Source of the DNA: Glaucostegus cemiculus
Taxonomy: Eukaryota
NCBI GenBank assembly: GCA_976551045.1
Contig: CDPCPM010000029.1
Span: forward strand, 11,780,001-11,844,000
Direction of reading: 5' to 3'
Length of the DNA stretch: 64,000 bases
Part shown: piece after piece, positions 1 through 64,000 of the stretch
Layout: every line of letters begins with the position of its first letter
Position numbering within the stretch: position 1 is the stretch's first letter
Notes under the pieces: model-generated
What the model was told of the DNA's origin: nothing
What the model saw: only the letters and a program-made list of their open reading frames with translations
The model's database searches: none
Made by a program: the position numbers and the translations under genes

Positions 1-255
1 TCCCCCTCCCCCACCCACCTACCTTCCCCTCTCACCTGAACCCTATCACCTGCCTGCATGTGCTCCTCCCCTCACCCCCCCCCCCCTTCTTATTCTGGCT
101 TCTACCCTCTTCCTTTCCAGTCCTGATGAAGGATCTTGGCCCGAAATGTCGACTGTTTATTTCCCTCCAGAGATGCTGCCTGACCCGCTGAATTCCTCCA
201 GCACTTTTCGTGTATTGCTCCAGATTCCAGGAACTGCAGAATTTCTTGCGTCTCC
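1..255 (+). mobile_element. Penelope-like (pLTR-derived) short repeat with hammerhead motif
   Basis: Similar to 24940-25102 and 2978-3070. Contains CAGTC-CTGATGA-AGGATCTTGGCCC-GAAATGTC-GACTG. Confidence 0.7.
118..155 (+). ncRNA. Minimal type I hammerhead ribozyme motif (ACGU palindrome decayed to AUGU)
   Basis: Stem I CAGTC/GACTG, core CTGATGA (123-129), short stem II, GAAA (143-146), UC cleavage site (149-150). Confidence 0.65.
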
Positions 256-2504
256 GCTAAGGTTTAAGGTCAGCTGTGATCTAATTGAATGACAGAGCAG
301 GTATGAGGGGCAGATTCACCTGCTCGCCCTTCTATTTCTTATGAACCTTCCAGAATCCTATCAGTTTGCCGGCAATTATCTTGGTGAAAGCTTTCAGTTG
401 GTATACTATCTTTAATTCAGTTCTCTTATTTGCTGCTCAGGACAAATTCTTTTGTTCTTTAAACCTTTAGTTACATTGTGAGATCCTGATAATGGCTCTG
501 GTGTAACCCTTTGTCTCACTTCCTTCCCATCAGAACCATATCTCATCCTTGCCACAAGAAAAATTGTCAACAAAGTACACCAGAAGCACAAAAAGTTTCC
601 CTGTTTAAAGAAAAACAAGTTGCATCAAAATCACGATGATGCTGGAGGAACAGCTTGCTGAGTTCTTCCAGCACTATTGTGTTTTTCATCTAGGTTCCAG
701 CACTACAGTCCTTTGTTTCTCTTGCATCAAAATCAAATGGGCAGTAAAAGCACGTTTTCAAACTAAATGTTGTAGATTAACCATTGCTTCACAGATATCA
801 GATTCTGAGAAGTATTATCTGATACCATGATAATGCAGCAAAACAAATGTAGTCATAATAGCATCAGAAGCAGGGAGGTCTGAAGCAAGCCTCAAGGTTT
901 GAATTGAAATATGTGGGTTGGGGGGGGGCAATTAAAATTGGATGAATGAAGATTTCTCCCCCTCCAATTCTGTCTTGCCTTTCCTTCATGAACCATACTA
1001 CGTCTGCGCTGTATCCTATAGAGCCACAGTGTAAGAAACGCAAGGCGCTTTCCTAACCTTGCCATGTGTTAGGGCAATCCTCTCAATGCAAGCAGTATCA
1101 ACACCACACCTGCACCACTGGAGCCTGACTTCCCACCTTCTTTCAGACCAGGACTGCTCTGTTGTGCAATAAGAACAACAACAAGGTTTCTGTCACTGCC
1201 ACAGTCCATCACAATCACCACAGCTCCAATCCCTAAATTTTGATGTCCTCTCACGTTCCTGGGACAGCTAAACATCTACTTAACTCCAACCTCAAATATT
1301 TACTTTATCACTTTGCTCGTTGCCCAACATTTTGGAAAGTAAGAAAGAAGCTTGCTACTTACTTGCACATTACATAAGGCAGAACATCATTCACTATCAA
1401 TCTTCACAATGTAATAAAATCCTCGAATATAGTCCATAGAGCCTGAAAGTCTAATACAATCCCATTGTTCCTTTACTGCCCATGAACATCCTGTTTTTAA
1501 CCCTTTTGAGATCAAGGCTTAGCAATCCAAGGTTTCAAAGTCCATTTTCTTGGATCATTTTCTGATGTAAAACCCCCTCCCATCCCTCTCCCCTGCTCCC
1601 TAGCTCCGGTCCTACCATGGCTGGTGTTGTTCCCAAACCCATTAGGCACCTGTGAAGATTGGATCTCTTGCCTGAGTAAGACTCCTGCCTCATCCTGCTT
1701 CTAGCTGCTGCTTACTTCCCTCTTCCCATTCCAAATAGAGTCCACAAAAATTCTCCTCCCATCATGTTCAAGTTACCAAGATGTTGGCCTTGGTGCCTTT
1801 ACTACCAAAGGTCCTCCAGGTCCTTACCAAAGGCCAGCCACCTTTTAAAGAAGGTGAGGCATCTTCCACCCCACAGAGCTGGAGCAGAAGCAAGTTATCC
1901 TTAACGGTGAGGAGCTGGCTAAAAAGAACAATCAAACCACTTCATCCCTCGCCCACTGCTCTGTTACCTAACCGCACCTCTAGTACAATGCCATTCTGCT
2001 CAGGAAGAAGAGTATTCATTGCTGCGCAAATATGTAATAATAATCAGGGTCGCAGGTGCGCAATGTCTATGGAGCCAGATTTAGTTTGAGCTGAATATAT
2101 TGGGAATATAATGTTTCTAGAATACTATGTAATAAAATGTTGTTTGACTAAATTACATCAGATTGATCACCTTGATAATTAGGTTGTACATTGCTGACAA
2201 TGAAACAGTGTATGCTGTGACTCCTTTTCTCCCTTTGGCAAAGTGATCAGTTGTAAGGCATCCCCATCTCTGCAATTCCATATCCATGGTAACTGTTAGA
2301 GATACTTTATGTTGCCAACGCTTCAGTTGATATTGTAAGTTAGTGATCAATCTTCATTTGTGAACCTTGTAAGTGTTGCTAGATTGAACAGTCGAGGTCA
2401 GCCCTGCTCAGCATAATCCTGGATTTAACCAAAAATCAGGTTTTTCTGAGTCACAGGCTGGTGATGATGATCACAAGCCTTATTCTGGTAATGGTAGTTG
2501 CTCA

Positions 2505-2670
2505 TAAGATGCTGGAGGAACTCAGCGGGTCAGGCAGTATCTGTGAAGTAGACAGTCAGCGATCGAGGTTGAGATCCATTTTCCTTCATGGAAGCTGCCT
2601 GACCCACTGAGTTCCTCCCATATCTTGTGTGTTGCTCCAGCTTCCAGCATCTGTAGTCTCCTGTGTCTCC
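2505..2670. mobile_element. Degenerate foldback copy of the Penelope-like repeat
   Basis: Inverted arms ggaggaactcagcgggtcaggcag and ctgcctgacccactgagttcctcc. Confidence 0.65.
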
Positions 2671-2852
2671 ATTTGGATCACTACTGCCCTCTTTCTCCTT
2701 CCTTTTCAAATAAAGGTGTCTGTGTGAACCCCCGTGCTTCTCTTGTGACTCTGCTTGAGATTGGCAGGGTTGTACAATTTAAGAGCAGAGCACTTAACTT
2801 CTGAGGGATAAGATAAAGTTAAAAAGAAAAAAAGTGGTAATATGTAGATGCT

Positions 2853-3072
2853 GATACAAGACTGCAGATGCTGGAAATCTGGAGCAACACACACAAAATG
2901 CTGGAAGAACTCAGCAGGTCTGACAGGATCTATGGAGGGAAATGAACAGTCGACATTTCGGGCCGAGACCCTTCATGAGTCCTGATGAAGGGTCTCGGCC
3001 TGAAACGTAGACTGTTCATTTCTCTCCATAAATGCTGCCTGACCTGCTGAGTTCCTCTATGTTTTGTGTGAA
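2853..3072. mobile_element. Foldback Penelope-like repeat with roughly 90-bp inverted arms
   Basis: 2889-2976 is the reverse complement of 2984-3070, centred on cttcatgagtcctgatgaag. Confidence 0.75.
2978..3013 (+). ncRNA. Minimal type I hammerhead ribozyme motif, core intact
   Basis: AGTC-CTGATGA-A-GGG-TCTCGG-CCT-GAAA-CGT-A-GACT. Stem I AGTC/GACT, palindromic ACGU, UA cleavage site. Confidence 0.7.
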
Positions 3073-3344
3073 TGTGTAGATGCTGAAGTGTTCTTGGATA
3101 TACTGAATCTAGGGAACTGTAGCCTGATTTGGTTGCATTATACACTTGTGCGAATGGCTAAGCATTGTATATACATTTGTTTCGGAGTTTAATGACTGAG
3201 CAGAATCTTAACCCCACCTTCTCACCTGGGCCTGTGATTGGTTGACTTCTGCAAGGTGTGAACTTGATGAGTGAGGTTTCATTTCATGGTTTGATGCATT
3301 TTGCATGCAAAGCCCCATAATCATTTTGGGAAATCAGTAACATG

Positions 3345-3660
3345 GTTAAGTTATTGGATGAATAGCTAGAGGCCTGTACTGTTGATCAAGAGACATGAAA
3401 TTCAATTCCCAACATGACAGCTGGGGAACTTAAATTTGGGAAATTAAAATGTATAAATAAATCCAGTGTAGGTGATGCTAATGGACTGTTGTAAATCCCC
3501 ATCTGGTTCACTCAGGAAAAGAACTCAGCTGCCCTTACTTGGTCTGAGCTAAATATGACTCCAGACTCGCCAATGTGTTTGATTCTTAAGTACAGTCTGA
3601 GTTGGCCCAGCAAAGTACTCTCATTAGTGGGCAGTTGGGAATGGGCAATAAATGCTATTC
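3345..3660 (+). mobile_element. Old SINE sharing a 3' tail with the LINE family at 12095 (related copies about 18170-18530, 33190-33510 on the - strand, 47800-48030)
   Basis: Recurring catctggttcact...ggtctg...gactccagac...aatgtg..gactctta...gggcaataaatgct. The tail is complementary to the start of 12095-12170 and 61925-61980. Confidence 0.55.
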
Positions 3661-3837
3661 GGATTAAGAAATAAAATTTGCAGTTAGTCTTTTTTTTGCT
3701 TTGCATCTGTGTCAGTGGAATTGTTATTCTGATGCTTTGCAAAGCCACCCAGATTTAATAATTCCAGAGGTGTTCTGCCCTAGTAAGGGGTACGCGGAAC
3801 TTTGGCCTCCACGGAAAATGAAAACCAAAATAAAACC

Positions 3838-3995
3838 CTGCAGATTCTGGAACTCGGAATCAAAAACAGAAAATGCTGGAAATACACGGCAGATCTGACA
3901 ATAAGTCTTCAGCTTGAAATGTTTACTGGTTCTCTTCCCACAGATGATCCCTGACCTACTGAATGTTTCCAGATTTTTCTGGGTTTTTTTTTGTT
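3838..3995. mobile_element. Degenerate Penelope-like foldback remnant (others near 635-725, 5245-5420, 9995-10135, 15030-15235, 22320-22420, 24035-24120, 39965-40075)
   Basis: Recurring aaatgctgga...ctcagcaggtcaggcagcatctgtgg motif and its reverse complement. Confidence 0.55.
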
Positions 3996-5429
3996 TTGAT
4001 CTCCAAAGCCATGGGCAAGTTGGCACATTCCTCCTTTTTTTTCCTTCAAACAAAAGATAGAAATTGTCTTCCATTTAGGGTAATATGATCTTGGGAGAAC
4101 CAGGGCTGTTTCCAGCATGAACGCCTTGTGGTCACCACTACTCCTACATTTACTTTGCTTCTGGGCTGATATCAGCAGTGAGGTCATAGCATGTGCGCTC
4201 ATGATGTAAAAATAGCAGAAATCCTGGGTGGGATGGGATGAGGATGGAGGTAGATGGTGGTTGAAAGGGAGATCGGGGTTTCTGGAGATGGGGACCAGAG
4301 ATGTGGGCTTGCTGTGACACTGGCTACCTTCTTCCTCTGTTCCAGGTTACCTGTAGGACACAATGAACCATCTCCTGCCGAACCACCAGCAGATGTTGCT
4401 TCCATTGATCTTGAGCGAATTGTCTGGCATTCCTGAACCCTCCCCAATTTCTAAACAGTAGTCCTCCACTCTCCAACACCAGCCTTCCACTCCACCACCC
4501 CAATAATCCTTTACTACAGTAAGACTTCGATAATCCTACACACTCTGCACTTTGGAGATGCCAGATTAGCACATTTTCCAGACTATTGCATGTTATTCAC
4601 AAGATATTAATAACCCAACATATTTTAATTTCACTTTTTAGATATTAGACAGTATTATGATAAATTTCCCAGTGGACCAAGCTTAAAAGGAATGTGGGAA
4701 ACAGAACCCTACTCAATTGAAAGAGAGCAAGGGAAGTTGTTTCTGTCATTTTTCATTGGAAAGGAAATTGTGAAAGGACTGCCTGACCTGATTTGCTTAT
4801 ATCATTGATAGTCTCAAGAGCAGCACCCGTAAACCTCCTAAAGGAGCAAACCCCAGGGGCTTTCAAATCTGTTGTCTGCCCCCAACATTGATTTGAAATG
4901 AAGCAAATGTTAATGAACTGAATAAATAAGTCTTGCTGTTAAGCCCCAGTCAAATGGATATCTTAACTTTATGGGTCATTGATATTCTTATTTTGAAAGC
5001 GAGTGACACAAGCACGGGTTTCGCAGAAAGCGAGAAGAATTTGTAACGGGGGTGTGTGGCTGGAATGTGATCATCTGTCAGTGAATAAACAAGTCTTACT
5101 GTTAAGCCCCAATCAAATAGATATCTTTCCTATTGGAACTTGGGTGGGTGGAGTGGGGAAGGGGAAGGGGTGGACCTCTTAACTAGCCCACGTTTTCCAA
5201 GTCATGGATTATTCGTCACAGGAAGGAGACTGGGATATAAGAAATAAAACCCAAAAAGTGTTGGAAATGCTCACCAGATCAGACAATGTTTGTGGGAAGA
5301 GAAAGCCATTAACATTTCAGGTCAGAGGCCCTTTATTAGGACTGGAAAAGAGATACAAGTAAGAGAATACAAGTTAGTTTTCAGTAACGGACAATATGGG
5401 GGAGGGATGGAGAAGACAAAGGGAATATC

Positions 5430-6090
5430 ACTGATTTGTTACCTTTTAAAGGCAAAGGCAACTACTGAAAACTATATTGGCCTTCAATGCAAGAGACTTT
5501 GCATCGAGGAGCAAGAATGTTATACTACAGTTACACAGGGTGTTGGTGAAATCACATCTGGAGTACTGGGTGCAGTTTTGATCCCCTAAGCTAAGAAGGG
5601 ATATATTTGCCATAGACTGAGTACTTACCAGACTGACTCCTAAGAAGCCTGGACTTGTCGTATAAGGAGAGATTGGGTTGACTTCGTATGCACTGGACTT
5701 CAAAAGAATGGGAGAAAATCTCATCAAAACGTACAAAATTCTGACGAGGCTCAACAGGTTGGATGTAGAGAGGATGTTTCTGCTGGCTGGGCTGATCTAG
5801 AACTAAGAGTCACAGCTTCTGGGTGATGGGTAAGACACTTAAGACTTGGATGAGGAGAAACTTCTTCACATAGGGCATGGTGAACCTGTGGAATTCTTCA
5901 CTGTAGAAGGCAGTGGAGGCAAAGTCACTGAATATAGTTAAGAAATGGGTAGATTTGTAGAAACTGGCATTAAGCAGTTTGGAAAGATAGCAAACATTTG
6001 GTATTGAGATAGAGAATCAGCACAATTGTATTGAATGGTAGAACAGGCTTGAAGGGCCAAATGACCTATGTCTACTTTTTCTCTGTTTCC
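5430..6090 (+). mobile_element. CR1-clade LINE 3' fragment, degenerate
   Basis: Remnant LVKSHLEYW(VQFW..) frame, ggatgaggagaaacttcttcacatagggcatggtgaacctgtggaatt, and tail gcttgaagggccaaatgacct. Confidence 0.75.
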
Positions 6091-6399
6091 TTACTTTTTA
6101 GAAGGGATCAGAGTTCTCTAGACTGAAGTATTATATGTGTTTCAATTCTTATTTTTTTAGTCCGAGTACAAAGTGTACTGTCTGTTTGATGAGGTAACAA
6201 ACATGAATTCTAAAAAGCTCCATATTTCTAGCATTTTTACTTTCATTTAATTTGGGCACGCTGCTTGTTTAAATTCTGTGTCATTCATCAAAATCCTTTG
6301 TGTTTTCCCTTTCCTAATTACTGCCTTAAAGACTTTTCTTTGGCAAATCTGAAGATTTAATTACCCTTTCTTGGTCTGCAGATATTTTAGAGATTGATT

Positions 6400-6845
6400 T
6401 ATCAGCTATATGACTCACAATGCCATTTGAAAGTGTAACACCATCCGCCAGCAGAGGTCTTTGCATGGCATTTGCTGTCGTGTGTTTACACAAGGCTGTC
6501 AAGCAAGAAGTTCCACATCTCGCAGGCTTCCTGACTAATATGCAAAGTGCTTCTCTGTTCGATGTGGGCGGGAGTTTCTCTCGCAGCCTAAACACGGTCT
6601 CTTTACAAAGTGCAGTTTAAAAGGCTGCTGAAAGTCCGATTATGAAAGGCAAGGGTGGGGAAGTGGGATGATGACCTCATGCATAAGGAAAGCTGGGATT
6701 CGTACAAACTGCTCCATGAAGCTGCAGCCACTTTGTGTTTGATTTAAGTTTGAAAGGAAAGCCCGCTCCACACGTCTGCTCCGTCCAATGTAACTAAAGG
6801 TGTATCCTTTACTTTATGAGAGAAGGGTAGCTGAAAACTTGTGGA
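6400..6845 (+). promoter_or_regulatory. Candidate intronic alternative promoter / 5' UTR
   Basis: Repeat-free stretch before the candidate first exon. Motifs: AP-1 TGACTCA (6411), forkhead TGTTTAC (6483), GC box GGGCGGG (6566) overlapping NF-kB-like GGGAGTTTCT, TATA-like TTTAAAA (6616), CRE-like ATGACCTCAT (6671). Motif evidence only. Confidence 0.4.
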
Positions 6846-6875
6846 ATGTCACCATTGTTCAGCTGGGTGGCTAAG
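6846..6875 (+). CDS. TBC1D1: Candidate alternative first coding exon of TBC1D1 (MSPLFSWVAK), phase 0
   Basis: ggaATGt start with a purine at -3, ten codons, then a near-consensus donor AAG|gtaaga. Phase 0 joins exon 35776 in frame. It sits in apparently non-repetitive sequence. Confidence 0.6.
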
Positions 6876-7959
6876 GTAAGAATTAATCCTATAAAACTTT
6901 GTTTGCAGTGAAACAAATTTCTCTATTGTTTAATGGCTACACTGGGCTGATGTGTATTGGAGCTTCTTAACCTTTTTACAGACTATTTTTACTAATACAT
7001 TTTGTTTTCTGAGGCCTACACTTTCCCCAGTGTTTGTCTTGACTTTGAATTAGCTGATAGAGAATGAATAAAGAATTTGTATCTCACATGATGCAATAGA
7101 AGTTGTAAGGTATTTAAGCCTGTGAACAAAGGATGATTGGACCTTTGCAGTACTTGGATCTAATTAGCTTTGCTTGGGTCCTCCTATGAACAGATTTCTT
7201 AACCCAAGTCTGAAGTTAAAATGAGACTTCATTTGTTTTGAATTAAAAAGATATCTTGATATTGCTTTTTCAGGTTATGACTTTGAATTTGAATATGGCT
7301 TTGGTTAATCTTAATGTTAAGAATTCCATTCAAGGCTTGTGTTTATTCCTACTACATTGCATTGGTTGAGGTTCAGTAGCTTGTGGATCAAATATAAATA
7401 TATTTTTTTAATGTATGCATGGACTGCCTATGTTGGAATCCACAGCAGGTGACCAGGAAAAATGTTGTCAGCAACATGGAAGTGAATACTGTTAAACATC
7501 TGAGATCCAAGATTTTAATCCTTGTGCCCTGAAGTGCTTGCAATGGAGATCAAGTATTTCAACATACAATTCAACATAAAAGGAGAAGAGGAATTGTTGG
7601 GAGAGATGAGTGAGTCAAGGATAGAGATGAATGCTCTGAAATTGGAAAAGGAATTCCAAAGGGCTGCAATGATTGAAGGTTCACTGTAAATGATAAACAG
7701 AGTGGAGCATTTGGGAGGTGTAAAGTGGTCAGGGAAATGGAGAAACAATTCACAGCATCCTGGAGGAATTCAATGGGTTTACACTGGAATGCAGGGCTGG
7801 AAGCTTGCTTAAACAGAGAGGGATTTGTAGAAGACTCTGACATTAATTGGGGAATGTAGTTGGCCAAAAAAAATGGCTTGACTAGAAAGTCTTTTCTGTT
7901 CCAGGTGTTCATTGTATTGCACATGGCTGTGTTGGATTGCACTCAAGATTTAAACCAGC

Positions 7960-8398
7960 CAAAGTGTCTTATGAGGATAGGTTGAGCGAGCTAGGGCTTT
8001 TCTCTTTGGAGAGAAGGAGGATAGGAGGTGACTTGATAGAGATGTACAAGATGATAAGGGGCATAGATCGAGTGGACAGTCAGACCTTTTCCCAGTGTGA
8101 CAATGGCTAACATGAGGGGGACATAATTTGACGGTGATTGGAGGAAGGTATAAGGGGCATGTCAAGGGTAAGTTTTTACACAGAGAGTGGTGGGTGCGTG
8201 AAACGCACTGCCTGCAGAGGTTGTGGGGGCAGATACATTAGGGACATTTAAGAGACTCTTAGATAGACACATAAATGATAGAAAAATAGAGGGCTATGTG
8301 GGAGGAAAGGGTTAGATCGATCTTAGAGCAGGGTAAAATGTCAGCACAACATTGTGGGTCAAAGGGCCTGTGCTGTGCTGTAGTGTTCTACGTTCTAA
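7960..8398 (+). mobile_element. CR1-clade (HER1-like) LINE 3' end, relatively young
   Basis: Remnant SYEDRLSELGLFSLE..RGDLIE.YKMIRGIDRVD. Tail aaagggcctgtgctgtgctgtagtgttctacgttcta. Confidence 0.85.
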
Positions 8399-8504
8399 AT
8401 GCTGTATAGAAATCTAGTTGCTCCAGCACAAATTAAAAATGATTTGTGATTTTTAGTAGCTGGGTATGGTGTTGGCCTGACTGTTTTTTTTTTTAAGTTA
8501 TTAC

Positions 8505-9200
8505 ATTTTTGGTATCTGGGCACCACCAGTATTTGTTGAACATTCCAAATTGCCCTTGAGAAGGTGATGGTGATCCATTCTTCTGGGGAAGGTGCCCCCT
8601 TAGTGCTATTGGATAAGAAGTTCCAAGACTTGGACCCAGTGACAATGAAGTAACAGTGATACTTGAAGATCACCTCCTGTAGCGTCCCTTCCATCTGCTC
8701 CTGCCGCTTCTGTTCTTGATGGAAGAACTCATGATGTGGAAGGTGACTGTCAGAAAGTCTGAGGCATAACTGCAGTGCAGTTTGTGGATGGCGTGGTGGT
8801 GGTTGAGGGAATAATTATTTGTGGTGAATGATGGAGTGCCAGTCAGGTGGACTGTATTGTCCTGAATGCTGTCGAGTATCTTGTGAGCGTTATTGGTTGC
8901 ACTTATCCAGGCAAATGGTGAGTATTCCATCACACTCCTGACTTGTGCTTTGTAGTTTTTGCAAAGACATTAGGTTGTCAGAAGCAGTGGCAATTGCAAC
9001 AGAAAACCCAGACCTCCTCTCAGTGCCAGTATTCGTGTGTTGGTCCGGTTGAGTTTCTGGTCATTGGTGACTCACAAGATCTGATGGTATGGGATGGCAA
9101 AGGGTAATGCCATTGAATGTCAAAGGCAGGCAGTAGACTCTTGATGGAGATGGTCATTGCCTGGCACTTGTGGAAACTGACATTTACACCACACGCCAGC
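8505..9200 (-). mobile_element. Non-LTR retrotransposon 3' fragment (CR1/L2 superclade)
   Basis: Minus-strand remnant MEYSPFAWISA...ILDSIQD. Homologous to 12095-12930 and 61925-62380. Confidence 0.7.
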
Positions 9201-11714
9201 CTGTGCCTGTGTATTGTTGCGGTCTTACTGCTGTACTACACCTGGTTCAATTTAATAGCCAAATGGCTATTTAAGGTGGAAATTAACAGGAAAGTACAAA
9301 AATACTCCAGTCATGAAAGGCGGTGGGGCAACATGAGAACAAAAACTTATTTTTAAAATAACATATTGAATGTATGCCCCAAGACTTTGCACAAGATGTC
9401 AAATTGAAAAAAAGGGAGAATATTGAAATATTGACTGCATTTGGGAGCACTGGGTCAGCAGGTATATTATTGTACTTTAATGATAATATGTGGTCTCTTG
9501 GGAGTGAGGATGAGTTGCTTCCAGATTTTCTGGTGATAATGTAAAGTAAATTGAGTGTTATCCAGGTCTGAGAAACATATAGGAGAGTACGGATCACTGC
9601 TGCCTGTTAGATTGTGATTTTTTTTTGCCAGTTCTGAAGTTTTGATCTTTAAGTACTTGTTTCCTCAACTGACCAAAGGCTGTGCTGGTACATTGAGGGC
9701 AATGGTAAATTTCATCATCAATGTCTGCCTTCACTGGGAGGTGGCTACTGAGCTAAGTGATGTGGTCTACATTTTCTAGGGTCCAACTGTGAGCCTTTGT
9801 TGTCAGAAAATAAGTGTCCTCTACCAATTTGGCCCTTCTACACCACACATTGTGGTTCCTCATTACATAGGGTTCCTTGTCTATTGAGAAACATCAGTAG
9901 TGTTTTGCTGGGCTTGGGTACTTGAATGGCTGCAAGCAAAAAGAGAGAAAAGCTGAGTGTGAGTGAAGCCAGGAGTCAAATCCTCCAGCAATAAACCAAA
10001 CCTGATGAAGGAACTCGGCAGGTCAGGCAGCATCTGTGGAGGGAAAAAGACAGTTGACGTTGCCGCCTGGCCCACCGAGTTTCTCCAGCAGTTTGTTTTG
10101 TGCTCTAGGTTCCAGCATCTGCAGTCCCTTGTGCCATCAAATTCTCCAGGGTTTTGATGCCTGTTGGGGAAAGGGCAGTAGATATATTGGCCTGGGGCAA
10201 GTGAATGCAGGAGCTTCAGCGTTTTAGTTGGCTTTTGCTTTGCTGGTACTGCTGCTGAAAATCTTGAGATAAAGTTGGGGCTAGGGAAGAAAGGAGCTGA
10301 GTGATTGTTCAATATAAAAGAAGTTAGTTAAGATGTGGAGGAAGCTGGGATGATGAATGAACAGTTGGACAAAGGTTGTGGTGAAAGAGCTGAATGGAAT
10401 TTGTGTTTTGTCTGAGTATTAACATCAAGGATGTGTTTTGCACAGCAGGGGAAGAGGATAAATGTGCCTTCTGGGTATTTTAAGGAAAAGTTGCTAAAAG
10501 AATATAAGTTCTTTATGTCCTTGGGATGTGTAATACTCAATTAATTTTGCTCTATTTCACCTGGATATTTTCAGCAACATGTGGCACTTAGGAGGATATA
10601 ATGAAGTTTCAGTGGAAAGTTAAAAGGCTGGTACCAGAATTCAAAAGGTATAATTACCAACTAAGATTGGATGAAGTAAAGTGTAAGAAAATTTGTTAGA
10701 GCAAAAATGCTGAATTGGTTTGAAAGTCCCATTTCTGTGCTGTAAATTTTCCATCATTCTAGCAGATAGGGCAAGAAGGAAGCCCTGAATTGGTTGGTTA
10801 ATTTGTGGCAGAATTGAACTTTTGTACATGGTGTGAATCATCCTGATATGTGTGGAATCTAAACTTCTGAGGGAATGATCTGCATTGAATGAATATGATC
10901 TCAAGTCTTTTCTGGATGGAGTTGAACTAAGGAGATCCACTTGGGGGACTTTGAATGGGGGAGGGTAAGGGAGTGCGGAAATTCTGAGCAAACTGAAAAC
11001 CACCTTCTCGACTGATATTTTTAGGGAGTGTTTTGAGAGGTTCTCATTGGTTCCCTCTTCTATAAGCAGGAGTTTTGGTGCTTTTTAATCTGGACTTTTT
11101 TTCTTAAAATGTCGAATCCAGAATTCTTGTGCTGCTATTTAAAATTCCTTGTGGCTTTGACTCCTGTCTTAGGCTCTCTGTTGTCCTTGACTTTAAGCCC
11201 ATGATCACCCCCCACACCAGTGTCCCTGTGATTGGCAACTGTGATTTCATTTGCTCCGTTCTGTCTAATTTTCTCTTAAATCTCCATGCTTGCCCATTTC
11301 CCTCTTGTCAAGAATCTGCTTTTAAACAAAAAAACTTGTAACTTTGACCAAATCTCCAAATATCTCTGGCTTTGAAATGTTCACGTATATTGTCACGACT
11401 TTGTGAAGGGCATTAGCATGTTTTCCTGTACTGAAGTGCTACATTGGTGCACCAGTTTGAATTGCCATGGGCGATATTGTTCATTGTGGCATGTGCACTT
11501 ACTGAGGGATTCGAGCTTGTGATCTTTCTTGCCTCGGATGTGGAATCTTTGACTTGTCAGGGCAGGCTGAATTCTCAGCTGCTGATGGAAAATATGGCTG
11601 GAAGTATTCCATTTCTGGATGCTGAAGTGTTACTGAATCAAGCAGTTTAGTCTCTCTGGACAAGCAAACGTGTAGATTTCATATATTTCACTTTTCTTTA
11701 CGACATGAAATTGA

Positions 11715-12010
11715 GCTAAATGCGTCCATGCCAGCTCTGAGCATTCCCATCAGCCCCATTCCTCCACTTACTTTCCTGTACCCTATTCTCCCCCATTTGC
11801 CCATCAACTTCACCCTATTCTCCTTCCACTGGGGACAATTTACAGTGACCTAACATACCTTTTTGAAGTGTGGGAGGAAACTGGAGCATTCAGAGGGGAA
11901 ACCCATACTGTCAGAGGGAGAATGTGCAAACTTTACACAGACGGCACCCAAGGTAAGGATCAACATGGGTCACCCGAGCTAGGTAGCACTGGCTCCAAGT
12001 GTTGCAACAC
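11715..12010 (-). mobile_element. Old V-SINE
   Basis: tgtgggaggaaactggagca...gggagaatgtgcaaact is the reverse complement of the V domain. Confidence 0.7.
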
Positions 12011-12094
12011 TGGGGAAACTGTCATCCAAACCAATCAGTGTAAAGTACTAAAGGGGAGATATTATTTGTCTTCAAAATGGGTGGCAATTCTTTT

Positions 12095-12930
12095 TTTATT
12101 CATTTGAATGGATGTGGGCTTCGCAGGCTGAGCCGGCAGTTAATTGCCTGTCCCTAGTTGCCCCTTGAGAAGGTGGCGGTGAGCTGCTGCCTTGAACTGC
12201 TGTGGTCCTCAAGGTGTGGGTACACCCAAAATGCTGTCCCAGGTTTTTGACCCAGCGACGGTAAATGCATTTACAAGTCATGATGGTGTGTGGCTTGGAG
12301 GACAACTTCCAGGTGCTGGTGGTTCCATGCCTCTGCTGCCCTTGTCCTTCTGGTTGGTAGAGGTTGAGGGCTGAGAAGGTGCTCTCTAAGGAATCTTGGT
12401 GAGTTGCTGTAGATAATACAAATGGCTGCTATGTGTGTTGGTGGTGGAGTGAGTGAGTAGTTGTGGATGGGATGCCTATCTATGGCTGCTCTGTCCTGTA
12501 TAGTGTCTAGTTTCTTCCAGGCAAGTGGCGAGTATTCCATCACACTCCTGACTTGAGCTTTGTAGACGGTGGATAGACTTTGGGGAGTTGGGAGGTTATT
12601 TACTCACCACAGGATTCCTTGCCTCTGACTTGCTCTTGTAGCCACATTGTATATATGGCTACTCCATTTTCTGATCAATGGTAACCCCCAGGGTATTGAT
12701 AGTGATTCAGTGATGGTAATGCCATTGAATGTCATGGGGTGATATCTGGATTTTCTCTTGCTGGATATCGTTATTGCCTGGCACTTATGTGATGTGAACT
12801 TGCCACCTATCAGCCCAGGTCTTGCTGCATTTGGTTGTGGACTACTTCATTATCTGAGGAGTTGTGAATGATGCTGAACATTGTGCATTCATTGGTGAAC
12901 CTCCCAACTTCTGACTCTTTGACTGAATGT
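12095..12930 (-). mobile_element. Non-LTR retrotransposon 3' fragment (CR1/L2 superclade)
   Basis: Minus-strand remnant MEYSPLAWKKLDTIQDRAA. Same family as 8505-9200. Confidence 0.7.
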
Positions 12931-13734
12931 TGCTTTCTGGTCAAATGATAGGAGGTGCTAATGGTGGTGTGGGTAGATGATTATTTATAATAATCTCTGC
13001 TTTTCTGACTTCATAGCTTGTCAAAGTTCTCAATACTTCAAGAACTGCTAATGCGTCACTACAAAACAAGCACATGTTTATACTTTTACCAAGTGTTACA
13101 TCTTGTTATTCCCAAAGTTTTTCTTTTAAATTATAGTTCACAGCTTAAGTCTGTGGCTTGTATTGTGTTTTTTTGAAACTACAGACACATGCTGAGAAGT
13201 ACAATGTTGGATTTGTACGTAGAATATAGGGCACCCAAGTGTGATGCAGTATAAAGAGTATGCTTGTGTAACTATGGATTCTTATTTTTTCTTACAATGA
13301 ATTAACATCTCTTTTTACATTCAAAAGAAAACAGAAGTTCTGCCTTTTTTTTAAAGCTTTTAATGTTGATGATCCATCTTTTATACATAGATTATGTTGT
13401 TATCACACTTTCAAAAGCATCACTTGCAATATTGTTCAGGTGATGAGATGTCCATTTTGTGGACTTGGATGGAATTACGTTTATCAAATCTTTCATTCCT
13501 GTGATGAATAGGAACCTTGTAGATGTTTACAACCACCACACCATTTTTGGTTGTCGGTATCTCAGCATCCATTGTTTCTTTTTGTTGTGTATTTCAATAC
13601 TTCACCGTGTTATCTGTTTCATCTGGCATCCCCTCTAGTTCCTTGCAACTCCTCCAACACAAGAAGGCAGGTCTATCCCCATCTGTGATGCAGGATGTGC
13701 AGTTAACTTTACCCTTTCTGTGTCCCTCCGATAT

Positions 13735-13984
13735 TTTTTTTTAAAGTGTTTTTTTAAGTTTTATTTACAGCGTGGTAACAGGCCCTTTCGGCCCAACGAG
13801 TCTGCGCCGCCCATTTTAAACCCCCTACCTGTACGTCTTTGGAATGTGGGAGGAAACCGGAGCACCCGGAGGAAACCCACGCAGACACGGGAGAACGTAC
13901 AAACTCCTTACACTCAGTGACGGGAATCGAACCCTGATCGCTGGCGCTGTAACAGCGTCGCGCTGACTGCTATGCTATCGTGCA
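13735..13984 (-). mobile_element. Young tRNA-derived V-SINE (HE1-like) with CR1-type tail
   Basis: Near reverse complement of 53112-53366. B box GGTTCGATTCC on the - strand, V domain, CpGs retained, A-rich tail, possible GATAT duplication at 13730 and 13985. Confidence 0.88.
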
Positions 13985-14218
13985 GATATGAGTCACTCTG
14001 AGTTGTGGAATTTGACCTTCTCCAAGCATCACATTGCTTTATTTCAAGACATATTTTACTTCAGATTTTTTTTTCTGAAAACCTGAATGAAAGATTTTCT
14101 GTTATAACTGAGTGGCATGATGTCATTTTGCTGGTTGGTCCAGTTTTACCCTGGTGTCGAAGGCTCTGGGATTGCTTCTCACTTTTTACTCATATGGCTG
14201 GTAGTGTGGGTTTCATTT

Positions 14219-14677
14219 TGGCCGACCCTTCTCACCCCTCCCATCACCTCTTTACAATTTTGCCATCAGGGAGGAGGCTTAAATGTATCAGGGCAAGAAC
14301 GACCAGGCTGAACAATAGCTTCTTTCCGCAAGCCATCAGAACTGCAAACTCTCTCATCCCTCCATCTTCCTTTGTTAACACTAAGAGATGCTAGGTGCAC
14401 AGAAATGCACCAGCACTTTAAATGCCCGCCACCAGCCCGTTCACTTTAATAACTATTTATTTATTTACCGGCCATTTTTAATTTAATCTGCGTATTAATT
14501 TAATTTTAACTTCCGTAGTTTTTAATGTTTAATGTTTTTTAATGTTTATTCTGTTAAGTGTGTCTGTGTGTCTCTGTTGGTTGTTATTTAATGGGACGAG
14601 CACCTGAGGAGGACGGTATCTCGCTTCTATGCATACTATGTATGTATATGGTTGTGACAATAAAACTGATTCTGATT
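14219..14677 (+). mobile_element. Rex1/Babar LINE, 5'-truncated 3' end
   Basis: Encodes [40 protein letters not shown], followed by a 3' UTR ending AATAAAACTGATTCTGATT. Nearly identical to the reverse complement of about 25126-25591. Confidence 0.9.
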
Positions 14678-15609
14678 TCCCTGGGAGTTGCTGTGACCGG
14701 TCATTCCACATAAATGAATGGTTTCAACCTTCACCATGTCCTCAAACTCCATCATCTTCCAAGGTATGAAAATGTTGATTCTTTTTTCCAATATTTTGTT
14801 TTTGCTCTTCCTTGGCACTTCCTGCATAAACTTTAACTTTTGATTTGCACATGATCCCTGAATGGATTGAGCTGCTGTATCATCTGCAGTTTGATCAGCG
14901 CACAGGGCATCTTCTCCCCCTGTGAACACGACCGCAGTTCCTGCTTGGGCTCCATTCGGCCTGTATTTTCATTCCCTTCGTGTTTTCTAACTGCGATAAC
15001 CCTGCTTTTCCCGGGACTGATCTGAAGGTTGAAGCAAAAAAACCAGCAGATGCTGGAAATTTGAAACAAACTGCTATAAGTACTCAGCATGTCAGGCAAC
15101 ATTCTTGGGGAGAAAGCAAGTTAACATTTCAGGTCAACAATCCTGTTGATGAACCTGAAACATTGACTGTTTCTCTTTCCGCTGATGCTGCTCTGCTGCT
15201 GAGTGGTTACAATTTTGCTTTTATTTCTGCTCTAGAAATTGGCTGTTTGAGGAGTCAGCATCATGCATTCTGTGCTCTGCTTGTATCTTTAGCCATGGGC
15301 TGTATTGAGTTCATTCTTAATCATCAACCCATCTCTACATGTCTGGATATGATGAGCTCCAAATGAGTTGATCCTGAAGACTTTTGTCTATTTCCTTGAA
15401 TAGTAAAGAAACTGCGAAGAGGTTTGTGTGATTTCTGCCTCTGACTTTGGAACTCGTACTTTATTTCCTCTCAGCTGAAATTTTAGACTACTTTGTCAGG
15501 AGTTTTCCTGTCGGATTTAACTTACTTCCCAGTTACTGAAAGGAGTTCATCCTTTTTTTTCCCAGTCCAAAAAGAATGTAATTAACTTTCTCTTCATCAC
15601 TTGTGCCTT

Positions 15610-16050
15610 TCTTTTTTTATTATTCCAAGATGAGCTTTATTCATCATAAAAAAACAAACTATATACAACAATAAAACAGTGCAAACCTTTACATTTGTGT
15701 ATGGATCGATCATTAGTGTTACCTTTTTATACCGATGCCACTCATGTGGCTCCCTGAGGTGCTACCCCAATCCTGTATTTACAATATTTAAGGGGCTTTC
15801 TAACCTGACCCCGCCTCTCCCTCTCCAGTGGCAGAAGAACCCTAAACTGTAGTCCTTCCCTACCGAGCCCTTGCGCTGACTGCACCCAGCTTCGGTGCAT
15901 CCCTCAGCACAAACTCCTGCAGCCTGGAATGTGCCAGTCGGCAGCGTTCCCTTACGGACATCTTGCAGTGCTGGGAGACCAAAGGGTGTCTTTCACCGAG
16001 TTGATGACCTTCCAGCAGTAGTTGATGTCCGTCTCTTGTGCCTTTCTGAA
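15610..16050 (-). mobile_element. Tx1-clade (L1-like) LINE 3' fragment
   Basis: Minus-strand CRLAHSRLQEFVLRDAPKLGA resembles Tx1-type ORF2 C-termini. ATGAATAAA and an A-rich end lie at about 15610-15645 on the - strand. Confidence 0.65.
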
Positions 16051-19000
16051 AACCGTTACAATTCTTTTGCTTGAATTGTCTGAGCCGTTCCATGATGATG
16101 TCAGCGCCCCAGATCATTCACGGGTTGCAACTTTAGAGTCAGTGCGACCAACTTTCACAAACACTGTTCACCATGTCAGTGATTTTGCAATCACTGCAGG
16201 TTTTTCTTGGTTTTTAAAGAGTTAAATTCAGCATTACCATTAGTGCAGTATGGAATGATATTCACTAGATTGCTACTGCTACATTACATCTTGTTGTTCT
16301 CAGAATGCTCTTTCATTTTGTAGTTTAAGATTCAAATCTTACATCGTGATTGTCTACAGCTACAGGTCATATGCTGCCAATAGATACAGTGTGTGATTCC
16401 TACAGAAAATCTAGTGTAATAAATAATGTGATTGTGGTGATGTAGAACAATATGTACAAATAGTAAACTGACTGGAACAGTGCTGCATAGATTCCTATTC
16501 ATTCTTGCAGTAATATAACACCCAGCTTTTACTGCAGTTTTTTTGGTCATCCAGTTATATTCCATGAGAACATTAGAAGATAATTGGATGACTCTTTATA
16601 CCCTGCACCCCACACCTTCTTGGGAGGGTTGTGGGTGAAAGGTCGGGGGGAAGTAAGGAGAAGTTTCAGGATTTTTCTGTATATACATAAAAAAGAAACA
16701 AAGATCTCTATGTCTGTCCATGTTCCTTGTATTACATGTTATACAATTCAGATCCTAACAAAAAGGTACTGTATCTTACTTTAGCATACTGATTCAAGCA
16801 GGATATGCTTGTGAATTTAGCTTGGATATGACTGGATGTTTACTAAACTAAATGTGGGGGTCAATTAATGAAATTCCAGCTGCTGGCGTGTAACATTGTG
16901 GTGAAATTATAAGAGGCCTCTATCATTGGCAGTGCCTTTTGAATCCACTCGCAAAGGCCTGGTGAATCAGAGAATTCCTTTGATTTCTTTACTCTCTCCC
17001 ACATCCTGTGCTACCATCTTCAGTAAGTTTCGGTTGCCTTTTGATATAACATGTCAATAATCATCAGATATTCAGCCGATTTTGTTTTTTTAATAACTGC
17101 CTTTTTAACTTGAGTATTTGTTACCAAGAAGATAATACGTCCCTGGGTGTAACAAAATCATTCCTGTTGGATTTGCTTTCACTCTTGAGCTGAACATGAA
17201 GGGTGGTACCTGGACCCTAACATCCTGATCTGTATGTCTATGTTTTGTTGGCTCAGCTTCAGCCAGATACAAGCCATGCGCTGCTCTTTACATTTAGATC
17301 AAAACAGTTTATAACAGAGAAAAAAGACAGAACAGTGAAAGCAAAGCCAATAACAATCGTTTTGTGAATGGGCGCTGCTGGAGTTAAGCATCACCCACCA
17401 GGGTCTTCTATCAGGAAACCTCAACCATGCTGCCTGCAGAAGATCAATGGAATTAACAAATTAAGGGAAACTTGCCTATGTCTTCTGATCCTCGGGAAGA
17501 ACTAGGTCAGTTTGTGTTCTGTTGCGAATTGCAGTTGTGCAGGTGATGCGATGTCTGCACCAGATGTGCATGTAACGATGATCCAAAATGCCCTGTTCCT
17601 TGGGCAGTCACGGTTCAAGTAAAGTTTTAGTGGTATTTCTTGTTCTGCAGCAGCCTGATTTGAAGGTGGCCTCCCTAAGCAGATTCCAGGTCATTAAGGT
17701 TTCCTTTAATTTGTGTGCTTGCTTGGTGTCTATTTTGGGTCATCCCTCTCCCCTCCCCCAGCAGTTGCAACTTCCCATTTCCCTAGCTCGTGACTCTCAC
17801 CAATCTCTCTCATTTTGGCACCCTCCACTATCACTTCACCTTCCTGCCAACGCCTGACTCATACCCACCTTCTCCACCCCCAAATTGTCAATCATTAAAG
17901 AAGCACCACCGCGCAGTGATGAGGACTTCCTTCTGTGCAGGTTGTTGATGAATTTTTTAACTGAATTTTGGTAATATAAATATCGTGTGCATATACCCAA
18001 AGTCCGCCAGTGCCTCAGTTGGTTTGATCCAGAGTGATGTTCACATTGGACGCAGGACACAAAATGTTGAAGTCAGGTGGCAGTATCTATTTAGGGAATA
18101 AATCCACCAAAAAGGCTTGGAAGCCACAGAGCACGTTCAGCACTTCGTATTGAGTGTGTTTTAAGTTACAGGACTATTAGCCAGGGGTTGGATTTCATCA
18201 GGGATATTAGTTTAAATCCCACTGAGGACATTAGGAAACTTAAATTCCAGGTAAGAAAATAAATCTGGAATTAAAAAGCTAACATCAGTAAAGGAGGCCA
18301 TAAAACTACCAGTGGGTTTTTAACATTGCTCTGTTTCACAAATGTCCTTCAAAGGAAGAAAGAAAATCCTGCCTTCCACACCCAGACTGGACTGCATGCA
18401 AGTTCTGTTTTCACAGCAATGTGAGCGACTCTTATCTGTTGCTTGAAATGGCCCAGCAGACCATTCAGGTCAATGAGCAATCAGGGACCAGTCAGTGTTG
18501 GCCTGACATCCACATTCCTTGAAAGAATGAAACAAAATCTGTATGAGCAGGATCCTGAGTGTTCACTGGTGCAGTTGAATGCTGAGGATGATTCCCAAAG
18601 CTTCATCCTTTTTAGAATGTGTAAAGAGAGCAGTGGCTCGTTGTGCAACCGTATCCTCTGTTGACAAACTGCACAAGGGCTGAGTGACTCTACAGAAAAC
18701 AAAATGTATTTCCTTTTCCCTGAGAGTGGGAGGACATACTGCTTTCTCTTGCTGTTTTCCCCTGGGTTCCTGACAGTTAAGAATCCGAAGTCAGGTCAAA
18801 TGTTTATGTCAGCACTTTACTAAACACTGCAGCAAGTGAATCCGCTTTCAAAAACTTAGTGATTGGTGATTGTACGTGTGTGTCTGTGTTGGCAAAACAT
18901 TTGAAGTTTCAAGCTCCTCACAGATTTGATCACGGAACCTTGACCAATATATTGGTACATTACGGAAGAAGTGCTGCATTGCTGCAAGTGTGGCCTATCA

Positions 19001-20146
19001 GATGAAACATTAAACTAAGGCCGCCTTGTTCCTGTGCAAGTATTAGATCCCATGGGAATAGTTTAAAAAGATATTGTCAAATGTTATTGGTCAGATGAAA
19101 AAACAGATTATCTGATCGCCCATTCAATCAAGTCTTTGTCCTGTATACAAACCATCACTGTAAAATGCTTCTGATGTTCCAAAGGCATGAATGGCACAAT
19201 GTGAATGCAGCTTCATCTGTCACCAAGATGCTATCTGTCTTCTCTTTCTTCTCAGCGAATCATGACCTTCTCAAGTGCACAATAGCAAGCCCCTTGTACC
19301 ACATAACATTCCAGCAAAGAGCAATGGGCCTGAAACTCCTCTTGTATCCTGGGTTCCACTTGGGGGGAGGGGTCAAGGTGAAAGAAAGAAATTAGCCTGT
19401 GCAGATTTATTTGCATGCCGCTTTCCCACCTGTTCCAACTTTGTTTAGTGAAAGTAAAATGTGTTGAGTAAACTTTTTAACATGTTTTAAAGTTGTTCAT
19501 CTTCGTAGTTGTTACAAATTAATTAAAGTTAGAATGATTCATTTTTAAGCTTTGAATTCCACCTTGTATAGTGGATTTGAGATTTTGTGTGTGTGGGTAT
19601 ATGTTGGTGGGGGGAGAGGCAGCTCTATTATTTACCAGACTTGAAACATTGATAACAAGGAATTGGAATTGTTAACTCTAATTTTTTGCAGCATTGTACA
19701 AATGTATTTGTGATGCTGATTACACTGGATGCCATATTGGAAGAGGACAATAGTTTGTGCAACGAAAGGGTGACGACAGCATGTAGAGCAGTTTGATTGT
19801 GACATTAATAAATGTGTAATGGTAATTTGACACTTGAGCTGGCATTTTGCTGATCAACAGACCAGGGAACACCCCCTTGCATGGCTAAATATGTGCTCAG
19901 AAACAGAAATGACTGTGAGAATTGAAAGTTTCACCATGTTACAGGGTGCTATTAATGTGTGCACATTGCTCTCCCCACCTCTCACATGTCAACTCTGCCC
20001 TCTAGCAGGATCAAAGGAGATTCCAGTCTATGTTCAGCTGGTCTCTGACTGGAGGCAGCAAATGATGTGGATTAGTACACAGTATCCTGTTGCAGAGGTG
20101 ATGCCTTCGTCCTGTGGCAGACCATCATGCTAACGGCATCTGACCC

Positions 20147-20458
20147 ATAAGATATCTTTATTAGTCACAAGTACATCAAAACCCACAGTGAAATGTATCT
20201 TTGCATAGAGTGTTATGGGGGCAGCCCGCAAGTGTCGCCACGCTTCCAGCCAACATAGCATGCCCACAACTTCCTAACCTGTACGTCTTTGGAATGTGGG
20301 AGGAAACTGGAGCACCTGGAGGAAACCCATGCAGACACGGGGAGATCGTACAAGCTCCTTACAGGCAGTGGCCGGAATTGAACCTGAATTGCTGGTGCTG
20401 TAAAGCGTTAAGCTGACCGCATCACTACCATGCCTGCCCTTACGCCACCGTGCCTGCC
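20147..20458 (-). mobile_element. V-SINE subfamily with alternative 3' tail
   Basis: V domain and tRNA-like head. Tail reads GTGACTAATAAAGATATCTTAT on the - strand. Same subfamily as 54591-54867. Confidence 0.85.
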
Positions 20459-20849
20459 TGCAGATCGATGAGGCTTATCAATTTAACAGCCCAACTTTCA
20501 CATGTGGCGTGCTTACAACAAAAGCCATGAGATCTGGTAGAAACCGGCTATTAGCATTCTGAGACTGTGGTTCTTCAGTGGTCTTGAGTGCTTGACAGGA
20601 CTTGGCAGACCCAACGTCAGGGTAGGTTCTAACTGGCTTTGTGCTGCAGAATTTCGTAGTTATAAGGGGGCAGCTAATCTTTATTCCTGTGAGCAACTGA
20701 AGAACAAGTGTAATGGAGTAGAGAAATCTTCAGACAGCATTTGTATTCGTTCATACCTATAATTCCAACCCTAATTCCCACTCTCTAACACTCTGATGTC
20801 TTACCTTCTACCTATTGCTAACTACCGGTATTTAAATAGTAAGAAATAC

Positions 20850-22470
20850 AAGAAAAGGGAAGAAATCCAGTTGGGACCAAAGAGAGGCATAGAGGCAGAA
20901 TACTGAATGAGGATGTTGCCAAAACCTTGGTAGAAGGAGTGAATGCAGGGATAATTAATGGAGTGAAAATTGATGAGAGAAGATTCTAGAAAGGTTGCCT
21001 ATGCTCAAACGTAAACCAGTCACTTGCATTGGATAGAATGCATCCTAAGTTGCTGAAGGAAGTGGGAATGCAGATTGCAGGATGGGTTGCTTTCCTACCC
21101 ACTTATTTGTTACATGGAGGAGCTAGAGGACTGGAAAACTGCAATGCAACACATTGTTCAGCAGGGATTTGAAGAGTGTAACCAGCAGTAGGCTGGTAAT
21201 TTTACCCTTGTTCATGAGGAAGGACTTGTGTTAATAAAGGATAACCAAGTTAGATTTGTTTGACTAAGCTGGGTATTTTTTTCAATGAGACAACAAAGTT
21301 GATGAAGGAACTTTAGTAGAAGTTGTCTCAGATCTTCAAAAGGTATTTGATGAAGTCTCATACAAAGGGGCAGTTAGCAAAACCACCAAGTGGAACAAAT
21401 GGGTCAGTGGCAACGAAACTGGCTTCGTTATAGAAAGTAGAAGAGTATTGGTCACCTGTTTTTCAGGTGAAGGATTGTAGATTGTGTCCCCCAGGGGTCA
21501 GTGCTGGGACTGCTGTTTTCTGATATGTACTAATGTCTTGGATATGGGTATGAAGGGGTAAAATTTTTAGATTTGCTGAGGGCACAAAACCCTTGGTATG
21601 GTTAATAATGAGGTGGTAGTAATACATTGCAAGAGAGCAGTTAGTCTGGCAGAACGGACAGACAAGTGGTGGATGAAATTTAATCCAGGGAGATGTGAAT
21701 TGAAAGATCAAAGAGAAATAATGTAGCAGATGAGGCATAGTTCTACCATGTGTGCCAAAACAGAGACCTGAGCGTCCGTTTGCATAACTGTTGAAAGGTG
21801 ACAAGAGATGTCGAGGTTTGCAAACCAAGAGCTCCTTGGCTTCGTAGACGGGCATAGATTTTGTAAATGGGGAAGTAATATTGTATCTTTATAAAATGCT
21901 GTTGAGACCACAAGTGGAGAAATGTGTCTCTGGACACTAGACATCAGAAGGAGGCAAAGGTCCTGGACAATATGCGGAAGAAATATAAGAATAAAGATTC
22001 TGGAAACGATAAATTTCAGCTGCAGGGCTAGACTGGAGAAGCTGTGGGTGTTCTTGAAGCAACAAAGGTTGAGGGAGATGTATTCACAAGATAATGGAGC
22101 AGAAGCAGGCCAGTCGGCCCATCGAGTTGGCCCATCATGTATTAGATGTAACACACCAGGATCGTGTCTTCCTTGGTGTGGATGAAGGCTGTTCCCATCA
22201 GCGATAGTTCAAAGACTTGGAAAGAAAAATTTAAAGTGATAACCAAAAGATAAAGTGGCGATTAGAAGGGCAATGTAAGGAGTAACTTCTCTGTAGACCA
22301 GAGAACAGTTGTGATCTAGAGTAAAAACTGAGAATGTTAGAAATACACAGCAATTCGAGCAGTATTGTGGGGAGAGAAACCAAGTTAACTTTTCAGATCA
22401 GTGACATTTCATCAGAATTAATTGCCAGTAAGGGTGATGGAGTCAATTGGGGCTTTCAAAATGGAATCAA
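20850..22470 (+). mobile_element. Highly degenerate CR1 LINE (RT region and 3' part)
   Basis: Remnants gatcttcaaaaggtatttgatgaagt (DFQKAFDKV-like), gtcccccaggggtcagtgctgggac (VPQGSVLG) and agatttgctgag (KFADD-like), with many stops. Confidence 0.75.
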
Positions 22471-23249
22471 GAGGATGTATTGAGATGTATTCTGTCACTG
22501 AGTGAACTCTGTGCCAGACATCTGTGAGGTCATGTGGTCACTTCGGGCATTTACATTGTCTGGAGGATTTCAGTGATGTTCAGCCATAAAGCAGCAAACA
22601 AGACTGTATATGCCTAAACTCTGAATGTGATGTGGTGACTTTAACTAACTTTTAGCTTAACAATTTAATTTCTCTTCACTACCGACTCCAGTACACCCAT
22701 TAATTAAAAGAGTAAGTACTGCATGGGAAGCAAAAGAGAGATACCACAGGAAGCAAGTAAATCCAAAGGGCATCTGAGAGGTTTAGAGTGGGAACTAGAT
22801 GCGCTGGGTTTCTGTTCTGTCTTAAAATGCATCCCAGAATAACCCTGTGATGTGAAGTGAAGACTTTTCAATAACCAGTCTGAGGGCTTATTGTCAACAG
22901 GAAATCATGGCCTGACTAAAATTGTGAAACTTCCCCTCTGAATTTCTGGCTTTCTAAAGTACACCAGCATAATTCAGGCTTGCTGGAAGACTAAGTGCCA
23001 AATACAAGTAGAGTCTTGTATCAAATTGCACAAGTTGTTCGGTAGGAAATGGTTCTTTTTATTTTTACTTTCACTGCAGACTACAAGGGGTAGGTTGGGT
23101 CCCCCTTGAGTGGATTCTGGCCAGTGATGTTTGGGTAACTAGTTAGAAAGTTGCAAAATGGGGATCCAGTAAAAGTTGGATGGTAACGATTCAGAGAAAC
23201 GCACACTGTTGCTTGAACAGTGCTTCATAAGGCAGCACTGATGAAGAAC

Positions 23250-23580
23250 TGGCACAGTGGTGAAGCTAGCAGTGCCACTACCTCACAGCACTAAAGACCT
23301 GGGTTCAATCTTGACCTCAGATGCTGACTGTGTGGAGTTTGCACGTTCTCCCTGTTTCTGCTTGGGTTTCCTCCGGATGTTCCAGTTTCCTCCCACGTTC
23401 CAAAGACGTGTAGGTTGGTAGGTTCATTGGTCAGTGTAAATTTATCCTGAGTGTGTTAGCAAGTGGTAAAATGTGGGGAGAATAATAAAAAAAGAGATTA
23501 ATATAGGATCATTGTGGGTGCTTGATAGTCAGTATGGACTCATTGGGACTAAAGGGCCTGTTTCCATGCTGTATCTCTCT
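23250..23580 (+). mobile_element. V-SINE, full length, older
   Basis: Head ggcacagtgg, B box gggttcaatc, V domain gggtttcctccggatgttccagtttcctcccac, CR1-type tail aaagggcctgtttccatgctgtatct. Confidence 0.85.
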
Positions 23581-24708
23581 AAGAAGCTGACCCTGCTAGT
23601 GGTTTGCACCAACAGAGCTGTGTCTCCTTTCATCTGTAACAACAATGATACCAAAGGAATCATTGAGTCCTGAAGCCCAGTTTTGCTGTAAAACTGTACC
23701 CTCTAGAGCCAGAAGATCCTACTTTTGTGGAGAAAGTAATCATAGCTTTCAATTTTTTTTTTCACCATCTTTTCCATCTGGTGATTTCTGGTTCATTTAA
23801 TCAACTAGTGGGAAAGTGATGTCAATCCAAATTTTTTTAAAAACCTGGAAATAGAGTCATACAGCAGGGAACCAGGCCCTTTGGCCCAACTCTTCCATGC
23901 TGACCATGGTGCCCACCAAGCTAGTCCTGTTTTGCCCACATTTGGCCCATATTCTTCTCAACCCCTCCTACCCACGTACTTATCCAAATGTCTGTTAGAT
24001 GTCAGTATTGTACCTTCCTCAACTACTTCTGTAATAAAAACAGAAAATGCTTGAAAAACTCAATAGGTCAGGCAGCATCTGTGGAGATACAATGGTCAGC
24101 CCTTCCTCTGAAATGGGATGGAGAAAAATACGTGTCGGCCATGATGACTGTTTATCCTTGATCAAAATGGAGAGAAATAAATAAATGCACTCTAAGTTTC
24201 CACCAAGCATGAAATTCCAGGTGCTGTTGATCAGTTTAGTACTCCAAGTATTAATCTCTATTTCATTTAATACAAAGGAATTTTACTCCCTGAAATATTA
24301 CCTATTTGTTTACATGAATGTCAACCGTGATGGCAGAGCACGCCATATTACTACTCCGAAAGGCTGAGAGTGTCAGCCATGGCTTGAAGTAGGTCTCTCA
24401 CCTTGGGATTCCGGAGTCCATGGAGTTTAGTCTCACTTAAGCACAGGATCTAGCCTGGCACATCCAGGCAATACAGAGGGAATGTCGCATGGTCAGAACT
24501 GTCACCATCTGGACAAAACATTACATTAAAGCCCCAGATGTATCTATAATTTGCTTTAGTGTAGTAGCTTAAGGATAAATTTTAGCTAGGTAAACCAGCC
24601 TATTCCTTTGAATATTGTCATGGGATATTATAGGTCCCTTTATTCAAAGATCGTGACTCTATCACAGCAATTCCTCAGCACTGCATTGAATTGCTAACCT
24701 AAATAGAA

Positions 24709-25102
24709 CAGAGACACAAGAAATTCTGCAGATTTTGGAATCTGGAGCAATATACAAAAAGTGCTGGAGGAACTCAGCAGGTCAGGCAGCATCCAAGGAA
24801 GGAAATAAACAGTCAATGTTTTGGGCTGAGATCCTTCATCAGGACTGGAAAGGAAGAGGGCAGAAGCCAGAATAAGAAGGTTGAGGGGGAGGAACACACA
24901 CAAGCAGGGGATAGGGGAGTTCAGGTGACAGGCGAGTCCCACCCACTACCTTCCCCTCTCACCTGGACTTGCCTATCATCTGAACTCACCTATCCCCTGC
25001 CTGTGTGTGCTCCTCCCCCTCCCCCCACCACCTTATTCTGGCTTCTGCCATCTTCCTTTCCAGTCCTGATGAAGAGTCTCAGCCCGAAACGTTGACTCTT
25101 TA
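24709..25102. mobile_element. Penelope-like foldback insertion with 14-bp TSD
   Basis: TAACCTAAATAGAA at 24695-24708 and 25103-25116. Inverted arms about 24811-24943 and 24965-25097, each containing a hammerhead motif. Confidence 0.8.
25061..25097 (+). ncRNA. Minimal type I hammerhead ribozyme motif, core intact, stem II mismatch
   Basis: CAGTC-CTGATGA-A-GAG-TCTCAG-CCC-GAAA-CGT-T-GACT. Confidence 0.65.
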
Positions 25103-25125
25103 TAACCTAAATAGAATGTGTGTTT

Positions 25126-26557
25126 CAGAATCAGAATCAGTTTTATTGTCACAACCATATACATACATAGTATGCATAGGAGCGAGATACCGTCCTCCTC
25201 AGGTGCTCGTCCCATAAAATAACATAACAACCAACAGAGACACACATACACACTTGGCAGAATAAACATTACAACATTAGACATTAAAAGCTACGGAAGT
25301 TAAAATTAAATTATTACGCAGATTAAATTAAAAATGGCCGGTGAATAAATAAATAGTTATTAAAGTGAACGGGCTGGTGTCGGGCATTTAAAGTGCTGGT
25401 GCATTTCTGTGCACCTAGCATCTCTTAGTGTTGACAAAGGAAGATGGAGGGATGAGAGAGTTTGCAGTTCTGATGGCTTGCGGAAAGAAGCTATTGTTCA
25501 GCCTGGTCGTTCTTGCCCTGATACATTTAAGCCTCCTCCCTGATGGCAAAATTGTGAAGAGGTGGTGGGAGGGGTGAGAAGGGTTGGCCATTATGCTTTT
25601 GGTCTTCCTCACACAACGGTCCTTGTATATGTCTGCGAGGGAAGGAAGCGAGACACCTATGATCCACTCCGCAGCCCTAACTATCTTCTGGAGGGACTTC
25701 CGCCCAGCAGCTGAGCAGCTTCCAAACCAAACAGTGATACATTGAGTTAGGATGCTCTCAATGGTCCCCCTGTAGAAGGTTTTCATGACGGAGGGATGGG
25801 GGTACGCTTTCCTCAGTCTCCGCAGGAAGTAGAGGCGTTTCTGAGCTTTCTTCGTGAGGGCCGTAATGTTGGTGGACCGGGTCAGGTCGTCGGTGATGTG
25901 CTCCCCCAGGAACTTGGTGCTGCGTACTTGTTCCACAGCAGACCCGTTGATGGTCAGCGGGGTGTGCAGACGGTGACCCCTCCTAAAATCCACTATCATC
26001 TCCTTGGTTTTATCCACATTCAAGGAGAGGTTGTTGTCATGGCACCACACGGCTAGTTGTTTCACCTCCTCTCTGTAGTCCGACTCATCGTCATTCGTGA
26101 CAAGACCCACCACTGTGGTGTCATCGGCAAATTTAACAATGCGGTTGGAGCTGGATCTGGCCTCACAGTCGTGAGTCAACAAGGTGAACAGGAGCGGACT
26201 GAACACACAACCCTGTGGGGAGCCAGTGCTCAGTGTGATGGTGCTTGAGGTGTTTTCACCAATTTTGACTGACTGCGGCCTGCAAGTTAGAAAATCCAGT
26301 ATCCAGTTGCAGAGAGGAGAGTTAGTGCCCAGAGCGCTCAACTTCCTGATAAGCTGTTGCGGGATGATGGTATTGAAAGCGGAGCTGAAGTCGATGAATA
26401 GCAGTCAGCAGTATGAGTCCTCCTTCTCTAAGTGATATAGTGCAGAGTGCATGGCAGAGGAGACTGCATCATCGGTGGACCTGTTTGCCCGATAAGCATA
26501 CTGATGAGGATCCAAGGATGGGGGGAGGGTGGCTCTAATGTGCTTCATAACTAGCCT
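25126..26557 (-). mobile_element. Rex1/Babar LINE, 5'-truncated, with RT domain and 3' UTR; young
   Basis: RT motifs [52 protein letters not shown] and [15 protein letters not shown]. (TTCTGA)n tail. TGTGTT(T) duplication at 25119 and 26558. One in-frame TGA at 26405-26407. Confidence 0.93.
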
Positions 26558-27889
26558 TGTGTTTGACCTGCAATAGAGGCTAAATCCAGAACTTTGTCTC
26601 AATGACTAGAGTGATTTAATTTTTTGCACTTGTATGGTAAGGCCTCACTATAACTAACAAATATTAAATCAGAAATGAAGCCTCTATGACTTGTTATTTG
26701 AGACTGCATTCAACCTCAAGACTTGGCATTTCACACCCTAGTTAGAGATTCCAACCTTTTTTTGTTTCCTCTTTATGTCAAGAATACCTAACGTATCTGA
26801 TTTTGTTACTTTCCTCATCTCAGCTGATACATTTGACTTGTTACATGGGTCAAGGTTAACTTACATGAGACTGTTTATACAGAGATAGTCTATTCCTGCT
26901 GTGAACAATGTTGCCCAGATAAACTTTATTGGAATTTGATATGTGGCTTGCCAAAATTTTTGTGCATCATGTGCATGCTTGTGGTTAGTTCTTATAAGAT
27001 TAAGGAAAGGCACTCAAAGAAATTGCCTCCCTGTGCTGTCTTGAGACTTTACAATGTGCAAGACAGCTCAAGGTGTCACAAAAGATTCAGGAAGTGTTCT
27101 AAAGAGGATATATTTTTAAGAAAAGTCAGTCTTGTTTGCTTTTGCTCTGACAGAATGCTGAGTCAGTTTTCCTTTGCTTCAGTTACTAATTGCTCCAGCC
27201 TTTCAACTCCTGCACTTGAAGCAGTTGCAGTGTTTCCAGGTTCAGTTGTCTTCTGTGTTGTGGCTGAAAATCAGGAAGGAATATTGTCTCGTACGTGGTA
27301 CTCATTAAAAGCAGGGCAAACGAGTTCTGCACAGTGACGTAAAAAAGACAGTTCTAGACCAGCAAGATCATTCCCACTGCCCACTCAAGCTTGTCTGCAC
27401 TGCCCTAATGAGAAATTACAGTCAACAAATCTGATTGCTGCTGGCAACAAAAATCAAGATCCACTGAATCTGAGGTGTACCTGGCAAAGCTGAGTGACCA
27501 GTTTTGATGAATGCTCTTCTGCTTAGTTGTTAGTCTCGAATTGAGACAAGAAGATAGCTGACACATCTTCAAAATTAACTTCTACATCACTGAAGCACTG
27601 ATGGCGGAATTCCTTTAAGGCAGGAATTGCCCAACCTTCCCAGTATCCCTTCATTATAGAATCAGGCCCTTCAACCTAACTGGTCCACATCAACCAAGAT
27701 TCCCATCTAATCTAGTCAGTCCCATTTTCCCATGTGTAGCTCATTATCCCTCTAAACCTTTGGTAGTCATGTACCTAACCAAGTACCTTCTAACTGTTGA
27801 TAAAGGACCTGCCTCAACTACTTCCTCTGGCAGCTCATTCCATGTAAAATTATTTTTTTAATTTTATTATATTTATCATTGTTATCATA

Positions 27890-28110
27890 TAATTTTCTTT
27901 TTTGTTCTTTGTTTGCCTCATCTATCATCCACCTGCCACTGAGTCCCAACTCCATGCCCCCCCCCCCTTCCTCTACCTGGTGCAACCTGCCTGTTATCTT
28001 TCACCCTTCCACAGTCTACCAATCACCTCAGGCTCCTGTCTCACTCCCCCTCTCCTCCTCTTTACACTGGCTATCTCCCCTCTCGGTCCTGATGCAAGGT
28101 TTTGATGCAT
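27890..28110 (+). mobile_element. Second Penelope-like subfamily remnant ending at a CTGATGCA motif
   Basis: Pyrimidine-rich body like 1-120, ending ggtcctgatgcaaggttttga. Related to 33825-33921 and 62670-62840. Confidence 0.5.
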
Positions 28111-30039
28111 GAAGTGACATAAATCTGGTATCTACCATGGAAAATCAAGCTCTCTTCATCTGAGTAATTGCATCAGTCTCATTCAGTCATGTACTTGAAC
28201 ACAATTGAATACAATCCTAGTTAACAATGTTTTATTAGAACCTTTTAAAACCAGAGGAATACATGTTTATGTTTTCATAATATTAAAGTCTGAAAAGTCT
28301 GGCATAGACTTCCATTCAATACAGAACACTTGCAAAAAAGAGGTTTTGTTTTGTCCTTGTTTTCTTCTTGGATAGTTCCTCAGGATTGAGGATGACTTGT
28401 TTCCACTCTAGTTTTGTAGGTTTTGGGTGAATGATGGTCAATGTGGAAACTATAGACTCTTCCATAGATGAGCTAAGAGATGCTTGACGGGAGGATAGGA
28501 GGGTATTTTGTGAGGTGGTGCATTCCTTCAGTCGTTTTGTGTGCTCCTGATGCACAGCTTTAGTTCCAAATACCATCAGAATGCTCTTTTGCCATGTTGA
28601 ATGGTCATGAACCAGAGATTCCCACAGCAGCAAGCATTCTCCTTTTGTTTGAGGTATGACTGCAACCATTGGAGTATTTTCCCCCCAATTCCCTTTGGCT
28701 TCATTTTTATAAAGCTCTTTAATTCAGTGCTTGATCAAATGCAGACATCAGTCATTCTTGCCTCTCCATTGGAATTTACTGGAGCCAAGTGCACCTGGCA
28801 AGACCCATGCTGCCCAGAGGTGAGCAGATTATTGATGAACAAGTTCCAATTATTGACTGCCTCAGACACGATGGGCTGATTGGTGTCCTGCATTGTAGAT
28901 TTCCTATATTTCTGTTCTAAATTTGAAAATACAGGCTCCTTGGGATGGAATAGGTGGTGATAACTTTTTAGATTGATCTTAAGGATCAAGAGTTGTTAAA
29001 GCAGGGGAAATGGTCTGACCCTTTCAAGGAAATCTAAACTGGGTTTGGCTTAATGTTACAAACCTGCTAGAAAACTCCTTGGACAAGAAAAAGGTGACAA
29101 CATGTGAAATAGGACACTTAAAAGACAATGAATACATTTTTTCAAAAAACGTATTGAACAATCCAGTTGATTCAGAGAGAAGCAATTTTCTCACACATTT
29201 CTAGTTGCCTTGCAATGTCAGCCAACTCTGTTTCTGTTTTCTGTGTGTGTATTGTACTGACACATTTTCTTATGGCTTAAGAACTTCATCACCCACCTAT
29301 TCCCAGCCTATCCCATGCCAACTTTCTTCACCCACTTTACCTCTTCATGGAGCCAATGCAAAATTCACCTGTGGTAAGATTTACAACTTCACCAGTCTAA
29401 AGGACATTGTTTCTCTTACTTGCAAAATAACCGGAATTTACTAACTGTATTTCCCTGGTGCTAGTGGGGTGGGGGGGGGGGGGGGCACCAATGCTCAAAT
29501 GCCATTCTTAGTCTTCACTGAGAACTCCTGTGAACTCGAACTACAATGGCACATGTTTGCCTTTATTAATTTGCTCTTGGAGATTAATGTCATGATTACT
29601 CTTAGCTTCCTAATCTCTAATCATTCAAGTTACTGCTAGTTGCTTTAATGTTGCTTTATCCTGTCTTTTTAGATTAAAGTTTGGAAAACAACAAATACAT
29701 GTTTGCAGTTGAAGGTATCCTTTATGTCTCTGAGTAATTGTTTAGAAGTAAAACTGCTATATATTGTCATCAAGAAACAAAGTGCATTCAGAACAACTGT
29801 GCAGGAAATCTATAATAAAATTATCAAATGTATGTACAATGCAAGATGATTTCAGAAATATCAAACAAGGTGATCAAATGCAGTACGTGAAATATAAACG
29901 TATCAGGAAAGTATATATATGGAAGATTTTGGCAGCCTATCAATTGCCATTATTGAGCACCCCACTATAAGTGGCAGTGGTGGCTCATTTATTGAGCACA
30001 ACTCTTGTGGGTGAAAAGTAAAGAGACGTGAGCAGACAC

Positions 30040-30365
30040 TCGAGAGCTGTGCAAAGGAAGTGCTGTTCTGTCAGATGAGATGTTAACTGAATCCTTGGTT
30101 AGGCTCCCAGATGGGTATGGAAGTTTGCATAATGCTACTTTGAAGAGTAGGAGAGTTATTACCCTAGCAAATATTTATCACCCACTCAACAATACTAAAA
30201 GAGATGATCTGGCTGTAATCAAATTACCGTGTATGGACATATGCTGTGGTGCAAATTGTCTGTAGTGTTTCCTATGTTTCAACTGTTAGTAGACCAAGAT
30301 TTTTATTGTCTGTCAGGTATTTTGAATTGAATGTGGAAGGTGTTATCCAAGTGCAAATCTTACTG
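30040..30365 (+). mobile_element. DeuSINE-like ancient SINE (related copies about 31705-31870 and 18960-19210)
   Basis: gatgagatgttaactga...ctactttgaagagtaggagagt...aatatttatcaccc...aaca resembles the Deu domain as recalled, and recurs within the window. Confidence 0.55.
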
Positions 30366-30904
30366 AATAGTTTAACAAAAAGAAGCTAACTTTGGTTTAT
30401 TTTTCTTTATCCTTCGTCTCTCTACTTTGTAAAGATTTCCCATTGTCACCTTGCAATGTGAGTGTCACAGCTGTTACTGCACTTTGGGTTGGGGTTTCCA
30501 CATTATCTGTACTACTTGAATGATGCTGAAATGGTACATGAGGGAGAGAGGCACTCTACAAAATGACAAAAATTATTTGTGCGGTGGAAAATGAAATTTT
30601 ATCTGAAAAAGGGTGAATTTACTTCATGGAAATTTATTATGTAACCTGTTCCTTTTTTAGACAACTGAACATTTTCACTGGAGTAACTGAATCAGCTTTA
30701 CCACAGAAACATATGGCACAGAAAAGATGTTATTCATGTCCAAGCTGACCAAACTAGAGCTACTCAGAGTGGTCTCACTTTCCAGCTCTTGGTTCTTACC
30801 TTGGAGATGATGGTTTATCAGGTGCTCGTCCCAGTACTTTTCAAATTAGTGATGGACCTTCATCACCCTATCAGACAAGCGAGTTCCAGCATCACCCCCC
30901 CCCG

Positions 30905-31475
30905 CCCCCAAGCCCAACACATTGACGCAATCATAAAGAAGGCACTCCAGCGGTTCTACTTCATTATGAATTTGAGATTTGGTATGTCATCAAAGACTCC
31001 TACAAATTTCTATAGATGTAGGTTAGAGAGCAATTCTGACTAGTTGCATCACAGCCTAGTATGGAGGTTCCAATGCACAGGACAGAAAAGGCTGCAGAGG
31101 GTTGTAGATTCAGCCAACTCCATCACGGGCACAACCCTTCCCACCACCGAGGACATCTTGAAGAGGTAGTGCCTCAAGAAGGCAGCATCCATCACTAAGG
31201 ACCCTCACCATCTGTGACCTACTCTCTTCTCGTTACTACCATTGGGGAGGAGGCACAGGAGCAGGAAGGCCCAAACTCAATGATTCAGGAGCAGCTTCTT
31301 CCCCTCCACCATCAGATTTCTGAATGCTCCATGAACGCATGAACACTACCTCGTTATTCCTTTTCTATGCACTATTTATTTACTTTTTATAGATTTTTAT
31401 GTCTTGCACTGTACTGCTGCTGCAAAACAACAAATTTCATGACATACAACTCAGTGATAATAACTCTGATTCTGT
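30905..31475 (+). mobile_element. Rex1/Babar LINE 3' end, second and older family
   Basis: Remnant HIDAIIKKALQRFYF...NFYRC.LES, ccattggggaggagg (LPSGRR-like), and tail gataataactctgattctg. Confidence 0.82.
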
Positions 31476-33824
31476 TATTTAGGTGAGAAACATTTTCTTC
31501 TGCTCCCATCTAATCTTTCTACAAACTAAATATATACCCCCCATTCCATAGAATGGACTGACCCAGAGGAGGCCAATCTGTGGTCCTGAAAGGAGGGATC
31601 CATGTTATTCCATTCACTTCTTTCTACTTTTTACCCATTTATCCAATTCCCTCTAGAAAGTTGTTACTGCATCTGCTTCCACTGTACTTTCAGGCAGTGC
31701 ATTCGGACATGGATGGGATGAGATGTTGACTGAGTCCTTGGTTTGTCTCTCAGGTGGATACGGAAGTTCCCATCGTGCTACTTTGAGGAGTAGGGGACTT
31801 ATTTTCAGTACCCTGGCCAATATTTATCACCCGCTTAACATTACTAAAACAGGTAACTTGTCATGATGTCATAGAATTGACAGCCTTGGCCCTATAGAAT
31901 TTTGCAGACTTAAATCTGCCTTCAATTTCCTTTGTTCCAAACAAGTTAACACAAGTCTCTCCTTGTAATTATAAATTTCTAACCTTGACAACATCCTTGT
32001 ATGTATCTCTTTCAGTGTTATCACACAAACTGTGGTAACCAGAGGTGAGAAAAGTATTCTAGATGTGGCCTAACTGGTGTTTTGAACCATTCTATTATTC
32101 TTTCCTGCTGTGCAGAAGTGAAAAACAGTTTTGTATTGTTCAGTGTTTTTAAGTCTGGGATCACTGAAAGGGTAGTCATCTCTGCTGAGGAAATGAGAGC
32201 TGGTATTACTCCAAAACTCCTCAGTAAATCCTCCAAACCTGGTGCATGATTTCTACAATTGTTTTATTGGTGCCAAAGTAAAAGACCTCTTCCATTGTTG
32301 GTTTATAACGCAATCCTTGTTTCCTTGACTGCGGCATTTATCATGTGCCTGCTGGAGAAAAAGTAAAAATGCTTCGCCTGTATATGTGTACCTCAAGGAG
32401 AGTAATGGGCCACACTTGAGAAAAATATGTTGTTGGTTTCTGTGTGCAACACTTAAAATCATTGTTGGAAAAATAGACTTGCTGGTGTCAAATGAAGCCT
32501 TACGGGCCGAGAAGGTTCCAAGTTTGATCTGTTGCCTATGGTCAGTTGGCTGATTCCAGTTTGAGTGATGGGAGGGAGTTTGCAATTTGTTTCTAAGGTC
32601 ACTGAGGAGAAATAGAACTGTAAAAGTCTGTATATCCTATACTTTCAAGTGACTTCTGCCATTTGTATGTGTTTATATGGACATTCATATTGAAAGATTA
32701 CTAGTGCCGATCTGGTGCATCTTTATCCTTCTGGTTTGCTTCTCAGTCTCTTCTGCATGAGTGTTCCAAAAGATTTGGGGAGGCTTTTGTTACCCTGGAA
32801 AACTAAACCAGGAAGGATCATAGATTTTGAGGAGAGACCCGTTTTTTGCTCTCACAAGTAAACCATTGTGCAATTCAGATGGTTAGCTTAGATTGATTTC
32901 CAGCCTTGCAGTTTAAGACCAGAACCTTTCGAAACCTTGAGAACTGATAAGAGATTAAATGGAATTATCCCTTCTTCAGTGGAAATTGTATTTGGTCTTC
33001 AGTTAGCCTTTTGTTCACCCTTTTCACTTCCTTCCTGATATGAATGTGCAGTGGTTTGATTTGACAGACCACAGTCAAACTGAAACTGATGTGCCATTGC
33101 AGAACCTGGCATCATCTGCAGTGGTCCCATCCCCAAAATGCTGTATTCCAGGAAAGGGAAGCAGATTAAGCCCCGGGTTTCATTTTAAATTATTTATTTG
33201 TGAGATGTAGACTTCAGTCTTGGTGCTGACATTTACTGTCTGCCCCTAAGTGTGTCTGAACTGAGAAGGCAGTTGAGAGTTAACCAAAAGCTTTGATTAA
33301 TCTGGACTCTACAACAAGTCGAGATTGGGTAAGGGTGGCAGGTTCCCCTCCCTGCAGGGTGTTGGTAAACCAGTTGAATTTTTATGGAAGTCTGGTAGTT
33401 TCATGGTCACCACAACTGATACTGATTTTTTTTCATTCTGGATTTCTAAATTACCCAGTTCCTGTTGGACTTTTCCAGGTCAACAGTGTGATCTTCTGGA
33501 AAGAAGCTCAGTAACTTAAGTCATTATGATGTCATGTCCTTGCTGTGCTGTACCATCTTTTGATGGTAGAGTACTTTTAAAGTATCAAAGTGTGGTATTA
33601 TGTCCTCCATTTCCCTCAGGTCAGGCCTCCGTTAGTCTGCTGTCTGGTACCATGTAAACCGGTAAAGGCTGTTCCATGATATGTTGCCAGTGACAAAGCT
33701 GGACTATCCTGGTGAGGTGTTTGTATGGATACCCGGCAGACCAGAAAGCTAATCAGTCAAAGGATAGACAAGCTTCTTAAGATCCAACAGCATTCGTATC
33801 TAGGGAGAAGATGACTGTCCCCAG

Positions 33825-33921
33825 GTGCAACAAACAATCTGCTGGAGGAACTTCACAGGCCGAGCAGCATCTGTGGTAAAGGAATTGTCGACGTTTCGGG
33901 TTGAAACCCTGCATCAGGACT
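33825..33921 (-). mobile_element. Penelope-like remnant with variant hammerhead (33887-33921)
   Basis: The minus strand reads AGTC-CTGATGCA-GGG-TTTCAA-CCC-GAAA-CGT-C-GAC. Confidence 0.65.
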
Positions 33922-34139
33922 TGGGCCATAAGGTCCCTGTGCCTAAAGAAATGACCCTGATGCAAAACTAACTTCATAGTGGATCAGTTGAGGCCAGGGG
34001 TCAATGACACTTTCCAAACACTGCATTGATAAAGGAGGTTGTCGCAGCATCTGAGGTGCCCCATTGGCCAATTAGGCCCTGGATGGCTTGACTGGGCTCC
34101 AGATTAACTCTTTAAGCAGGGATTGTTTTCTAAAGTAAT

Positions 34140-34330
34140 ATTGCCTGAAAAGCTGATGGAGGTAGGAACATTTTAAGATGCATCTGGATGAGCACTTGAA
34201 TCGCCAAAGCATAATTGGTTACAGAACAAATGCTGGTAAGTGGGATTACTGTAGATGGGTACTTGCTGGTCAGTGTCCTCCTGGTGGGCTGAAGGGTCTG
34301 TTTCTATGCTGTATGACCTTGACTCTGTAA
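34140..34330 (+). mobile_element. CR1 3' end (other short CR1 tails near 23850-24030 -, 27655-27845 -, 35300-35440 +, 38230-38455 -, 45770-46100 -)
   Basis: gggctgaagggtctgtttctatgctgtatgac tail, recurring on both strands. Confidence 0.7.
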
Positions 34331-35775
34331 CTCTTTCCATTTCACGGTGTGATGCAGCCACTGGATGTTCTGAACTCCTATTTATTTGAGCTGTATTTAG
34401 ACCACTGATAGCAATGTCGCCACTGCCATGTGCAAGGTCTCTTATGCAGTCACTCAGACATGTGCCTGAAACAACAAGCAGCAAAGTGCACTTGCAGCAT
34501 GTGCCCGGCTGATTAAACTCTTCTGCTCCTTGTCCCCATTGAAATTGTTTGCAAATTTATCAAGCACCCAAGCGATCCATTTCAACTCCCCAACACTCCC
34601 CTTCCCCATCGCTAATAAACCTGATCTTGGTATCATTTGTATTTTTAATCTGGTTACAAGTCACGTGAATAATGTACACTTTGATGCATGATCCTAGAGC
34701 CAAATGATACGAAACTAGAGGTTTCCAAAATCTACTGGCAAAGATTATAGTATTTAGTGCGCAAATGGCTGTTGTAATCAACTGATTATATTACTAGACT
34801 AGCAATCAAGAGGTTGTAAATAAAAATTCCAACAAGACAATAGATTTGGTAATTTGGGCCTTAATACTGGGGCTGGTGAGGTGGTTGGTTGGGTGAGGGG
34901 AAGGTCACATCATCACTTAAATTTCATACCATTTTATAATGAACCGTCTCTGTTCACTCACCACGAATACTGATGAACATGTAAAACAATCCAACAAATC
35001 CAGAAATTCCAAATCAATCCATTTGAATCCTGCGCCATGACGTGATTGCCTCGTGTTGCACTAATTTTAAAAAAACAAACAAATGGAAAGTGGGAAGGAT
35101 AAATAGTTGGCGAAGGAGCAGATGGAAATCTTGAAAGAGATCCAGAAGCCTAAAGAAATGATAAACCTCACTGGATCCAAGGGATGCTGCCAGTACAATT
35201 AGCATTTTCATGGAGAAGTTTGTTTGAGATATCCAGCTGGAAAAACTGATGTAGTTGGAAGCTGCTTTGAGAAAATACAGTTAGTTTAATCTGGATAAAG
35301 TGAGTGGAATTGAAATCAAATTTAGAACGGGCAGGGGATGAAGGGATATGGACCATGTGCAAACATATGGGATTTGGCATCATGGTTGGCACAGCCATTG
35401 TGGGCTGAAGGGTCTGCCCCTGTGCTGTACTGTTCTATGTCCCATGTAGAAAAGTGGTGAGTTTGATCAATAGGTATATTTGTGGGCTGATATTTGAGAG
35501 AACTTGCAGTGTCTGAGCTTATTCTGATGAAGGTTGAAATCTTGAAGGAACTCCACAATAAAGAGGCAATAATTGGGCTGGGTGAAACTGAAATTGTGAA
35601 AGTAATGAAAAGCTGTAGAAGAGGTTCATGCTGGAAGAATACTTAATACCAGTGTGTGCACGATTTCCAGTCCCATGTCATTGGATGATCTGGGTCTTGC
35701 TGTGGTAACTTGGGAGGGTCTTAGGTTGTTTTACAAATGGTGATTTTTTGAATCCTTCTCCCTTATTTCCTCCAG

Positions 35776-36303
35776 GTCCCTGAGATCATCAATACCATCC
35801 GTCAAGCTGGGAAGACTGCCTATCAGGAAGAGGTCCAAATCCGCATACATGATGATGATTCATTTGCTCAGAAGTATGAAGTCCTCTTTGTTGGGAAGGT
35901 AACGGTGGCCCATAAGAAAGCTCCTCCAGCACTGATTGATGAATGTATTGATAAATTCAACCATCTCCTAGAACACGATGACGAGGAAAGGAAAAGAGCA
36001 GCCACAGAGAAAAGGTTGGAGAGACCGCGGACAGAGAGCTCGTCGTTGTTACGTTCCAAGCTGTCAATACCATTGTCGCAGAAGAGAAACAAATCTGCTC
36101 CTTGGCTGTCTGTTCAACATGAACCTCCAGTTACACCACCACAGAGTACTTTGGAGAAATGTAAATCGCTGGACGTGAGCAGCGCTTTGAACTCTGATGG
36201 AGCAGGGAGTGGTGACTCAGTTGAAGCCTTGAAACGTGCAGCCAGTATGCCCAATTTTGTGCAGCCAACAAACATGAAGGCAAATAGGACAATGCTGTTC
36301 ACG
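35776..36303 (+). CDS. TBC1D1: TBC1D1 internal coding exon, 528 nt, phase 0-0 (end of first PTB domain, start of second PTB region, phospho-linker)
   Basis: Acceptor ttatttcctccag|GTC and donor ACG|gtaatg. Translates VPEIINTIRQAGKTAYQEE...FAQKYEVLFVGKVTVAHKKAPPALIDECIDKFNH...VQPTNMKANRTMLFT, matching recalled mammalian TBC1D1 VPEIISSIRQAGKIARQEE...VTVAHKKAPPALIDECIEKFNH...NRTMLFT. Confidence 0.96.
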
Positions 36304-39300
36304 GTAATGTCTGGTTGATCTGTGCAATTCAGCTGTACCTTTGTCTCAATGAATCCTTTAAATTAGTAATACCAAAAGGGCAAGTGTCAACTACTTTTTT
36401 ATCTGCAGGTGCAAAATGGTCATTGTAAGTACAGTAAATGAACCAAATATTCTCCTGCCGAATCCCTGGCTTTCAACCACACCTGGGACCATGCTTGATT
36501 CTAGAGCCCTGCTATCAGGTTATGATTTAAGTTCATTACCTGTTCATTCAAGTTGCTGGTTCATTGCAACCCAGATTCCCTCTTGCAAGAGATGAAGAGG
36601 CTTCCGTGCTGCTCTGCAAGCTAAGTAGAGAGATCAGCTTGCACTTATCTGTGTGTTCAGTGATTTAGTTGTAAATGGATGGTGCGTTGAAGCCAATTCC
36701 CAAATCTCTGGGATTTATCAGTGCAGCTTGCATTTATTACCTTACAAGCTATCTGGGAAGAGCAATGTGTTTGTTTTTGGAGTGTTTTGTTCCAGTTTTA
36801 CTATTATTTTTAATACTAGTTTCAAATAGTAAAATCTGTTGTGGATGACTGTCAAACCAAATCAGCCAATTATTGTTAACTTTCTGAATACTTGAGACTA
36901 ACTGCACTTGTTCAAATGTGGAGGTTTTTTAAAATTAGGTTCCCTGTTATGCACTGGGACAAATAGGCCTCATCATTATGTTTGCTATTAAATTACATAA
37001 ATCAAGAAATTGACTCAAACTGATTAGAAAACAATGTTATGAGCAAAAGCTATCAACTTCAGATTAATTAATGTGATCAACAAAGAGCAAATATGATCAA
37101 TTTCAGATTAATTGTATGGAAAAGATAACAGGTAAAGGGAAACATTCTGACTAGGAGTCTACCCCAAGAGTCTTTGAGTAATAAAAAGATCAGGCAAGTG
37201 GAGGAGCAGCCTTGCAATTTAAATAATCATTGGTGCAGAAGAATAACCTAACAGGGAGAAGTGAAAGGTTAACCAGGATTCCTACTGTGATCACCATGGT
37301 GTGGCAGGAAGGCTATGCAAAGAGACATCAAGATGTGTGGCTGGCCAAATAAAATATGACCGTAAATGGATAGAAATTTGATTGCTGCAAATGGAATGAG
37401 ATGACATTTAAAGAGTGAGAGGAGGAGAAAGAACTGAAGATGAGACACATTAGCATCACCACAGTTTGAAACAAGTTGTTGCTCAAGCACAATGTGCTGA
37501 AGCTTGAGTTTTAAATGTTCTGATTCTATAGAAAGTTACTTTTACAGGAAACTAGCGACTAGTCCAGTTTGCCATGCCCCTTCGCACATAATATGTGCGG
37601 CACCTTTGCTGGTCTTCCTTTTTGAATTTTGAGAGTTTCTTCTTGCCAGTTTTGTTATGTGGTGACTTGTGTGAAAAGATGGTTTCACAGCTGGATGGAG
37701 TTGCAGCCTCTTTTTTTATGTGGTCAGAATGACACACTAAATCCAAGCCAATCAACAAACCATAAGAGGACCATATCTGAGATTCATCAGTACCCACACA
37801 TGTATGTTTCCACAATGTTGCTGTAGGGTGCTTGAAAGTAGAATGTAAGCAGTCTATGGAACTCTTTAGTTAATTCTCTGCAGCTGTATAAGGAATCTGG
37901 GAAATTGAGTTGGAAAGGATTTCAAAGACTCAATTCCTATCACCAATGAGTAATTTCTGATTGTTGAATCATATCCTCCCCCTGTCTCCCCCTGTCTCCC
38001 CCTGGTGCCTAATCAAGAATTTGTTGTGACAGCTTTGTTTTCAACTGAGAATTACTTTATATATCTGCATTCTGATAGTTAGTTACTTTAGTTTAGCAAA
38101 CCAGAAAACATTGCTATCTTTTTGACTTGTGTTGAGACCTACACTGAATATCAATTTACTTGTTATTGCCTAATATGGACATCTGTGTTTAGTAATGCAG
38201 CAGTTTTAATAGTTAATGCGTTGCATGTTAGAACATAGAACAATACAGCACAAGAACAGGCCCTTTAGCCCACAATGTCTGCACCAAACACAAGGTTGAA
38301 TTAAACTAAATCTCTCCTGCCTGTACATGATCCATAGTTGCTTCATTCCCTCCATATTCACATATCTAACAGCCTCTTAAACACCACCACCATATCCGCT
38401 TCCAGCACTACAGCTGGCAGCTCATTCCAGGCACCTACCACTCTCGGTGTAAAAAAAAGTTGGTGTTTTTTACTTTATTCATACATTTTTAATTTTTAGC
38501 TAAATGTTTTCATGTCCAAAGCTTTAGTTTCACATTAACGCAATTAGCTGTCCCTATATTTTAGGCTGATGACAGCACCACATGATGTTGCTCCATTCAT
38601 TCTGAGACCCTCCTTGGTCTCTTACCAGATTGTGACTCTGCTGTCAGATCCACAGGGTGAGCAGACGGTAGCTACAGCAAGTTTTTGTGTTCCTCTTGGG
38701 ACCCAAGGATAGAGAGCCTTCGGTTAAAGCTGTCCAGCAAACACTTAGCAGGCAATTGTTTTCCTCCATGTTGCTTAGGTTTGAGATTTGTTGGCAATGG
38801 AACTCTGGATTCTGCATTCCAAATTTTTACTGATAACAAACAGAATGGTTTCACACTGATATTTGGTGTGAAACCACAGTCAAATTCACAATTGGTGCAT
38901 TGACACAGATCAGATTATAACAACTGCAAAATGTGACCTGTAGTGTGCCAGCCATAGACAGTTGATTTGTCAGTTTTGTTTATTTTAAAAACAGGTATGT
39001 TCTCATCAATTGTTATAGTAATTTTGATCCTTACAAATCTCCAGAGCTTTGCATCTCCTGGGCTCTCCTATCAGTAGCCAGCACCCTCCAAAATTTGGGC
39101 ATGTTGCTTCCCTCTTTTGTAATTTTCTTCCCTCCACCCCAGTGGTCAGTATCACGCAAGCATTGGAGGTCACAGTATTTCTGTATGAATCCATGAATTC
39201 ACGAGCACACGCAGTACTTTTAACAGTCCACTGGAAGGAACTGTGAAATTCCTCATGGAGTTACTTTATTTTGTGTCTGAGTTCACTCTTTGTTCATCTC

Positions 39301-40289
39301 TAATCCTGGAATTTGTCTTGAAGTTTGACATTCCAGTGCTCCCATTGGCTGCCCTCCCAGTTTCCACCATCCATAAACCCAAGCTCATCCAAAATTCTGA
39401 TTGCAGCTTCACTTTACAGAAAATCACGATGTGTAACCCCCCCCCCCCCAAGTAATGTGAGGGTCGCCTGTATAACTTATGGACTCAACCTCCACAATTA
39501 TTTGTGTTGACACTTCTTTCGTGTCTCTTTTCCTTCTCCCTCTTTCCACCCCTCCACCCAATTTGTTTTTGCTTTACGTTTCTTTCCTTTACTCCTCACT
39601 CTATTTTGTGTGAACTGGGTGCCATTGCATGTGATTAGTTGTTGCAGGAAAAAGACTGGCTATCAGCTGGTGGCAGAATTTAGGGTGAGGAGAGTGGTTT
39701 AGCTTCCCCGTCCCTCACATGTCATCTCCTGGTCCATGTCTGCTCTGAACCTTTAGTTGCCCAACACCTATCCCTTGCATTAATCCCCACATTCCCGTTC
39801 TTACCCCACCCCTTCCACAATGAACTACCTGTTCAAATCCATATCCTGTCTTCCTCCTTACTCTTCTGCCCCCTTTGTAAGCTTCCACCACCCGCCCGAC
39901 ACCTATGCCTCTGCACCCACCTGCGCTCTTTCTCAGATCCCAATGTTGACAGCTATAGAGAAGTAAGAAACTGCTGATGCTGGAAATCTAAGAGAATATT
40001 GTCAGGACTACTTGGCATGTTGTGCAGTATCTGCAGAGAGAGAATGTTTTGGGTCAATAACCTTTCATCAGGCCTGGGCAGAGTTTATAAGAAAACTTTA
40101 AGTAATGGGGAAAGGGAAGAGAGAGTAAGGGGATGACTGTCTCACTCCTCTGATCTCATTCATCTTTGTCTGCTTGCATCTCCTCTGGGCAGATAGCGTA
40201 CAGCTAAAATCCTTCACCTTCTGTCCTCAGTCAGCACCACCACCATTTGCATAACTTTGACTTCCTTCGTCTCCACCCTATCACAAAAA

Positions 40290-41040
40290 TGAGAACAGAC
40301 CAGAAAATAAGAGTAGGCCACGTGGCCCTTCGAGCCTGCCCTTCCATTCAATATGATCATGGCTGATCTGCCCCAGGAATTCCTGTGCCAGTTCATCATG
40401 TCTCTCCGTTCCCCGATCTTTACTAAACAAAAATTTATTTACCTCCTCTTTAAATCCCTTCAGTGATCTGGCCTCTGCAAGCCTCTACGGTAGAAAATTC
40501 CAGAGGATCAGCACCCTCTGCTAGAAGAAATTTCTATGTACCTGAGTATTAAATGACTACCCGCTCTATGTTGTAACCATGTATTCTTGTTCAAGATACT
40601 CCTGCTCTTGGAAGCATCTCTGCAGTTGTGCCTCCTAAGGTTCTTGTATGTCTCAATAAGATTGCCTCACATTTTTCTAAACTCCAAAAAATACAGATCC
40701 AACTTATTTTGCCACTCATGATAGGACAACCCTCTCATCCCAGGAATTAGTCCAGTGAATATTTTTGTTTGACTGCCTCCAGTGCTTGTATGCTCTTTAT
40801 TAAATAGGGGAACAAAACTGTGCACGGTACTCTGCATATGGCCTCACCAGCACCCTGTACGATTGTAACAAATCTATTTCTAAACTCTGATCCCCTTGCA
40901 ATAGACACCAATATGCTTTTTGCCTTCCTATTTACTTGTTGTATCTGCCTGCAGACCTTTTATGGTTCATGCACAAGAACCCCTGGATCCCCCTATATTC
41001 ACTCATTTGCAATCTCCCCCCATCTAGACATTCTCTTTCT
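40290..41040 (-). mobile_element. CR1 LINE 3' fragment
   Basis: gagtaggccacgtggcccttcgagcctgcccttccattcaatatgatcatggctgatct is a CR1 tail in reverse, followed by degenerate ORF2 C-terminus. Confidence 0.78.
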
Positions 41041-41094
41041 TCACTCCTCTGCCACTTATCTGCAAATTAAAGCACAGTTGATTTCTACCTTTTC

Positions 41095-41200
41095 GTGTAT
41101 TTTGATGAAGGGTCATTGACCTGAAACGTTAACTTAGTTTCGATTTCCATAGATACTGTCTGACCTGCTGCGTATTCCCAGTATTTTTTGTTTTTATTCC
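41095..41200 (+). mobile_element. Older Penelope-like remnant with degenerate hammerhead
   Basis: TTGATGA-AG-GGTCA-T-TGACC-T-GAAACGTT-AAC, followed by the ctgacctgctg..tattccca motif. Confidence 0.55.
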
Positions 41201-41399
41201 CAACAACAGCAGTAGAGTCTGAGGAGGTGTGGGGTAGGAAGTCTGTTGAGGTCAGGGTCACAGAGGCCCTGCTGAGTTTAATGACACAGTTCTTCTTGTA
41301 ATATTTTTCATCTGTTTCCTGAATAGCTGAGAAATAATGGGTTAGCAAGTGGGAAAGCTGTGGGTGATCATCTGCAAAAGCTTTTTTACCATTGATATA

Positions 41400-41790
41400 A
41401 TAGAGAAGTCATTGTGGCGAGGTGCCTGAAATGGACTGCAATTTTAACAGGGTGAATAGGAAAAGTAAGTGAAGTTGGTAAGAAAAGTTGTGAAATCTAC
41501 AGAATTGGAACCTTGGCTTTATAAATAGAGCCTTTGAATCAAAATTGAGAAGTTTTATTAAAGCTTTATGAAAAAATTTTCAGGCCCCAACTGGAGCCAG
41601 TTCTAGATACTGCACCACAGGAAGGATGTCAAGAGTTTGGAGAGGGTGCAGAGAGGGTTTACATGAATGCCACTGAGGCTGTGGGAGTTGGGAACCTGGG
41701 ATGGTGGTTCTTTGAGTTGAAGGTAGATTTGGCAGGAGTTTCAAGTCACAAAGGGTTTTGTTAGATTAAATATGGAGGCACTTCTTCTAC
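41400..41790 (+). mobile_element. Degenerate CR1 fragment
   Basis: aggccccaactggag...aggaaggatgtc...tggagagggtgcagagagggtttac (RPQLE...LERVQRRF-like). Confidence 0.6.
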
Positions 41791-42801
41791 TGGCTGGCCA
41801 GTGTCATCGGTAAAGTCCGTCGATATGAAAGGAAGATGAAATTTGTGTTTTACTTCCTTCCCTAGGGCTGAGTAAGGGAGGGTTGAAAGTGAATTATTCT
41901 ACATTAGCAGTGATAAGTAATTTATTATACATTGAAGAAGGAAATAAATGAAGTCCTGATGAAAGCAGTAATGACCTAGAATGTATGGTTTATTGGGTGA
42001 ACTGAGGAACTGCCCTTTTCCGAAGATGTTTAATTTATTTTTTTAAAATTCTTTCATATATGAAAGATTAGGGTATTATGTCTATTCTTAAAGCAGCCTC
42101 AATGACTAAGTGTGTGTCTGTTCAAGATCAAACCAAAGACAGTAAATTCAAGCCAGCTGCCTAATGACCTTTTGATCTGGCCTGCAAGATGCTGCCCTCC
42201 ACACAAACCCAGCCCCAGACCATTGAGAGCACTTGGCGTAGTGCACTGTGTATTCAGGCGGCCAAGCTGATGTGATGTGGAATGCTGACATTGTAGAATC
42301 TTGTGATCTTTCTTAGAAATTGAACTGAATCATTTGACATGACAACCACTAACTGAAAAACCTGCTGGGTAAGTTAGAAATGACGTGAGAAGTACAAATC
42401 AACAACCAGTTTAATGCCAGTATTGAACTCGGATAAACATAGACTTTTTTTAATGCTTCTGGTCTCCACTATTTACTTTCTAAATGCACAATTGCTGACT
42501 TGTGTAAATGAAATTTAACTCAGGTTATTTGAGCAACTGATCCTTCTGTAGCTTGCTGTTTGACCTCTGCTCTTCCTTTGTTCAGATAGCCTCTCACTTG
42601 CTGATTGTGATCTGACTATAATGGGAATGGTCCTGTTGGCAAATCACCACAATGCCATTGTCATGCACTATCACTGTGCCCATGGTGCTCAATTCAAGCA
42701 AGGTGGTAAATTCCATGTAGCACATCTCTGTCGTTACTGGTCCTAGTATGATTTAGTTGCTTTCTTTTCCTCATTTCCAACAAACTGTGTTTCTCTTTTA
42801 G

Positions 42802-42891
42802 ATTGGTCAGTCAGAAGTTTACCTCATAAGTCCTGACACAAAGAAAGTGACGATTGAGAAAAGTTTCAAGGAAATCTCTTTCTGTTCTCAG
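42802..42891 (+). CDS. TBC1D1: TBC1D1 coding exon, 90 nt, phase 0-0 (second PTB domain)
   Basis: ttctcttttag|ATT...CAG|gttggt. Translates IGQSEVYLISPDTKKVTIEKSFKEISFCSQ. IGQSEVYLISPDTKK is TBC1D1-type; TBC1D4 has VGRFEINLISPDTKS. Confidence 0.96.
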
Positions 42892-44043
42892 GTTGGTCTT
42901 AAATATGTTTACATTTCTGTTTGTCGTTTCCAGGTGACTTAAATTCTCTAACTTGGTCTGACCATTTTCTAAACATAGAACATTACAGCACAATACAGGC
43001 ACTGCAGCCCACAATTGTGTATTAGGGGATAGAAGTATGGACAGTGAAGATACCTTGGTTTAAAGGTTATTAAGCTGTAAGTTATGAGTGTGGAAGAGCA
43101 GTTTGTATTATAGATTCTTGCCTGGGGGGGGGGGGGGGGGAGACCATTTCAAATCTGTGAAACAGGCCGTTGCTGGGAGGGTTGCCTTTGCTGTGTTGTC
43201 CTGAGGGGCAACCTTCTGCACTAAAGCAATATGAATTGGGGGATTGGATTGTGAGAAAGACTTCCCAATTTGGATGCTTGGGGGTCAGCTGAGTAACTTC
43301 ATTAAGTTCTTGTCGCTGGGATAGTCCACGTGCTGCTGCAGATTCTCTTTTCCACTCTCTAACACAGGAAGGAGACAGTTGAATCTTCTGTTCTCACCTC
43401 TGCCACTTCCTGATTGCTGTCCAGAATAGCTGGATCTATGACCCTTGTATTGGGGTGCTCCCTCACCGATAGCTGTTGGTATGGAGCCATTTTGCAGGGG
43501 CAGCTGGGGCGCAGTGTGTTCTGTACAGACCTTGACAAAATGTTCAGTGGTACTATCTGGCAAAGTTTGATGCAGTGCTGTGCAGATGCTAGCAATATCA
43601 TTAATAGTCCTTGCCAATTTTTTAAAAATGATCAGTAGATCTAGATATGATTTGCCTTATTTTACAGGAATAACTGTTTGCAAATGTTTTATTTTGCCAT
43701 AAATTCAGAAACAGACTTGTCACAACTGTTTGCATAAAAATATAACAAATGTAATTGTGACACTTATGTTTCAGAATATCCAAGCCTATCAAAGATGAAT
43801 GCATTTCTGAAATAGGCCATTTAGATTGACGCCAGTAACGTTATTTTTCCACATGAACATCCCATCTCAACGTCGTTCTCCATGCTCCCAATACTATTCC
43901 TATGTTGAGTGAAATTTTAGTTATTTTGTGCACCTTATTAAAATGACTGCAAAATGCATGCTATATGCTGAGTAGGTCAATTTTAAATCATTCATTGCAA
44001 AATAATTATATGAAATGACTTTTCCTCCTCATTCTATAAATAG

Positions 44044-44148
44044 GGAATTAAGTATGTGGATCACTTTGGATTCATCTGCAGGGAGAACCTAGACAGTGGA
44101 AGCTGCCATTTTGTCTGCTACGTGTTTCAGTGCACTAATGAGGCCTTG
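44044..44148 (+). CDS. TBC1D1: TBC1D1 coding exon, 105 nt, phase 0-0 (second PTB domain)
   Basis: aaatag|GGA...TTG|gtgagt. Translates [35 protein letters not shown]. Confidence 0.96.
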
Positions 44149-47100
44149 GTGAGTAAATGCCCATCTTCTAGTGCAATGTTATAAACATAGGATTTGTCTT
44201 GCCTTTTAAGGACAGGGTGAAATCAATAAATGAACCTCATTAGTGAGTTGCATTGCACCTTTTGGGTTTTGTGTATCTGATGTTATTCTGGGATAAGAGA
44301 TCTGACTGGCAAAGAGGTGTTCATGAAATTTTGCTTGGACTACTGTGCTAGCTTTGCTTAACAAATAAGCTGAGAGATGATTGGCACCAAATCGGTGGTG
44401 GAAAAGGAATCTTGCCTCAGTATCCAACAACCCTTTGCCATCCTTGGTTTTTGTTTATCTGCAACATTAAATAATAGTATTAGAATTAAAATAGCAATGC
44501 AATGCAGGAAACCACATTAAAGCCCCTAAATTCAACTGAAAATCCTCGGAATAACATTTCATTTACATCTTTCTTACGGTAGGTTTTTTTTAATGTGAGG
44601 AGTAGGCCAGTTCCTTTTGTAATGGGAAGCTGTTGTTGTGCACATTCCACACCATAAACAGTGACTTGCGCTGTACTTTGGGACTCCAAGGGAGATTTGA
44701 AGGTTATGATTCACTTACTTTATGGCACTTACTTTATGGCTACATTGTACTATTAGTACCAGCTGGATGAGATGTTGATACTGGAGCACCTGAGAAATGA
44801 GGTAATGTTTTTCTTGTTGAAGCAGCTGTCATAGGAAGGTGGGACTCGCTGGACAGAGAAACAGTAAGGTCTAATTGGTTGTTGCCTGACTCAATGACAC
44901 TAGAGTTGCAGATGACTTGTAACAATTAGCCTCTTATCTATTTTGTGAAGCAAGAAACCCTAGTGGTGGAACGCTTTGGGAGCCAGAGTTCAAAGTCAAT
45001 TGTTCCTCCTAGTTATACTGGACTTAACCATGTCCTAAATTGCTCATTCTGTATCTCAAAATGTATCTTTTTTTTCCCTGATAAACATTTCTCTTATTGA
45101 ATTAAATAAATCATTTTGGCAGCACGCAATACTGGAGCTTTCTGCTGCGTATTGCCAGAGATCTAAGTGCAGAATTTACAGTGAAATAATAATGAAGCTC
45201 TCAGTGCTTTCTGTTAGAATGGAGGGAAAAAAGGTGTATCCACTTGCACAGTTCCACACCAGAGTTCCTCGGATGGCAGCAGGAGAAGCATAAAAACCTT
45301 TTGCTGCGTGGTATTGGCATTTTCATGACGTGTTCTTAGATGCCTCGGGACTCAATAGTATTTGCGTTTCGACCTGCATGCTCCAACTTCCTCCTGGTCA
45401 TTCCTGCAACCCCGATCCTCAGAGTCGCGGCTGTCATGTCACATCAATAACATTGTCTCCAGGTAGCTATGTGTTTAGTTGATGTTCTGGTTCTTTTCAT
45501 GTTGTGTGGCAGGATTCACAATATTAGAAACTGCTTCATAATAAATTGTAGCATAGTAAAAGAATTAGAAGTAGCAGTGGCGTATTTGAAAAGTTCAGTT
45601 AATGTTTTCTTAACATTCTTTTGAAACAGGCTCAAGGTTTCAGATCTTAACGTCATTGTTACTTTATTCTGAGATGGATCTTTTGAAGCTCCCCAGATTT
45701 GTGTGTGACCCTATAATCAATCTTTACAGGCACTCTACTCTCAGCATTCCTCCCCTCTCTTCCCAGGCCTTTCTGTGCATGAAACCATGAAACAATAGAC
45801 GGGAGTCACATTACATTCCACCAGAGACTGGTGGATTGGATGGTCAGCAGTTGACTTGGGATCAGCCTCCAGAAACGTGATGGCAGAGCATTGGAGTGCA
45901 GCCCTCCTCTAGTACTCTGCATTCCCACCTACCCTGACTAACCTTTCACCCTTGGTTATCAAGAACCTCTCTAATTCTGGCTTAAGAATATTCAGAGAGT
46001 CTGCTTTCACCGCCCGGTAAAGAGATATCCTAAGACTCGTGAACTACTACGAGAAGAAAATTTACCTCTTCTCTGTCTTAAGTAAGCAACTTTTTTATTA
46101 AGCAATGGCCACTGCTCCCTTCCCCTCCCCCATTCTAAATGATCCCAAAAGAGATACTGTTTTTGTCACATCCACTTTGCCAAGAATCTTTAGCTGTTGA
46201 TCTTTGCAAGATCCTAAATGTTTTGGAGGAAAACTGCATGGATATGGGGGAAAGGGTGAAGTAGTTGGTATAACTAGATTGCTATTTGAGATCGTTGGCA
46301 CAGGCATAATAGCTGAAAAGCTGGTGCTTCTGCTGCATTGCATTACAGTACAGTTCTGTGCCTTGAATGCTTAGAGGGCTGTGGGTGGCAAGTTCTTTTT
46401 TCCTCAGGGCTGGGAGATGTTTCTGGAATGCAGGGTAAAATTAAGGGTTGTGTGGATTGGGCAATAGCAGTGAGATCAAAGGTCAGATCAGACACGATTT
46501 AATGAAATGGCAGAGCAGGTTTCTTGGTCCTCTTGACCAGCTGCAACTCTTGTCTCTCATCTTGTGACCATACATTTTGTATTACTTGTGATAAGGGAGG
46601 GTTGGGTAGAAGACCAAGGAGGAGCACTCCATTACAAAGGGGGAAAAAATGCTTGAATTAATATTGTGCCTTTTTTTTATATTAAGTGTTTTGAAGAATT
46701 GCTACTTTGTGAAATACAGTGATTAGTGTGTAAACAAATCTTAAAAACGCGGGCTTGAATTTGGAGTTTGACACTGGAGGATCTTTGTGCTCGAGGGGGG
46801 TTGTGAGGGCTGCTTCTGCCTGTTGTCGAGATCTCACATCCTTGGAATTTTAAGTACGCAGGGCGGGACCCTGGTTCCCAGTGGGGCCTCTGACACTATA
46901 CTGGGGAAGTGGGAAACACTGGGAAGTCTCCCAGTTTCTTGGGATCTTGTTCACTGTCCCCATATTTTAACTGGTTGTGGGCCTTTCTACCTTGCATCCC
47001 TTTTCACCTCTCTCAGCAGGTCTTGGGTCCTGATAGTGAGGATAATTCACCCCTGTGTTTATAAATCCTCATGGTGTTTGTGTATATGAAATTTAGTGGC

Positions 47101-47355
47101 ATGTAATGACAGAGGGAGGTAGATGTGTTGCATTCCTTAGACTTCAAATTGGCTGTCCATTGAGCACTGATGCAAATCCACAATTCTATTCAAGAGCTAT
47201 TCAGAAGAAGTAACCTGTATACTGAAGAGGTTCCAGAAACTTTTGCTGTAACTCATAAATATCATCTCCTTATCCCACATCTGGTGGAGTGGGGTTACTG
47301 TGGAGCAGATCCACTTCCCACTGAAAGCCTTTGCTCTTTTTTTCTTTCCCAACAG

Positions 47356-47488
47356 GTCGATGAAATAATGTTGACGTTGAAGCAAGCATTCACTGCAGCT
47401 GCTCTGCATCAAAACATGAAGATCCAAGCTCAGCTGTGTGAGGGTTGCCCATTGAACTCTCTCCACAAATTGTGTGAAAAGATAGAAG
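47356..47488 (+). CDS. TBC1D1: TBC1D1 coding exon, 133 nt, phase 0-1
   Basis: tttcccaacag|GTC...GAAG|gtggag. Translates VDEIMLTLKQAFTAAALHQNMKIQAQLCEGCPLNSLHKLCEKIE-G. Confidence 0.95.
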
Positions 47489-49804
47489 GTGGAGTTCTTT
47501 TTATATATTTTCTTTAAAAGAAAGAGACACCTATTATTCTGATTTCCTCTTTTGTGCTCTGCTGAGGCCAGTTGCATGCCTGGGTGTACGTACGTAGTCC
47601 GATCTGTAGCATTTGGCATGGATAAGATTTAAGTTATGTTGCATTGTATTTAAGATGGTAGTGTCAACAGGTCTGCACTGTCAATTCAGCTCCCCGTGAC
47701 AGCTGTGGAACCTAATTTTGTGGAAGTTATCATTTTCACAGCCACCCCATAAAGGGTCTATCCCAACAGAGCACTAGAAGAGAACTGGGAATTTTTTTTC
47801 AAAAAATCTCATCATCTAGTCACGATCATGAAATTACTGGATTATCGTTTTCAAAACAAAAAGCTACCATCTTTACCTGGTCTGGACTGTATACTGCTCT
47901 ACACCCACCAATGTGGTTGAGTCTTAACTGCCCCCTTGGACTAGTGGCTTGCTAAGCCATTTTAGAGGAGCTTTGGGGATGAACAGCAATTGCCAGCCAT
48001 GCCAATCAGGTCCACGTCCTGTGAATGAATTTTAAATGGAGCAGTAGGGAGCACCAGGGCAAGAAAGTAGTGAAGTTGAGGAAGCTGGACCCTCCATATT
48101 ACACAAGGTAAAATTCAAATGTAGATACCTGTGTGCCCGGATGTTCCACTCCGGGCAATAGCAGTCGTGCTGCAGCATTACATTTTCTGTAGACTTTGTC
48201 CTGGAAATAATCTGCATGAGTACTTCTCCAGGCAATCTTTGAATGCTGCTTACCAAACACGAACAATATTTGGTCTGTGTACATTCTTGAATTTAAATCT
48301 ATTGGGACCCCAAATATGGAAAGGAGTATAACTGAATACTCATCCTTCAAGCTTGTGTTTGTGCTTCTGTCAGCCTTAGTGAAGAACAGGGACCTGCTTG
48401 TCATTTTCACGGCCACCTCATAAAGGGTCTATCCCAACAGAGCACTAGAAGAGAACTGGGCATTTTTCAGCAGCTTTGGAACAAGGCTGATGTCTGCTCA
48501 AGCACTCCTGATAGTTTTGCATTCTGTCTGTCCTTTGGAGAAAGAACCAGTATTTATCTTTTTGAAGCTTGATGTGTAATGTCTCAGTGATTTTTATAAA
48601 AAAAAGCATATTAAAAGGGGAATTTTGATGGGTTTCAAGAAATTGTCTGCTTGCTTTATACTATAACTTGCCTTTAACTTCATGCAAATAAGTAGGCTGT
48701 AGTCCAGGCTGGGTCAAGAAGCCTGTGGTGCATATAAAATGATTGTGAAGTTTGTGTCAACTGTGTAAACACGCTGTGCTCCTCTGCCATCTGCACAAAA
48801 GGGAGAAGGAAAGTTTAGGATTTGGTAACTCTATGGGTGTGGGTTGTCCCAAAGTGCTCAGTGGTCGGTTCAGTACTTTTGATACAACATCACTGCTACA
48901 TTGAGATGTGGCGACCAATTTATGCGCAACAGGCTTCTACAAACAGCAGTAACGACCGGATACTCTGTATCAATAATGCTGAAGGATAATTTTTGGCTGA
49001 AGTTCAGAGGATAACTTTGGTCTTCATTGAAATACTCTTGAGGAATGTGTTACATCAGTTATGACTTGTTGGGCTGAAGGGCCTGTATATGTGCAGTATT
49101 GACATCCACCAGGAAGGGAAGGTGATTTACAGTCCAATCTGAAAGGTGGTATTGGAATCTTGTACCTTTCTCACTCCCCTATTAACGGCCATGGTAGCCA
49201 CCAGCTGCCTGGTTGGACTGTTTTTGTGTAACTTCCTTCAGATTGATCATAATCTGCATGGATTAATAAACCACAGACCTTCCACTGAACTTCAGATTTT
49301 CTAAATGTGTCGGAGAAGAGATGACAACCAATAGAAGCAGAGATTTATAATATTGCTGAGATTTTGTTTCTAATGTTAGCTCTAGCAAGATTAGCAGGAA
49401 CACAAATCCAAAATATTATGGATGTTGTCACTTCAAAATCATAGACTCTGGAGATATTTACAGTAGAAAAAGAGGCTATACAGCCCATTGTGTCTGTACA
49501 GGGCATGGTAGCATCACAGAAATTAAAACAAAATGATGAAAATACTTGCTGGGTGGCCTTTCATTGGAATTTGGGAAAGTTTTACACAAGTTTTAAGGTC
49601 TGGAAAATGCAGGCAGAAGGCAAAGGAGGACAACTAAGGAAACAAAAGATGGGTGTGCATGAAATGTTACATTTCCCTGGTGTTGAGACTTCATGAAGAA
49701 CTGTGAATAAATTCAGTGAATGAAGAGTACATCCTTGTTTCATCTGGGGAATAAAAAGAGTTGGGGGGTTGGGGGAGGATGTGAATGGAAGGGAGAAGGA
49801 CAGG

Positions 49805-50062
49805 TTTATAGAGTCACACAGCACAGAAACAGCTTCTTCGACCCAACTGGTCCATGCCAACCAAGATGCCCATCTAAGCTAATCCCATTTGTCTGTGTTT
49901 GGCCCATATCCTGCTAAACCCATACCTATCCATGTACCTGTCCAAGTGTCTTATAAATGTTAATGTACCTGCCTCAAACACTCCCTCTGCCAGCTCATTC
50001 CACATACGGACCTCCCTCTGCATGAAAAAGTTGCCCCTCAGGTACTTGATGAATTCACCCAT
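49805..50062 (-). mobile_element. CR1 LINE 3' end
   Basis: Minus-strand remnant LRGNFFMQREVRMWNELAEGVFEAGTL.FIRHLDRYMD. Confidence 0.82.
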
Positions 50063-50880
50063 TACCTCAGCATAAGATCCAGGCTGTTTTGGCTCCCAGG
50101 CCTGGTTTAAATCTTGCCATCCAAGGCCTGACCCACAATTGACAGGAATTTACGAAAGATTGCGCATCTGAAAGCTTTCCCCTGCAGCATATTCAGAGAA
50201 TCTTGACTTCAGTGAGCAAGACCATGTTGTGACCTATCCATTAACTAGTCTTCAGGGCTGCATTGATTTGCAGTAACTCTTGGTGATAAGTGTTCCTTTC
50301 CCTTTCGGTCACACTTCCAGACAACACCACCCTATCCAGTATATTCAGTAGCTCTGTTGCTAGCATGTAACCATTAACTTCTAAATGACATTTTACTGTG
50401 AATTATCTCTGACCTGGATCTAGCAGGTTCAGTAGCTTATGATCTGAGCTGCCTGCTCACTGCACACCATTTACCAGGCAGTGACTGCTAATTTCATTTT
50501 CACATTCTGATATCTTTATCTCTTCTGTGCATCTCCAAATCAGCAAAAGGAAAGCTATTGTCAAATTAATCCCCTAATGCACAATTGTTCAGCATTTGTT
50601 TCGAATACCCATGGTTAAAAGTGGAAACAACATGAGAACTGGAGTGTGGAATATTAGTGTCTTGTGTATGGTTGCGTCCAAACCAGATGCTTCAATGCCT
50701 CCTGCTTTTTTGAGTAGAAGTTGAAGTGATTTCAAAGGATAAAATTGGTCCTGAAAAGGAATGCATAGCACTTTTAAGAAATATTTCCCCTGCATTGAAA
50801 CAAGGGAGTTCAATATCATAAATTAAACTATTGAATTGCACTGCAATGGTTTTTTGATCCATTTTCTCCTCTTGTCCCAG

Positions 50881-50972
50881 GCCTACACCCTTCAAAGGCA
50901 AAGGTGGAAATTCAGAAACACTTGTCAACATTCAATAACAAGGAACAAGGTTCAATTTTTGAGGGGGTTCAG
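50881..50972 (+). CDS. TBC1D1: TBC1D1 coding exon, 92 nt, phase 1-0
   Basis: cttgtcccag|GC...CAG|gtaatt. Translates (G)LHPSKAKVEIQKHLSTFNNKEQGSIFEGVQ. Its phase complements the previous exon. Confidence 0.94.
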
Positions 50973-52471
50973 GTAATTTAAAGTTCTAATTATGAAAAAA
51001 AAGCAAACAAAACTTTTATGTGTTGAATTATTTTTGTTTGAAAGGGTGTGTATTTTTATTCGATTTTTAACTCCTGTTTTCCATGTACTTTCATGTGAAT
51101 GTTGTGCTTTAAGTTATGATCAATAAGCTATATTTTAAATGTTTCAAAGTATTTTTGGTTGCAGTTTTGCTAACTCTGATCTTATAAGCTGTTAGCCCAA
51201 AATTATTCCTTGGCTTGCTCCACTGAAACCGGAGGATAATGGTTAATACCCATTGGTAATAACAAGAAAATATTGGGAGGGGGGAAGGAATGTTTGTATC
51301 AGTTTATGGTTTAATTAATGCTGCCAGCCAGCAAGCAGCTTCCTTTAACTTTTTAATCCTGAACTGATTACCATTTCTGGTAATGTTAAGATCATTATTT
51401 TTTTTGTTCCCTCTCCTAAGATTGCCAGCTTTTACCTATTGTAGGTTCTTGAAGACATAGTAATGATCACTGTTTCCCAAGTTGTGCCCACTTGTTAGCT
51501 TTTCATTCTCGGGTGGTGGAATGGAAACTGAACTGCATAAAGTTTTTGCTGAAATCAGTGGCTCAGGGAGAGCTTGGTGTCTTGATGTGCTCTTCAGCAA
51601 GCCTGGAGAAATGAAAGGAGCAAACAACCTTGCATCATCTGTGGCAATGAAGACATTGAGTTAAGATGACAAATACAGAAGTTAAGGGGGATTTTTGTTT
51701 GATTCTATCAGTGGTGTAGTCAGAAATATCGCATTTCAAAATTAATTGGGTGAGAGTTTGAGGAGCCTTGCAGTCTGAGTGGGAAAAGGTAATTTAATTG
51801 CACATTTTTGGCATCCTTAGATAAAATGGGCCAAATTACCTGTTTCTGTGCCATAAATTTCTATGATTCTTTTAAGTGATTATCATCCTTATCATATTTA
51901 AAGAAAAAAACGAATTGCTTTTCTGATATTCTTTAAAGAAGGTAAGCTACTATCTCTATCTGCCCCAGATGGGGTGGCCTTGTAGCATTGGTGATTGTAA
52001 ACTATCAGCAGCTCCCCAGAAAAGATATGTACAACCTTGTCTCTTTTGACAGTGCAGTATGCTATTTGTAAATAACTTTATACCACCTAACCCCTACTCC
52101 CTTTGTATATTATCAAACGTGCTCTCAACATCCAATTGAGAGGAATCTGGCAATAAAATCCAAAGCAATACCAATAAGCAAAACTTGATCTTATTCTTTA
52201 CATGAACCTCAATGGCAGGTTAAGTTAATGACTTCCTTTGTTCCTGCTGCTTTGGTGCCTTAACTTTTTTTTTAGTTAAGAATATTGTAGGTAAGTTCTG
52301 GATAGCTGACCTAAGCTTGGCATTTCAAATGTGCAGCTGCAGTCTCTCGCCCTAGTCTCATAACTGAAATAATTTTCTAGGTCTGCCTTGGCATACTGCT
52401 GGTTGTCTGGCCTATTTCTCAGATGATGCTTATTTGAAAATATTTCATCAAAAACTCTTGACCATTTTTAG

Positions 52472-52582
52472 AAAATGAAACCAAAAGATGAACTGGAGGA
52501 AAACGAGCTTGTTCTTTCAATGCTGCGACAGCTGTATGAAGATAAACAGAAACAGCATGTCCACAATGGAGATGCAAAACAG
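52472..52582 (+). CDS. TBC1D1: TBC1D1 coding exon, 111 nt, phase 0-0
   Basis: catttttag|AAA...CAG|gtatgt. Translates KMKPKDELEENELVLSMLRQLYEDKQKQHVHNGDAKQ (compare KLRPRNEQRENELIISFLRCLYEEKQKEHIHIGEMKQ). Confidence 0.94.
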
Positions 52583-52865
52583 GTATGTAACCCCACTGGC
52601 CTTGAGCAATCAAGAATCTCATTCGCATCTTTGAAATAAAAATGGTCTGATACAGCTAAGTAATAACTTCAGCCAGTGCCTACTCAATATAAGTGACTTG
52701 GTTTAAGAATCATCGCTTTGGATTGTGTTTTTTTTCCCTGTAATTTACCAAGGAGAAAGAGAACAAACTGATTCACTTTGAATCAGGGATATTGGATTCC
52801 AACGGGAATGTTGGCCTTGGACTAGGGTGGTTAATGTGGTTTCCATGATCTTGCATTTACTTCAG

Positions 52866-52997
52866 ACTTCGCAAAGCTGTCCTCAGCAGTCCAATGCCAG
52901 TGAGCAACAATCTCTCTCTGCCCGTTTCAAGCTGGACAACCTGAAAATCAAAGCGAAAAAGTCATTGGCAGAATCACTGGAGAACATTCTTTCGATG
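52866..52997 (+). CDS. TBC1D1: TBC1D1 coding exon, 132 nt, phase 0-0
   Basis: ttacttcag|ACT...ATG|gtgagc. Translates TSQSCPQQSNASEQQSLSARFKLDNLKIKAKKSLAESLENILSM (compare RFRLDMLKNKAKRSLTESLESILSR). Confidence 0.94.
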
Positions 52998-53111
52998 GTG
53001 AGCATTATTTAAATCAATTTACTGATTACAACACAAAGGGAGACCATTTGGTCCACTGGGGCCATTCCAACTCCCAACAGTCTCATTCCTCTTCCCCTTC
53101 CGTGAATCCCT

Positions 53112-53366
53112 GCGGCACGATAGCATAGCGGTTAGCGCAACACTGTTACAGCGCCAGTGATCGGGGTTCGATTCCCGTCGCTGACTGTAAGGAGCTTGTA
53201 CGTTCTCCCGTGTCTGTGTGGGTTTCCTCCGGGTGCTCCGGTTTCCTCCCACATTCTAAAAGACGTACGGGTAGGTTAATTTGGGGGTTTAAAATGGACG
53301 GCGCGGACTCGTTGAGCCGAAAGGGCCTGTTACCACGCTGTAAATAAAATTAAAAGTTAAATTAAA
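53112..53366 (+). mobile_element. Young full-length V-SINE (HE1-like) nested in an older minus-strand V-SINE (about 53030-53600)
   Basis: A box TAGCATAGCGG, B box GGTTCGATTCC, V domain GGGTTTCCTCCGGGTGCTCCGGTTTCCTCCCAC, tail aaagggcctgttaccacgctgtaaataaa. Confidence 0.9.
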
Positions 53367-53934
53367 TTATCCTCTCAATGCCCATCCACACCCCCTTTTG
53401 ATTTTTTTTTTGCCATTTATCTACACTAATTAATAATTTAGTGGCTGATTTAACCTGTAGGTCTTTGGGATGGGGGAGAAAACTGGAGTAGCTGGCAGTA
53501 GTTCACCCATTCACAGGTAGAATGTGCAGATTCCTCACACAAAGTACCTGAGGTCTGGATCGAACCCAGGTCCCTGGAGCCATTCCACCCCGCTGCAATT
53601 TTTGCTTAAAAAAATCACATGCCATGTGTTTTGGATAACACTTAGGGAAACTATTTCAGTTGATCATTATGAGAGACATTTTGATTTGCCATAGTTCCAG
53701 AATGACTTTGATCTCCCACGTTGCATGATCCAGTTACTACTCAGTGTCACAAAGGCACAGACCTTTAGCTCCCTATCGTCCACTCCAAGCATTAACCACT
53801 CTCGGTGTGATAAACTTCAAACTAGCTGACCTAAATTTGGTACTTCCTAATTTGAATATGTAGCCTCTTGTCCTGAACACTCAATTCAAGCAATTACCTT
53901 GACCTGCCTTTTTCACACCTACTGCTCTCTTGCA

Positions 53935-55105
53935 TTTGAGGAGAGAACTAGGAAGATTGATGCAGACAGGGCAATAGATGTTGTCTCTATGGACTTTAAT
54001 AAGGCATTTGAGAAGATCCCATGTGGTAGACTGGTCCAGAAGGATAGAACGTGCTTGTCTTCAGCCACATGGGGTCTAAGACAAGCTGGGTGTTTGGTTC
54101 CAAAACTGGTGAGGTGACAGGAGGCAGAGGGTGATGAATGCCTTTCTGATTGGAAGTCTGTGACCAGTGGTGTACCACAGGAATCAGTGCTGAGACCCTT
54201 GTTGCTTGTGATTACAGCAACTTGGATATGAATGTAGGAGATATGATCACTAAGTTTGCAAATGACCTGAAAGTTGGTGGTGTGGATAGTGAAGGAGGAT
54301 ATAAATGCAGCAGGATATAGACCAGACAGAAAGTTGGGTGAAGCATTGGCAGGTGGAATTTAACCCCCCACAGTTGTGAGATGATGCATTTTGGGAAGTC
54401 AAATGGCGAAGGAAATGTACAGTGAAATGGTAAGGAATGATAATGAGCAGAAGTCCATAGTTTCCTGAAGTGGCAACACAGGTAGTCATGGTTACGGCAT
54501 GCTTGCCTTCATAGCTTGAGGCATAGGATATAAAAGTTAGGACGTTATATTGCAACTTTACAAAGTGCTGCTTAGAGGGATCTCGGAGTGATAAGATATG
54601 TTTATTAGTCACATGTACATTGAAACACACAGTGAAATGCATATTTTGCGTAGAGTGTTCTGGGGGCAGCCCGCAAGTGTCGCCATGCTTCCAGCGCCAA
54701 CATAGCATGCCCACAGCTTCCTAACCCACACATCTTTGGAGAAACTGGAGCACCCGGAGGAAACCCACGCAGACACAGGGAGAATGTACAAACTCCTTAC
54801 AGACAGCAGCCGGAATTGAACCCAGGTTACTGATGCTGTAAAGCGTTATGCTAACCACTACACTACAGTTCTGGTTGCCAGACTGCAGGAAGGATGTAGT
54901 TGCACTGGAGAGTGCAGAATATATTCACCAGGATGTTACCTGTATTGGAGCACATTGTATAGACTCATCTTGTTTTCCTTAAAGCAAAAGAGGCTATTGG
55001 GTGATCTCATAGAGGTATATAAAATTGTGATTGGCATAGATAGGGTAGTAACTCAGAATCTTTTTCCCACGGTGGGGGTATTAAATACAAGAAGGTATAG
55101 GTTTT
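53935..55105 (+). mobile_element. CR1 LINE RT/3' fragment interrupted by a V-SINE
   Basis: Remnants RAIDVVSMDFNKAFEKIP, accagtggtgtaccacaggaatcagtgctg (SGVPQ.SVL) and aagtttgcaaatgac (KFA.D). Confidence 0.82.
54591..54867 (-). mobile_element. V-SINE, alternative-tail subfamily, nested in CR1
   Basis: Closely matches 20147-20440. Confidence 0.85.
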
Positions 55106-56273
55106 GCTTTTAACCTTGCCAAAGGAAGTTGAATCTCACCCATTAAACCACACTAAGACAATGACTAGGATAGGAGAGCAACAGATTGTGAGTCATAATT
55201 CTTGCTGTTCATCTTCCCACAGTGCTGCCGGTGGCTAGATTAAAATTAACAGACAAGATTTAACAACCGATGAGTCAGCTTTGTTGCATTTTGAGTCAAA
55301 CGATCCCAAACAAACCCCTCTTTGACTAAGATCGCAATGGTGTTTATACCCCTGAAACTACATTTATGAAAATACTGACCAATGATGCCACCTACAGGAC
55401 TGCAGCAGTAATTCTGTGGCATAATGGGCATTATTGACCTGGAACAAAGCATAAAATATTCAGTGGGGGCATCTCACAATAATAGCAATAGAGTTTGGCA
55501 GAAAGTATTTGAGAAAGAAATGATTGAACTGAAACTGTGGTTGGCATCTTGTTCAGATCCACCAGTGTTCATGCTGTGGTAAGTCTTGGCATTGTCATGC
55601 ATGTAGCCCGCATGACCAGCTGATCCCATCTCAAGGGCACCAAACTGCCAAGGATACAGAACTTGAGGCGATTAACATGGTGAGACATGTTCCAGTGTCT
55701 CAGCCAGTGATGCAGGAGTTTGAGGAGCTCCATCAGTGTGGAGCTTCCAGCAGGGTTCTAGCTTTGTAGAGAAGAAATGCTGTTTCATGCAGTGTAAGTT
55801 GTTGCTTAAATAAATTGCCTTTACTTGTTACTGGTTTAAGCTTCTGGCAATCCACCAGTATTTGAGAGTGAATCAGAGAAGATACTGAGACAATGTCACC
55901 TTTTGCTGGAAGAAAATCCTAAGAATGGTTTCTTGGATCCAGCCTGAAAGCCTTGGCCCTTCTTGTAGGGGATATGTAAGAAAGGATCTCAGTGCCAACA
56001 CCTGCATGGTGACAGCCCCTTTTCTGCTGTTGAGCAGTTTATGGCTTCTGTTCAATGACACCTTTTATTGGATGCACAGCATTAAGTGCTTAACTATAGG
56101 ATTCTAAACATATGTGCTCTGTAAGGCACTGTACAATGGGCAATCAGTGAGCCCCATGTACTAAAAGCATGACTTTCAGTGTTTTTGAAAGCTCCAAATA
56201 ATGCAAAGTTCTCTAATTATTTGTAGCGAGGTTGAATTTATGATGTAATTACTTTGTATTTCTTTTGCTACAG

Positions 56274-56357
56274 AGAGGGTCTCGCCTCAAAAGCCAAGCC
56301 AGTGCTGGAAGTACAGTAACAGATAAAACATCTTTGAGTCTATCAAACCTATCCAAG
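56274..56357 (+). CDS. TBC1D1: TBC1D1 coding exon, 84 nt, phase 0-0 (poorly conserved Ser-rich linker)
   Basis: tttcttttgctacag|AGA...AAG|gtgagt. Open frame RGSRLKSQASAGSTVTDKTSLSLSNLSK ends like mammalian ...STLSNTSK. Position and phase fit. Confidence 0.85.
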
Positions 56358-56935
56358 GTGAGTTATCTGTATCATAAGTAATTCCAAGGTGAGTTCAGGG
56401 TACTTGGCTGTTCACTCAGTGATGTTACACAATTTATGCAGTAGTTTTCCACAGTGGATGTAGTGTAGGTTTAGTTCTAAAGAAAGTTTGTAGCAAAACC
56501 CCTGGCGAAGATGGTTTATAAATCCGTACTTCCTTTTTGTCTTTTCTCTGTTGTCTTATTGGATGGCACTCTGCTTGTGTGAATTACCCATAATGGCTTC
56601 TTCTCCCACAGCAGTAGCTCTGTGTCCCCACAGATTTGTACTTGTCTCCCCCCCCCACACACTTTTATTTGTATCTACATATTGACCTTTGGTGACAACC
56701 CATCTGAAGATGCCACTCCTCGTACGCCTCACTATGTTTACGTAGTCTCTGATTTGCCACAGCACTTGTTTGACATCTATTACTGAATGAGCTGTGATTT
56801 CTGATGACTCCCAGCTCTGTCTGTGGCCTCTCTCAGCTCAATTACTGCAGAAGCCCACAACTATGCGCATCAACTATGTCAATGCCCTCAAGGCTGGTCA
56901 TCTGTTTTCTGCCATCCGTGAAACTGAGCTCGTTC

Positions 56936-57095
56936 AAACTCTTCTTCCCATTTTCTAACTCACACCATGACACATTCAGCCTTGTGCTTGTAGCATTAAG
57001 TTGGTCCCAGGCTTAAAACTCTTCTTCCCATTTTCTAACTCACACCATGACACATTCAGCCTTGTGCTTGTAGCATTAAGTTGGTCCCAGGCTTA
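56936..57095. repeat. Perfect 80-bp tandem duplication
   Basis: 56936-57015 is identical to 57016-57095 (aaactcttcttccca...ggtcccaggctta). Confidence 0.95.
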
Positions 57096-59196
57096 GAGTA
57101 CCTTTCCTTGTTTTTGAATTCCTCCATGGCCTTGTTTTCTTCTGTAACCCCTTTGAGCCTAGTACTCCTCCAGGATAATCTGCACTGCTCTAATTTTGTC
57201 TGATCATCGCCAGTTTTAATTATTCTACCACTGATAGCAGCCTCTCCACCTCCAGCAACTGTGTTATTAGGAAGTCCCTCTCTACCTTGCTTTTCTTAAG
57301 ATGTTCATTGAAATCTAGTTCTTTGTCACCCATCCTAAAAGCACTTGATGTAGCTCAGTGACAAATTTTGCTTGGTACTGCTCTTGTGACATGCCTTAAA
57401 CTACACTGAAGTTGCTTTGTACGTGCAGGTTGTTGTTGTAATCAGTTTTATCATTGAGGTAGATCTTTTGTTTAAATTCACAGTAACGGAGATTTGGTTT
57501 TCTTACAACACGTACATCAAGTAACGGCATCAGATCATTTATGCAAGCTCACATGTTTTGTACATAAAAGCATAAGACACCTTTTTATTGGATGCACAGC
57601 ATTAATTGTTTAACTAATAGGATTCTAAACTTATGTGCTCTGTAAGGCACTGTACAATGGGCAATCAGTGAGCCCCATGTACTAAAAGCATGACTTAGTG
57701 TTTTTGTAAATTCCAAATAATCTGATGCAAAAAGGTGCAATGAGCCAGTCAGTTTGCCTGTCTGAAAGTCAAGTCTTACTTCTATGTTTACTGCAACAGC
57801 TAACAGCAACAATTCTGCTTTCCGTTTCCAATATACTGGCGTGCCTAATATTTAATCTGGAAGAGTATTCATTTGAAATCTACTGGTTTGAACTAGAATC
57901 TGCTTTGATTGATCTATCTGGGGAGCCCGTGTTACAGTGTTTCATAATAAGTATTAAGTTTGCAGACCTCTAATCTGGTTCATAATAGTTCTTTATGTTA
58001 GGTTGGTTGCACGGGGTTGTAAAATATGTTAATAGTGACTCTTGACAACAGAAAGCCAAAACAAAGTGGATGTTACTTTGTTCATTGATGCTTGAGTAAG
58101 GATGTGGTGACCCTGGACCCTTTTTAAACTGTATTCATTAGTAGAGGCCTACAGGTGTACATGTAGGTGGCAGGAACAGTCTGCAGAGTAAAGCTAATTT
58201 AAATAAATGTGGTGAGGGGGAAGAAAGAATCATAGAAGAAGAGACTGGCATGATTCTTCTAAAATTGGTGCCATCCTAGGAAAACATTTAGACTGATGGA
58301 AGCTTGTATCATCCTGCCCCACACTGGGGGTCTAGAGCTGCTTACCCACCATCTTGTGGCAGCACTCTGTAGTTGCATAAGTGACTGAGTGTTATGCTGA
58401 TGCCCAAATAAGGGAGAGGCATGTCTTTAAATAGCAACTCTAATATATTGCTATATAGATCTGTACAAAGAGATCTGTACTACTAGTGTAAGTATCCATT
58501 CTGTCCTAAAGACAGCCCGTCTGTCACAGTGGTGCTGGTAATTTTAAGTGATGAAGTAAGGGGGCAGGAATGCCCGGGAAATCTGGCAAGTCAGAATGTT
58601 TGGATTAGGCTGTAACATTGAACTGCAAGTCTCACGTCTGTGTGGGTCTGAGTCCGTATATGTGTGTGAGGGAATCTTCTGTTTGCCTTATTTGGAAGAA
58701 TTCTGCAGGTCATTGTCAAGCCACTAGATGGTGCGTCTTCCACCAGCAACAACTTTCTTAATTAACCTAATGTTACTCTGCGTGGCCCAAAAAAAGCCAG
58801 GGTTATTTTAAAATTTTAAAAAGACACTTTTTTTTAAACATGTTCCATTCTGCTGTTATTAGGAACTGTTATTTTATTTTTAAATAATCCCTTTTGAAAT
58901 GCATGATCAAAGAGGGTATTTTTGTTAGATCATTACTTAAAGGGCCTTTCCCATTTTCAACTGGAGAAGCCGGTACATCTCCAGTAAGGTATGAGGAACA
59001 ATGGTTGTGGAGGCCATTGTCTCCCATCAGGTGGTGGGTGTGTGATTATAGGGGTTGTAGAGAATGGGAAGAAAACAAAATAATGAAAATCAACAAGAGA
59101 AGAAAATATTTAAATACACATTTTGAGATTAAAGACCAGTAAGTCACAGAAGAGGTGGCTGATTACTTGCATGTAATTGCTGTTGTTTCCTGACAG

Positions 59197-59459
59197 GATA
59201 TCACTTTGGATGAAAGTGAGGACGAGGTGGTGGCTATTAGTCCTATAAAGTCTCATGGTTCCACAGGGAACCTGCTGCAAGACTCAGATAACAGCACTGA
59301 AGCAACTCAACCAGCATTTCGAAGACGAGCCAATACCTTCAGTTACATGCCTTCCAGTGATGAGCAACCACAGCAGATCATCACGGAGACCCCATCCTTT
59401 CCCAAACCAAAACTGATGAGGTATCATTCAGTGAGCACAGACACACCACACAAACAAAA
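59197..59459 (+). CDS. TBC1D1: TBC1D1 coding exon, 263 nt, phase 0-2, with the Akt site RRRANTF (human Thr596 equivalent)
   Basis: tttcctgacag|GAT...AA|gtaaga. Translates DITLDESEDE...QPAFRRRANTFSY...KLMRYHSVSTDTPHKQ (compare QQAFRRRANTLSH...KLMRYHSVSTETPHER). Confidence 0.95.
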
Positions 59460-59779
59460 GTAAGATTTTTGATACTTTACAGATAACATCCCGCTCGTTA
59501 TATTTTTAAAAAATATTGCCTTGTAAAATTCTTTCTATAAGAGTCTTTTAATTCTCTGTTACCTAAAGTGTATGCTGTATGATATACTGGCTTTAATTTA
59601 AAACTGACCAATCAATATTATGAAGCCTTTTTGACAGTGTTTCTGTTCCCGCTGTAAAGCTCCATGCTTCCATTTGGAGCCTCTCTTCTGGAGCTACACT
59701 GATTGGGTTGTTCAATTCCTGGTCTCTGAAGGGTTGTCCCCACCCACTCTATGACGGTGGTGCCATCCCCCTCCCTCAC

Positions 59780-60290
59780 CTTCCATTCTCTTCAAGACTG
59801 TGTACATCCTCCTCGTTTCTCAAGTGCTTTGTCCTCTCCATTAGCAAGCTCCCCGCTACTGCTGCTGAAACCCAGATCCATGCTCTTCTCTCATCTAGAC
59901 TGGATAAATTCTAAGGCCATTTTTTTGCTGTTCTTCCTGTGTTCACCCTTCGTTACCTCCAGTCTAAAATACAGTATCCGTCTCTTGTTCTACTCTCGGC
60001 CCTACTCCATCTTCACCTCCATCCTCCAGAACCTCTGTTCCCTTTGCACCAGATCCACCTAGGATCTACATACACCCTCATCTCACCGTTGTGTGCAGAG
60101 CTTTCAGTCACCTAGCTGCACATTTTAGTCCTCCTGAGCAAAATCCTTCCAGTTCTCTAGTTTTCCTCCCTTATTTCCTTTTCAAAAACCCACTTTTTAA
60201 CCAAATGTTCCTCCTAAAACAATCTCTTAGTTTATTTTCATCATTACATGCCTGGGATTTTTTTGTGTACTGTTGACAGTGAGGAAATGT
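59780..60290 (+). mobile_element. L2-clade LINE 3' remnant (similar remnant about 56780-57440)
   Basis: AAETQIHALLSSRLD resembles the L2 ORF2 C-terminal AETLIHAFVTSRLDY motif. Confidence 0.6.
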
Positions 60291-61222
60291 TTATATGCCA
60301 TGAACTGGAATGAAATTTCATGTCACGGTTTTTACGGATGTAGGGATATCTTTACACAATATATGGATGAGATTAAATGTAATTATTAGGGAATAGAATA
60401 CCAGTGGATATGAAAATTTCCATTCCATAAAAATAGCTTAAAGGATTCATTTAGATGTGTAGGAGTGAAATATTCACCTGGGTCAATTAGTAGAGAATTG
60501 AATTTCATATTTAGTGAGATGCTACACTGCAATGAAGCATCCTCATTGAGATGAGGGAGGAAGGTTTATTTGGCAATGCAATGTTGCTTTTGTCTGTACA
60601 TGGTTGTGCAACCATCTGTGGGCTGGACTCTCTTTTCCTATTATTACACTCTCTTCTGTAATTTGAAGTGGGAAGATTTTGGAGAGGAGTCTGCTTCAGA
60701 AGGATGTTAAATGTTATGTGCTCTTCCAGTGTTTTGTTTGTGGGTTGCTTCCCATTTTGCCATCATTAATTTTTTCAAAGTCAATACAGCTCGATCTTCC
60801 CGTTCCCATTGCCATGACAGGACCTTTCTCGGAGGGCTTTCGTATTTTACGAAAAGGCCTGGGCTAGAAATGTTACACTGCATATCCGATAATGACTTCT
60901 GTGCAGGAGGGAGGCCCTGAGCCTTCCAGAGGACTAAGTGGATGTTCTGATCCCCATGGACCACTATATCACTTGCCAATCACATCTGGTTTTGTAGGCT
61001 GAGGAACCTCCTGGGGAACTTCAACCTGCTGCAAGATGAGCAGCATCAAACACCCAATGCAGACCATTTGTACTATAGTGTCCTCTCAATTAAGGTGGAA
61101 CCTCTTGCACTTTATAACGACCAATATCAATCAATGCTCCTTAATTAGAAACCTCCATCAACTTGAATTCTTTTCTGATTCTGGCTGCTTGTCTTTATTT
61201 CTCCTGTTTGCTGCACACGTAG

Positions 61223-61381
61223 CCTGAACCTATCAAATGGTAACACTAACAGCAAATGGGCACACCCCAGGTTGCACAGGTCTGTAGATCACCTGCGGGC
61301 TTCAACCTCCACTCCAAACTTTTTTAAGTGTTTGAAGACAAGTTCCACTGGAAGGGATGGTGGGCTGATGTTGAAAAAAAG
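61223..61381 (+). CDS. TBC1D1: TBC1D1 symmetric cassette exon, 159 nt, phase 2-2, homologous to the long (muscle) isoform insert
   Basis: Pyrimidine tract then cacacgtag|C; donor AG|gtgaga. Open frame (N)LNLSNGNTNSKWAHPRLHRSVDHLRASTSTPNFFKCLKTSSTGRDGGLMLKK resembles recalled mammalian RLNPSASSPNFFKYLKHNSSG. Phase matches the upstream exon. Not present in the ORF track. Confidence 0.85.
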
Positions 61382-61924
61382 GTGAGACCACTTGTTTTTG
61401 GATGTAGAGGTGTGTCTGGATTGTGTTTTGCCTGCTGGATTGCGTTTTCAGTATCGCTTACAGCATGATGTTGTGTGCTGGCTAATTATTGCAAGAGCCA
61501 AACAATTAGTCAAATGCTAAGGCAGGCAGGGCAGTTGCAGAGTAGGCATTAAACACTTGCTTCTGGTAAAGATGAATGTGGGCTGTGAGATTGCTGAATA
61601 AAAACAGGAGGTTTATTTCATTATTTTAACATGTAAATGAATGCATTAAAAACGCCTACAGAATGTTATTTCTTTCCAAAAAGATTTTTTCCCCAAGACT
61701 TTATTTTCATGCCCTTGTCCCCTTTATTGTTTGTTTCATCAATTCTGTTGCAAAACAACTTGGGTGAAAGGGGTCATTCGTACATAGGGTAGCTTTAATA
61801 AAGCTGTGTGGTTGAGGTGTGCTGCCCGCTGCCAGCACATTTATTTGTGTTGTTTTCTTGTATATGCATTAGTGTTTTGACGAGTAACCAGCACAAACTT
61901 CGGGAACCTAGTCTGTCTTTTTTT

Positions 61925-62380
61925 TTAAATTCATTTTTGAGACCTGGGCATCATTTATTGTCTGTGCTAAATTGCCCTAGGTCAGGTGGTGGTGAACTGT
62001 CATCTTGAACCACTGCAGTACTTCTGGTGCAGGTACTCCCACAGTACCTTTGGGCAGGGACTTCCAGGATCTAGACCCTGTGTTGATGAAGAACCAGTGA
62101 TAATGTTTCCAAATTAGGATGGAGTGCAACTTAGAGGAGAATCTACTGGTGGTGGTGTTCCCATGTGCCTGTTGCCCTTGTCCTCCTTGGTGATTAAGGT
62201 TGTGGACTTGGGTGGTTCTGTCAGACCAGACTAGACTAGACATGTAACTGCACTGCATTTTGGAGATGGTACACTCTGCAGTCGCTGTGTGATGCTGGTG
62301 AATAGAATAAGTGTCCAGGGTGGTTAATGGGGTGCCAATCAAGCCGGATGCTTTGACCTGAATGGCGTTGAAGCTTCGTG
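61925..62380 (-). mobile_element. Non-LTR retrotransposon 3' fragment, same family as 12095-12930
   Basis: Shared aattgccct..ggtggtggtga..tg...tcttgaacc.ctgcagt and caggtactcccacagt blocks. Confidence 0.68.
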
Positions 62381-62669
62381 ATGGACTCTAGTTTTGAAAT
62401 CAGCCAAAGCAATAAATGCTGTCTGTTGGCTTTGAGCATCCTACTTCAAAGGACTTTGGGCATTCTCACTCTGGTCTTCGCGTTTAAGCAAAGGGTAATA
62501 ATGGAGAACTAGCCACAGCCAGGCAGGAATTGGTCTAAATGACCGGTTCAGACAGACTCGATGGCTGGTTGGTGCTGAGGGTGGAATATTTGCCATCATT
62601 CAGTAAATATGCTCTTAAGGTTGAAGCATATTTTAAATCAGAGCTGTATCTTACCTGGGATTTCTTGTA

Positions 62670-62840
62670 GACATGAGTCTGCAGATGCTGGAATCTGGAG
62701 CAACAACCAATCTGCTGGAGGAACTCAGCAGATCAGCTAGGCTCCTTACGCAGGGTTTCAACCTGAAATGTTGACAATTCCATTCCCCCCACAGATGCTG
62801 CTTGACCTACTGAGCTCCTGTAGCAGATTGTTTGTTGCCG
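62670..62840. mobile_element. Penelope-like foldback remnant (second subfamily)
   Basis: Arms aatctgctggaggaactcagcag and ctactgagctcctgtagcagatt around a degenerate gcagggtttcaacctgaaatgttgac. Confidence 0.6.
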
Positions 62841-64000
62841 GTATTTCTTATGGTTGATGCCACCATTAGAGTGCCAACAATGATCTAAGGTACTAGTTCT
62901 CCCCAAAGCAAAATAAAATCTTATAACACAATAAGAGTTCTTCCCGGATTCTGTAATTTTTTCAGCTGGTCAATGCTTCATGGTGTCTCTTGGCAATGTT
63001 GGTGAAATGAAGTTTACAGATTGGGGCCAAATATGGACCCCACCAGTGTTCCTACTGCCCGTTACAGTGCCTTCACTGCATTCAGTGAGATCTGGTTTGA
63101 AATGGTGTGATTGCTTTCCTTTGCAAATGTGTCTTTTCAGCAGTATATTTGATGTAACTGTGTGCCACTTTTGATCATCAGTGCTCAGGAACAGAATGAA
63201 TGAAACCTGATTCATTTAATGAACTAACTTGGGTTTCTAAAGTAAGAGCACAAACCACATGTTCAAACCCTTTGAGAGGTGTTTCTGTAGTTCAAATTTG
63301 AGGTATTTGTTTGAAAAATACACCAGTTTTAAGAGTGCGCCGTAATAATGATCAAAATTTCAGGAACAGTCTAGTTGCAGGTGTTAATTTCTACTGATTT
63401 TAGTTTATGAAACGTTTTTTGTTCTGCTTGTGTACCTTTTGAATAATTTCTTTTTCCAAATGGCACTGCTGTATCTCTGTCTCTGCCTTTCATTACCTTG
63501 CATGTTCTTGACTGTCAATGACTTTTGCTTGCATGAAGCTGAATTCCATGTACTTCAAACATCTCTTAAGAAAATGTTAGCTTTTTATTATATAAAGCTT
63601 TGAGGAAATTTAGTCAACTTTATCAATTCTTTGAGATTATTAGGATGCATGTATTTAAGTTGTTTATGATTAAGTCAGGAAAACTAAAATAACCCCAGCA
63701 CTTTCAAAGTTTCTTGAGCTCAGAGAAGCTTTTTTTTTATTAGACCTGGGTCTCAAAAATTCACAGCAGAAAGAATTGCACAGTAAGTAGTAAATGCATT
63801 TCCATGAGATCTCTGCTGCTGCCCCCATCTACACAAAATGGGGAGGAAGTACCAAATTGTAATGTCATTGGCAAAGATCCACTACATAAGGGGGGTATCA
63901 GGGAACTTTCCATTGGTACAAGGTCAAAATCTGGCACTGAAAAGGATTAGACTCAGACGTGGGTATTCAGAATCCATTCCATTTCACCTTCCTTCCTAGA

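Follow-up and report, generated by a model that had tools for sequence, protein, structure and literature searches.

The TBC1D1 locus and its repeats

The window analysed here, that is, the whole stretch of 64,000 nucleotides of Glaucostegus cemiculus DNA, carries the gene TBC1D1 on the + strand (35776-59457), with nine coding exons, of which the first in the window lies at 35776-36306 and the ninth at 59194-59457. The best match comes from Pristis pectinata (91%), in agreement with the host gene named in a preliminary description of this DNA. The repeats considered in this work are intronic in TBC1D1 and occupy 15 loci, a number with which the previous estimate of about a dozen remnants is in keeping. 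Eight of these loci are head-to-head inverted pairs and six are solo copies, while the longest sense copy, pLTR-like and tailed (1-255, + strand), crosses the window edge, so that neither its 5′ end nor a possible inverted partner is included in it.

Among the inverted pairs, the longest one (24709-25102, or 24695-25116 with its 14-bp direct repeats at 24695-24708 and 25103-25116) carries a tail on the left arm, while its right arm stops just past helix I; its flank-to-arm junction is also present in another organism. The pair at about 2855-3074, likewise with a tail only on the left arm, is enclosed by 12-bp direct repeats (2843-2854 and 3075-3086), and 14-bp direct repeats (620-633 and 722-735) delimit a remnant composed of a weak, short antisense arm and a tailed sense arm devoid of hammerhead. 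In the remaining pairs the motif is eroded or interrupted to various extents: mostly gone at 2500-2671 (tail only on the right arm), degenerate on the right arm, with G8>A, in the old pair at 3830-3992 (left-arm tail), without a core at 9985-10135 (right-arm tail), joined within stem II at 15030-15225 (left-arm tail) and degenerate on the right arm at 62668-62840 (left-arm tail).

Solo copies are found in antisense orientation at 5243-5356 (motif with G5>A and G8>A, without tail), at 22315-22420, at 24030-24105 (a remnant of the downstream portion only), at 33825-33923, which represents a second subfamily, and at 39965-40082 (G12>A, tailed). The only sense solo copy, at 41098-41213, belongs to a third subfamily and shows C3>U and a stem I reduced to two pairs. 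Five of the six solo copies are thus antisense to TBC1D1, a bias that is not significant (p 0.11). An upstream region shared by the copies at 5351 and 41103 was considered as part of the repeat and rejected, because it corresponds to two LINE 3′ remnants (5468-6106 and 40276-40920), which we take to be CR1 and which therefore fall outside the repeat family.

The hammerhead motif and its conservation

The recurrence of a minimal hammerhead motif is borne out by pattern searches. The 36-nt pattern proposed in the preliminary description returns five matches with one to three mismatches, none of them exact, versus none in 100 shuffled sequences, and all six copies that it named were recovered at the same coordinates or one to four bases off. 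In particular, sense motifs were located at 118-155, 2977-3014 and 25061-25098, all with a full core, and in degenerate form at 41098-41137, while antisense motifs map at 24810-24847, with the G12>A change already recognised, and at 33885-33922. The predicted cut sites, by index count, coincide with those proposed (150/151, 3009/3010 and 25093/25094). Some details required correction: helix III of the copy at 118-155 reads AUGU rather than ACGU and its stem II has one mismatch, leaving three of four pairs next to a 5-bp stem I; the copy at 33885-33922 bears A9>C in the core; and a fourth full-core copy, on the minus strand at 22380-22419, with weak stems and a broken palindrome, had been overlooked. 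None of the full-core sense copies has both its stems and its palindrome intact; the defects include a G10.1-U11.1 wobble in the copy at 2977-3014 (GUA triplet) and a stem II mismatch in that at 25061-25098 (GUU triplet).

A structural descriptor requiring the full core, a stem I of at least 4 bp and a UH site found three matches, versus an average of 0.04 over 100 Markov controls, and a profile HMM gave 23 matches at E<0.05 (22 at E<1e-3) and none on the reversed window. A scan of the window with Rfam returned 20 matches at E<=5 with no hammerhead family among them; the matches are microRNA models attracted by the inverted pairs, all under their gathering scores.

The core order CUGANGA, GAAA and UH in type I arrangement is present in the family, and the features of the motif are kept in the right order across the three subfamilies. 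The core is free of defects in 4 of the 12 aligned copies and defective in the other 8. The majority base is found in 139 of 155 cells of the core columns, versus 911 of 1192 downstream (Fisher p 8e-5, with cells that are not independent of each other), while core Gs are no better kept (33 of 41) than downstream Gs (88 of 110). Paired cells amount to 69% in helix I and 85% in helix II, with an overall value of 76.7% versus 21-47% when the structure is slid along the alignment, a comparison in which the structure derives from the same sequences. All 12 copies have an extra base after position 9. Position 10.1-11.1 is GC in four copies, GU in five, AU in two and unpaired in one, and the helix III palindrome reads ACGT in four, ATGT in five, ACAT in two and AAGT in one, ATGT and ACAT being CpG-decay forms of ACGT. 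With only 12 decayed copies, the stem covariation score of 0.268 was reached by 147 of 500 shuffles and two-sided changes affect 4 of 9 pairs; of seven isolated 38-mer motifs, five fold no better than their shuffles.

The presence of hammerheads in Penelope ends is already well documented, and the motif itself is no surprise. The minimal consensus published in PMC4209133 comprises a U-rich 5′ flank, CUGANGA followed by an extra base, G10.1-C11.1, GAAA, a 15.1-16.1 palindrome, UH and an AU-rich 3′ flank, and the window motif agrees with each of these elements, in support of the previous assignment to the minimal type I hammerheads of Penelope-like elements (PLEs). The likeness to these motifs (Cervera and de la Pena 2014) further includes a helix I of 4-5 bp, the absence of a loop 3, the position of the extra base between 9 and 10.1, and a prevalence of single dispersed motifs, with some opposite-strand pairs 100-700 bp apart; the ray repeat differs in its short stem II (4-5 bp), and no ORF was found linked to it. 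No chondrichthyan entry was found in the part of the PMC4209133 supplement covered here, also by a term search.

Insertion architecture, abundance and coding potential

What the preliminary description did not capture is the architecture of the insertions, namely inverted pairs, one-sided tails and target duplications. A tail of about 35-45 bp is present on exactly one arm in all seven pairs with two outer ends (p 0.008), or six of six without the weak pair 634-720. Flanking direct repeats of 14, 12 and 14 bp occur at 3 of the 14 loci tested (null 0.0005 each for at least 12 bp), and at the other 11 no duplication above 8 bp was found. Copies have variable 5′ ends and two kinds of 3′ end, and loose ends of low agreement at 24754-24762, seen in all four sequencing runs, fit the second 3′-end class. 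No empty insertion site was seen among 15 of the 282 joints.

This layout is well known for PLEs, in which an inverted pLTR lies head-to-head with its partner, with a one-sided tail of 30-40 bp and a duplication of 8-10 bp (PMC3846280; see also PMC8557442). The EN+ Penelope elements of Adineta vaga, and PLEs in general, share with the ray repeat the head-to-head inverted pLTRs, the optional tail on one arm, the single target duplication around the entire insert and the 5′ truncation; the ray repeat differs in that pLTR ends alone survive and in the size of duplications (12-14 bp) and tails. In PMC11167929, the tail is explained by two start sites of reverse transcription. Poseidon PAc of Anolis carolinensis (Frangieh et al. 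2024, PMC11167929) likewise has a pLTR hammerhead and two downstream 3′ ends that define the tail, but its ORF begins in stem II, whereas the candidate ATG of the ray repeat lies about 20 nt past helix I and is not tied to an ORF. Animal non-LTR retrozymes, reported in one chondrichthyan, are similarly PLE-related and non-coding, with a type I hammerhead (Cervera and de la Pena 2020, PMC7229834; Li, Clavereau and Pollet 2026, bioRxiv 10.64898/2026.07.22.740005). They are, however, head-to-tail tandems with one ribozyme per unit, while copies in the window are solo or inverted and none of its 12 tandem arrays contains the motif. In the absence of tandem units from this window, the repeat is therefore not a retrozyme as defined, and the label ‘retrozyme-like’ is not sustained.

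The repeat is very abundant in four organisms, with 35,970-77,308 contigs matched per run in all four runs, and a repeat-derived peptide appears in Mobula and Hypanus gene models; the proposed abundance in elasmobranchs is thus supported. The depth summed over the hammerhead bins, which is not a copy number, is 4e4-1.1e5 times that of the unique flank. The family is old, the arms of inverted pairs being 71-92% alike.

As reported before, no PLE ORF is visible in the window: none was found by Pfam on 150 of 184 stop-to-stop ORFs, a scan in which the sole reverse transcriptase (RT) is of LINE type (25415-26404). Pattern scans of metagenome contigs, viral contigs and prokaryote genomes returned no match that could link an RT or GIY-YIG to the repeat, and protein searches with its open frame yielded these domains in none of 322 candidates and none of 15 matches, two of which (P0074 and P0081) are unrelated chance matches. 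No ORF remnant lies beside any solo copy. If the copies are truncated PLEs, an RT/GIY-YIG ORF is not expected in them.

Origin of the repeats and fate of the ribozyme

Taken as a whole, the repeats probably represent 5′-truncated and decayed pLTR ends, left by a Penelope-like retroelement that is very abundant in elasmobranchs. The ribozyme probably worked for the parent element, and in the intronic copies it is predicted not to act. Following what is known of PLE biology, the GIY-YIG endonuclease would nick the target, RT would start downstream of the hammerhead, at either of two positions that leave a tail or no tail, and its early halt would produce the 5′ truncation. An inverted second copy would often be added in the same event, so that one target duplication surrounds both arms. 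In the parent element, tandem pLTRs would supply two motifs that join at the ACGU palindrome into a cleaving dimer, probably assisted by a protein.

The same copies might instead be full-length, as members of a short (about 130-250 nt), non-autonomous, hammerhead-tipped and SINE-like element, which would be transcribed independently and depend on a PLE protein in trans for its copying, an explanation that we regard as unlikely. Non-autonomous PLE derivatives are known (PMC8557442; bioRxiv 10.64898/2026.07.22.740005), the solo copies are without adjoining ORF remnants, 10 of the 20 arms start no farther than about 7 bases from helix I (model columns 111-124), a clustering that random truncation does not account for, and in each of the four runs summed depth becomes several times lower immediately upstream of the motif. 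This clustering, however, could be due in part to the profile, which was seeded on a single subfamily. Moreover, three arms continue upstream of the motif for about 105-115 nt, another crosses the window edge, the junctions inside inverted pairs fall before, within and after the motif, and depth declines in steps from the 3′ end, as 5′ truncation predicts. The previous claim of a non-autonomous family finds no specific support in the variable 5′ ends, inverted pairs, tails and target duplications, which truncated ordinary PLEs also leave behind. It is highly improbable that the repeat is a hairpin-shaped, MITE-like DNA element, or an unrelated repeat with an incidental hammerhead-like core. 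Inverted arms with flanking direct repeats do recall a MITE, Rfam recognises no hammerhead, covariation is not significant and a link to an ORF is missing; but the arms are asymmetric, with their one-sided tail, the junctions vary, six copies are solo, the duplications measure 12-14 bp, and all the published features of minimal hammerheads are kept in order across three subfamilies.

A distinct proposal of the preliminary description concerned the RNA, namely that monomers in the TBC1D1 pre-mRNA could pair with each other; on this reading, the sense copies would form double hammerheads and cut the intron, possibly releasing small circles. The three full-core sense copies could share a 4-bp helix III, and dimeric and trimeric minimal hammerheads do cleave weakly in vitro (PMC4209133). 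Nevertheless, in two of the three the motif is predicted to be sequestered by the antisense arm that lies upstream in the same pair and that, the pairs being head-to-head, is transcribed first from either side. Specifically, 73% of the motif bases at 2977 (with arm 2947-2979) and 94% of those at 25061 (with 24810-24847) would be paired in this way, in duplexes of -51.7 and -63.8 kcal/mol, whereas stems I and II account for -1.6 to -7.2 kcal/mol and helix III is no stronger than -1.7, in a folding model that ignores the hammerhead core's own contacts. The third copy, at 118, whose upstream context lies outside the window, is predicted to pair with antisense copies in the same intron (-22 to -62 kcal/mol). 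In addition, the copies are 2.9 and 22 kb apart and each carries a stem or palindrome defect, and for the PLE ribozyme of Anolis there was neither cleavage in the absence of its protein nor any RNA-seq end at its cut site (PMC11167929). Pairing of monomers in this pre-mRNA is accordingly disfavoured, and cleavage by this route appears highly improbable.

For the decayed pLTR ends, the folding model rather predicts that the antisense arm, made first, would trap the sense motif within a long hairpin and prevent the ribozyme from folding, leaving it inactive in these intronic copies. About half of the repeats form back-to-back inverted pairs, in which the motif is predicted to be closed up in this way, and the repeats as a whole are accordingly probably ordinary genomic fossils. 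Inverted insertion may in this way silence the ribozyme, which would help to account for the tolerance of many intronic copies. Should intermonomer cleavage occur in introns against these predictions, it would represent a new route by which transposon relics cut host pre-mRNA. For annotation, the value of these observations lies in a very abundant ray repeat that Rfam does not flag.

A further element of the repeat concerns splicing. The AG at 119-120, in the copy at 118-155, closes a polypyrimidine tract and is a candidate splice acceptor; a Mobula gene model includes an alternative last exon whose acceptor is the AG of helix I. It is tentatively conceivable that elasmobranch genomes hold some 10^5 Penelope ends tipped with a hammerhead, and that their head-to-head geometry disables both the ribozyme and the splice acceptor within helix I. 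Introns would then tolerate inverted pairs, which provide double-stranded hairpins from the outset, while selection would act against solo sense copies or these would turn into exons; splicing into helix I would also reconfigure the ribozyme. The helix I acceptor of the ray repeat echoes the intron end of the Drosophila virilis Penelope element.

Repeat copies and their hammerhead motifs

The six repeat copies named in the preliminary description are all present in the window, and the 36-nt pattern given there recovers five copies at one to three mismatches (0 in 100 shuffles), none of them exact. A structure descriptor requiring the full core, a stem I of at least 4 bp and UH has three matches in the window, against a mean of 0.04 over 100 controls. 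An iterated profile HMM extends the family to 23 stretches in the window at E<0.05 (22 at E<1e-3) and to none in the reversed window; two of the stretches overlap because their locus is palindromic, and all together they form 15 loci and 2,384 bases. A covariance model built from 12 motifs recovers all 12 together with two further partial motifs (E<1e-5), three weak matches (E 0.3-0.6) being left out of the count; the Rfam scan of the window gave no hammerhead match.

Specifically, the motif is composed of a U-rich 5′ flank, helix I of 5 bp, CUGAUGA with one extra base, helix II of 4-5 bp, GAAA, a four-base palindrome replacing helix III, UH and an AU-rich 3′ flank, and it corresponds element by element to the metazoan minimal hammerhead consensus of Penelope-like elements (PLEs) in the supplement of PMC4209133. 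Four of the 12 aligned motifs have no core defect, namely those at 118-155, 2977-3014 and 25061-25098 (sense; motifs 118, 2977 and 25061) and at 22380-22419 (antisense), and eight have one or more. The flaws of the sense motifs are an AUGU palindrome and a stem II mismatch in 118, a G-U closing pair in 2977, and a stem II mismatch and GUU triplet in 25061. Majority agreement is 139/155 cells in core columns versus 911/1192 downstream, which indicates that the core was kept during subfamily divergence; the three core Gs are retained no better than downstream Gs (33/41 versus 88/110), which fits decay after insertion. Stem pairing amounts to 76.7%, compared with 21-47% in slid registers. The stem covariation score of the 12 motifs was matched by 147 of 500 shuffles and is not above them, and five of seven motifs folded in isolation do not outperform shuffles, a result expected at such small size that lends no support. 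A subfamily at 33885-33922 and 62740-62778 has a C at position 9, followed by an A, in both copies; being common to the two, this C likely goes back to a variant form of the parent ribozyme and not to decay.

The repeat had also been called abundant, and this holds in DNA sequencing runs of four organisms (4 of 13 runs). Their contigs, placed on 24300-25500 at 80% likeness, gave 51,591, 51,172, 77,308 and 35,970 records, the first count including a neighbouring LINE. Summed depth in the hammerhead bins exceeds that of unique flank by a factor of 4e4 to 1.1e5 and drops stepwise toward the 5′ side; it gives no copy number, and is thus taken only as very high abundance. At position 24832, where stem II is broken in the window copy, the pairing base is found in 93-95% of depth.

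Insertion architecture and affiliation

The 15 loci comprise eight head-to-head inverted pairs, unmentioned in the preliminary description, six solo copies and one locus running beyond the window edge. Compared with shuffles, seven pairs have folding z scores of -2.1 to -20.4, and the one at 634-720, with 12 aligned bases, is weak (z -1.5). By eye, exactly one of the two copies, or arms, carries an extra 35-45 bp at its outer end in all seven pairs having two outer ends; in the eighth this tail lies on the left arm, and the right arm ends after helix I. Direct repeats frame three pairs, at 620/722 (14 bp), 2843/3075 (12 bp; null 0.0005 for 12 bp) and 24695/25103 (14 bp). In the remaining 11 of 14 tested loci such repeats do not exceed 8 bp. 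Since a single duplication encloses both arms, each such pair is the product of one event. PLE insertions with this inverted, tailed, duplication-framed layout are described in PMC3846280 and PMC8557442, and two reverse transcriptase (RT) start sites are given as the origin of the tail in PMC11167929.

Arms within a pair are 71-92% alike. One contig from another organism spans the junction, covering unique flank and 40 bases of the arm with 30 differences in 450, which makes the insertion at 24695-25116 older than that split; two further contigs, reaching the arm by 24 and 9 bases only, were left out of the count.

As judged from sequence, the repeat is a PLE minimal hammerhead by motif and by putative mode of working, and its membership of PLEs, which are known from whale shark and elephant shark, would rest on motif and insertion footprint rather than on an ORF. 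Pfam on 150 of 184 window ORFs returned LINE-type RT only, and four pattern scans of public contigs for a repeat-linked locus found none. Two long copies share one open frame, and of the 322 candidates and 15 hits from protein searches with that frame, none was an RT or GIY-YIG endonuclease protein. A short non-autonomous master, instead of a truncated long element, may with lower probability be the source of the copies: in 10 of 20 arms the start lies no more than some 7 bases from helix I, a clustering that random truncation does not explain. The proposed PLE hammerhead affiliation is likely by motif and footprint. The label "retrozyme-like" is not supported, because the motif is absent from all 12 tandem arrays of the window and the repeat thus differs from a retrozyme as defined. 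No description of this ray family was found in the literature searches; a term search of bioRxiv 10.1101/2025.06.08.657570 returned no mention of Penelope, and a 2026 retrozyme preprint that includes one chondrichthyan (bioRxiv 10.64898/2026.07.22.740005) may list it in its supplements. The copies likely represent a new elasmobranch PLE-hammerhead family, here as old fragments that are by prediction mostly silenced.

Host gene, monomer pairing and a candidate splice acceptor

The host gene had been correctly named as TBC1D1: for the exon at 59194-59457 the matches are to cartilaginous-fish TBC1D1, with Pristis pectinata the best at 91%, and nine coding exons were mapped on the + strand, the first at 35776-36306. 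Every repeat copy lies outside these nine exons. Bases 1-35775 would be intronic, since nothing in the window matches the first 125 residues of the long isoform. An additional TBC1D1 exon at 61218-61439 is matched by some isoforms (Mobula, Amblyraja) and not by two Pristis isoforms tested. Five of the six solo copies (5351, 22419, 24105, 33923, 40081, 41103) are antisense to the gene (p 0.11), possibly a sign that exposed sense copies are selected against.

Pairing of monomers within the pre-mRNA, as had been proposed, is disfavoured. In head-to-head geometry the antisense arm is transcribed first, whichever the direction, and the predicted folds lock motifs 2977 and 25061 to their own upstream arms, with 73% and 94% of the motif paired to upstream sequence and a stem I probability near zero. 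The own-arm duplexes are predicted at -51.7 (2977) and -63.8 kcal/mol (25061), against -1.6 to -7.2 kcal/mol for stems I and II and an intermolecular helix III no stronger than -1.7 kcal/mol; the folding model is without hammerhead core contacts, and the energy gap is still large. For motif 118, whose upstream context lies beyond the window, predicted pairing with antisense copies of the same intron is -22 to -62 kcal/mol. Minimal hammerhead dimers are reported to cleave weakly (PMC4209133), and the Anolis PLE ribozyme to require protein and to leave no RNA-seq ends (PMC11167929). In other words, the sense monomers probably do not pair in the pre-mRNA.

A polypyrimidine tract leads to an AG within the 5′ strand of helix I (119-120, 25062-25063), similar to host acceptors, and this AG looks like a candidate splice acceptor. 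In two of three models of a Mobula hypostoma C-type lectin, the protein is lectin up to the helix I AG and repeat-derived from the next residue on, in the expected phase, as if the repeat were an alternative last exon in these annotation models; the normal last exon is retained in the remaining model and in the M. birostris protein. In D. virilis Penelope, an intron end coincides with the helix I 5′ end (PMC4209133). The N-terminal residues of Hypanus parkin models X1 and X3 are also repeat-derived.

Other repeats in the window

A LINE fragment at 25120-26404 (minus strand; RVT_1 and ALKBH8_N, 329 aa open) immediately adjoins the 14-bp duplication that frames the longest inverted pair. The 3′ part of this fragment is highly abundant in one run (X1) and nearly absent in two others (X3 and X5), each of another organism, which looks like a young lineage-specific expansion. 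Decayed LINE 3′ remnants, which we take to be CR1, lie at 5468-6106 (+) and 40276-40920 (-), each near a hammerhead repeat, and are 59% alike over 668 columns. A second dispersed family of about six copies of 100-280 bp (11856-11960, 13752-13983, 20147-20428, 23296-23428, 53115-53355 and 54591-54866) has no relation to the hammerhead repeat and is probably a SINE. Finally, 56936-57095 is a perfect 80-bp tandem duplication of two copies.
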